Assembly: GCA_030264375.1 (NCBI GenBank) | Contig: JASCQW010000081.1 | Coordinates: forward strand, 92,542,854 to 92,606,853 | Length of the DNA: 64,000 bases | Source of the DNA: Carcharhinus longimanus | Lineage: Eukaryota | Direction of reading: 5' to 3' | In this document: piece after piece, positions 1-64,000 of the stretch | Layout of the letters: each line of letters opens with the position of its first letter | Position numbering within the stretch: the first letter of the stretch is position 1 | Program-made: the position numbers and the translations under genes | The notes under the pieces: model-generated | What the model was told of the DNA's origin: nothing | The model's input: only the letters and a program-made list of their open reading frames with translations | Database searches by the model: none

Positions 1-20
1 GGGGGGATTCTTCATCTTAC

Positions 21-44
21 CATCACTTTCTCTTCTTGTCCCGT
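21..44 (-). CDS. 24-nt microexon (DGTRRESD) in tandem-duplicated cassette
   Basis: ttttttttctcag|ACGGGACAAGAAGAGAAAGTGATG|gtaaga. Confidence 0.72.
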
Positions 45-3000
45 CTGAGAAAAAAAACAAACATTTTCCATTTTTTTCAGACACGTGGCAGAAATACCGC
101 ACCACATATTCTGCATACAGAGACTGAAGGACCCAAAACCTGATTGGCTTGTTCGAAAGGCAGCGGATGATTTTATTCCAAGGTGTTTGCGTTTAAACAA
201 TAATAAAATTAACTTTCCCCCGAGGTTATATACGTTCCAGACAGCAGACAATTTATTTATGACTGATGATTTGCGAATTCCGAAGGTTGCTTCGCCAAGC
301 CGGCATCAATTAAAAACAGTAACTTTGACATTTAATTATATATTAGCGTAAACAAAGAAATAAACAACAACAAATCGGCGCATGGAATAGTTTGTCACCA
401 GACAAAATTAAAGAGACAACCGAATTGTTTGGATATTTCGACAGCATTTACGCATGAACAACATTACTCTGCATTTGCGACGCAAATCCAGGCCAGATTC
501 AACCAGATTGCCATATATCCACCCCCTCACCCCGCTCCCCAGAATGGCATAAATGTGTTTTTACAAAAACAACGCACATTTCAAGATCACTTTCACCGGT
601 TTTATAAGCTGAGTTCAAATCCGACTGTCCGATTATTAGCCCAGGCCTCACACCAATGACATACCACTGGGTCATAGCCTGCCCTGAGCTTGCGAGACCT
701 AGGTATTAATTCTCATACGACTAAAACTATAGCAGAAAATCGTAAAAACGGTGATTAATTCCCCTTTACATGTAACAAGTTTCGGTCACATGCCAGAATT
801 TGAATGTGTCAGCCATTGCCAAGGGGCGGGGGGGGGGGGGGTACGGGGGTGGGGGGGAGTCTTCCTCTTAACATCAGTTCCTTNNNNNNNNNNNNNNNNN
901 NNNNNNNNNNNNNNNNNNNNNNNNNNNNNNNNNNNNNNNNNNNNNNNNNNNNNNNNNNNNNNNNNNNNNNNNNNNNNNNNNNNGGGGGGGGGGGGGAGTC
1001 TTCCTCTTACCATCAGTTCCTTCCGTTGCCACACCGGAGAGAAAGTAAACATTTTAAAATTACATTTTTTAAACATGTGGCAGACAAATCACACCATAAG
1101 TTCTGCACACCGAATTGAAAGGTCTAAAAGCTGATTTGGATATTTGAATGTAGGCGGATGATTTTGTCACAGGGGATTTCCGTTTAATCATGAGCTAATT
1201 TAACTTTCTCCCGAGGTTGCATACGTTCTAGAAAGTGGACAATTTATTTATGCCTGATTATATTCGAATTCTGAAAGCGGTTTCGCCCAGCCGGGATCAA
1301 TTAAAACAAATAACTTTGACATTTCATTTTACATAAGCGTAAACAAAGAAGTGAACAATAACAAATCAAAGCACGAACTTGCTTGGCGCCAAATATAATT
1401 GAAGTTAATAGAGTAGAATCGGGAATGATATATGGGCGCCACTGGCCCGCAATATTTTACAGCTTCACATGAAAGGACAAAATGCCTGACAGTATGAAGC
1501 TTCACTGGTATTCAACGATGCATGTCGCACAATCATAATAGCAAGCGGAATGAAATTTTGTCCAGTGAGCTGCCCTGTAACAGTGAAATCCCCATAAAAC
1601 TCTCATTGCGAGTAATTAGCAACATGATATATAGCATAGATGGACTCGCCACAAATTTATACATGGATGTTCCTTGTAAGATTANNNNNNNNNNNNNNNN
1701 NNNNNNNNNNNNNNNNNNNNNNNATCTATATTCCAACTTTAAATCCATGCTCTTGTTCAGAAGTGGCAAGCAACTGTTTTTGTACCGTTTCACACATCAT
1801 TCGGAAGTTGCCATGTCGTGTGCTCTAATTACCTAACATTATGACTCCCACCTGTTTGCAGGTGAAAAGCCGTGAAATTTAAGGAAAATGGGTATAATTC
1901 TTGTAATAACGATGTCTGCTGTTTTAAGCATTTGAATGGGTGTTTTAATACACTGAGCTCTTCCGGAACTACTTTTGCCTCAGTAAGGTCACAGGAAGAT
2001 TTAGTGATGTTGCGGCCTTGATATTGGCGAATGTCCACTCGCTGGCGCAATTCTGTATCAAAAGTGGATGCAATGTGTGCCATTAAAACATGCAATAAAT
2101 TCACTTGCCTAATAGCATTTCGAAACCCGTACCTGCGACCCAATATCAGTCCTCGTACGTAAACTACAAAAGATACAACGACCGCTCCCAGAGAGAAAAA
2201 AAATATGTCCTGGAAGTGCAGCATTATTCCTTCAACATCACTTGACGATATTTGGAAATCCATGTGCAAGTGGTATGTGTGTAGCTTCCACGACCAATTG
2301 TAGCATTTCATCATACAGGTTTTTTTCCTTTGCGGGGGAGGGAATGTTTCCTCACCGGTGAGGCCTGCCCATTTTGCTCATCCAAAATTTTCGTCGAACA
2401 GATGGTCTTAAGGTTGCATTCCACGTAAGGTAGGAATTCGCACAGTTGCGTTCGGGAGGCAATTCTAGGATTTGTACCTAGTGATAGTGTGAGAATGGCG
2501 ATATATTTCAAATACGAAATTGCATGTGTCTCGGAGCCTATTTGACTTGATTTCGTAGCAGTTAGATACAACGGAGTTGTTTGGATATTTAGACAGCATT
2601 TTAGCGTCAAACGCATTACTCTGCATCTGGCGCGCAGGTCTAGGCCAGACTAAACAAGCATGGTATAAGTACACCTTAGAATGGCATTAACGTGTGATGT
2701 GTGCGTTTTACTGCAATTAACATATACTTCACTACCACTTTCACGGGATTTGTAAACTGCATTCAAATCCAACTGTGAAACTTGGAAGCGTTGCCTCCGA
2801 ATATTAATCCAGACATGACTATTCCAAAGACATTGCAACTGGGCCGTGGCGTCCACTTATTTTGCGAGCCTCCAGTCTGTGGTTTTAATGCGATTAAAAC
2901 TATAGACGAAAATATCGTAAACGTGGTGAACAAATCCCTTTTCTATGCAATAACTTTCAGTCAACTGCCAGAATTTGAATATACTAACCATTGCCAAGGG

Positions 3001-6000
3001 TGAAAAATGTTCGTCTTACCATCAGTATCTCCTGCTGATTCGGCTGGGAAAACGGGTGAACATTTTCAAATTACATTTTTGAGACACCTGACAGAAATAC
3101 CGCAAAACTGACAGCCCTAAAAACTGATTAGCATATTCGAATGGTCGTAAATGATTTTATAACCAGGAATTTGCGATTCGCAAGAATTAATTTGTCTTTA
3201 CTCCTAGATCATACACGTTGCTGAAAGCATGCAGTTTAGTTATGACTGATTATTTGCGAATCCTGAAGGTTTTCTCCTCAATCCGGAATCGATTCAATAC
3301 AATGATGTCTGGCAATTCATTGTCTTTTAGCACAAATGAAGAAGTGAACAGCAAGAAATGAGCTAGCGTCAAACAAAATTTAAGTTAATAGAAAAACAAA
3401 TTGGGAGAGCTACGAGAGCTAACTGCCCGAAATCATTTACAGTTTAACAAAAAAAATGACAAAATGATGAAAATATAAAGCTTCTCTGTCATTCGGCAGT
3501 GCACGAGGCTTAATCATAATAGCAAGCAGAATTAGATGCTTTTTTCTGCTGAATTGTTGCGTTAACAGTAAAACCCCAGAACATCACATTGTGACTGATT
3601 AGAAACATGCTGAGATCGGCACATAGGAAATGCAGATATGGATATTCCTTGTCAGGTCGAAGCATATAAAAGTCAGTCATGCTTCTTGCCCCATTCGTAG
3701 TCGAAATTCCAAACTAAAATGCATGGAGTTATTCAGATGTGGCGGGAAATTGTCTTCATATTGTCACACTCCTCATTTGTGGATTCACATAGATTGTGGT
3801 TTGGTTATTTGTGATTATGGCTCTCAACTTTTCGCAAATAAGTATCATTCTTGAATTAATGATGCCTGCCGCTGTAGGCATTTTAATGGACGGTTCAACA
3901 GACTTAGCTCTTCCAGAACTACCTTTGTCTCAGCAAAATCAGAGGAAGAGTCCCTGATTTGCAGACTTAATAGTGGCGAACGAATTTGCGTCCCATATTG
4001 TGAGACCTAAATATATGCCACTCAGTGGTTCAATTGTGAATAAAACATGGCAGTGTGTACAATTAAAACATGAAATAATTAACTTGCCAAGTATCCTTTA
4101 AAATATGTCGAAACCCCTACTTGCTATCCAAGTGCAATCTGCACGGGAAGTACGCTCGATATAAACAACGCGACAAGAGTAAAGCCACGGATGTACAAAA
4201 AAAAGCACAGCACCACAAATTCTGCAAACTGAGTTTGAAAGGACAACAAACTGGTTTGCATATTCGATTGGTAGTGGATGATTTTATCAGCGGGGATTTC
4301 CGTTTAATAATAAATTAAATTTCCGTTACGCCTAGGTTATATTCATTCCAGAAAACATACAATTTATTTATGACGGATAATTTGCCAATTCTGGATGTAG
4401 TTTCTCCCAGCCGGGATCAACTCAAAACATCACCTGTTTCATTTCATTGTCTATTATCGTTAATCAAAAAGTGAACAACAACAAATTGCGATTGAACTGT
4501 CTTCGCACCACTAAAAATGATATCATTTTTAAAAAAAGGCAGTGATACACGAGAGCCAACTGGTCCACAATGTTTTACCGTTCATCATGAAATGCTAAAA
4601 TAACTGAAACTATGAAGTTGTTTTTTTCTGGCATTCAGCGGTTCATGAGCGACAGTCATATCAGCAAGCACAATGTCATTTTGTCCGGTGAATTTCTGTG
4701 CAACAGTAAAATCCCAGAACACTCTCATTGTGACTAATTAGAAACATGCTGAGATAGAGACATGGGAAATTCATCTATCGATGTTTCTTGTAAGATCAGA
4801 GCGAATAAAAGTAAGAAATGCTCCATGCCCATTCCATGTATGAAATTCCAAATTTAAATGCATGACCTTTCTCAGAAGTATTAAGTGGCAGGCAATTGTT
4901 TTTATATTGTTGCATTCTTCACTCGGAGGTTGGCATGGATTTTGGATTAATTTCTGATTAGGACTCCCACGTGTTTGCAGGTAACACACACGCAATTTGT
5001 ATGCAAATAGATATAATTCTTGAATTAATGCTGCCTGACGCTGCGAGTATTTGAATGGACTGTTCAATACATATAGCTCTTCCGGAATTACTTTTGCCTC
5101 AGCGAAGTTACAGGACGATTCCCTGCTGTGCGGTCTTAATAGTGGCGAGCATTTGGACACGTAAACATGCGTCACTCACTGCCTTAGTTGTATGTAAATC
5201 GGGGCTGCAGAGTGTACCATTAAAACGCGCAATAGCTTAACATGCCAAGTGTTCTTTGTAACATCTCGAAGCTCATAGCTGCGATCCATGATCAGTCATT
5301 ACAATGGACGCACACGAGATACAGCCGCCGCTAGGAGAGAGAAAACAAATTGTGGAGTGGAATTACAGCATCGTTCCTTCAACGTCAGCCCGTGAAAATT
5401 TGGAAATCTCTACGCAAGAGCAACGTCTGTAGCTTCCACGGTCAACTGCAACAGTTCACCAGACATGGTCAAGCACCGTCTAAAAGGTGACTACGAACTG
5501 CTGTCCACAACAGAAGAATAGGTAATTAACGTAAATAAAGGAAACCGAAAATAAATTAGGCCTACACGTGCTTGTTGTCGAACCATGCAATTGTTTCTTT
5601 AAATCTGTAAAAAAAAAATCGTGATAAATTCTATACGCTGAGTGGTTTAGGACAGCATTTCACAACGATTGCACAGAATTAAATATTTATTTAAAAACCC
5701 TTGGCCGTGCAGAAAGATTGACTGATAACTGTTTCTTTGATTTGAGAATGCAGGTTTCCAGGTTAAACAATGATCATCGTCTTTGCATAAATGTATATGA
5801 ATTCACATTATATTGTTTGATTCCGTAGCGTCAAAGTTTTTGATCCGTTTGCTCGAAGTTTGTCTGGGGAGGATTTTAATCGTTTGTTGTCATTTGTAGC
5901 ACCTCAAATTTAGTTCGGCTTCTGCCAATGGAACTCGATATCAAAAATGGTTTCCATCTTTTGCCACCTATAATTACAAGTCTTGATGACGTAATTTTCA

Positions 6001-9000
6001 TATATTAGGAGATCGTGATTTAGATTCGGGTAGTCATCATGACACATATGCCGGACATTCGGAACCTCGGGCCCATGTTGACTCCATTATGGAGAATCCA
6101 TTTAGGCTGAGTGCCCCGCCCGTCCTCAATAATGGGCATTTATTTTCCTCAAGTGGACATTCCATTCTTACTTTGAAATCACGACTTTTCTCCACACCTC
6201 GTCCACTCTCAGGCAGCAAATTTTAAGCTCCCTTCAACAAATCTTGCCTCAGCAACCATATTTTCTCCTTGTTCGTGTACGATCAGGAAAGTTAGCACTT
6301 CCGTTTTTGCCATAACTAAACACGACGGAAAGGGTGACACTCCATCAAATGCCCCCATTATCTTTCCTACTAGCAAAATAATATTAATATTTTTTGTCAT
6401 TGAAATTATATACCTAAAATCATTGTGTCCAGCATATGTCATTTGCATGGTCTCATTTCCAAAGTCTGCTGACCACAACTGATCACATTAATTTAGTTTT
6501 GGCATAATCAGAGATTTATAAATATTCAGTATAAACTCGCATGAAGTCGTTTTTGTTTCCCCTCGTCAATCCATCAACATGTCCCGTCATATTCAAACAT
6601 TTATTCATACTCCCACCTTTTCATGGGAAACACCAATGTCTACCATTCTCCAGTCACAAAAGTGCATTTACCGTAAGTCAATGTTTCATCGCCTTAAACC
6701 ATTTTTAAAAATCGAATCAAACAATGGCGCTCATTTCTCATAAACTTTCAGCTTTTGTCAATAATTTTATGTGGCAATTTCTAAATAAAGCTACGTATAC
6801 GACATCCATGGCATTAACTTCACCCGCTAACTCTGTTGCTTTACCAAACATATTCAATCAAATTTATCTACCAGGATCTGTCATTACTAATTAGCGTCAG
6901 CTTTCACTCGCTCAAAACTTTCCACGTCTCTCTCAAACTTTATATAAATATTATTCACGAAGGTTTACCAATCACTGAAGTTAAATTGATTGGCTTGCCA
7001 TTACAGGGAACATCCGCACACTCCTTCTTGATTTTCCACTCTCCTTCCTTTACCATTAACTCTGTATGAAGGAAGGTAGTAAGATTGCAGAAAGAAATTC
7101 CGTTAACTGTTTCTCTCCCTAATTCTTCTTACCACCCCTCCCTCCCCCGACCATTTGGAACATTGCTGATTCCAGCTGGTCACGATCAGACGGCGAAGCC
7201 ATACTAAGCTTTGCCAGCGTTTTTAGCAGATTCTGTGGATTATTTTTTCACAATATCGACTACCTCGCGATGTCAGTAGCTTGTCAATATACTTTTCATT
7301 AGCATATGATATAATTCAGTTATTTAACGTTGCAACCACGACCTGCATCTCTAGGTGTTTGACTCATTGGTCCCAATTGATCAACCCCACTGCTACCGAG
7401 CTGTTGATGATTAATTTTTTTTAAGAGATTCGGATTTATCTTTATATTTCTTTGCCATAAATTTCTCGCTTTCTCCCTTTGCCTGTTTCATTTTTCATCT
7501 TCAATTCAACTGTCAAGGATTTGTATTCAGACTGGAAATGTCTTAACAAATTCATGTGGCATAACATTATATAGCGTCATAACTGTGTTTTTTTTTTAAA
7601 GAACTTCACAATCCCAAGTAGCCTTGACTTTGACACACTTTTCCCTTGTTCTTGTGATACTGCACCTATGTGTATGAAAAGTCGCCTGTACAAAGTTTTT
7701 CTATTGTTGCTATCTTTTCTGCCAATCTTTTCCCCACTTTACCTTAGCTGTATCACTTTCACTCAAAAGACGTTTCCGCTATTCCAATTAGATAGTTTAC
7801 CTCAGAAGGTTACTTGATATTCTTCATCCTTTACACGCCATTAAACTATAATCACAGGCACCCAAGTGTTCCCCATTGTAAATTCGTTCATTTAGCCGAC
7901 TTTAATCCCCAGCGGCTTATCCAGCAGAACCTCTTCAAGCGTTGGACCGAGAAAATACTCGTAAAGGAATTTCTGCGAAGTAGATTTTGAAATCCCTCCA
8001 ATCCCTATGCTTTAAGCACACCAGCTCAAAATTCTGGTATGGTCAGAAACCCGCATATTAATACTTCATGGCTCTCAATCATCTCTTTGATTTGACTGCA
8101 TATTTACACGCCCATCTGCCGGCAAGGCCTGAGGGCAATATGATAAATAATCCATCTATGGGCGTATTGCACAAGATTTTGTTCTTCCCGGAGACATATG
8201 CATTCCCAGCTCCCCCACGATATAGTGGCGCCATTTTAATTTCTGTTGGTGCCTTCATGGTTGCAGGTATTTTGTACTTCCTACATTCAGTGCACCACTA
8301 GAAACAGGGGTAGCAGCAGATCACATATGCTTTCCTTTCTCTGCAAATTTTGGATTCGCTTGAGGCAGATGTGTTTTGGACAGGTCCAGTCCTATATAGT
8401 TCCGACCTACCTCTGAAAATAAAACCTTCTAGTTCTGCAGTTGTGTCTGCAGGCGAGTGATATGTAAAATTGTGCAAGAAATCACAGAGGAAACGCATAA
8501 CAACCAAATGATTACGAACATATGGGATCAACTCGCACGCAGAATCATAGAATCAGAGAAACCCTGCATTGCAGAATGGTTGGAGCAAAGGGCATAGATG
8601 ATTTAAAAATGAAACAGGAGAAGCACCTGTGGTAATTGGGAATCCAATGTTTCGGCGACGCACGTGCCAAGCAAGTTGAAAGGATTTTCTTTTTGGCCAG
8701 AATAGTCTATTTTGGCGCCACAAAAATCTATGTAAGCACTTCTTAAAGTAAGTCAATCATATGTTAAAAAATGAATACTGTGGCCTTCCTCAATCCCACT
8801 GACAGCCGCCGCCCCTTTAAGCCAAAATTTCAGCCATTAGTTCCTTCAGACTCCTTTGCGCTGGTCCACTGGTTCCAGAACTCGACACTTACCTGCCATT
8901 ATCGAACGATATTTGACTTCGTGCCTACTCCAATAAGTTACCCTAGCGACAGCAGCTTCTACTTCTCAACTGCGCTTTATTATTGCTTTCGGCTTCTCTT

Positions 9001-12000
9001 CCTTCACTGCCTCACGCATGCTCTCTCTTTTATGCATTCGTTTCCCGATATCTCTGGCAAATATTAAAATGCGAATTCAGTTCAGTATTTTTTTCGGACA
9101 TGCGCTTGATCAAAATACACCTGCGTTTGTATGGCTGCGGCTATGTTGAAGAGAAAACAAAACAACATAATTAATTGTGGCCTGTTTGTTCTTCATCGAC
9201 CACAGAGTTTGCGACAGCGCAGCAAACTAAATTTTATTAACATCAATCGTACGTAGTTTCATACAACAGTTTGATTAATTGAAAACGACAAAAAAAGGAA
9301 AAAATAAAGTGAGAAACTATTGCAAAAAGCCTCTATTCTCGTAGCCCCCTGCTGGGCGTCTTAACTTCCCAATTTTGATCCTTACCGCCCCCTGTTTCTC
9401 CCTTTCTCTCCCTTTGCGTGTATGTTTGTGCGCGCGCGTGTGTGTGTCTTTGTGTGTTTATGTCATTATGTCTGTGCGACTGTGTATGTGCCTGTGTTGA
9501 TGAATATCCAAACACGCTTAGGGCACTGGTTGGGGTGATTGGTTAAGTGGGTTAGGAGTCCCAAGGCCGTCCAACGCTGAGTCCCATTATATGACGGGCG
9601 ATCTGCAGCGCGCGGAAATCAGCTGCCTAAAATGACATAAAATGTTCGACTTTTCAAAACCGATTGTCCCCATTGATATGCTGCCCATTTGGTAACGTGC
9701 CTGGTGTGCTTTCTGCAACCCTCCAAAACCCTGCCCACTCTACGCGCGCGTCCCGAAACCAGACTAACCCAGAGCAAAATGTCAAAAACGGCATAACAGG
9801 ACACAAGGAATCACATCAATCCAAAGTAGGACAATTAAAATAATATACTGCCTGTTCATGTATATACACATTTCTGAATAGCCTACCTGAGAGTTCCTTT
9901 AACTTTCGAACTGTTGGAAAAAGAAAATAAAGCAATGCTAAGCGTCAAGAAAGCTATTTCTCGGATCGAATTATTTTCCCGTGTCACATGTACGATATTA
10001 TTTATTCTAGAATAGAAAAAAAAGTATGTTTTTCTTCAGCGTTATCAAATAATAATATACAAGATATAAATCTATATAAATATAACATGAATCGCAGTAA
10101 TATATGCTCGTACTGATTGGTCCAATAGTTAGGACATCATTTGCTTAGACATAATTCGAAAAAGGGAACGTTCGTGCATCTGATCGGCCATTGCCCTTTC
10201 AGACAGGGCAAAAATTCAGATGGGTAGTGTTTGATCACCTATTTATGTGCAAATCTCAGTCTGATTGTCAGTTCCGATTTGAGTAAATGTGGAAGAGATG
10301 AGTGCCATTTCCGGCTTATAAATTAATTGGTTATGAATCCTGAAGTAAATATTGCACTGATCAATGTTTTATTGTTGCCCTTCCTTATGGGGCGCAACAG
10401 AACACATAAAGTGAAAATGAAAATCAAAGAATATTACTGACTGTATTGCTCACCGTCTGACCGGCGGAGTCAGAGAGAATCTGAGACTTTCCTTAAGAGT
10501 GGGAGGCTGCACAGAACGCACGTGACATGACACTGTGCTGCGTGATAACTTTTCTTGCGGTGTGGAGATTGAATATTTTGGACGTGTAACTGACGTAATC
10601 AATTCTTTACGCAAGTGTGACCTTCCAACAAAATATCTCTCAGCCGAAATGCAGAGCACACCGTTAAATAACGAATTAATTTGGGTTCGGGTACACTTGA
10701 GTGCACTGGGTGGTTTGGGTAACTATCTTTCAATCTCTAGGTTACTTATGACCCCGCTGTTACCGTTCTCTAATATCGTGCAGGCGGCACAGAATTAGTG
10801 GAGGCAACGAACTCAACTTATGATTTAAAAACAAAACAATGGTAGATTTTCATTTTATTCCAGAGTGTTGGGCTCATAAAAAATACTTTTCGAGGCAGGA
10901 GAGACACAGTCAGACGCATGGTGCCAATCGTTAAAATATATCTGCCCTTAAATCCTTGGCTAATGACATATTCAAGCAAGTTGAACACTGCTTCCGATTT
11001 CCACTTGGAAATATTAAAATTGAATATCCCACCAATTTGGCAGAAGAATTAGCAGCTGGTCAGTTTGATTGCAGGTTGCTACAGTGCGGAATTGTAATAT
11101 GTTGCTAAATTTCCAAAAGAAGGAAAAAAACTAGTTTCATACCCAGCGATTTCTATGCAATTGTTTCACGGGATCTTAGAATCGTTACATTTCAGTGGCA
11201 GTCGTACGCAGTTTTAAAGTTTTGCTGCTTCGCGGAAAGAGCATTCTGTCTCTTCATAACACAAGAACACATGAAGAAGAAACAGCGGTAGGCCACCAGA
11301 CACTTTAAGCAGGTGCAGCCATTAAATACTCATTGCGAATCTATGCTGGCCTTCATACCTTTTCTTCGGCATTTCCACATAGTCCTCTACTCTTATCTAC
11401 CACACCCTTTCAGGTAATTTATTTTCAGAGAGCAAACAGTTCCATTTCAAGTTGGATTGAACATGTCTTCTCCACATCTTGCTGAAATTCGTTCCAGTCT
11501 GTAATAAATCTTTAGGTGAAGACACTTCCATACGCCACCTTTGACACTCACTTGTATATTGATGTGCTCTTGAGAGCGATTTTTTTAACTATTTGCCTTG
11601 ACATCGTGAACTGTCCTCTGCCCTTAAATAAAGAGTCACAAAACCTACCTGAATTCCATATTACATTGTGCAATGTTTTCTGCCCATGTATCATTTCATT
11701 TTCTTGGAGGGATCTCAAAACACGCTAAGTGAAATCGATGAGAAGCTAACTGTAACTTGGAATTATACAGCACCGTGTGCACTGTGCAGAGTCCATCAAT
11801 GATCACTGTAGATAATTGATTATCAGATAATATATATATGTACATATATTTATATTATATATATATGCATTTGTCAAATAACTCCCTCTGGCTCGGTTTG
11901 CAGACGCATGTTATAGATTTGGGAGTGGGGTTACTCATTAAATCCCACATGCNNNNNNNNNNNNNNNNNNNNNNNNNNTTCTCTGACAATCAAAAATTGC

Positions 12001-15000
12001 ACCGAAAAATAACTGATTTCTTAAAGAATCGTGAAATTTAACGTAATGTTTCACCAATTTCTATTCGCAGTCTCGCATTTTCTGAAAAAAAGAATATTGA
12101 AAGATCAAGAAAAAAATCAATGCACTTATGTCAAATTATTGATCCACGGTAACTACAATTGTATTTCCTCTCACACCGGAGGCGATTAATAATAGCGGTT
12201 TGATAGCAACAGATTCTGGCGAATGCAGTACGTGTTCACTGGGTTTAATCTGAGCCAAAGTCACTGGATGGAATATTTCTACAGGCAATCGAAACGGAGA
12301 GATGGAATTTTGCACGTCACAAATATATCCACCTTACCTTTTCTCAGCGCGTCCGCTGAGGAAAAATAAACACATGCATTTTGTTATGAAGGCGAAGTGA
12401 ATTCATGTGGTGAAAGCCTGTTTGTTAATCACTCAGATCCCACCTTGCACCTGTCACATTAGATCTATAAAATTGGCTGACTTGTGACCGTCATGTTAAT
12501 GTCCACTGTGTCCCTTCTTTGTTTCCCAAATGTATAACATTTGATGTGATTTGATTTGATTTATTATTCTCATGTGTTTTGCTATACAATGAAACGTATT
12601 GTTTGTTGCGCTCTATACAGACCAAACATACCATTCATAGACGACATAGGGGTCAACGAAAGGAAAGCGTGCTGAACTCAGTGTTACAGCCATAGTTAAG
12701 ACGCAGAGAAAAATCGGTTTAATATAACGCTAGTTCATTTAAAAGTCTGATGGCAGCAGGGACGAATTTGTCCTTGAGTCGGTTGGTACGTGATCTGAGA
12801 CTTCTGTCTCTTTCTTGAAGAAAGAAGGTGAAAGAAAGTAGGCCCAGTGTGAGTGGGGTTCCTTTATAATGTATAACATTATTATACACCATAGGAAGGA
12901 AATTGCAGCAATCTCAATTTTTATAGGTTGCACGACACTTTTGGATACCCGTCATAGCTGTGGTTTTGTTTTTTAGATAATTCAAACGTTTACAATTTCG
13001 TATCACTAGAACGGCAATTTTCAGACAAAAGTTTCTGAAATGCAGGACAGTAAGTAAGTATCAATTGTTCATTACAAGTGAATGTACAAACAATATAGCT
13101 CACATATCAGAGAGATAAAAGTCAAGTGAGGAAAAATGGGAGGTGCAAAGTCTGTCACGTGTGCTTGACATATTCAATTACTTGCAAGCTGTTTCAGCAA
13201 ATGATTATAGAGGAGGAATGAATTTGTCCAACCGGTGCGTATAGTTTTAACGCCACAATTCTATAAAACAATGCAAGGTTGGGCTTCTCTGAAAATTCTC
13301 TATAAGAGAAATGGTGCAACGTACACACAAGAACTTGGAATATTGATGAGAGAATAAAATACATCATTGCCGCCCTTTCAGGATTTGCAATCAGTAGCAA
13401 CAAGTTACCAGTGCAGTTAACAGAATACGCATAATTCCAACATAATCTGATTTGGCTTCAAGTACAGGTACGTGAAACTTACAAATTATTGCATTCTTGA
13501 AAGAATTGAGTTGATGAGTGAAAAAGATAATTGATGCAGTTTGCAACTTTGTCGAACTTAGAAATTCTATCAATTTTTTCGAAAATATTTTTAAAAAGGA
13601 TGAAAAAGACTGACGTTTATGAATTACATTTGAAGAACAAGATTGTATTTTCGTTGGAACAAATTTTGAAAATATATAATTATACAGGAGGTAAGTTTAA
13701 TGTGCTGAAATCAACCCGCTTGTTAAATCAGAAAGCTTCAAATGCCATCAAATAGTATTGTTTGTGAAATCAATAATGCCTGGTAAAGCATTTGTATCAA
13801 AAAATACATTACTAATGGAGAAGAATCAATCTCTGATTTAAAATATGAGCCTCTACGATTTGAAAAGAATATGTTTTTTTTTCCCTTTTCGGAAAATGAA
13901 TTTGTCCAGGAGGACATTATCAAAAATAATCTAAAGCCAGGTTCTTGAAAGTGAAAAATGGGCAAATATATTAATGGTTGACATCTTTAAAAATTTGGAA
14001 GCTGCCGGACTGGACAAATGATGCACTGGAGAATTCATAGCTGCAGTGGCGCTAACTGACGGGTTCAAACGTCTTTTTGTAATTGCTTTCAGCCATGGCT
14101 CATTTGGTAGCACCATGCATATTGGAGTCACACGTTATTGGTTATAGTTCGACTTCATTTGTTTAAACTGACATTTCGGCTGCCAAGCCGGTGCATTACT
14201 GAAGGATCTGCGTACTGTTGCTCGTGCCATCTTTAGAAATACAGGCGCTGTTAGGCATCCATGACTACATGAAAGGCCAAGCAGAAAAAGACAGATATCT
14301 GTGTAGGTAGGGGGTGCATTGCTAGATAGATAGAAAGATAAATAATAGACTGACAGATGAACGGACGGAGGGTCAGGCAGACGGACGTAGAATGTATGCA
14401 TGTTTTATGCATACAGGCATGCATGTCTGGACGGATATATAGATGGATGGATGGATAGATGAATGGATGTATGGATGGATCGATGGATGGTTGGATATAT
14501 GGTTCGGTCATCCTCGTTAGGTTTCTCTTATTTTGCTATGTGAAGAATGTCCTTGTTATTCCTGAGCCCCTTCCCCATTGTTTACTTGAGTAAGTAAATT
14601 ACTATCTCCATACCCATTCACTTTCTCATTGGAACCTGAAGAATGCATCAAAGCTGCTTCCAAATCATTAGCATCAAGCTTCTCTGAACACCAAATGGAC
14701 CACACCAGATACTGCCCTTCCCTTTTTGCACTTCTCTATCCGACTATTGGAGACGTTGGCGACGAATTTTCTCTATTTACTGATTTAATGTGACAGCTAT
14801 CTCATTTACGTCACAGCTGTCATATCATTCCTCTCTTCACCGAGGAATTCAAATACAAGTTGAACAAGTACAATACACGTTTACGACTTTCAGCCCATAT
14901 GCAAGGTTCAAATCATGCCGTTGCTTGTCATTCTAATTCACCACGTTGCGTCCTCACTCACATTTCTGTCCAAGGCCTGCTGCACTCTTCCGCACTTGCT

Positions 15001-18000
15001 GAATGTAAGCTTACGCATCAGGAAATGAAAAAAAAATGTCGAATTAAGCGTTTTACTGCGCTCAACGCTTCAGACCTTGAACTTTGTATCCAATTTTGAT
15101 TCATTGTTTGCCACCTGCCTTGTTTTTTTTTTCAGTTTTGTTTTAAGACGGAACTGCTCTTAAGGCTAGGTGTTTGATTTATTTTTTTACAACAGCCATT
15201 ACCACCCCATTTGCCTTTCGTTTTATGACATATTTATCATTTAAACACCCCCACCCTTTATTGGAAAACTATTTTCTATCTTCTCCACCCCAACCCTCAA
15301 CGTCATAAATGCCAACACATTTATACCTTCCTGCAGGTCCTTTGAGGAATCATTCTATTCAACAGGTTACCTATGCTTGCCTCTCTGCAGAGCCTTCAAT
15401 GTTTTCCATACTTCCTGTTTTAACTTTAGGTAGACCGACAAACTATATTCAGGCACTGAAATACAGATGATATACAACAGAATGTAAAGAGAAAGTAGGA
15501 TGTGAATATAAGCGAGTCAAAGACAGAACAGATCTGCTCAACGTCACTGCACGACCTGAACACATAACAGAAAGAAAGCTAACATGGAATTATTGCCAGC
15601 CACCTATTTCAGAAAATAGATAATTAAGTCTTAACCGAACGTTGCAAGTCTCTGTCACAAAATATCACAATCCGTTTGCATACTTACGAGTTTGTACAGC
15701 ACCTGCAATGATAATCAACTCGATAAGTATTAGTATTAATTTCTTCATCGCTTAACGATCCACGTATCTGTTTTGAACTAATTAACTGTGTTACACTTTA
15801 ACAAAAAAGATTAAAGAAATTGCAATGCATGTTTGGCCATAAGCTGCATTATTTGTGATTTTGCTCGACAGATGATGTGCCGTTCGATAAATAAATGGAA
15901 ATGTAAGCACATGGATAAATATGCAGAGAAGTGGGTATTTGCCGAGAGGTGGCTCACAAACAGATAAATTAAAAGTCTTCTGACGACAAGCTTCAGTGAA
16001 TTCATCTTGAACCGCCAAAAGGAAATGCAATTGAATTGCTTCAGAGAACAATTACTTCTGCATTTAAAATTCAACAGAATGGATTTTGGACTGAATCCAC
16101 GGACAGGTCACTGCAGAAGAAATCTGTGCAGATGTAGATGGCCGTCATGTCTAATATTAATTTCCGCATGCACAACTTAACATTCACCATACATTTCCCT
16201 AGTGTGCATAAAATGAGAACTCCCTCTACAGTGCACCGCAGATATAAACCGGGTTAGTCAGGAGTAAACTAATGAGCAGAAATGTGTTGCAGCACAGTGA
16301 CCAAGACCTTCTGCAATGCAAATCGATGCGCTGAACCAGTGTTGAAATACAATTTCAAATTACTAAATTATAACTTTGTTAATTATAATTGACTACTTTA
16401 TATGCGTTTACTCTTGACAAAATGTAAAATATCCCTTAACGAAGGAAAGCATGTCAAATAGTTTTATTTATTTAACATTGATACCTCTCTTCCTTCCATC
16501 ATCACATTGCTAAGGATATTCCACGTTATTTCTCTCTGAAGCATTTCTGGCGTTGGAATAAGCTCTGCGTGTTTAAGTTAATGTTATTGGTTTATTTGTT
16601 AATGCCACAAGTAGGCTGACATTAATACTGAGGTTACTGTGAAAATCCCCGAGGCGCCAAACTTTGGCACCTGTTTCGGTACGCTGAGGGAAAATTTAGC
16701 GTATCCCATGCATCTAACCAGCAGACCTTTGGCAGTAACTGTAGCCTATGTACATTTCGACTTCTGCACAAGTCATTACATTTATTAAAACGTGATTCAT
16801 ATCGCTAATTGTAGACATCTTACATTGTAGACATTGAGAAAGACGATGTGTTGGAGCTTTTGAAAAGTATCAAGTTAGATAAGTCACCGAGACCGGATGG
16901 GATGTACTCCACGTTACTGTGGGAGACGAGGGAAGAGATTGCTGAGCCTCTGGCAATGATCTTTGCGTCAGCAAAGGAGACGGGAGTGGTTCCGGAGAAT
17001 TGGAGGATTGTGGATGTAGTTCCTTTATTCAAGAAAGGGAGAAGAGATAGGCCAGGAAATTATAGACCAGTGAGTCGAACCTCAGTGGTTGCTAAGTTGA
17101 TGGAAAAGTTCCTGAGAGGCAGGATTTATGAACATTTGGAGATGAATGGTATGATCAAGAATAGTCAGCATGGCTTTGACAAAGGCAGAACATGCCTTAC
17201 CAGCCTGATAGAATTTTTTGAGAATGTGTCTAAACACATTGACAAAGGAAGAACAGTAGATGTGGTTTACATGGACCTCAGGAAGGCGTTTGATAAGGTG
17301 CCCCATGCAAGGCTTTTTGAGAAAGTAAGGGGGCATGGAATCGAATGGGGCATTGCTCTGTGGATTCAGAACGGGCTTGGCCACAGAAGGCAAAGTGTGG
17401 TTGTAGGTGGGTCTTTGTCTGCATGGAGATCCGTCACCAGGGGAGTGTCCCCGGGATCTGTTCTCTTTGTGATTTTTATAAATAACCTGGATGAGGGAGT
17501 GGAGGGATGGGTTGGTAAGTTTGCTGATGACACAAAAGTTGGAGGTGTTGCGGATAGTGTGGAGGGATGTCAGAAGTTGCAGTGAGTCATTGATAGGATG
17601 CAAGACTGGGCGGAGAAGTGGCAGATGGATTTCAAACCAGATAAGTGTGTGGTGATTCATTTTGGCTGGTCAAATAGGATGGCAGAGTATGATATTAAGG
17701 GTAAGACGCTTGGCAGTGTGGAATATCAGAAGGATCTTGGGGTCCGGGTTCATAGGACACTCAAAACAGCTTCATAGGAAGAGACTGTGGTTAAGAAGGC
17801 GTATGGTGTACTGGCATTCATCAATCGAGGAATTGAGGTTAGGAGTCGCGAGATAATGCTGCAGCTGTATAAGACCCTGGTCAGACCCCATTTGGAGGAC
17901 TGTGGTCAGTTCTGGTCGCCTCATTAAAGAAAGGATGTGGAAGCCATAGAAAGGGTGCAGAGGAGATTTATCAGGATGTTGCCTGGACTGGGTGGCATGC

Positions 18001-21000
18001 CTTATGAGGATAGGTTGAAAGAGCTCGGTCTTTTCTCCTTGGAGAGACGAAGGATGAGGGGTGACCTGATAGAGGTGTATAAGATGTTAAGAGCTATTGA
18101 TCGAGTGGTTTCTCAGAGGTTTTTTTTTCCCCAGGGATGAAATGGTTGCCCCAAGGGGACACAGGTTTAGGGTGCCGGGGAGCAGGTACAGAGGAAGTGT
18201 CAGGGGTACGTTTTTCGTTCAGAGGTTGGTGGGTGCGTGGAATCGGCTGCCGGCAGTGGTGGTGCAGACGGATTCAATGGCGTTTTTTAAGAGGCGTTTT
18301 TTGGATAAGTACATGGAACTTAGTAAGATAGAGGGTTATAGGTACGCCTAATAGGTAGGGACATCTTCGGCGCAACTTGAGGGCCGAAGGGCCTGTTTGT
18401 GCTGCAGTTTTTCTAAGTTTCTATGTTTCTAATTGAGAAATTTCAGCATATAAATTGTTCATTCGATCATACAGAACGTCGGCATTTTCTGAGCGCTGTT
18501 TTAAAATGCTGCTGTTTGGATCTTCACCGCAATTTCTGCAGCTCCCAAGCTGAGAGACATTGCTTGCATTTCCCTGGCATGCTATGATAATCACTTGTTT
18601 GAAACTATTAACTATTATTTTTCCTACGAGTTCAATTAAAATATTTGCTTGTATTACATTTTGTTCCTCTGGACTGCACTGTGCCTTCCTTGACCACTCT
18701 TCCTCTCTCTCTCATCACACCCAAATGCAAGTGCTGGTGAGCTCGAGATATTACTTCTTCTGAAACTCAATATGCATAATCACGCCATTCTTAAATAGTG
18801 CATCATTTTTCTCTGTGCAGCAATCTTCTGTTCCTGTGTTTCAAAGAAATCCTGGTTTCTAATATCGGGAAATTTCATTGTCACACTACACTGCCCTCGA
18901 CAACCACCCCGACCTTCAATTTAGCATTTCCGAGCAGTGATAGGCATTCTTTGGAATGCTATCCATTCAGTATTTTAGCAGCTGGGCAGTATTATAGAAA
19001 ATGGCAAAAAGGTGAAGCGACTTCAGTGGCAACACAAACATTTCTTGCGAATAAAACATCATAATTTAGATTTAGATTAATGTCTAATTATGCATCCAGC
19101 TCAGAACGAGACACAGGATGCAGGCTGGAAGAAACATTCTCCATGGTAAACCAACACGATTAATTATTTCCGGATGATGATATTGCATTCTTCTTTCAAT
19201 GCTGCAGTATACAATGTAGCTCTGAAACAGAATAACCTGCCATTGACATTTAGACAGCTGACAGAGGAAAAAAAATATTTTCTTTTTATTAATAGGGAGT
19301 AAACGATTTAGGCACTTACGTGCTGTTTTGTCTTCCAAGTCAGCCTCTAACGAAACAAGACACATAGAATGTAATTGTTGCAAAATCGCGGATAATAACT
19401 CGCTGATTTTCAAGATCGAACCACATTGATTCCTCATCAAGATTCAATGGGAAACGTTTGGCAAAAGAAGTAGCATGCGTATTACTACAACAAATTGTAC
19501 AATTGAATTAACAAAATACGTGCACGACATTATCTTTAATATATCGAAAATGAGAAGTTTCCCGGCGTTGCAGCAACGACTAATATGTGGATACTGACTA
19601 TAAAATTGTATAACGTCTGAAGGCGCTTCAGTACAAATCTATCAACCAAAACTTGACACCACATCACAGAGTAAATAATATTAAGGTATATAATGTATGT
19701 TGTTGTTCAGAGGCTAATTTATAGTGGATTAAGGAATCTGTGATTATTCTTGACTTTAAGAATGATCTTGGAATGTTGAATTGATTTTTACAGATGAGAT
19801 AAGCATGGCATTTCTTTATAAGGTCCAGTCCGTGCTGCTAATCGGTGACGCATTCCACTGCCCACAGCTAAAATTTTGGCAGTGTATATTTAAAATGTAA
19901 AATCCCCGTGAGGACATTCCCACTTTCATCACACTAGCCATTTATAAAATCCCTGCCTGGAGCTAAAATTTAGTGATAACCAACAAATGGAGTAGCGAAG
20001 CAGATGTCCTCTTAACCCGCACGCCAATTAAAATGGAAATCAGGCGCCTTTTAAAACTTTTGCAAATTTGTGCGTTTTTTTGCTGCTTAACTTCACTTCC
20101 GTTGCGGAAGTGAATAAGTTAGACGAAAATATTACCGATACGAATGACCCTGACATTGAAGCATTGAGTGAAGTTTTACCAATATTTTCCTGTGAAAGAA
20201 TTCAATGTCACACGGCAAAATATTCTGCTTATTGATATTACTAACGGAATCCGTTTTGGTGCTTACGGCATTCAATGAGAGATTTCTCCACATCGCTTAA
20301 TTCTGGAAGAGAAACGCCAGATAATTGGTCCACTGCAGTTTTTAATTTGCATTGCCGAATTTGAAAAGCAGCGCATTGTTCGGCTTAACGATGATATGGT
20401 ATGGTAATGGTAATACAGTTACAGAATTAAAGAACGTAACAGGGAATTTAGCACATCCATTCATTGTGATACGTTTCATTACAATGCATGCCAGTCATGC
20501 ATCCATATATTGTCTGCGCCATGTTAAGATGGAACATTTTAGCAGTAATTTGCCCGTCCCTCTCCTTAAATATTGACCAGCTTGCTTTGTCCCAAATTTT
20601 GTTTAAAGGATTTCGCTTTAGTGTTTATTTTGAAAGAGAAATTTGTCCGACAGCATAGTTCAACAGTTGGTGAATTTATATTGACATTATTAACAGAAGA
20701 AAGATAGATAAATTGTAAGAAGAAAAATATTTATTTTATTTAACTGTATATAATGTTATGCATAAACATTTAATAAGAGATGCCATCCAAACGTATTCAA
20801 AGCAACTGCATATCTTGCCCATTAATGGGGAAAATATATCCAGTTAATCATTTTCAGTGGAAACAAGGCAAATTTATTTTCCAAACAATCATTTGGATTT
20901 CTGTCAAAAACGAGATAAATGGCGGACTATGCATTCAAGTTATGTCCATATTCAAATGATATTCAAAAGTTACACTGCTTTGAAGAACTGTTGACAGTCA

Positions 21001-24000
21001 CGTTCGCTGTCAATTTCTTTGCGTTGGCAATGGCAATGATCAAACCAAAGTCTGGTGAAAGACGTTTGAATGCGGTAACCATTATGGTTGCAAAATAAAA
21101 CTCTCCCCATAAGGAAATTATCGGAGTGGCCACTACGTCAAGTCTTTGAAATCATAAAGGGAAACAATTATATTGTCGAATGTTCCGATTGGAGACAATT
21201 TTCGATTCGTACCCGTTCTTTTTATGGCATAGAATTTTGCGAAATTATTGTGTCTACCTTTGGCTATAGAAGACTCCTGCATCGATCATTTTTCATCTAC
21301 TGTCCCGTATGAGTTGCCATGCTGAACCTACTGTTTCTAACCTCTAAAAGCCAAGTAGGAGCGCAAATGAATTCTGCGACTTCATGCACAAGTAGATGAC
21401 AATGGTTGTTGATTTAAAAAGGCAGCACTATGGGCAAGCATCCCCGTACAAATATTATCCCATCAAGGTTATCTGCATGAATTGAGAGATATTTACCTTG
21501 CTGATTTCCGGTAATTTTTTCCGCTGAAAATGCAGAATCAAGTGTAATGGTAACTAATGCGATAATTTTAATGTCCATTTTCACGAATTATAATTCGCTG
21601 CTTGGTGTCAAGTTCTTAAGTTTGGAATCAGAATTAAGGATACAATTATAATGAATTTCGGAACTGAACCTTACTTTAGCCATCTCTAACGCACTGCTGT
21701 TTGCTATTTTACAGTCATCAATGTAAACATGAGTATTGGTAGCAGCCATGTTTTCATGTTTTCAAACAATAACATTTATAAGACGTTTTTTCTTTCAAAT
21801 ATTGCAGTGAGAAAATGCTGAGCAAAGCATTTGTGATATGTTTGAGGAGTTTGAAGAAAGTGAGTTTCATGCAAATACATGGAATCTGCAACTCCGTAGC
21901 AGGTAGGTGTGCTTTACGAAAGTAGAGATCCTCTCTCTGTTGTAATCGCGTGCTGGACGCTACTTTTTTTTATTTCACTCTCCTTGATCTCTTACCATAT
22001 TTTTGATTTTATACTTTCGTTGNNNNNNNNNNTAACCTCTCCATCGGTGAAACTGTTTCTTCATCTCCATTTGAAAGAAACTTTCAGAATTTCAAAGGCA
22101 TCAACTGAGTGTGTGGACTAGTATTATCACCTTTTTGACTGTTCTTAACAGTCACAGTCCCTCAATGATGGCCATATCTCACAACAAGATAACTTTCCAA
22201 ATTGGCCCTTCGAACAACGATAAAGACAGCAATCACTGTCACTCGATTCGGTTAAATGAAAAGTACAACTGAGATACTTACATGATGTCTAATCAGGCTA
22301 CGTTTTCTATTAGATCATACAACTAATCTCCATTGCACTGTCGCCTAAAGATATTCAGCTGCCTAAGCATGGTAGATATTGAGCGGAATTTGAAGTGATT
22401 ATTGCATTGTCTAATGTTGATAGCATGTGAACTGACGTAACTGCAGGGCTTGCTAAAATTGGAATCCAATTTGATAACAAAAATTATTCGTTTATGTTTC
22501 CAAAGAAAAGAAACGGTCATTCACAAACATTAGAACACAAATGAAGAATTAGGTTAGTTCTTTATTTAACCGAGAATGAGCGTGAAAATGAGTTGTATTT
22601 AGCGAACCAATTTGGTATTAATCTATTGATTAAGGCCATAGTGGCTTCGGATATTCTCAAATATCCAATCAATCATATTATTGACACACCTGTGCCGTAT
22701 TTTGGTGTTTCGAATGTACAGGAAGTAGATGAATAATACCAAGACACTTTCTATCCCTGCAGTTGCTTTATGGAGACCATCATACTTTCCTGTTTTGAAA
22801 ATGACAAAAGGGGAAAAGCAGTGGGTTTGGGTGCGTATTACAGGAAAGGTGCAGAGCCATATTCAATACTAGATACTGGGAGCCAATTATAAAGGAACAG
22901 CCATCCAGTCCAAGCCGCAGAATGAAAGCCCTTCAATTAAGATGAAAACCAAACAGATAACAACAGATTTGCGTTCAATACAACTCAGAGACATGGATGC
23001 AGACATAATGTGCAGGCTGCATCGTCACAACATTTGCAAAGAATAGGATGGGGCCTGAATAGGCATAGTATTTGATAAAAAACGATTTTCGTCAATACAC
23101 ATTGGTTGAAATAACTGGCTGGCAGTTGGGTCTGGACGTGTTTTAATTTGAGAAGGCGGTAGAGAGATCCCTTCTTGAAACACTACAGCCCATGTGGAAC
23201 AGGAGGAACTATTAGTGCTACTAAGAATAGTGGTAAAAAGTTGNNNNNNNNNNAAATTCAGCGACCGAGATGGAACTATGACATGCCTCCAAGTCAAGGT
23301 GGTGTGTTATTTGGAGGGAACGGTGCAGAGTTCCCTTTTCCCCATCCCCCTACCATAATTGTTTTTTTAATTGTTTTCAATCGCTGTTTGGACGGAGATT
23401 TTCCCAATTTTTGTAGTGCCCCCTATAAATATACAGCCGTTGCTAATGTGAATTGCTGGTGGAAAGTGTAAAAGTTTACGTTATTGAGTGGATGCAGACC
23501 AAGTGGCTTGCTTCGCCCCAGATGGTTTTCAGCTTCCTGAGTGAAGTTGGGACCACACTTATTCAGCAAATTGGAAAAAGAAAGTCCATCAGGGCCCTTA
23601 ATTTTGCCTTCTGAATAGTTAACGGGCATTGGAGAGTAAGGAGCTGGGTTCTTTGCTTTAGAATGTATTACTTTTATACAGTCGTATCCGGAATTTCCTC
23701 AGGTCTTGACGCATTTTGAAATGTTCTGCTGCAGTGTCTAAGGTATTGCCTGTGGTACTAACATGGTGCAGTAATTTGCCAATATTCCACTTGTGATGAA
23801 GTGATGCAACTGAAATGACAGGACCCTAGACGGTACCATGGAACTGCTGTGGTGACGTTCTGGAGTCAACATGATTGACGTCCAACAACCACATCACCTT
23901 CGTTTTGTACTAAATGAGATTACAAATGCGAACTTTCCCACTCATTCGCATTGACTTCATTTTCGCTACGAGCATTGGTGTCATAATCAACGAAATGGTG

Positions 24001-27000
24001 TCTTGATGTCACTGTTGGTTAACTTATTTCAACTTATGTTTCCAGTTTCCTTTCCAACCTTGAACCGGGATAGATGAGGTCAGGAGCAGCGTGTCTTGGT
24101 GAAAGCAAAAGTGAGTGGCAGTGATAACATTATTGTTATGTAAGTGCCGCTTGCTAACCGTATCAATGACACATCTATCACTTTAATGATGATCGAGTAT
24201 AGTCTGTTGAAGCAGTGGTTGACCAGAGCGAATGTGCATTGCGTTTTATGGACAGGACGTCTCTGGAAGACTTTTCAAATTACCAGGTAAATCCCTGCCA
24301 CAGCTTTCGCGGTTGCAAGTGAGTTTTGAATATGATTACTCATAATAATTGGATTAATGTTGTTTAGGTCCACAACATTTGCATGATCCAATCCCTGAAT
24401 ATCCCGTTTTTTACCAAGTGGGGAGAATTTACTTGGCTGCGTCTAGCATTTATGATGCAGGAGCACTTACTGGGAGGCAGATGCGCGTTGTCCATTCTGT
24501 GTTTCTGGTTGAAGATTGTTGCGATATTTTGGTATCTTCCTTTTGCGTAGATTTGCTCGACTCTAGCAAGTTGATATTTATGAAGCTTTCTTCCATTGGT
24601 TGTCGTTTGATCGTCCACGGCCATTCACTGTGGCGGGTGACGGACGGCAGGCGTTTGTTCTTTTGATTGGTTTTGGATGTATTCGCTATTTCTATCACAG
24701 GCAGCACCCTATATTTGGCATGAACGCCGTTTTGTGTTATGGCTTCACAAGTTGACACTTAGATTTTAGTTTTGACGGTAATGTTTATGACTTGCATCCC
24801 TGTGCTCTGAATTGAATCGTCGCCAATTCATTGGCTTTACGGTAATGGTAGATTGAGAAAATTTGGTTGAACGCAACCCTGTGATCGATGACTGACAGAA
24901 CGCCATGGCCAACAAGTGTCGTGCTGCTATATATTTTCTGAACTTGTGCAAGTTATGTGACACTACACCGACAGCCATAGTGTCGTACAACTAGTTAGAT
25001 GGCCCCTTCAGCCTAAAAATGGAATTTCGTCTTCACAATAACAGCATGTTTGATGGGCAAGCCAACCTATACTGTCAGGAAGAGATGCAGCTCCGACCGC
25101 TAAATATGTGAAGATGCTGACCAATCAATTTCGTTTTGACAGGCTGCATCAGCACCTGGCAAATGGCCAACATGATAGGTGATTCAACGTTTCTGCCAGT
25201 TCGTTCAGCAGTTCTGCTATCGATTCAGTCGTTGTGTTGTGCATTGAATTCCGCCAGCCAGAATGCGTCATGGAGAGATTCCTACTCACTGCTTCTTACA
25301 AGTGGTGTACTGATAAATCGTCTAAGGTACGATATTATGTCATAACTTTGTTTCCTTTATCCACTGCTTAACGCAAACTTAGAAAATATTGAAATTGCTA
25401 AACGTAAATGTGTTTTCTTTATGAAGTTTACGCAACAAATACACAGCATTGAAGAAGATTTTATGTTTTCTTTCTTGTGGCTTAAGCATCTTTGGCTAGG
25501 CCATAATTCACTGCCTATTTCGAAATGTCTTTGATAACTCGATGGTGAGGTATCTTATTGAACCGCTGCTGCCCATGTTTTGAAGTTGGTCCCACAATGG
25601 TGCTACGGAGGGAGTTGTAGGGAATTCGACACAGTGACCGAAATGCATTTTTTCCGACCTGGGATGATAAATGGCTTTGAGGGGGAACTTTCAAGTCGTG
25701 GCGTTTGCACACGTCTTTAGCCTTGTCTTTCTAGCTGGTAGCCTTCGTGGACATGGAAATTATTTCGCTGAATGTGACCGAAGCGTCCATATGGTCCAAG
25801 CCACTTTGCTGCCAGAATCGACATCTTGCAATCACGATTCAGAAGCAAGTTACTGTTTTTGCCTCCTAAAATTCTGACCACGTGTCCTCTCTGTCCTTTC
25901 TAAGCTGTTCTTTGCCTTTAATTTGATAAATGTTGTTATCAGGTCTTGTTTTAAAGGCAGTGCGCGTGCCAATAGTAAGCTTGTTGAGGAACAGAAATCG
26001 ATAATTCACATAGTTAACTCAGCTGAATACATTTGGATACCGTACCACAAAATGAAATAGGTATGGACTCCTCATCTTGGCGGCATCATTCGCGATTGCC
26101 ATTTCCTTTGTATAAATCACGGAGCACAGTAGAATTAACCGAACTGGGCTTATGATTAAAGCTTTGGCATTTGTATTGAAATATTTTAACATCAAACATA
26201 GAGTCTGGCATTTTGACAGCACGTTGTGAACAGTAATGAGGCGAGTGTCCTGGGAGTCTTCAACATTCATGAAATTTTATTGTATCAGGAAAGCCCTGCC
26301 ATTTGCGTTCAAATCTGCTGGAGTCCAGCGAATTTTAATATAGGTATAGGTAGACACGTCTACCAAATTGGGGCTCTTTTCCCTTGAAAGACGGCGACTG
26401 AGGGGGGATCTAATAGCGGTATATGAGATTATGAAGGGTATAGATAGAGTAAACAGTGGTAAGCTATTTCCTATGTTAGAGATACAGTACGAGGGGGCCA
26501 TGGGCTTAGGGTGAGGGGGGAGAGGTATAACACGGATCTTAGAGGGAGGTTTTTCACACAGAGGGTACTGGGGGTATGGAATGCTCTGCCAAGCAAGGTG
26601 GTGGAAGCAGGCACGCTGGATTTGTTTAAGAGTTACTTAGACAGGCACATGAGCTGGTTGGAGATGGGAGGATATAGGAGATTGTTTTAAACAAGGTTCA
26701 TTAGCATTGGGACGTCCCTGGTGATGTATAAGGATGTGGAATGATACTAATGTTTTTCTCTTTTAAGTCACAGGTTTTAAGTCGGTCCGCCTTGTTGTCC
26801 AACGAGAGGCATACACGCGATAGGTTGTACAAGGGCTGCTCTTGGATGTTCGAGAATAGCCGAGTACTTCGTGTTGTTAGTGTACACTTAAACTGGACCA
26901 GATGCTGGGCAACACGACAGCTCAGTGACTATCACTGTTTGCTGCGCAGACACATGGATTTAGGCCGGTGTCTGTAGGAGTTTACGCATTCTCCCCGTGC

Positions 27001-30000
27001 TTGCGTGGGTTTTCTCCGGGTGCTCTGGTTTCTTCCCACACCCCAAAGATGTGCTATTAGGCTGATTGGAGGCAATAAATTGTCCCTAAATTAGTTTTCC
27101 CTCAATGTGGAATGCCATAAGCATAGATAAGGGTCCTGGGTGGAGGGGGGGACTGGTAATGTTAAAATGGCGGTGCAGGCTCATTGGGCCGAAGGGCATG
27201 TTTCCTGGGCTATTTTTGTTCTTTGTCCTCTTGACCACACCACTCTCAAATAAGTGTTCAAAAAAAGAGGTGGGAGAGCTTGGCACTTTAAATATATGTA
27301 TACATCAAATATTAGATGCAGTAACAGCAGAAATTACGTTGATTTTCTCAGAACATGATGAACGATAACAGAGATGCAACCTATGATCTACCTCATCGGA
27401 CTCATCATTGGGATAAGCACACAGGACATTCCAAGCAAGATGAACTTGCGGTATCCAGATTATTTATGGTTTGCCCCACCTGACACAGGGAAATGTGAGG
27501 AGGGTGTGTTTTGGGTGCACCTCGAGAAGAGTATGATGTTTGGGTGTAACAACCAGTGACTGGAATACAGAAAACCAAATGGTAGTTCAACTGAATGTTA
27601 TCTGAGTGTCACCAAAAAAGGGGATTGGTGGGGATTTTCAAATAATGGGTGCCGTGAAATTGGATGTCTGACCAACAGCCCAGAAAAAGGATTGGAGCTT
27701 GGGCAGCAGTCTCCCGGGATGCTCATAGAGGGGAACTTTGCATTGTATGAAATAAGAACTGGGCTGAAACGAACCCCAGACCCATCCCACTTGATTTGTC
27801 CTGAAGCCATCCCCGGACCACAGAATGGATTGATACTAAAATACACAGAGAAAACTTTGTATGACAACAGTCACCATGAATTGGTACCTGTGGTGGTGGA
27901 TATAGCTGGGACCCATCTGCCAGAGTGCCAGCTTGAGAGATTGTACCTCTACTTAACTCGCTGACTGTTAGGGTGGAAGGTAGGAATGGATGAAAGACAG
28001 GAAAGTTCCAGGAGGGAGTTAGTCAATGACATGGCCAAGCATACGGAGCAGGGGTAACAACCATCAACGCCCTTGCTTTAGCTAACCTGGACACTAAATT
28101 TAGAGTTCTGACACAACACGTTAAACAGACACTCAGTTCCATCGATGAGGTCAATCAGCAAGATGCTGAAGGAGAACTGATTGGGTACACAACCAGCAGC
28201 CACATGGTAGCTGTGTTAAAAGGACATGCCAAGACAATCAAATTATCAAAGAAAAATTAGAGGATGATGACTGACAACAGAACTGGACTTTATGTTGTGC
28301 ATATGGACAGTGGATGATAGAACAGCTAAGGGAAAACCTAGGACAAGTACGCAGTGGACATGTTCCATCTTGGATTAGTGATGAACAGATGGAACACTTA
28401 TTTATGGGTACGAGTTATCTGCCTGCCAGATGCAACAGTTGACCAAAGTCTGGTTCAATGACGACTGCAAAGGGACTCCAGGGAAAGCCCTGGGAATGAT
28501 CTTAGGGTTCTCCATAATCACTGACAACTGGGTCAGACTGAGGGTCTTTGAAGTGGAGAATATAGGGATTATTCATGAGGCTATCTGGATAGGGCACGTT
28601 GGCACTTTACCATATAGAACCCATAGAACCCTACAGTGCAGAAGGAGGCCCTTCAGCCCATCGAGTCTGCACCGACCACAATCCTACCCAGGCTCTACCC
28701 CATATCCCTACATATTTTACATAAGAACATAAGAAATAGGAGCAGGAGTAGGCCATCTAGCCCTTCGAGCCTGCCCCGCCATTCAATAAGNNNNNNNNNN
28801 NNNNNNNNNNNNNNNNNNNNNNNNNNNNNNNNNNNNNNNNNNNNNNNNNNNNNNNNNNNNNNNNNNNNNNNNNNNNNNNNNNNNNNNNNNAGGGTAGATT
28901 CAGAAAGAATGTTCCTAATGGTGGGGGAGTTCAGAACTAGAGAGTCAGTTCGAGGATCGGGGTAAACCTTTTAGAACTGAGGTGAGGAGAAATTTCTTCA
29001 CCCAGGAGGTGGTGAATGTGTGTGGAATTCATTACCACAGAACGTAGCTAAGGCCAAAACGTGTGGTTTCAAGAAGAAATTAGATATGGGTCTTGGGCTT
29101 AAGAGATCAAGGGATATGGGAGGTTGGAAGGGGTCAGGATATTGAATTCAATGATCAGCCATGATCAAAATGAATGGCGGAGCAGGCTCGTAGGGCCAAA
29201 TGGCCTACTCCTGCTTCTAGTTTCTACTTTTCTTTTTCTTGTTTGATTGCAACAGAGTTTTTTTATATAAGTATATTATTGCTAATTTAGTGCATAAACA
29301 TAGAAACGTAGAAGCTATGTGATGTTTAAGGTTGAATGCCACATTTTGCTTTTAGGAGCTGTTGTTTATCACTCTGGGGGCCACAGATACTTCAAACAGA
29401 ACAATAGCTGGAAAGAATCTGATGAAAAGATATCTTTTCTTATAGAAACTATAGTTTCTTATAGCATAAAGATAAGATATCTTTTCTTATTCATTCATGG
29501 GATATGGACATCGCTGGCTAGGCCAGCATTTATTGCCCATCCCTAATTGCTTGAGGGTGATTAAGAGTCAACCACGTTGCTGTGGCTCTGAAGTTACACG
29601 TCTAGACCGGGTAAAGATGGTAGGTTTCCTTCTCTAAAGGGCATTAGTGAACAAGATGGATTTTTCTGACAATCGACAATGGTTTCATGGTCATAGTCAC
29701 ACTCACCCCATCACCATCAGCGCTCACTGAGTCACATTGGTGGCTGGCTCAGATTCAAAGATTCCACCCTGAAGAAACTTTCCATGTCCTGATGCTACCT
29801 CATCTCACTTATAGGGAGGACTCTTGCAGCCTGGGAGTAAATTCTCATCCCCAAACTGCCTGGCTGGGTCTAACTAATGCCCATAAAATTGTCCCAGTCA
29901 ATTGCATAGATAAGGGTCATGGGTGGAGGGGGGACTGGTGATGTTAAAATGGCGGCGCGGGCTCGTTGGGCCGAAGGGCCTGTTTCCCGGGCTGATTTTG

Positions 30001-33000
30001 TTCTTTGTTCTTTGCCTCGTTGCTCTGACAGAATGCACCCCAGAGTAATAAGAGTGTTGATGGGGGAAATAGCAAATGTGCCCTGTTAACTTATTAAAAT
30101 TCGCTGGACTCCAGCAGATTTGAACGCAAATGTGGCATCACTGTTTTTAAAAACGGAGGTAGAAAAATGTTGGGTAACTATAGGCCGGTTAGCTTAACTT
30201 CTGTAGTGGGGAAATTGCTTGTGGCTATCATCAAGGAAGTAATATAGAGACATCGGGATAGAAAGTGTCCAATTGGGAAGAGGCGGCATGTGCTCATGAA
30301 AGGCAGGACGTGTGTCATTAATATACTGGGATATTTTGAAGCCATGACGAGCACGATGGACAATGGGGAACCGGTGGATATGGTGCATCTGGATATCCAG
30401 AAGACAGTCGATAAGCCACCGTACCAAAAACTGCTGCAACAGATAAAGGTACAAGGTGTTATGAGAAATGTATTAGCATGGATAGAGGATTGGTTAACAA
30501 TCAGAAAGCAAAGAGTGGAGATAAATGATTTTTTTTCTGGTTGGCAAACAATGATTTGTGGTGTACCTCAGGGATCAGTGCTGGCATCACAATTGTTTAC
30601 AATTTACGCGGATTATTTGGAATTGAGGACGTGTAGTCTGTCCATGTTTGCAGATGACACTAAGATGACTGTTAGAGCAAAATGTTCAGAGAATAGCGAA
30701 AGTCTGAAAAGAGGCATAGATAGTTTGTGAATGGGCAATGTTCCAACAGATGGAGTACAACATTGCTAAATGTGAGGTCTTCCATTTTGGGGCGAATAAC
30801 ACCAAAATAGACTGTTATTTAAATAGCAAAAATGCAGCATTCTACTGTGCCGAGGGTGCTGGGTTTCCTTGTACATGAATTGCAAAAAATTGTTTCCACG
30901 TCCTTCACGTAATTAAAAAAGGCAAACGGAATTTTGTCTTTCATTGTTTGAGGGGTGGAGTTAAAAATGAGGCTATGGTGCAGCTCTACAAGCTGCTGGT
31001 AAAGGCATAAGCACCTTGCTGTGTACAGTTTGGTCTCATTGATCGAAAAGTGACACATTGGCATTGGAGGTGCTGCAGAGGAGATTGACTAGGTTGATCC
31101 CGAATTTGAGAGGGTTGGCGTATGAGCGGAGACTGAGTAGACTGGGTTATATTCATTGAAATTCAGCAGATAAAGGGGGGTCTTATAGAAAGAAAAATGA
31201 ATATGAGGGAGTAAACAAGATAGAAGCAGGGACTTTGTTTTCCACTGGCGGCTAAAAAATAGAAGACACAAGTCATAGCCTCAAAATAAGGGGGACCAGA
31301 TTTAGGACAAAGTTGAAGAACCTCTTCGCCTACAAACTTGTGAATGTGTACAATTCCCTGCCCAGTGAAGCAGTTGAGGTTATCTGTTTGAATGTTATTA
31401 AGGCAAAGATAGTTAGAATTTTCAATAGTAAAGGAATTAATATTCATGGTGAGTCGGCGGGTAACTGGAGCTGACTCCACGAAAAGATCAGCCATGATCT
31501 CAATGAGCAGCAGAACATGGTAAAGGGGGCAGAAGGCCTTATCCTGCTCCTATGTTCTTAGGTTCCAATGATAGCATTTGGGCAAACGATGAGATTTGAA
31601 GTTATTAGAAGTCTAATGATGACCATGAAAACGGTGTCGATGGTTCCAAAGCAATCTGGTTCATTGATGCCCTTTCGTGAAAGGACGTATCTCATCCTTG
31701 TCTACTTTAGATGTTATCTCTATCCTCCGCAAAGTGTAATTGTAAAATAGCCAAACAAACCAAACAGTACAAGGGCAGCTTTTGAGTGGCAACAAATAAT
31801 GGCCGAACGAAACCAAATGTCGCAAGTTCATAAGACAAGGGGTTTGTAAAGTTCAGGAGCAGAATTCGCCCATTCGGCCCATAGATTTGTTTCTGCCATT
31901 TGATCATGGCTGATATGCACTTCATGCCCATTTTCCTGCCTTCTCCCCATGACCCTGCAACCCATTCAGAATTATAATTCTCTCTATCTCCGTGTTAAAT
32001 TTACTCTCTGTTCCACAATCTACCTGAATTTGGGGTAGCCAAGTATTCAAAAATCTTTGGAAGAAGTGGTTTTCCCTCAACTTTGTTTAAAATTTGCTAT
32101 CTCTTATCCTAAGACTATGGTCTCCTGTCGTAGAATGTCCCAGAAGAGGAAGCTTCCTTTTTTATCTATACCTTGTACCATCTCATATACACCAATTTCA
32201 TCTCCCCTCATTCTTCTAAATTTAGACAGTATAGGCCTAAACTGTTTACTGTCTCTTCACATGGCAATCTCCTCATCTCCGGAATCAATCTAGTGTCCCT
32301 CCTCTGAACGCTCTCCAATTACACTAATCTTTCCTTAAATAACGGGACCAAAACAATACTCCAGGTGCGGTCACAGCGTGCCTTGTATAGTTGCAACAAT
32401 GCTTCCTTGCCTTTATATTCTATTAGTTTCGATATAACTGCCAACCTCCCATTCGCTTTCTTTGTTATCTGCTGTAATTGCATGAAAGTTTTCTGTGACT
32501 CACGACGAGGACACCGAAACCCCTCTGCATCAGAGCACTCCAAAGTTTCTGCCCATTTAGATAATAACTCACCTTCCCGTTTTTTTCCGAGCAAAATGCA
32601 ACTGAACAAATCATTACTTTGTCTCTGCTTTTCGAGTTGCTGTCTTATTTAGTGATTCGCAAATTCTCTACTGCATAAAGCAGTTGGACTTGGAAATTTA
32701 TATTGCTTAGGCTCTGTTGGAGAGACTTTTCATCTGCTAGAAGGTGAAAAGCTGTGGGGGCTGACACAACCGTTGCCTTAATGGATTCTATGTTGATTTT
32801 TTATTCAGCTGGGTTCACGCCATTGACCTGAAAATTTGTGTCAGAAGAGCGGTTCTGCTTATGGATGATTTGTACACCGGAAAATTAGATGGCATTAATG
32901 TTACAGCCGATGAAATATTGATAATAATAAGTTTGCACAATGCGGCAGTTCTTGAAGCCTCATTCACATCCTTCCCGTGAGCTGGAAAACTAACTTTATC

Positions 33001-36000
33001 GCTAGCAAAATTCATCGGTGTGAATGCAACTAACAGGAACAAGTTTGAAATAAAAACAACGATGGGTGACATTGTTATAGATTAGCTCAATTATCTTCAA
33101 ACATTAATGTTGCGTGGTGATACATCACTGATGAATTAAAAATTATTAGACGTATGAATCACTGCAATTATATTCTAAATCATTGGCAAATTGACGAGTA
33201 CACGCAGCAACTTTCCACAACCGTTAATAAATCTAAAGATTCCGTGCTCTTGAAGCATGGGTACTACAAACCACTTTGCACACACTTGTACATTGAAGAA
33301 AAGAACGCAGTGTTAATTAGATTTGAGCAGCATATGATGTACTCAATGGAAATTTTACGGGCATAGCAGAGTCGCAGCAAAGTTACATAAAATTCTCATG
33401 AAACTATGTTATATGTTGTTGTCCATCAACTGCGAGATACCACTCCATTTCTTATTTCTATATGAAACTTATAAACTATGACCATGATCTTAAAATTGTC
33501 TGCGCCATTATCGGTTAATGCTAACCTCTGGATGCACGCAGATCTCTAATTTCTGTGGATTCATAATTTAAAAGAAAGTCTGTTACAAAACGTCCAGCTA
33601 CAATCCACCATCTGCAATAAAACAATTGTTTTCTTGTATACTTAAAATTCTTGAACGCATACCTGCCCTCAATTTAGCTATTCTGACATCTATATGATAA
33701 AGAATCCCATTGTTAATGAGTGGCAATTCTTCATATCCAGGAAATCAACTGAACAAGTAATTTATGCATTGTGCTTCATTTCAAGAAAACGCAACACTGA
33801 GGGTTAGCTATTCATTTGTTCATGTCCCACAGCAATCAATTGGCAATTGATAGCCCACTTGTATGGGTTGATATGAAGCGAAACTGCATGTTTACTGCCC
33901 CCTTTGCCCTATGGCAAAGCCCCTACCAGACTTATCCAAATTGCCAATCGATACATATGATGCAGTTCAACTGTCTCAGACATTTGTTAAGCATGCAATC
34001 AATCAGGATGAGTTGAAGATAAATGGCTTTGCCAGCGAATCTTTATCTTTAGGCAATTTCAGTAGCTTTTTAATAGAACCTTCATTAATACAGTTGTAAG
34101 CTTTCATATCTGGAAGGATAACCGTAGCTGAAATGAGCCAGTGCAGGTTGAAATCACGGACTTGTAGATATTATTTTGACCTGTAGATTGAAAACCTTGA
34201 CCGTGCTGTTAGTAGTTGTGTCACCGAAGGCATTATCATCGCTGGACATTCCTTGAACTAACGGCTAAGTTTGATTAATTGAAGCAGTACAAAGTCTCAC
34301 AAAACCAGATTAAAGTCTAACAGGTTTGTTTGGTAGCACAAGCTTTCAGAGTGCTGCTCATTCATCAGGTTGAACTTTAACTTGGTGTTGTGAGATTTCT
34401 TACTGTGCCTACTAATCTATCGATTAGCAACATTCTTGATCGGAACTGTACTGGATTAAATAGTAAAACGGTTGTTGTATTGTACTTTATGAGTTTCTTT
34501 CACATTAATTCGCTCAAACTCATAAAATATCCCATGTTATAATTGAAAAAAAAATTATGGCATGGTTGTAACAGTGGCACTTGCTGAAAGAACAAATCTT
34601 TTTTTTTCTTTTATTGCTCTGTCCGTTCATCCAACTTCAACAAGCAGTTGAAGTTCTTCACAATAACTCAATCTGCAGGTTAAATTTGGACGGTCTTGCT
34701 ATAGTGATGCTTCTGTATTGGTGCAAAATGAATTGAACTAACACATATAGTGAAATAACGTATTTCTTATATTTTGTTAATTTACATTGAGATCTTAACG
34801 ACTGTCTCTTTCTTAAACGTATGTCTATGGCATCTATAACAATCAACACAATTTTGGAAGACGGCAATTGTTCCACGCTAATAAAATAATTAAAGTTCAT
34901 TTCATGTTTGGCACGATGCGAACATATGATATTGAGAACGTTGAAGTGTCTAATGGACAGTCAATTAAATCATATCAATTTCATAGATTGGACCAGCATT
35001 AAAATTATTTATGTTATATATATATGTGGCTAACAGTGACCACAACTCTGTCTGGTTTAAGATATTAATGGATAAAGATGAAGCCTGTCCTAAGGGGAGG
35101 NNNNNNNNNNNNNNNNNNNNNNNNNNNNNNNNNNNNNNNNNNNNNNNNNNNNNNNNNNNNNNNNNNNNNNNNNNNNNNNNNNNNNNNNNNNNNNNNNNNN
35201 AATGGGACGGCGGCGCGGGCTCGTTGGGCCGAAGGGCCTGTTTCCCGTGCTGTGTTGTTCTTTGTTCTTTGTTCTATATATAACATGCAATAATAGTGGA
35301 CGGTTAAATGTTGAGTGTTACTACTGAAAAATGTTGATTGAGACGTTACTTTTGTCCCGGAGATTACTGCTAATTTCATAGAATCCATAGAATCATATAA
35401 TGCAGAAGAGGCACTTCAGCCCATCGCGTCTGCATCAGCATGCAAGTACCTGACCTCCCACCTAATCCCATTTTTCAGCACTTGACTCAGAGCCTTGTAT
35501 GTTATCACGTAAATTGTTCTTCCAGATGCTTGCTGAAGGATATGAAGCAGCCCGCATTTCTCAACCTCCCACGCAGTGCCCTGCAGATGGTCGCAACACT
35601 GTGGTTAAAGCGTTTTTCTTCATATCCCCTCACATGCAAATACGTAAGATCATTTTTACAGGTTAGCAGCCATATTCAGATTAGCACAAACGTTGGTTCA
35701 AGTCTACTGATACTGAACATTTCAGGTATATGATGATATATTTGTTGCATGGGCTATGTTTCAGCTTCAGCTCCGTTTTACAAGGTGCCCAGTTCTCTAC
35801 CCAACAGGCTGCACCCTTTGTTGGTTGCAGGCTAATTCTTAAGTTTGGGTATGGATGTGTTTGTTTTAATCTGAATTAACGCATTTTTGTTTGGTTTAGT
35901 ATTTGCCTTGTTTTGTAGAGAAGAATTTCTATTCGATTTATTGGGATTCATGTGCTTAAGGGGAGAAGTTAAGCTTACAGGGAAAAACATACAGTTATTG

Positions 36001-39000
36001 CCAGGTGCTGAACAGTGATATTCGGGATGAGCTAAGAGACATATTTTTCTCTCTGTCATTCTCTCAAGGGACATTCCAGAGGCTTGAGGTCCGGCATCAC
36101 ATCAGGAAGCGCGTACGCCAATGCATTTCTATCTGATATTGAAGAGGAGTTTAAATTTGTACAAACCATATTGCGTGAATTAAACAATTATGGATTGTTC
36201 CGAAGTTAAGAACTGCATTATGTCATTTCCCGTTACGTCAATTGGTAAGACTTACGCACTATTTTCATAATCGTTTAACTACGTTGTTCAAAAATAAAGT
36301 TTATTTTGATTACAGCCCCGTGTGTCAACGGCATCAGACCTTATCCTCACACTTACACCAAAATAGAAAATGAAAGCCTGAGTGGTACGTTAACAAAATT
36401 GACGCATTTTCCAAGATTACAAACTTCGCTTCCTTGTCTGGTTTGTGATTTTTGATAGCAAAAACAGTGGCTTTCAGTATTTTTTTTTGTTTTCTTTTCA
36501 GATGTTATATTTAATTAGTTGCATGTGGGAAAATAACTTTCAATGGCTAAGATTTTGTTGGCTGCAGACGAGGTCACACGGAGTTGTTTTCAAAAGATTC
36601 TTAAAGGAAAGTTTTTGGAATTGGCAAACAAGATGCTGCTATCTATACCTGCTAGGCGCGACAAAGGCAGAGGTTAATTCCGTTACAGTTCAGCATCCTG
36701 GTTTGCCAGAAATATAGTCTGCATTGAAATTGTCTAAAATTCAGTTACAAACTTGAATTCGGAATAAACGGAAAATAATCAATTAGTCTAGTGGAACAAA
36801 CAGAGAGAGAAAGTAACAAAAGCGAGAGAGGGAGACGGAGAGAGAGAAAATCATAGTGGAACAAAGGTAACATAATAAAGAAATTTGAGGAGAGAAATTA
36901 AATGAATCAGTTTGAATTGCAAATATAAACAAACGAGAGGGAAAAAGGGGAACTGCTTGAGCTTCGGAAACTGGAGCTAAAAAGCGAAAGGCGACTTAAA
37001 CTGGCTAACTTAAAAGAACTAAGTAGTGGCGAGGGAAGTCCGGAAGAATGAATCCACCATAAACAAAGGCCAAGTTGGGAACTGCTTATAGAAGTTCAGG
37101 AGGTGCCACGTCTTGCAAAGAAAGAGGTAGAAGGTTTTTTTTGTGTCAGTTGAGCAAGTAGCTAAATAAGTAAATTGTCACGGTATTCCTGGTTCAAAAC
37201 GAGATCGGAGATAGAGCCGGTGAGTCGTCTTCCTCACGATAAGAGGAGGAATGTAGGGCTTTTGATCAAGTGAAAAACACAGTCTAAACTGAATATCAAT
37301 TAGTGCCGAAAGGCCAAAAGTTTATGTACGTGAGCAATGAACAGAGTCAAAGCTTTTTAGAATTTGAAACCAAAGTAAATTTGACAAGTGGATAAAAACA
37401 ATCAGGATAGAACAGACATATGACAATCTGAGCGAAACTTTTATCCTGGAGGAGTTTGAAAATGTATTTCCTGAAGTAATAAGCACACACATTAAGGGCA
37501 CAGGGCTACAATTGCGAGATTTGCAGGATCATTTGCAGGTGTTAATCAGATATTTCTTAAATCCACATTTGAATTTCGAAATCAATTTACAAACTGCGAA
37601 GGATATAAACTGGGGAAAAGATAAATAAATCTCAGCTGGAGAAAGACATATACCTCTGGTTAAAAAGGAATAGGGTTGGAAGAGAAATGGAAAAAGACTG
37701 ATTTGTTTCGATTGTAATAAATTTGTGGCTCAAAAAATCCATTGGGATGACAACATTGTAAAACAAGATAAGCCAGTAGGCTTTGTGAAAACGACGAATG
37801 AAGCCATGGTTGAAGCTGAAGTGCCAAGAATGTGCCACCTGTTCAGGGATTAGTTGATAAGCGATTACGAGACCTAATTGAACAAAAAACTTGTGTGGTT
37901 AAGGTTTACTCCTGTGTAAAGGGAGGAGTAGACAAATAAGTTAATATGTTAAGAGATGCATGTGCAACAGGAAGAGAAAATATCATTGTTCATGCTTCAG
38001 TACGGCTTTGATAAAATAAAAATAAATCCTCAACTTTGACAGAAAGAACACAACTGCACGATACTGCAGTTATATTTGCACGCTTAGATTTAGCAAAATG
38101 TATGCAAATTATAGCGTGTTACTGCTATGAACAATGAGCTTCGGAAAAGTGAAAGGAACTTTTCCTAGTGTTGTCTGTTTGTCTTGGCACCAGACGGCTC
38201 ACATGCTTAAAATGCAGGCTTATCATTGGCTTTAGCTTAGGATGAATTGGTTTTCACCTCAGGTTGTGTATGTTTGTTTAGTTTGTTTTTTGCCCTGGAG
38301 GTTAAGCGTAGATTTTTGATTGGGTAATTGGCAGAGTCAGATAATTAAGGGTAAGAGCTAAGTTTGCAGAAAATGCAGCCAGTTACTTCCGAATTTTGAA
38401 AGAAACAAGACGTCGTTCGTTCTCTCTCTCTCTGGTGTTTGGATCCGTTAGGAGACATAGTTCCCTTCCATGTCTCTTTCCTGAAGTGTTATGGATTTTC
38501 GAGAACAGGCAGCCCAAGCTGAACCAAGTAAGTCTGTGCGTTCTTGACTGATTTTGAAGAGGATTTTGGTCTCTAAGATGGACGATGCTTGAACTGGAGC
38601 TAATAGAGACAGATCAGCTGTTAATAATTGAATCTTGTCATGCTTACGTATTCTCATTGATAAAGGACAAACTAACTCATTTAATACAGGGAATCTGTAT
38701 TGTTAAATACATTTTGTATTGATAAAATGCTTCCGAATCTGTCAGTGAAATGTCATTTGGGCGACAACACCACATCCTCACATTAATGCGAAAGTAGAAA
38801 GTCTACTGGTGGCTAGTCGGGCGTCATACTATACTTTCGGATTTCTGATTTGGTATCTTAAGACAAGAAGTAAACAGAAACATTTTTGTACAAGTAAACA
38901 GTTTTGCAAGTAACTTTTCTCCAACTTTTCTCTCCCAATCTACTAATATCATTCGCAAATGTTCCTCTGTTGTTTTATCGGCACTGCTGATGCTTGTAAA

Positions 39001-42000
39001 GGAAGCAACTTGGACTATACATATTAACTGCTATATTTAAAGTATGCAATACTCACTGTCAGATTTGCACTTCGCATCCAACTCTAAAGTTAATTATATA
39101 AAATGTGTGCATTGGGTTACAATTCATGTAAAACCACTCAAACTTACAGTGACATTTGGTAATTAACAAAACATGAACGATTAAATGTTTATTTCGCGAC
39201 GTGTTTACCTTCCTCTCTTTCAATCAGACTCTTCTCTAGAACAAATTAACACGTTCACGGTTATTTAAGGCAGAATATAAAACGTTTCTCCTCCAACACG
39301 TGGGAAAACGTTGAAACAGAGCTGCTATATACTGCAAAAAAGGCTTAATAACATTATTAAACATTCTACATCCATACATTTAACGGAAAAAATAGTTTGC
39401 AATGACTGAATTGATATTATCTGACAAGTTGCCACGTGTGTAATTAGTGGAAAATGAACGCATAACTTTGAAACACTATGGTATGATCAGCATAGCGGGC
39501 ATGACACATGGCAGCAAGCACACCAGCTTGGAAAGTTACGTCAATTATATGGGCTGTAAAGAGATCTTAACCCAAATTAGCTAAAATCAGATCACTGATA
39601 GTTGAAGGATATAGAGTGAAAAATTGAGGCAAACTTTATTAAGCTTTCATGTCTTACGAGGCAGAATTAACTGTTCTTAAAAGTACCACTTGATTCATAT
39701 ATTGTCAAAATTTCATTTCTGTGCATGTCGTAAGCATCAACTTAAACTTTGCAGAAAAGAGAAACATGATAGCGATACTTTTCTATATTCATTCATTATT
39801 TCCCATGTATTAACGTCAAGTTCATACCATGAAAGATATGTATGCTGTGGGAGAAAAGGTGCTGACTGACAGTCAAGTCAACTCTGTATTGCCAGTCGTC
39901 AATTTCCACTTAACGGCAAAGTACCTCAAAAATCTGAACAGCAGGTTCAACACGAGGATTCACATTCCTAACATGCATTGCTGAGCAAATGACATTTGCC
40001 ATTAACAGGACGTGGCTTTCAGTTCAAAATGATGTTCAGGCAAACGCGTTTGTGTAATACATTGTATAAAGTGCAGTGCCATTGTGGTAGGCGTGGGTCA
40101 GGACAATTCACTGATTGTAATAAACAGAATGTTGCCCGTGCTCAACTGACCAGCCCTTCCAAGTGTTAAAAATATATATTTACTTTTAGATGTGATTCCA
40201 CAATGCGGCAGCACTTGCTAAACAATATTATGTCTGCTAATCGCCACACGAACAAATTGTTTATGATTATCTGCATCATTATTTGGAGCATGCTTTCCGC
40301 AACCATAAATTCTGCTTCATATTTTGCAATCACCTGTTTTTTGAAGAATGCTGCTTAAGGTCTTTAGTTCTGGAACGAACAATACAATCAGCAAAATTGA
40401 TTAAGATAATCACTTTCTATTGGTTGCAGATTTATGTTACAAGTCGTGGCAATTGGATTTTCCGATGTTAAGCTTTTTATTTGGTTGGTAGCTGCATGGA
40501 CATTCTTACCATTATAATATAGAAATGAATTGTTTTCAAGATGGTGCATTGTTAAAGTACAAGCCAAAAGGTTTGTTTATACTCTGAATGGGTTTTGGTG
40601 AGCATGTTTTGGTTCGGAAGCGATGTCGTCTGGGGTAATTTCTCCCGTCCGTCCTGTCTGCTGTCGGTCAGAGACCAGACATATGGAAAGAAGAAAGTTT
40701 ACGTCAGGTTGCTGCTGAATTTGTGTGCGCGATGGGGGTGCGAGCTTGAAGTGGGAGAGGACGTGGGTAATCGAAAGTTTCGTAGGCCAGTCGAGTTGTG
40801 AATACAGTGTGGTGAAGGAATTAGTCTAGAGGAGCGATAGTAAGGCTGTATCGGGCTAGATTGGAGATTTTGTTCTGGAATTCAGTTGAGTTATCCTGGC
40901 TAATTGCTGAGTTAGAACTGTGGTTATCCAATGTAACATGACGTGGGTAATCAGCTATGTTCCGCGCGTTTCTCAGCTCACATGTGTTCGACACTCTTCA
41001 GGGGCTTCAGGAAGGCAACTTTGACAATTGATTTACTGGATGATTTGGACCAGTATCTCACATTGTTCGCAGTTGATAAAATGTTAGTGGCTATTTGCAT
41101 CAGGACCTGTTTATAGATTAATTATTTGCTTTGAATTTAAACAACGGTAGGACCGAATGTCACAGGATATGACCAATGCTTCGCGTTCTTCGAGGTTTGA
41201 GTCCTCAAAATTCTAGTTAGTTTTGGCGCTGCAATTTTTGCAAGGCATCTGGGGCCTGTGCGAATGGGAAAAGCATTGTCATGGTAATTTAAACAAACAC
41301 TTTGAAGGACCCTTTCACAGAAAGAAAAATTAAACCGGAAACGTGTTGGATTATTTCAAATAAAGATTTCACTACGCACAGCTAAGAATTTCGAAAGTGA
41401 AACCAATATTGAAATACAGGAGAGGGAACCCAAGTTCTCTGTTAATTGTTCAATAGGATGCTGATATTATCTCAAGTCGGATCACTGAGAGTTGTGTAAT
41501 CAAGCGTGTGAAATTCAGGCAATGTAAGTGAAGCTCTACATGTCTTATGACGTAGAAGAGACCTTTTACTTCTGGTAAAAGTACCACTGGAGTTTGTTCA
41601 TAAGTTGTCAACATTTCGTTTCTGTACATGTTGTGAACATAGCTTAAACATTGCAGAAAACAGAAGCATGTTGCCGAAGGTTTTAATGTTAAGTTCTTTA
41701 GAACCCAAGTAATAAAGCCAAATTTTATACCATGACAGAATTGTGTTCTGTGACAGATTCATAAGGGCCCTTAATGTTAAAGACTAGCTGGGCCATTTCA
41801 GAAGTCAGTGACGAGTGAACTGAACTGCATTGATTTTAGAGTCACATACAGACATGAAAAGGTTCGACTGATTTTTTTTCGTAAGCTGATTAGTGACGTA
41901 TATGTCTTCCAAGATAGCCATATTTTCATGGTCATTATTGCTGAGGCTAGCGTTCAATTTTGGATATTATTAATTGAATCTCAAAGATGGAATTATTGTC

Positions 42001-45000
42001 ATGTTCCCCGACCGTTAGCCAGACTCTTTGGGTTACTAGTCAGATAAGATCGCCACCTCGTCACCACATTCTTAATGTCAAATTAAATCAAGTGTTCTGC
42101 CTTTTTAAAAACTGAGTAATATTAGCTAACATTTGAAGAAAAATATAGTCAAGTCTGATGAATGCATATTGACCGTGCCATAAGTGCTTATGCACGATCT
42201 ATGGCTTCCCAGGACATTAACTAAACAGCTTGACTGGAAAAGATAGATCTTAACTTTTTTTTTACTTCTACTTGGGCATTTGCGTAAGTCCCGTAATTTA
42301 AATTTAGTCGACAGCTCATCACATCAGCTTCTTTCTTCCCAAGTTCAACTGAACCTTTCGTGATTTCAAATATTTATGTCTAAAGTGATCTTCAATTAGA
42401 GCAATATTCTCACTATTAGCTTTGTAGCATAACCTCTGCGAATTCGTTATTTTGCAATGTAGCAAAACAAAACAGCGGCAATTGTTTAGGGGATTTTGAG
42501 CTCTCAGTGAGTAGCTTAATTCATGACGATAGAAGCAAGTTATACCAAAACAGGGAGTGTTTCCCTCAAATAAAAGTGACCATATAATGGTACATTTTGA
42601 CATCCCATACGAATACTTTGTGAAAATCCTGTAGAGTTTCGAACCGTTTATTTGTAAAAAAAAGTGACAGATCTATCCTCCATTCGTTATCAGCTCTGGG
42701 ATAGTCAAGAGTACCTTTTGTAGCTACAACATTAAATTTATAGATGGCAACCATTCTTATTTTCCAATGCTTTGCGATTTCAATGCAAGCATAGTTTGTT
42801 TTTTTTCTGAACTCATCTCATAAGTTATCATTTGCTGCTCCATTTCTCTCTCTGTCCCTTAGGATTCTGTGCAGTTTCAAATTCCTCCCTGAAATTAAAT
42901 ACTGGTCTCATAACCCTACCCATTTAATCAAATTCCCTGTCAATACTGCTAAAGTAAATCCAACAAAACAAATGATCCAGACACTGGAAAGGTGTCACCT
43001 ATTTGGCCGTATAGGCAATATCTGCTAAGAGTCAGTCCCAATGATCCAGAAAGCCATCCTTCCTGTATCATCATCCACGAAGTAAAACTAAGCATCTAAA
43101 TATATCTCCCTTTGTTAGTGAATTGCGTTGATGATAATCACTGGGAATTTGAATTGGCAACTGTATTTTTTTCAGAGCTGGAGATCTATTTGTTAGCATT
43201 CGACTCACGTGCCAGCTTGATTAAAAACCTCTGACAACTTCAAGTTTGTGGAATAAAAAAAACACAGAGGTACTGCGATTTCCGTGTCTATAGGAAAGGT
43301 TGCCACAAAACACGGTCAGGAACAACAGGTTGTGACCTGCGGGTGGAAACATTACTGAGAGAAGAGTCACACTGGACTAGAAACTTCAACATTATTATCA
43401 TCGCATGTGCTACCAGGCATGCAGAACATACCCAAATCCTTTCATTTTCATTCCAGAATTTGCTCTGTAATAACGTAAACTCCGCTGGCATCGCAATTCA
43501 TTTTATATCACGAAACAAGGAAAATTCCTACCAATTTCTTTCATTTCCAAGTGTGTTCCTGAAATACAACCCGCAAAGTATCGTCACTAGTTGCTTTAAA
43601 ACTAAGAATTCATTCTTTGCAGCCTGGATTTACATGGATTTTTAAATGTACATTGCACCTGCAAAAATTGCAATTTCTGCAGTCTTTATTTTATTGGAAT
43701 TGGAAGTTGACTAAATTTTCACATTTAATGTTGCCAAAAGCAATAGTGCTATCAGTACCCAACTTGTCACCTTTATAACTTCCACACTGATAATGCACTC
43801 ATGTATATCCATTCCAGGGGTAATATTCCAAACAACAGCTAATGGAAGCTAACATTGTTCCTAACAACATATATTTTGAACTGACATCACGCTTCTGGAA
43901 GCAAAATCAAACCCTATCGAACAGCAAACATCTCCGGCAGTTCTTATCTAGTCACTTACAGATTATAACACGCCAAAGTCTTACCTGTCAAAACATATTG
44001 ATGCAAAAGTGTTTATTTCACTTTTGCCTTTGTGGTTAACAACTTTGAATTTGGAATCCGTTCTACGTCTTTAACTGGGAACTGGTCTATTTAAGTTTCA
44101 AACCCTATATAGAATGCTAACATACACCACGTATTTGGCAAGGGCAATGCTTACGTTAGATTACTAAACACGAGCGAAAATTATCCCGACGAAACAAAAT
44201 ATGTAAAAGGGTCATATGTGCTCAGATGTGGCTTGCTTGTTTCCTCTGCCGTTTAGAAGATTTCTGTTCCCTTTCCTCATTCTATAAAATTCAAAAGGAA
44301 AACTGTAGCAGCGCACAAATCCCCCCGCTCTGAATGATAGACGACATAAATATCAGTGAATCAGTGAAGGATCATTGACGTCGCAAAAACTCGAATGATG
44401 CTTCAGCTTTTCGTAGAGAGCGGCATGACAAACTGGATATAATCCAGATTGATTGCACTAAACTTTTCTGGGATAACTGATACTTCCAATATCACATAGG
44501 AGAACAGTGACACTTTGATTTGCATTGCTGCCTCAGCATCAGGGAACCAGGCTTGATTCTGGCCCTGAGTGACTGTCTTTGTGGATTCTGCATATTTTTC
44601 CTTCATCTGCGTCGTCGTTCCTGATTTCCCCCAAAGTTCAAGGATATGTACGTTAGGACGGATGGCCATGTCAGATTGTCCGGCAGCATCCTATGATGTG
44701 TCGGCTAGGTGGTTTAGCGGATACATCGATGGCGTGGGTCTGGTAACATGCCCTTCCAGAGAGTCAGTAAAGTCAAAATAAATCACATGGCCTCATTTTG
44801 CACTGTGGGGATTATATTGCAGCTTCCAAAAAATGCATTAAACATGTTAAGGAATTTCTTCACAAATATCATTTCAGAACAAATACAATGCCCAGCAGAA
44901 AGAAATGTTGAAACAGCGGAAAGTTAATGTGAACTACAGATTTGAAGCCTGACAATGAAGTACGTGTTGCATAAAAATAAAATCAAAGCAGAGGAAAAGT

Positions 45001-48000
45001 TATATTTTCCACAAACAAATAAACATATGCACATTGCTGGTATTACTTAATAGATCCCGTTCTTAATGCCATGAACGAATCGTTTGAAACGTTAGCAAAA
45101 GAAAATAATAATAAAAACACAGTGCATTTATGAAGGGATGTTATGAGCAAGGAAGTAAAGCCACAATCCCGTTTTTCCTACATTTATGGAATCCATAACT
45201 AGGAAAAAAAATCAATTCAGTGTAAAATAAACAAAAATGAAATACGATGATTAACCTAATATAAAGTCAGAAATGTAGGGCTGGAAGTTAATGCATTCAA
45301 ATGAGATATAAATATATTACATTTTGAAAAAGAAATGATGGATTACTATGGGTAATCAAAACAATTAGATTGGCATGGTGTGCAGTGAATCGCCTTTAAT
45401 ACATATACATGACATATGTGCACGTTTACATACTTGTGTCTCGGATTGTTTTCTGCAACTCTGAAATAAATTAATTGTAATACTTGCCATTATGAAGAAG
45501 AGCAACAATCGTCGATTGAGGGAACACGGTAGAAAATAAACTGCTGAATAAAAGTAACTGTGGGAGCTTCACCTTTGAAAAATGATCCTTCTAAGCATGC
45601 TGGCAAAATATTGACGACTGGAGTCGCTCTTTAAAAGCTCATGAATGTTTTATCCACTATGAAATCAGTGTAACGCAGATTCAAAGCACTCAGCCGATAG
45701 AAATGACTGGTGCTAATAGGAAGAAGCAAACTTTGAAGGTGCTGCAGAATATCAAATAGCATGCAAAACACTCAGTGATAATAAAGAGCATCCATGCATT
45801 GAATACTTCCGTTGACGTTTCTTATGTAAATACATTCGGAAAACATGTATGAAATCCTGTTTCTCATATGGCAATAAAATTGACAGTATTTTGAATGTGA
45901 AGCCACAAAACGGCGCAGAAATACGGTTTCGAGTCTTATGAAAAGGCAAATACGTGGCCAAATGCTAGTAACTTATTAAGTCTGAGTTGCATGCGCTTCG
46001 TTGAAACTGTTTAAAGCTCAAAACCAAGCATTTCACAGTGGCGGATTTATTTCAGCTTAAACCAACCTTAAAACAAATTATAAGTAAAACAGATGCGTTT
46101 AGGAATTGGCGAGTTAGAATGTAGAGGCGATCGTGTTCTCAGATATTACATGCACATCAGTTTGAGAATTTCTAGATATATGAATGTGGACCTGGAAGTC
46201 TGGTGCGGGAACAGCGCTATTGCTTCCCGGGGCATTATTATTTCTTGCTCTGAACAATTGTATGGGCGAGTCGCATTAGGTATCTTTTCGTTTAGATTCC
46301 TAGCCAGCATTGTTATTAGGCGGAGTGGCGAACGAATATCGCCTTCATTCTGAGGACAGTTGATATCCTGGGGATTGTGTGATTTCGAAATTTTTCTTGA
46401 AGTCTTGTAGTGATTTTATTTTCCACTTTTCGGTAATGAAGATCGAATTCAAAATTAAGTTGTATGCAGAGGTAAGCTAATGAAATACATATACATCCTC
46501 TCCACGGTGCTGAAGACCCACCGATTATCCGTTTTAGTTTAAATAAAATGATTGCAGGCCCAGGAAGGACAGTATATCTCTGCGTCGTTTTGCGGCTTCA
46601 CATTCAAAGCACTGTCAATTTTATTCTCATATGAGAAACAGGGTTTCATACGTGTTTTCCGAATGCACCTGTATAAGAAATATCAACGGATGTGCTCAAT
46701 CTATAGATGTTGTCCAAAAAAAGGGGCCGTGATGTGGTGATGCCGACGTCTGACTGGGGTGAACACAGTAAGAAGTCTCAAACGCTAATATAATGTCCAT
46801 CAGTTTTGTTTTGCAATCACGAGATCATGTGAGTGAAATTCGAAAAAAAGGCGAAATTATTTCAGGAGCCTTCCAACAATCAAATACATGGAAATTGATT
46901 GGTCATTGACTTATAGATGCGCATGCCAATGACAAACGAACTTGGGTTGCTGATAATGTGCCCGCTGTACTGGAGATATGTTCCCGACCGGAAATTGTAA
47001 TTAGGTGTTAATTTAGAGCCAAGGATGATGGAAGATAAGGGGCGGTAGGCGTGATAGTAAAAAAATGTCAAAAGGATAACAGTACTGTTAGCTCACGAGA
47101 TGATCACGGTGGATGGAGGTTCAAAAAATTAACCATTAGTTGGCGCCAGAATGTTTCTGTACTCTTCGCAGTTGGTACACCTCTGAACTAGAAAACACAA
47201 AACACGTGGTGCTAATAATTCATGTTCTCCATAAGTTGACAGGTGTAACGTGCACTTCGGGTTTCTCAGTTTTTCTCAGTAAAAGAGAAAAAAAATGGTT
47301 ACAATAGATTCTGAATTTGAGTCCAATATTCATTCAACCATAGGCCTCTAGTTTAATATCAAACACCGGACAATGTTGTGGAGTGATTTTTTGCCAGATG
47401 AAAAAGAGAATACTGCAGTAGGAAACACGAAGAATCATTTTTGGCTAGATATATGTTGCGGGAGAACAAAGAATCACATGGAAGGTCTAGATATCAAAAT
47501 ATCACTTAGATATCACATCATATTCTGAAGGTTACCGATTGCAAAACTATTAACTAATAATGAGCAGTTAGATTCAATGCAAATTGTAATTGGGAAATGA
47601 TCGGTCGACTAACTGCTCCGGCAGCGGGTCCTGGATCAAAATACACTTCTGTGAATGAAACTGAATTCTGGAAGATCGGAATTCCCTATTGGACAATGAT
47701 AGTTCCGAACTCCGCTGTTGGTTTTCAAAGTATATTATTCGATCTTACTTTTCTGGCTTGTCTGAAGGGCGAATTCTGTAAGAGGAAATACAATGTTGCA
47801 AACAATGTTACGCGCTAAATTTAGCATTGCGTCACATTAAACTTGGTATTATTAGTATGAAAATTGAAACACTAATACACGGGGATAATATCACTACAAC
47901 ACTATCTTGCGCGAAGCAGACAAGTAAACTGAATGCGTGTCTGGAAGTGTGTGTAGAGAAGGAGGTTCCATACATTTCATGTGATCATTGTTTCTTCAGA

Positions 48001-51000
48001 AAAGGGGGTGAGTTGGATTATGGGCAATGCAGGTGATGGAACGCTGTCCAAACTGACAGCTGTTCTAAAAGGAGACGATTTGCAAACATTGTTTCAACAT
48101 CTGAGAAAGCCGCTCGATTTCTTGTAATTTGACTACCATACAAATTCAAAAAGGGAGCCAAAAGCTTGAAGTTGTGAGAGCGAGAAACCCTGCAGATGTT
48201 CTCATTGCGGACGAAGCCTCTTTCATTCAACTGGTCAGTCGATGCGCAAACGAAGTCACAGCTTGGGGGAAACGGTGGAAATGCGGAAAATGAGAAGGAA
48301 TTCAATTAAACACCAGATTTGGAAACCCATTGGACACTCATACTGGCGAGGGATCGTTTTCGTTTTCTATGTGTGGGAATGGATTCACTACCATATTCGG
48401 CCTACAGTCACAACGGCGAACTCACGCTGAGAAGAGTTAGCTGCACAATCTGATGGATGAATTTCAGGTAGACATCGGCCTTCACCAATGAGGCCAACCT
48501 GGAGAACGATCATTCATCTACTCCTTGTGTGGAAGGGGGTTCAAATATTCACTTCTACTACTCAAACACCGTGAATTCACGCAGTGAATAGGCTGTTCGC
48601 CTGCTCCATTTGTGGGAAGAGATGTCTACAGTAATCCGAACTGCTGACACACCAACGAATTCAACATGGAGGGAGACTGTCCACTTGGGTCCCACCCCTC
48701 GCAAACGTCCGAGTGAGAAGGAATTAATTCAGTTAGTTACCTTGGTGACACGTGAGCATGTGTAAACCTGACTTGGAAATCTTGGTTTCAGATGGATTGC
48801 AAACGGAATCAGGAAGTGAGGAAACACATTTAATGCGGTGTAGGTTCGGAAATGAACAGTCTTGAACAGGTGCTGTGCGTATTTGATAAAATACGTTTGT
48901 TGTTGTACACCGGTTCGCAAAATCTGAACAGAAAGTACGCGGTGATTGCACACCATGTGACACAATAATTCGTGAAGATCTTTTTACTGTATACATTCAT
49001 GTCAGTTCACTGAGAAAAAGCTTGACGGAAAGAGCTAGATAAAATATTACATATTTTAAATCTAGTTTCGGACAATCAGGTAGCTATGTTTTGTAATCTC
49101 TTCATAAAGTATCCACTGCTAAAATCAGCATTATCAATGGAGTTACATGCCCTGTTAAAACTGCAAACAATTCACTACAGTTGCAAACACGACTATCCCA
49201 CTTCTATGAACCAGTTAAAGATTTATTTTTATTTATTAGTCACAGGAAAGGCTTGCATTAACACTGCAATGGAATTATTGTGAACATCCCGTAGCCATCA
49301 CACGCCGGCGCCTGTTCGGGTCAATGTGCGTAACCATCACGTCTTTCAAACTATGGGAGTACTCGGAGGAAATCTACGCAGACACGGGGAGAACGTGCAA
49401 ACTCCACACAGAAAGTGACCCATGCCGGCAATCGAACCCAGGTCCCTGGCGCTGTGAAGCAGCAGTGCTAACCACTGTGCTATCGTGTTGTCTCACATCG
49501 ATGGAAGGGTACAGCGACTTCATTTTTGTTGTGTAGCTCACGGCATGTCTGCCACTTAAGAGCAGAGTCGGCAAGGAGTGTTGCGTTTAAGAAATAAGTT
49601 AATACATAAATAAAATTTATGGTGAAGTATCCCTTCACCTTCGCCGATGCTATTGGCGACACTCCTATTGAAGGAAATATTGGTACTAGATAATTTGTGA
49701 ACTGAAGGAAGCCATCCGCGTTTACATCACTTTTAATCTGTGCAACCCATAGGTGCTGCAACGTTTTGAATCTGTACTGATTGAATGTTGAAATTTGCAA
49801 CTACAAATAGAGATCGGTTTTGCCTATACTGCCAATATGTACCGAAATAGACGTTGGAGCCAGGTGAACCTTTTTTATTTCAATAAGTAAATGCTATTTC
49901 CCTGACCTAGAATCTTTTGCTTCCCGAATAGATTTCCTCAAAAATCTGAATGCGCTCTATCCTATGGTGACTTTTTCTGGCCAACCTTCCGCTAAAAAGA
50001 TCTTACTCAACTCATTCAGTTTTGGAATTCGTGAGGCCGGATCATTTCATCTCCTGCCCTCTTATGCACTTTACAGCGTTAGCTTCCGAATCTTTGTAAG
50101 CGTTCAAAAACACAATGGGAACTTTTGAGACGCTGAGAAGGACTTTCAGTGTCGTCACGAGTACTTATTGCAGGTTCACGAGGTAAGTGTGTAAAACTGG
50201 AGGTGGCGCGGAGTAAGTGGTCAAACGGATAGCGGGGTGAAACCACTGGATAAGAGGTTGATGGCAACCTGTTACGGCGTTAGGTAGGCAAGTGGCAACT
50301 CAGTTGGGCGTCAAGGGGTTACATTTTTCAGTTGTAATCATGGAAATTCGGAGCGTCAAGAAGTAAGATGATTGCTCGAATACGGAAAAGGTAAGTGTTA
50401 GAATGGGGCGGGGTGAGTCGGGTGGTGGTTCCTGACAGGTTGACCCTGGGCAGTTTGCGTCAGACGGTAGCAAAGGGCTCAGTTGGAAGATCGGCTGCAC
50501 AAATCGGGAGATCGGAGGTTTGTGCAGCATCGGGGTATCAGGTGTCAGCCTGATTCCGGGGCCACAATAATCGGGTCATGTTGGGAGGGAGTTTCATACT
50601 GTTGTGGGTGATCTCGAGGACAGCCAGTGCGTCTGGAAGGGAGTTGAGGATGAGTTTTATCGTTACCCAAGATTTAATCCGAGATTTTCTATTGATCCGA
50701 GCACTTCCTGCATAATTTGCGATGCAAGCAAGATTGGTCTATCCAAAATATAACCCAGAAGATTTATCTAGGAAAAGTTATGACATCCAAGACATTCCCT
50801 TGAGTCAGTGCATTGTAATATATGCGAGTCCAGACGCGGAATATTCGTGTTCCATTTGCCTTCCCTGATCTAGAGACAGGAAGTTCAGTACTAAAGTATT
50901 ATAAAATGGTGTCGATACCACGGTACTGCTCTCAAAAGTCGGCATACATGTAACAATTTGATTCTCATGAATGGCAAATAGCACACTGAAACGATTTTCC

Positions 51001-54000
51001 GGAGTACGTTACAATTACATTCGGCAAAGTGCATATGTCAGATTCGTAAGTACAGTAGGGCCCATGTTAAACAGGTAGAGGCAACAATAATTCAATACTG
51101 ACTCTTTGATGCGACCAGTGTGTCACAGTGAACCGCTAATAACGAAGACTTTGATTTGTAGAGCACTTTTCCAAAACTACGTATAACATGCAACTTATAA
51201 GTCTTGTGGAATAAGTGGATAATATTACAATTGCATGGACATATTGGTAGAATGAATGGAGAAGTTACTGTTTAAATTTAATGATACGAAGCGTAAAATG
51301 TTATTTTGGTTGGATTATTTGTTGAGAAAATTTGCAATTCTGGTCCAACTTCAAAGTTAGTGCAGCAGCAGAGCGACATCATTTGACATGTGCTCAGACT
51401 TTTGAACGCGACACGGCAAATTGAGGGAGCACGTGATAAATTCTACCATGCAAATAGTTTTAAAATAGTGGCGTAGAGTTTAAAAAAAGTCATGCAAGTG
51501 TTTTAAACTTGTGTCAATAACCAAGCAAATATCAGAAGCACGTCTCAATTTGCTGCGGTATGCATTACACGTTCCTGCAACCAAATTCAGCGAACACCTT
51601 TGCAAAGAGAAAAAAGTCACCGTGAAAAGTGGCCATCATTTGTTCTGAATTTGCAGAAAATGCGGATAAAAGTAGGCAAATAAGCTTTAGCAAATCAATG
51701 CCGAAACCTGACAATTAGTAACATGGTAGAAACTGTCTTTATTACTTGAATATTCTTGCCTCATGCTTTTTTTGTAGCGTTTATATATTCGTTCGCTTTC
51801 CTGAAGTAAACATAGTTCTTCCACGTTAACGTTATTTCGGGGTTATTGCAGACTATCCATTAATTTACTTAAATCGGCATGTACACTGTCATTCCAGTCG
51901 ATATGATTCGTCAAGAGACGTCCCTATTTTCCGTTTGTAAATTTCATTCCATTGATTGTTGGAAGCATTTATTGTATTCGGGGGCATTCTTCAATTGTAA
52001 TGGCGTGCGATGTTTTTTTTTAAACAGGAATAACCAACAAGTTAACCAAAATGATACAGAGATGACACAAGTCTCTTACGTGGACATTGGATTGGGAAAA
52101 AGATCGAATCGCCTCATTCTGCACTACGTGGAGTCTATGGCTCTATGGTTACATAATTTACACTCTTGAACTACTGAAATCCAGCCTTTTAGTTAAATCA
52201 GCAAATCCTTCCTGCACATGCCCCAATGCAACATTGCAGAATGTTTTGTCTTTCCTGAACGCACACATCCACATACCACCTGCATTTATCTAAATCACCT
52301 GCTCTCCAGTAACGAATGTTTCCGCTGAAGTCATCTATTCTTTGCTAATTTCAGCTCATCATTTTTATTTCTATTCTGACGTAAGTGCACAGTGAATTGC
52401 TGTGATATTACTCCACTCCAGATACTGTGTCCCAATGATCTGCATTAGTCTGCTGAGAATCACGGCTGTGGGATCGTGCAACAGTGACACTCATATCTCT
52501 CCAGTTATGCCCTACTGGCATGAGCACATACAATAGCTGCTTCTAACTTGCAGTATTTATTATTCACTCAAATCTTTGAGAAATTCAATTCGAAACGAAG
52601 TTACTCTGCAAACATCGGGCATTTATTTAAGCTGTGCCAGAATCAAAAGACATATACACATAGAAATTCCAGTTGTTACCTGAGTCATGAGCTTCTATCA
52701 GTTCTACGAGAGAGNNNNNNNNNNNNNNNNNNNNNNNNNNNNNNNNNNNNNNNNNNNNNNNTGGTTAATCGACATTATTAAAACAATCATTTAACCTGAC
52801 CCATCGATTTCCGCCAATTGTTCAAGAATGCGTGTTAGAATCTGCTATTAGAACTAGTTTTTGACCGTTAGGTCATTAGAAGTCGTTTTCTTTATTTAAT
52901 GAGATGTTTATTTCGCTGGTTGGCAAGGACAACAACTGTTGCCCATGTCTAACTGCACTTGACATAGTTGTGAAGGATGGTCGTTAAGAACGACTGCACT
53001 CCATCAAGTGGAGGTATGGCTGTCGTGCTATTCAAAGGAAGTCTAAGGATTTTGATCCATCTNNNNNNNNNNTGACAGGAACAATTAGCATTGTTTCCGC
53101 ACGCAAGACGATAATTGCTGTATTGTCTTGACATTTCCATCATAGATTTTGTTGCAAATTGGCATTGAAAGTACTCGTGCACCATGTCAATATAATTAAG
53201 CGGACCAAAGCAGTGCAAGAGCATGTGAAAATTAAGTGCAACAAGTAATATAAGTATACTTATTCCATATCTTACCTTTTTCTTTCTTGGCTAGTGATAT
53301 TTCTGCCCAATAAAAAAAAAACTATCGTCACAAAGCAGCAACGAGGCTATATAGTCGACAAAAACTGAGCATTACAAGGAATTAGGGACATTCCTTGAAA
53401 GTGACTCAGTGTTTTGAGCTAGTTCTCATCATTCATTTTTATGTTCATATAGATTTATTGACTTGTGGCATTTTTATTCGTAGAATAGATTATAGACCTT
53501 GCAGTGCATGATCTGCGTGGATTTTTTTTTATTTCAAAGTAATACACCAGCAAGGGAATTACTATAATTTATTTGTTAAGATATTAATTATAGTCGTTCA
53601 GATCTAAACAGTAGCCTTAAAAGTAATTATGTGGTCAAATACAATGTGCAGCAGCCGATGAGAAACAGCTAAGGAAATTTTTCAAAACATGGGATCGATT
53701 TTCACATTTCAATCACTTGCTACAACGTTGGATGGTTCAGATAACGGGTTCATATAATGGCCAATCCATTGTTGGTAAATGTCAAGTAGGGAAGACATAT
53801 GATAAGAAATGGAAATTTCGGTATTTTGTCATGAATGTTTTGAAAATATTCAGCTATTGGATATTCTGTGGTGAAAAAAGTAGCCGTTAAATGTTCAACT
53901 TCATTCGTTTCTGATAAAAGCCTACAGATGTTCAGTTGCACGCTCAAACAAATATTGCGTGGTTGCAACTGTAAACAATTCATAATTAATTTATTCATAC

Positions 54001-57000
54001 CTAACGATTCATATTTTGCCTTCAATTCTAAAGGAAAATTATAATTTGTTTAGTCCTGTGCATTATACAACCTGAGAGAGTAAGAAAGGAGTGGAATATG
54101 ATCGATCCAACAGAACATAATAGTAATATTAAAAGGTAATAACTGTAGTAATGAAAAAAAGTGCTAGTTGCAGCAAACGTCCTTGGAAACTGCACACAAA
54201 AGAGAAGATCATATATATTGTTTCGACTCCCTAAGAAACTAGTTGCATCATAATACTCTAAATAGGGCTTCCTTCTTCCTGCATTTGTGTCTAAATGTAT
54301 TGAGCACTAACATTTTTGATGTTGTTTGCATGTAACAACGTTAGAAGAAATTAGTTTCTAGTATTATTTCATCGACGTAACGATATCTGCAAATGTTTGT
54401 TGTTTCAAGTGAGAATGAAGTCCAGCATTGATGCTAAAATCTAAATTAAATACAGAAAATGTTGCAAAGACCCAACAGGTCTGGTGGCTTGTGTGGATAG
54501 GAAAGTGTCGTAACGTTTGGAGTCTGTATGAATATTCTTTGAAGTGAAAGATATGGTGTGATGGGATGACGTACACACCATCTACACCCCCTCCCCCATT
54601 GTGTAGCATCTGAGGGCTCCCCACATTTTCTTTGAGCAAATACCCGAAAAAGCCCCGACTGCTACTAGTCTCCTCCGCCTGGCAGTACTTCATCCCTCAC
54701 GAATCAGCTTCTGCTTTAACTTGTCTCATTGCTTGCAAAATAAAAGCTGCGCCCATGGGTATCTGCTTATCTTTTTGTGGGTTATGTCCAACATTCCTTG
54801 CTTCTATTCTACTCAGCCCTGTACTCAGAAAGCTTTTTCCATTATGTTATTAGCAGCATAATCAGAGCTGAATATAAACACACACGTTGCACAAAAAATA
54901 GATATCAATACATTTCGTAATACCACAGCATCATCACACTCCACAACTGCTGCCTGAACCAATAATCGTTGTAGCGTCCTCGCTATTTATTGAAGGACGT
55001 TATGCTGCATTTAATACTTTCTAAAGACACAAAGTAGCATAATATATATAAAAAAATGCTTCACTGAACGGGCAACACCTGCAGTGGTCTTCTGGAAATG
55101 CGAACTTCAACACGATAGGTAACTACACCTGCATTATAGAATCATAGAAACCCGACAGTGCAGGAAGAGGGCCATTTGGCCCATTGAGTATGCGCCGACC
55201 ACAGTTCCACCCAGGCCCTGTCCCCATATCCCTACATATGCCCCCTCTAACTTACCCATCACAGGATACTAAAGAGCAATTTTAGCCCGGCCAATCGACT
55301 TAACCCGCACATCTTTGGACAGTGGGAGGAAACCGGAGCACCCGCAGGAAACCCAAGCAGACATGAGGAGAATGTGCAAACTCCACACAGGCAATGACCC
55401 AAGCTGGGAATCGAACGGATGATCTTAGAGCTGTGAAGCAGCAGTGCTAACCACTGTGCTATCGTGCCGCCCATATTAAATTTGTCATAGATCATGTCGT
55501 CTATGGGCAAGCGAATGCACGAACGAGAACAGCAATAATTACGAAACCCATCAATATTGGAGATGTTCATTTAGAGGAAAACAAGAATTTCAATGCAGGA
55601 GTTCATGTGTGTCATGGTGTCAAAATCATGGGCATCATATGCTTGGTGCACAATATTCTGCAGTGGCCAGCTGTGGTCAAAGCAAATTAGAAATAAGGAT
55701 GACCTATACTGTAATACAGGTTTGATGAACAAGGAATCGTGGCACATTCTTTGGAAAGTGAATCCTTTCAGTGACAACATGCACATTTTCACAAACAACC
55801 GTGCGGTACTTCAGCAGGCCGTAGACCAAGGTCGCCTTTGCGTTGTTGATTATTGCATTGATGTAGCACTTACATTTAATTGGCAAGGGGTTAGGGATCA
55901 GTATCTGAACGCACAAAATCTTTAATTTGCATGAAAAGTATTCGTGCTGATGATTTCTAGAAAACTCAATCGTTCTACACCAAGGAAGGAAATATTAAGG
56001 AGGAATACGAGGCATAAAAATAAAGGTACACACCACTTGCCTGTCTCGACATTAAGTGCAACAAATGTGATAGAGTCGTAACCGTGTGGAAATACAACGC
56101 AGTAACTGAAATAGCAACAACACATACAACTAACGAGAAATTGATGCAGAAAAGTCAATGGTACGTATTCTTCAGAAAAAAAAAATTGGCATCGGGAATA
56201 CTGAAAGAGAAACTGATTAGCAAAATATTGTTTCGTTGGAAAAGGGGGATGGGGGACAGAGTTCGCTTGTAATGACAGTTTATGTAAGTGTGTAATGACT
56301 GGAGAGAGAGAAAAAAAGTTTCTTTGCTAAGTAAGAATTCAGTAAGATTGGACAAATGTGAAAGTCGCAGAAAAAAACGAAGTAGAGATTAATTCCACAA
56401 ATGTATTCAAAGTTGCAGGCCAAAGAAGTCAATAAACAATTGCTGTGTTTGGAGGAAGTTTAAATTGTTAAAATGCTTAATGTATTTATCTAAAAGATTA
56501 GCATGGGAAAAAAAAGCCGCTGAAGGGAAATAAAATGACGGGAAAACGACGTCATTGTCTGTATGGGTTTCAGTAAAACATCTGGCAAAGTGTGACATTA
56601 ACGACTGTTATCAAATCCAATGGAACAAGATCTTCTGACGGATTGGAAAATTGCTTTAAGAACTGAAACTTTCAAGTCTGAGAAATGTTTACTTTTTTCA
56701 GATTGAAACCTTGTGGACAATGGCAATCCATTGGTCCAGCACCAGGATTTTCATATACAACATCGATACTGGGATTCCGATTAAAAAATAAATATAATTT
56801 ATCTATTATAAGAATATTGGAGATCCTGCAGACGGTAATAATCATACATATCCACTGAAAGGACATGGAACGGCGATCAGAAAAAAAACCATTTTGATGA
56901 CATGAAATTCTAAACTTCGGAGAGTTAGTGATGCATTTTTTATACAAAGTTAGGGGGAGAGTGAAGCAAGATCAACTGGTAACTCCCCGAAGAGTACATA

Positions 57001-60000
57001 GCGATTGAATTATCATAGGTCAGTTTGCATATCTCGTTGAGCTGCCGGGAAATATTGGTTAGTTAGAACAACATTCAGGTCTTAGGGTCCAAAATTAGAG
57101 GAATTTCATAAAGAAGTAAGTTATTGTGCTGAACATTCATGCCATTTAATTCAGGGCTCGAATAGATTATTTTACCCAGTACTGGTCAGCGTGCATTAAA
57201 CAATATACGAATGACTCAAAGAGTTTGAAAAAGAAATTGATCATAGTGATCCCACAGTTAAGGGATTGTGGCTTCAGTGTTCTGTTGGCGAAATTGAAGG
57301 TGTTTCTTTGGAACAACGGTGTTTGGCATTGATTTGATAGCTTTTTTCACGATAATGGCAAGTGTAGGCCTGGGACGAAAGGAACCCCAGATAATGGTTT
57401 TGGATAAGTGATGCACAGTCGGAAGGGAAAAATTATATTAATCAGCGCGTGACAGTGACCTGGAATTTGCTGCCTACAAGGGGATGGAAGCTAGGTCAAT
57501 GAAGTACGTTAACTATAAATTCGTTTTGCAGTTCGTGAATATACAAATACTGTTTGGTTGATCTGTGGAATGAAAGCGAATAGAAAGCTCGACAGTGATG
57601 TGACAGTGACTCAATTGCTCAAATAACTGTTGTAGTGCCTGGATCGTTCACCACATAACTCTTTCGTTAGCTGTGTCATAAATGTTTGTAACGGGTTATA
57701 TTAATAGATCAAAACAGTCCTAGTTCCTTGCATTTTAAAATTCGGTCAGCGTTATACAATAAGAGTAGCTGAATCATTTAAACTATGTAATCTGAAAACA
57801 ACGGCTGGAGAGAAACGTTATAAATAAAGGACAAATGTGAAGTTTTCGGGATGAAGCAATGTTAGAAAATGCGCATGGTGTCATAAAGAGTGAAGTAGAC
57901 CTCTGTGGCTCAATGAACTTTTTCATCGATGAAAATTCTGCTAATTTACATACACTCAAATTATAACAAAAATCATCTTTCACATTATCAAGCTTATTAA
58001 AGGAGGTTCAAGGTATCCAACAATTACGTCCTTTCGGCGCCCGACTGTAGAAATGGAGTGATGTTTCTTGAGTGAATGCATATAATTCCCGTCATTTTGG
58101 GACATTTAAGGGGAAGGCGGGTTTGTGCATGGTAAATGCATTGATTGCATTTAAACAAAACCCAGACAAAAAGACTTGTGATGAGGTGGGGTACTGGCGT
58201 TATGAAAGTAATTTAGCAAATATTTGGGGAAAAGTAAGTGAGCGTCACTGGCACAGTGGTTAGCATGGCTACTTCAAGCTCCAGGGTCCCAGCCTGTGTG
58301 AAGCCTGAACGATTTCCCTTTGTCTGCAGGGGTTTCCTCCAGATGTTCCATTTTCCTCCGACCATGAGACGCCAATTATATTAATCCTTTTATCAACATT
58401 TAGTCCATAAGGTAATATGCCTAGGTGATTTAAAAATACCGTAAAAAATGCTTATTTAATGTTGCGAGAATACCTGCCTCAATCAACATTTCAGATGATT
58501 TCCAAATTTTCACCACTCCTGAGTGGACACTAACTCCTCAGATTCCATCCCCCCAACAAAACCATATATTCCTTAAATTAGAAGTGCGCCTTCTGATCTC
58601 AAATAATGTTTCTCAAAGAACAAAGAGAAAAAATGAACAACAAGCGGTGCAGCACAGGAACAGCTCTTAGGCCGGGCAAGCTTGTGCCGATCAAGATACC
58701 CGAAATAAATTAAAGAAAATAACGTTCTGCCATTACTCCGTCCGCATTCCTCTATTCCCCACTTATTTCATGTACCCAGCCAGATGACTGTTAAATGTCA
58801 CGAATACGTCTGTTTGCACGAGGTTCTATGACAATGCGTTTCAGAACTCGCCATTCTCTGCGTGAAAAGCTTCCCCAGCACATTTTCATAAAAAGTTCCC
58901 CTCGTACCCTGCATTAGTGCCCACCTGTAATTGATACTTGCACCCTTGGAAAACACCACTGACTATCCACCCTGTCTATGCCTCTCATAATTTTGTGCAC
59001 ACTATCAGATATTCCCTCAGCCTGTTTCTTAACAGTGAATACAATCCGATTTTATTCAACTGTTACATGTGTTGATGTTTTTCTCTTTTACTCCGCAGGT
59101 GCGTCGGTCCACCTTGTTGTCTAACGAGGGGCNNNNNNNNNNNNNNNNNNNNNNNNNNNNNNNNNNNNNNNNNNNNNNNNNNNNNNNNNNNNNNNNNNNN
59201 NNNNNNNNNNNNNNNNNNNNNNNNNNNNNNNNNNNNNNNNNNNNNNNNNNNNNNNNNNNNNNNNNNNNNNNNNNNNNNNNNNNNNNNNNNNNNNNNNNNN
59301 NNNNNNNNNNNNNNNNNNNNNNNNNNNNNNNNNNNNNNNNNNNNNNNNNNNNNNNNNNNNNNNNNNNNNNNNNNNNNNNNNNNNNNNNNNNNNNNNNNNN
59401 NNNNNNNNNNNNNNNNNNNNNNNNNNNNNNNNNNNNNNNNNNNNNNNNNNNNNNNNNNNNNNNNNNNNNNNNNNNNNNNNNNNNNNNNNNNNNNNNNNNN
59501 NNNNNNNNNNNNNNNNNNNNNNNNNNNNNNNNNNNNNNNNNNNNNNNNNNNNNNNNNNNNNNNNNNNNNNNNNNNNNNNNNNNNNNNNNNNNNNNNNNNN
59601 NNNNNNNNNNNNNNNNNNNNNNNNNNNNNNNNNNNNNNNNNNNNNNNNNNNNNNNNNNNNNNNNNNNNNNNNNNNNNNNNNNNNNNNNNNNNNNNNNNNN
59701 NNNNNNNNNNNNNNNNNNNNNNNNNNNNNNNNNNNNNNNNNNNNNNNNNNNNNNNNNATTCTACGTTTACATCCAAGTCGTAAATATGTACAACAACCAG
59801 CAAGCAACCAGGCATCGATCCCTGTGCTGCATCACTGGTCAAGTAACAAATGCAGCCCTTTTCCATCTTCACCCTTTGCTTCATACTAAAAATCAGTTTT
59901 TCATCCACTTTTCGAACTTGGTTATTTCCCTTGGGCTCTAAACTTGTTGGACCAGCATTCTACATGGGCCTTGTCCATTGCCTTTTTGAAATCCAATAAA

Positions 60001-63000
60001 CTACATAAAATGATACCCTCATCAATATATTTAGTTTATTTCAGAACAAAATCTCAATTATTTTAGTTAGACAGTAACTCGAACGAACGCATCTATACTT
60101 ATTATGCCTGATCAATCTTTACCATTTCAAGTGTTTATGAATCATGTCTCTCAGATGTTTTTCCTAATAACTTCCCTTTACACCAACTGGCCTGTAAGAT
60201 TTGCTGACTCCTGCTCCCCTTCTTCAATAAAGGTACCAGATTAGCTATACTCCAGTCATCTGACTCTTCACCTGTGGTCGTTGGAAATTTGGATATCTTC
60301 GGTAAGGGTCCTGCAAGCTCCTCCCTTACGTCCTTTAGCAGGCTGCGATGAATCTCATCAGGTCCTGGAGATTTACAATTTTCCTGTCCACGAAAACATG
60401 TAGTAACTGTCCTTTATTAACCTTAACGTGCAGTCTATCTAGCTCTTTGTGTCCTTCGTTATTTTTATAAATCTCTTCATTATCCCAACTGAAACTTCCA
60501 GCTACTATATTTTCCTCCTTAGTGAATAAAAACGAACAAATAAATTTAAATTCTCAGCTACATCCTCTGGCTCCAGACACAGATTGCCCCTTTGGCTCAA
60601 ATGGGCAGAACTTTTCCTTGGCCATGACATCGCTCTTTATACACTTATAAAATGCCTTTGATTTTCCTTAATCATATCTGCCAATTAGATATCCTGCTTC
60701 CTCTGCACAGCGAATCTCTCTCTTTGGAGCCCTCTTCCCACAAGGACCCTGTGGTTCGGAAGTTCCTCTTCCTTTTTCGGTGCCCTCTTTGTATCTTATG
60801 ATCCTTTGTTTATCTTATCAAAATGTGGATATACCTTGACATACAGGTTTCCCAGGAAGCGCCTCCCTTCCCCTTCAATCTTGAAGATATACGATGAAGG
60901 CTGTGGTGTAGTGGTATTATCAGTGGACTAGTCATGCAGGGACACGGGCTAATGCCGTCACTGGTTCAAATCACAACGTAGCAGACATAGTAATTTGTAG
61001 TCAATGACAATGTGTAATTACAGGAATAATGATGACAATGACATAATTGTCGATAGTTGGAAAATCCATTCTGGTTTACGAATATTCTTTAGATAAGGAT
61101 ATCTGCCGTCCTTACCTGGTCGGGCCTACATGTGACNNNNNNNNNNNNNNNNNNNNNNNNNNNNNNNNNNNNNNNNNNNNNNNNNNNNNNNNNNNNNNNN
61201 NNNNNNNNNNNNNNNNNNNNNNNNNNNNNNNNNNNNATCTATTCTTTAGATAAGGATATCTGCCGTCCTTACCTGGTCGGGCCTACATGTGACTCCAGAC
61301 CACCAGAAATGGTTGACTCTCAAGAGATGGACAATAATTTCTGGCTGCTCAGTGATGCCGCCCATGATTTTCATTAAACCCTACAGTGGAGGAGGAGGGG
61401 ATTTGGCCTATCAAGTGAGCACAGATTTTCTCACATGCATCTTACCCAGGCCCATCCATACCTCATCCTCGTTATTCCACATATTTATCCCGTTAATCGA
61501 CCTTCCCTCTATTCGTAGAGTCATTGAGATTTGCAACATGGAAACAGATCCTTTGCCCCAACTTGCCCATGCCGTCAGGTTATGATATTAAGCTGGCTCG
61601 AATACCCCAGGCTTGGTTCATATTCCTATCTATCAATCTTGTCCTTGCAAATTCTATATACTGCAAAGCCATGTAAGGAGAAAAAAATGAAAGATGCAAC
61701 GTATAAGAAAAGTTACAATACAAAAATAGGGCACGGAAACAAACAGCCCAACGTGCATACTTGTACACATTACTGCAAGTGGCAGAGTAGCATGAGAAAT
61801 AAGAAACACACGGATTCCTAGGGATATAAAAAGAAGCATAGTGTAAAAATGCAAGGGAGTGATAAAGAACCAATATAAAGTGTATTTTTTGCCTCAATAC
61901 GGTAATTGCATCATAGTTGTTCAGTGTAATACGAACGCTTTGGAGTGGCAAAATTTCACATGAATGTTTACATAGCTGAATATCATTCATTATGTACAAT
62001 GGTCGGGAGGCTGTGACCTCGTGGTATTGTTGCTGGACTATTTATCGAGGGATTCAACTAATCTTCTGGGAGTTTAGAAAGAATACTGCCATGTCAACCA
62101 GTGGAATTNNNNNNNNNNNNNNNNNNNNNNNNNNNNNNNNNNNNNNNNNNNNNNNNNNNNNNNNNNNNNNNNNNNNNNNNNNNNNNNNNNNNNNNNNNNN
62201 NNNNNNNNTGCACTGATGACCACGACGCCATTATCGATTGTTGAACAACATATCTGGTTCACTAATCTCCTTTAGGGAATCAATTCTGCTACCTGTTGTC
62301 TGGCACATGTGTGTCCAGATCCATAGCAACGTGGTTGACTCTCAATAGTCTTCTGAGATGCATGTAATGCAGTAAGGTCACGTAAGGATGCAGAATTAAT
62401 GCTGGCGAGCCAGCGACGCCCATTCCGAACGAATGAATAAACATGTATGGATTGCGATAGGTGGAGCCATTCTCCATCGAAAAGAGATCCGCTGGAAGAT
62501 TTGATATTTGAGTGTTGAAAATCCAATTCAGTACATGAGCCGAGTAGAGGGAACAAATTTTAACTGAGGCACAAAATAATCTTTGGTGTCTCAGTATAAG
62601 TTAGTTTTCACAGTGTGATGTTATAATGTGAAAGGCAGTGTCTGGATGATTTGTGGAATCGGTTGTAACCCCGAGTTTCAAAAGCAAATTAGATCATATT
62701 CGGAACACAGAAAATAAATGGTATGAGATTTAAAAAAAAACTTCTTACACAAATTTGCCGCAGCCACAACGGATCAAGTTCCTGCTTCAATGCTCGAACT
62801 ATTCTGTGGTTCGATGTGAAGCCACCTTTAAATTAAGGTGCTCGAGATGATGATGTTAGGCAAGGCAAGACATCACACAGTTTGGTTGGTCGTTATGCTG
62901 GACAGCACAATCAGCCTTAAAGACAGTAGTTTGAAATAGTATGGTGTTGCTGGCAAGATTTTTCTTATGTCGCACCATGCTCTCTAGCAAACTGATACAC

Positions 63001-63926
63001 CATTAATAGTATTTCCTGTGCTCTTGCCTTATCTATGTTTTGTATCTGCAATTGTCACGTAAGATGTATATTTTGTAGAATCCCTGACTGTCTTCCGTAG
63101 ACCTTAACATAACTCTATATTGAAAGTATTTAATTTTGCTCACCAATTCTGGAAATAAATATTGCTACACCTGTCGATATTTGGTACAGACAAAATTGCA
63201 ACGTAATTTGGCTTCTGCAACAAAGCCGTCCAATCACATCGATCCTTTCAGGAGATTGCCAGAGAACAGAATTCTGCTTATGCCTTTAAATAAATTGTAC
63301 TCACTCTCCTTCAACATTAAACATCAAAATTTCACGAAATAAAGATATGAATTCTCAAAGTATATTACCTTTCAATTCTTTCATCTTCTCCGCTGATAAA
63401 CCGGAAGCAAATATAGAATGTAAGTGTTTTTTTAAAGCAGGGAATCGTGATGTGTTATGACAATCTTCTGTGTTACTTAGTTGTTTGGATTTGTGCGATG
63501 GTTCAACACAGGGTACATTGAGCTTCCTCAATTCTACAAAAAAAACAATTAGCAGAAGCAATTTATGGAAAGGAAAGGAAAAATACTTCATCGGTGACCT
63601 GGGCAATTCCCCCTCCCCACCCCACGAAAAGAATGGTATTTTAAATAGCCTCAAATTATTCATAGCCAACATGTGTCACATTTTTCGTTGCAACTGAACA
63701 TGACCCGTTATTATCGCAATTACCATTATGCTGCTAATACGGACTGAGGAATGGATCTTGGAAACTCCACCTGTTGTGTGAGACACATTGCAGATTGTGC
63801 TGATTGTCTTCTTGCAACTGCAACCCCCATCTTTACGACGTAAACTGAAAGAAATAATACCTGCCATGTCCACATAAAATAAATCATGGGGTACTTTACC
63901 GAGTTGTTTTCGACATTTTACCACCT
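21..63926 (-). CDS. Partial multi-microexon gene (about 21 symmetric phase-1 exons, 546 nt, ~182 aa) encoding a charged coiled-coil-like segment; family unassigned, architecture resembles butyrophilin/BG-type heptad exons
   Basis: Spliced product: xVVKCRKQL-AEKMKELK-ELKAKYESL-EISLAKKEK-ELIEAHDS-EQMMATFH-GLHMLTCHQ-EFALQTSQK-KLKTLSSILQKT-EKSLIEREE-ELDAKCKSD-NVRIAKLRA-EIRDLRASR-AEKITGNQQ-ELSDVEKSLIEC-QADLEDKTA-RAVQT-PDALRK-VRKLKELS-AESAGDTD-DGTRRESD. Each exon is bounded by AG and GT. Phase 1 is open throughout, including junction codons; at least nine exons have a stop in phase 0. No start or stop was identified with certainty. Confidence 0.72.
1011..1034 (-). pseudogene. Paralogous 24-nt microexon (GVATEGTD) with acceptor AG replaced by CG
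   Basis: actttctctccg|GTGTGGCAACGGAAGGAACTGATG|gtaaga; same flanks as the copies at 21-44 and 3020-3043. Confidence 0.6.
3020..3043 (-). CDS. 24-nt microexon (AESAGDTD) in tandem-duplicated cassette
   Basis: cccgttttcccag|CCGAATCAGCAGGAGATACTGATG|gtaaga. Confidence 0.72.
5584..5604 (-). CDS. 21-nt microexon candidate (DLKKQLH); not in core model
   Basis: ttttttttttacag|ATTTAAAGAAACAATTGCATG|gttcga; strong acceptor, heptad-like peptide, weak donor. Confidence 0.4.
6640..8200 (-). mobile_element. Ancient, heavily decayed CR1-type LINE ORF2 remnant
   Basis: Minus-strand traces AMDVVY (~6795-6812), PINLTSVIGK (~6962-6995, cf. RPVSLTSVVGK) and endonuclease-like PT.EEVLLD...GEHLG (~7860-7950). 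Confidence 0.7.
9417..9497. repeat. Imperfect (TG)n/(CG)n microsatellite
   Basis: gtgtatgtttgtgcgcgcgcgtgtgtgtgtctttgtgtg... Confidence 0.7.
9887..9910 (-). CDS. 24-nt microexon (VRKLKELS)
   Basis: ttttctttttccaacag|TTCGAAAGTTAAAGGAACTCTCAG|gtaggc; peptide resembles AEKMKELK. Confidence 0.75.
10454..10600 (-). promoter_or_regulatory. Possible internal promoter and short first exon
   Basis: Donor ACG|gtgagc at 10453; upstream on minus strand an extended E-box GTCACGTG (10519-10526) and a CRE/ATF-like TGACGTAA (10591-10598). Motifs only. Confidence 0.3.
12338..12355 (-). CDS. 18-nt microexon (PDALRK)
   Basis: tttatttttcctcag|CGGACGCGCTGAGAAAAG|gtaagg; near-consensus sites. Confidence 0.72.
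12545..12870 (-). mobile_element. LINE 3'-end fragment with (TTTGA)n tail
   Basis: gatttgatttgatttattatt tail followed by sequence resembling a non-LTR 3' end; family not resolved. Confidence 0.5.
14323..14495. repeat. Compound tetranucleotide microsatellite (GATA/GACA/GGAT)n
   Basis: tagatagatagaaagata...gatggatggatggatagatgaatggatg. Confidence 0.85.
14750..15420 (+). mobile_element. Penelope-like element remnant (GIY-YIG endonuclease C-terminal part and tail)
   Basis: ORF 14860-15099 VACHSNSP...HISVQGLLHSS...CKL resembles the VA.HFN...SV.GL...RK.E...GLN pattern of Penelope endonucleases (recognised from memory). Confidence 0.6.
15688..15702 (-). CDS. 15-nt microexon (RAVQT)
   Basis: attatcattgcag|GTGCTGTACAAACTC|gtaagt. 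Confidence 0.6.
16588..16732 (-). mobile_element. SINE 3' fragment
   Basis: Matches the tail of the SINE at 49225-49485 (cacaagtaggct...ttactgtgaa.atccc...cctgtt.cgg). Confidence 0.65.
16820..18431 (+). mobile_element. 5'-truncated CR1-type LINE (reverse transcriptase region and 3' UTR), disrupted
   Basis: ORF 16848-17585 contains NYRPVS.TSVV, SQHGF.KGR.CLTSL, DVVYMD..KAFDKVPH and KFADDTK; TGA at 17583 with homology continuing; ends in a ttctatgtttcta tail. Confidence 0.95.
19320..19346 (-). CDS. 27-nt microexon (QADLEDKTA)
   Basis: tgtcttgtttcgttag|AGGCTGACTTGGAAGACAAAACAGCAC|gtaagt. Confidence 0.78.
20267..20302 (-). CDS. 36-nt microexon (ELSDVEKSLIEC)
   Basis: gtttctcttccag|AATTAAGCGATGTGGAGAAATCTCTCATTGAATGCC|gtaagc; shares EKSLIE with the exon at 39209; stop in phase 0. 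Confidence 0.8.
21497..21523 (-). CDS. 27-nt microexon (AEKITGNQQ)
   Basis: ttctgcattttcag|CGGAAAAAATTACCGGAAATCAGCAAG|gtaaat. Confidence 0.75.
23480..25860 (-). mobile_element. Decayed non-LTR retrotransposon fragments (L2/CR1-clade like)
   Basis: Long degenerate stretch with no intact ORF; 25480-25850 resembles the reverse complement of the 3' tail shared with the SINE at 29490-29695. Family and limits uncertain. Confidence 0.4.
26345..26690 (+). mobile_element. CR1-type LINE 3' fragment
   Basis: LGLFSLERRRLRGDLIAVYEIMKGIDRV in the plus frame, same region as 18020-18110. Confidence 0.9.
26907..27230 (+). mobile_element. tRNA-headed SINE (HE1/V-SINE-like) with CR1-derived tail
   Basis: Core cattctccccgtg..tgcgtgggttt.ctccgggtgctc.ggtttc.tcccaca; tail gggccgaaggg, also present at 29880-30010 and 35200-35275. 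Confidence 0.8.
27351..28615 (+). pseudogene. env: Decayed endogenous viral envelope/fusion glycoprotein gene
   Basis: Acceptor attttctcag at 27350; signal-like MIYLIGLIIGIST; GLILKYTEKTLYDNSHHELVPVVVDI; basic site SSRR then ELVNDMA/AYGAGVTTINAL (fusion-peptide-like, with frameshift); helical LANLDTKFRVLTQHVKQTL; CAYGQWMIEQLRENLGQVRSGHVPSWIS; FEVENIG. Several stops and frameshifts; cut by a retroelement tail at ~28615. Confidence 0.7.
28612..28790 (-). mobile_element. Two retroelement 3' tails (SINE/CR1) before an assembly gap
   Basis: catagaacccatagaaccctacagtgcagaaggaggccc and cataagaacataagaaataggagcaggagtaggcc. Confidence 0.75.
28891..29240 (+). mobile_element. CR1-type LINE 3' end
   Basis: FRTEVRRNFFTQ; tail ggccaaatggcctactcctgcttct. 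Confidence 0.85.
29490..29695 (-). mobile_element. SINE of a second family, body and tail
   Basis: Reverse complement of the elements at 60895-61375 and 62010-62440 (gaccatgaaaccattgtcgattg...gtggttgactct...atgctggc). Confidence 0.75.
30030..31567 (+). mobile_element. Older 5'-truncated CR1-type LINE (RT region and 3' end)
   Basis: NYRPVSLTSVVGKLL, GVPQGSVL, MFADDTK (ORF 30290-30730); multiple stops. Confidence 0.92.
31610..31830 (+). mobile_element. Degenerate second-family SINE fragment
   Basis: tgatgaccatgaaaacggtgtcgat...tctggttcattgatgcccttt. Confidence 0.6.
31845..32600 (-). mobile_element. CR1-type LINE 3' part
   Basis: ORF 32319-32609 KKANGRLAVISKLIEYKGKEALLQLYK. Confidence 0.88.
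33526..33552 (-). CDS. 27-nt microexon (EIRDLRASR)
   Basis: atgaatccacag|AAATTAGAGATCTGCGTGCATCCAGAG|gttagc; 110-nt intron from the previous exon. Confidence 0.65.
33663..33689 (-). CDS. 27-nt microexon (NVRIAKLRA)
   Basis: ttctttatcatatag|ATGTCAGAATAGCTAAATTGAGGGCAG|gtatgc; stop in phase 0. Confidence 0.75.
34283..34409. repeat. Short element with imperfect inverted ends (Penelope-terminus or MITE-like)
   Basis: cagtacaaagtctcacaaaaccagattaaagt ... actttaacttggtgttgtgagatttcttactg; related partial copy at ~46722-46830. Confidence 0.6.
35378..35620 (-). mobile_element. CR1/SINE 3' tail fragment
   Basis: catagaatccatagaatc...agaggcacttcagcccatcg. Confidence 0.7.
35743..37990 (+). mobile_element. 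Decayed Gypsy-type LTR retrotransposon: putative LTR (35743-36395), gag and start of protease
   Basis: TG...TAACA LTR candidate with AATAAA; gag-like KEVEGFF..VEQVAK (~37120-37170) and FILEEFENVFPEVISTH (~37440-37490); degenerate protease MLRDACA (~37946-37966, cf. ILRDTGA). Confidence 0.7.
38117..38864 (+). mobile_element. LTR-like segment related to the upstream LTR
   Basis: TGTTAC...CA ends; shares the 3' motif atcctcaca...aa.tagaaa with 36344-36370. Confidence 0.5.
39057..39083 (-). CDS. 27-nt microexon (ELDAKCKSD)
   Basis: attaactttag|AGTTGGATGCGAAGTGCAAATCTGACA|gtgagt; peptide resembles ELKAKYESL exon. Confidence 0.75.
39209..39235 (-). CDS. 27-nt microexon (EKSLIEREE)
   Basis: taatttgttctag|AGAAGAGTCTGATTGAAAGAGAGGAAG|gtaaac; stop in phase 0. 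Confidence 0.78.
39658..39675 (-). CDS. 18-nt microexon candidate (EQLILP); not in core model
   Basis: gtacttttaag|AACAGTTAATTCTGCCTC|gtaaga; weak acceptor. Confidence 0.3.
40334..40369 (-). CDS. 36-nt microexon (xLKTLSSILQKT)
   Basis: tattgttcgttccag|AACTAAAGACCTTAAGCAGCATTCTTCAAAAAACAG|gtgatt; stop in phase 0. Confidence 0.65.
44515..44812 (+). mobile_element. Degenerate tRNA-headed SINE
   Basis: gcattgctgcctca.catcagggaaccaggcttgattc head; ggcctc...gcactgtgggattatatt tail. Confidence 0.7.
45789..46709. repeat. Inverted repeat: ~136-bp arms at 45789-45924 and 46572-46709
   Basis: Opposite-strand ORFs give ISAPFCGFTFKILSILLPYEKQDFIHVFRMYL vs ISASFCGFTFKALSILFSYEKQGFIRVFRMHL. Confidence 0.9.
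47134..47187 (-). CDS. 54-nt phase-1 exon candidate (xQRCTNCEEYRNILAPTN); not in core model
   Basis: Strong acceptor gtgttttgtgttttctag, open in phase 1, weak donor G|gttaat. Confidence 0.35.
47749..47775 (-). CDS. 27-nt microexon (EFALQTSQK)
   Basis: tatttcctcttacag|AATTCGCCCTTCAGACAAGCCAGAAAA|gtaaga. Confidence 0.72.
48063..48690 (+). pseudogene. C2H2 (Kruppel-type) zinc-finger pseudogene, about 5-6 broken fingers
   Basis: EKPCRCSHCGRSL...RSHS; RWKCGK*; THTGEGSFSFSMCGNGFT...RRTH; GERSFIYSLCGRGFK...KHR; FACSICGKRCLQ*SELLTHQRI; stops and frameshifts. Confidence 0.85.
48741..48767 (-). CDS. 27-nt microexon candidate (GLHMLTCHQ)
   Basis: atttccaagtcag|GTTTACACATGCTCACGTGTCACCAAG|gtaact; weaker acceptor and less coil-like peptide. 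Confidence 0.45.
49225..49485 (-). mobile_element. tRNA-headed SINE (HE1/V-SINE-like)
   Basis: acgcagacacggggagaacgtgcaaactccacacaga...aatcgaacccaggtccctggcgctgtgaagcagcagtgctaaccactgtgc. Confidence 0.88.
51621..51644 (-). CDS. 24-nt microexon (EQMMATFH)
   Basis: ttttctgcaaattcag|AACAAATGATGGCCACTTTTCACG|gtgact; stop in phase 0. Confidence 0.55.
52680..52703 (-). CDS. 24-nt microexon (ELIEAHDS)
   Basis: ctctctcgtag|AACTGATAGAAGCTCATGACTCAG|gtaaca; stops in both other phases. Confidence 0.72.
53276..53302 (-). CDS. 27-nt microexon (EISLAKKEK)
   Basis: ttttttattgggcag|AAATATCACTAGCCAAGAAAGAAAAAG|gtaaga; stop in phase 0. Confidence 0.78.
54001..54027 (-). CDS. 27-nt microexon (ELKAKYESL)
   Basis: attttcctttag|AATTGAAGGCAAAATATGAATCGTTAG|gtatga; stop in phase 0. 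Confidence 0.78.
55135..55472 (-). mobile_element. Near full-length tRNA-headed SINE (HE1/V-SINE-like)
   Basis: Minus-strand head gggcggcacgatagcacagtggttagcactgctg (A box) and gttcgattcc (B box), conserved core, ttctatgattcta tail. Confidence 0.92.
58240..58362 (+). mobile_element. SINE 5' fragment
   Basis: tggcacagtggttagc A-box head and ggtttcctcc core. Confidence 0.65.
58615..60880 (-). mobile_element. Old CR1-type LINE interrupted by an unrelated segment and an N-gap
   Basis: caaagaacaaag tail at 58615; after the gap LTSDAAQGSMPGCLLVVVHIYDLD (cf. VTSGVPQGSVLGPLLF..YINDL). Confidence 0.75.
60895..61375 (+). mobile_element. tRNA-headed SINE, second family (gap inside)
   Basis: gtggtgtagtggta A box, ggttcaaatc B box, body ccttacctggtc.ggcctacatgtgactccagacc. 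Confidence 0.8.
62010..62440 (+). mobile_element. tRNA-headed SINE, second family (gap inside)
   Basis: tctggttcactaatctcctttaggg...gtggttgactctc...atgctggcgagccagcgacgcccattcc.aacgaatgaataaa. Confidence 0.78.
63369..63392 (-). CDS. 24-nt microexon (AEKMKELK)
   Basis: cttccggtttatcag|CGGAGAAGATGAAAGAATTGAAAG|gtaata. Confidence 0.75.
63900..63926 (-). CDS. 27-nt microexon (xVVKCRKQL)
   Basis: ctctccttttaattcag|AGGTGGTAAAATGTCGAAAACAACTCG|gtaaag; TAA in phase 0, open in phase 1. Confidence 0.7.
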
Positions 63927-64000
63927 CTGAATTAAAAGGAGAGCGATAGACAAATTGTAAGGTTCATCGACTTGAAAGAATGCTAAAACACAGTAGGTAA

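Follow-up and report, generated by a model that had tools for sequence, protein, structure and literature searches.

Triadin and the micro-exon genes of Schistosoma contain series of small symmetric exons whose skipping leaves the frame intact, and the enterophilins of guinea pig are soluble proteins that combine a long leucine zipper with a B30.2 domain and have no Ig domains. In chicken, the BG genes encode a signal peptide, an IgV domain, a transmembrane (TM) segment and a tail spread over 13-36 exons, each of 21 (or 24) nt and with one heptad, and no B30.2 (PMC4046983). Coiled-coil tails made of small exons are known from BG, and heptads together with B30.2 from butyrophilins.

The window analysed here is a stretch of 64,000 nt (contig JASCQW010000081.1, hereafter C81, positions 92542854-92606853) of the 2.68-Gb genome of the shark Carcharhinus longimanus. 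From comparison with a paralog and with catshark proteins, we consider it rather probable that the whole window (1..64000, minus strand) is the middle of a gene, A, whose microexons, at least 80 in number, encode a cytoplasmic rod, and that a paralog, B, has the same array together with a B30.2 domain that was lost in A. These genes would represent a cartilaginous-fish family located by the MHC and present in databases as fragments under automatic names. The literature searched, which takes in few subscription journals, held no description of this shark family.

Chicken BG and the intestinal zipper protein are like the shark genes in being MHC-linked and in having a long coiled-coil tail made of many small exons; BG exon number also varies between paralogs, and a soluble tail form of BG recalls the shark rod, which has no Ig or TM. 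The shark genes are unlike BG in having at least 80 and at least 118 exons of 27, 36 and 24 nt, the latter number being more than three times the largest BG tail (36), in heptads that span exons (9+12 residues), and in the B30.2 head of B, which has no Ig or TM. Butyrophilins (BTN/BTNL) share with them a coiled coil followed by B30.2 and linkage to the MHC (PMC12841164). Unlike butyrophilins, however, the shark proteins have no IgV, IgC or TM, their predicted rod is ~1,200 residues long, where butyrophilins have a few heptads, and their B30.2 is only about 30-35% identical and falls in a separate clade. TRIM proteins with B30.2 (TRIM21, TRIM39, "A33-like") are similar in their coiled coil plus PRY-SPRY and in lying in a B30.2 cluster, but the shark clade has no RING or B-box and its coiled coil is a microexon array. 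For these two reasons the TRIM-type names that RefSeq gives to models of the family (TRIM21/TRIM39/A33-like) are automatic misnomers; golgin-like and uncharacterized are further automatic names in databases. The nearest architectural analogue is found in the enterophilins, which are mammalian, heptad-repeat proteins and shorter than the shark ones; the resemblance is likely to be convergent. Unlike the shark genes, triadin and the Schistosoma micro-exon genes are not known to have a B30.2 or an order-dependent heptad register.

A preliminary description of the window, made from its letters only, had listed 21 phase-1 exons on the minus strand, numbered by their donor ends. All 21 AG..GT blocks were found at these places, open in phase 1, and the lengths given were correct (27 nt, n=11; 24 nt, n=6; 36 nt, n=2; 18 nt, n=1; 15 nt, n=1). 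The scan of both strands and of shuffled sequence which it had proposed as a check came out in favour of the array. In a blind scan of the window, with splice scores computed from a splice-site frequency table, 21 phase-1-open candidates of 24, 27 or 36 nt scoring at least 3 were present on the minus strand versus 3 on the plus strand, and 20 dinucleotide-block shuffles gave 0-6 each, with a mean of 2.5. Neighbouring length triplets yielded 3-6 candidates in the same scan, and a separate scan for 24 and 27 nt only returned 16 on the minus and 2 on the plus strand. A counterpart with intact splice sites exists in paralog B for 18 of the 21 (one of them with a GC donor in B), and 19 are supported by the tandem paralog or by catshark proteins. 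The warning that some exons might be false and others missed proved justified, as two look false and four were added (45434-45460, 43532-43558, 12055-12081 and 5566-5604). Joined, the 23 supported exons give 615 nt, or 204 codons, free of stops, and none of 253 pairwise in-frame skips creates one. By these comparisons the predicted array is genuine, and it takes the form of other microexon arrays, that is, a run of same-phase exons of 3n nt which are skippable in frame.

Following the minus strand, the 27-nt exon VVKCRKQL (63900..63926) and the 24-nt exon EKMKELK (63369..63392), both phase 1, have intact B counterparts and are not in the Scyliorhinus torazame model XP_072329363.1 (P0173). The next three, LKAKYESL (54001..54027, 27 nt), ISLAKKEK (53276..53302, 27 nt) and LIEAHDS (52680..52703, 24 nt), are intact in B and present in P0173, the last with 5/7 identity. 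The exon FALQTSQK (47749..47775, 27 nt) matches the catshark proteins P0002 (5/8) and P0173 (4/8); no counterpart was found in B, where N gaps occur at that place. It is followed by two of the added 27-nt exons, LQKTIRDT (45434..45460; catshark 6/8) and THLEMKEI (43532..43558; catshark 3/8 in register), and by LKTLSSILQKT (40334..40369, 36 nt; catshark 8/11), KSLIEREE (39209..39235, 27 nt; present in catshark), LDAKCKSD (39057..39083, 27 nt), VRIAKLRA (33663..33689, 27 nt; catshark 5/8), IRDLRASR (33526..33552, 27 nt; catshark 4/8) and EKITGNQQ (21497..21523, 27 nt; catshark weak, 2/8 in register), all intact in B, the peptide LDAKCKSD being identical in B and P0173. The 36-nt exon LSDVEKSLIEC (20267..20302; catshark 6/11) is the one whose B counterpart has a GC donor (C81:92213527). 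Also intact in B are ADLEDKTA (19320..19346, 27 nt; catshark 5/8), AVQT (15688..15702, 15 nt; ALQT in P0002), DALRK (12338..12355, 18 nt; DALKK in P0002), the added NARLRIEI (12055..12081, 27 nt; P0002 4/8) and RKLKELS (9887..9910, 24 nt; P0002 5/7). Linker exons close the window: the added 39-nt LKKQLHGSTTST (5566..5604), which is intact and of 39 nt in B and in register in P0002, ESAGDTD (3020..3043, 24 nt), which pairs intact with a 24-nt exon of B in one comparison and shifted by 3 nt in another, and GTRRESD (21..44, 24 nt), with an intact B counterpart and flanks like those of the 3020 exon.

Four further blocks were considered. On the minus strand, the 24-nt QMMATFH (51621..51644), with weak sites, and the 27-nt LHMLTCHQ (48741..48767), with an acceptor score of -1.7, had been listed as exons; they are probably not, since B has nothing corresponding to either, and tiling of the catshark protein runs across both with no gap. 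The block 45573-45599 was rejected, being broken in B and absent from catshark, and an open 36-nt minus-strand candidate with good sites, TTAELEGFIFR (8411..8446), was left uncounted, being broken in B and absent from P0002.

The array continues beyond both sides of the window, in agreement with the earlier proposal, which placed this stretch in the central part of a single gene for a coiled coil. DNA searches detected a collinear copy of the window ~357 kb away, and a scan of 958 kb identified two full minus-strand paralogs. Gene A runs from an ATG exon of 132 nt (C81:92765409-92765278) to a last intact microexon starting at C81:92447515 and a broken B30.2 exon starting at C81:92430225. Paralog B is located directly downstream, from an ATG exon of 132 nt at about C81:92399615 to an intact B30.2 exon, its last (C81:91991804-91991296). 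In a conservative catalogue, A has at least 80 phase-1 microexons with 769 codons over 318 kb, and B at least 118 with 1,139 codons over 408 kb, mostly of 27, 36 and 24 nt; on joining, the B catalogue contains two stops at junctions and must therefore include errors or omissions. The array had been called unusually long, which it is, but it is far larger than was thought. In A the lengths of 27 nt (n=42), 36 nt (n=20), 24 nt (n=10) and 21 nt (n=2) prevail among the 80 exons. A third ATG exon, that of copy C, is found at C81:93338189, and samples of 5-10 kb below it contain the same exon type down to ~92.82 Mb. The samples of C revealed no B30.2, though gaps could hide one, and a look-alike (NFKFNPGT, C81:93201729) is a chance match; a fourth B30.2 exon of the family lies at 94.27 Mb. 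The region is rich in such domains, with 46 of the 72 B30.2 matches of the genome on C81:85.9-102 Mb, and 12 of its 22 MHC class I matches are ~3 Mb from the locus. The catshark ortholog is on a chromosome of 163 Mb, and the same size is given for MHC chromosome 13 (PMC9992475).

The exons of the two paralogs have been maintained. From 78 B candidates picked by splice score or catshark match, blind to A, 13 could not be aligned to DNA of A; of the remaining 65, 58 are intact in A. As a control, 445 AG..GT blocks were taken at random from introns, and of the 128 that could be aligned only 9 survive. The seven that are not intact comprise two alternative borders, one 3-nt shift, one likely false B call and three true losses. 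Exons are 74% identical between A and B and their flanks ~70%; dN/dS is 0.47 (bootstrap 0.36-0.59; 582 codons, 67 exon pairs). At the level of sequence this shows purifying selection on the microexons of A, although a ratio of 0.47 is a weak kind of constraint.

Conservation in related species, which had been named as a further check, is seen in the catshark proteins. P0173 starts with the same ATG exon and could be chained onto 57 exons of A with 325 of 502 residues identical, at a score of 1304 compared with 31.5 for the plus strand and 128.7 for the reversed protein. Within the window it covers an unbroken series of 14 exons and omits those at 63900..63926 and 63369..63392. The S. canicula model XP_038671249.1 overlaps that of S. 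torazame and runs on into SPRY. These RefSeq models are automated, and the exons that they join, and the order of joining, are those of the shark locus. A relative of 586 aa was found on a Logan contig of 3,402 nt, a length too short for these introns, so we infer that it comes from spliced RNA. Among the matches listed in a sequencing-run search with the last exon and 3' region of B there was no RNA run (six were of unknown kind), and an Atlas search with P0173 returned generic coiled-coil clusters only (116-121 shared features, no TM above 0.5).

Hydrophobic residues recur with a period of 3.50-3.52 in three shark proteins and of 3.53 in the joined window exons. Isoleucine and leucine are found at positions 2, 5 and 9 of the 36-nt exons and mostly at position 4 of the 27-nt ones, a placement by which 12+9 residues make 21, or three heptads. 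The description of a mainly nine-residue module is incomplete, the repeating unit being better seen as 9+12. Across modules of 9, 12 and 8 residues the heptad is carried by exon order, not by exon length: shuffling the order lowers the heptad power from 0.60 to 0.40, and no shuffle out of 200 reached the real value in A, nor in B. An adjacent pair of 36 and 27 nt, encoding 21 residues, has been lost together in A, and P0173 contains a 21-residue duplication. The claim that any subset of exons could be skipped holds for the frame, but by the same analysis the coil register is preserved by some combinations only and is usually lost. As for combinatorial skipping, single-block differences of 6-12 residues (6, 8, 9, 12) and one of 23 are seen in RefSeq isoforms and paralogs of relatives only. 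Such single-block skips, instead of 21-residue pairs, argue against strictly register-keeping splicing.

The last exon of B matches Pfam SPRY (E=1e-9), and BTN3A1 and TRIM21 are the best PDB matches of its B30.2. This C-terminal domain is present in B and in the catshark ortholog and broken in A; a B30.2 exon had been expected downstream, and it is there as a remnant in A and intact in B. In a tree of 164 B30.2 sequences (FastTree, midpoint root, sequences with fewer than 85 aligned positions dropped and the broken exon of A left out), B belongs to a 22-member clade with support of 1.0, containing sequences of catshark, basking shark, bamboo shark, whale shark, electric ray and chimaera and three unnamed ones. 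The tree separates the clade; it gives no decision between a TRIM and a BTN origin. By regular-expression labels, no RING, B-box, Ig or TM is flagged in any of the 22. A coiled coil precedes PRY-SPRY, as in TRIM proteins, but without RING or B-box. As judged by its sequences, this is a separate cartilaginous-fish B30.2 clade and not a butyrophilin/BG member, because the assembled DNA upstream yielded no exon for Ig, TM or RING and its B30.2 falls in its own clade. The butyrophilin/BG frame first suggested for the locus is thus apt for the B30.2 that ends B and the catshark ortholog, and fails for the upstream part.

On that upstream part depends the reading in which a membrane protein of butyrophilin/BG type, with IgV, IgC and TM exons ahead of the array, has the array as its cytoplasmic tail. 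The PDB match to BTN3A1, the nearness of the MHC, an ATG exon that is open ahead of its ATG, and the small exons of BG tails (PMC4046983) are in its favour. Upstream of A, B and C, however, none of 80 minus-strand open frames of at least 80 aa matches Ig, RING or B-box families, the sole family match being a reverse transcriptase; the interval of B was bounded and has gaps of ~100 nt only, while those of A and C have larger gaps or were sampled. No splice-bounded open exon of 60-200 nt with a hydrophobic 19-mer was found upstream of A or B, the room upstream of B is only ~30 kb, between the dead B30.2 exon of A and the ATG exon of B, and none of the 22 clade sequences has Ig or TM, all of which makes a membrane protein very improbable. 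Gene A might instead be a recently dead duplicate, the window exons being real but the protein no longer made and only B functional. Its B30.2 exon has deletions of 2, 13, 1, 1, 1 and 5 nt and two stops in ~500 bp, the last two microexons before it are dead, and the 3' third of the array is missing, ~126 kb of B's array being without counterpart in A, where a 5.5-kb gap lies at the junction. Genome DNA searches for the two B stretches absent from A found no second copy beyond repeats, and these stretches represent either true deletion or unassembled DNA; three B exons without an alignable A counterpart fall at assembly gaps. Moreover, A has suffered three point losses among its exons (one donor, one acceptor, and one exon reduced to 26 nt, a frameshift if included). 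Against its death stand the survival of its exons (58/65, compared with 9/128 in the control blocks) and the closeness of A to catshark, which equals that of B (291/445 residues for A and 290/445 for B in one comparison, 127/188 and 133/188 in another). The B30.2 of A, on the contrary, has drifted (73/156 identical to catshark vs 99/156 in B), and its indels amount to about the neutral load of one lineage since the duplication, introns showing ~12 gap openings per 500 bp with both lineages summed. This load and this drift indicate that B30.2 died early and the microexons were kept, and neutral decay of the head beside microexons as close to catshark as those of B implies that selection went on maintaining A as a rod for a long time after the head was lost. 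Only a very recent death fits such a history, and we regard it as unlikely.

A different question is where the transcript of A ends. Were its last intact microexon to skip the dead B30.2 exon and join the 132-nt exon of B, then A and B, and perhaps C, would form one giant transcript of ~200 exons over 775 kb, encoding a rod of ~2,300 residues with a single B30.2 head. The three ATG exons are all of 132 nt, phase 1-1 and open through a 14-nt leader, the last intact exon of A keeps a strong donor (6.2) while everything beyond it has decayed, and only one intact B30.2 exon was found in C81:91.9-94.2 Mb, all of which speaks for such a transcript. Yet the dead B30.2 exon still has an intact acceptor (3.4) and is followed by AATAAA/ATTAAA signals; DNA including a donor-like site is conserved upstream of both ATG exons, which fits separate promoters; the catshark models are of single-copy size; and copy C was only sampled, and gaps could conceal its B30.2. 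We find such a transcript quite unlikely. If it exists, C into A into B would span 1.35 Mb with several hundred exons, a number approaching that of titin. The length of the rod would then depend on which of the three 132-nt exons served as the start and on which 9+12-residue units were skipped, and the product would be a splice-tunable ruler several hundred nanometres long, with one B30.2 sensor, in shark innate immunity.

In the preferred reading, of separate genes A and B, a B-type protein would begin with a short acidic peptide carrying a conserved Y-I/M-N-I motif, continue as ~1,200 rod residues broken by Gly/Ser/Pro linkers and end in the B30.2 head. The rod may self-associate and hold the heads on a long stalk, making B a scaffold or sensor without RING, membrane anchor or ligase of its own, and its working mode could be like that of a BG or butyrophilin tail or of the coiled-coil-plus-PRY-SPRY half of a TRIM protein. 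The last intact microexon of A would be spliced to the surviving acceptor of the dead B30.2 exon; reading across that junction gives a tail of ~53 residues whose stop is in the last exon, so that nonsense-mediated decay is not expected. Gene A likely encodes a headless rod of ~850 residues, which may co-assemble with the headed form and tune or dilute B. The rod model of Narcine is likewise without B30.2. Exon skipping could alter rod length, 9+12 pairs keeping the register and single exons adding a kink. The pair of headed and headless paralogs suggests a possible built-in regulator. The locus also raises the questions of whether the coiled-coil register acts as a filter on splicing and on the gain or loss of exons, and of how 100 or more microexons are reliably spliced across 400 kb, and it is relevant to the origin of the BTN/BG/TRIM cluster among the earliest jawed vertebrates.

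Some minor features of the locus were also recorded. The ATG exons of A and B are 89% identical over 102 nt, and the opening 15 codons of all three ATG exons, which read like MAAPVDEYINIGTEP and include a Y-x-N-I motif, are far better conserved than the rod exons; the same N-terminal codons are present in S. torazame, and the motif could presumably bind SH2 domains. Two linker exons of 21 nt that are nearly identical, SAAKTE and SAATAE, follow shortly downstream of the window at C81:92535111 and 92528370, where B carries four coil exons, and a second duplicated pair of 21-nt exons is at C81:92465025/92463061. In copy C near-identical 27-nt exons (RDWMDQKS, RDKLNTRS, RDMMDIRS, RYKMGIRS) have expanded over at least 80 kb (C81:93.00-93.08 Mb). 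The window contains 1,267 N bases, its largest gap (~59130-59760) being able to hide exons, and a GATG/GATA microsatellite at 14428-14497 was the sole tandem repeat detected; an Rfam search gave no match. Reverse-transcriptase-like open frames lie in introns on the plus strand (16815-17585 and 30248-30730), which we take to be typical of CR1-type LINE fragments. Finally, an intron of B holds an acidic, Ser/Pro-rich open frame of 401 codons (C81:92032015-92030813, minus strand), whose repeats resemble the SDP motifs of the TACC family. It has no Pfam match, and the catshark model does not contain it. A good acceptor lies at 92031978, in-frame donors are possible 954 or 972 nt further on, and two relatives with 31-41% identity occur in long open frames on contigs C166 and C122. 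This frame may be an exon that was captured, or else a gene nested in the intron.
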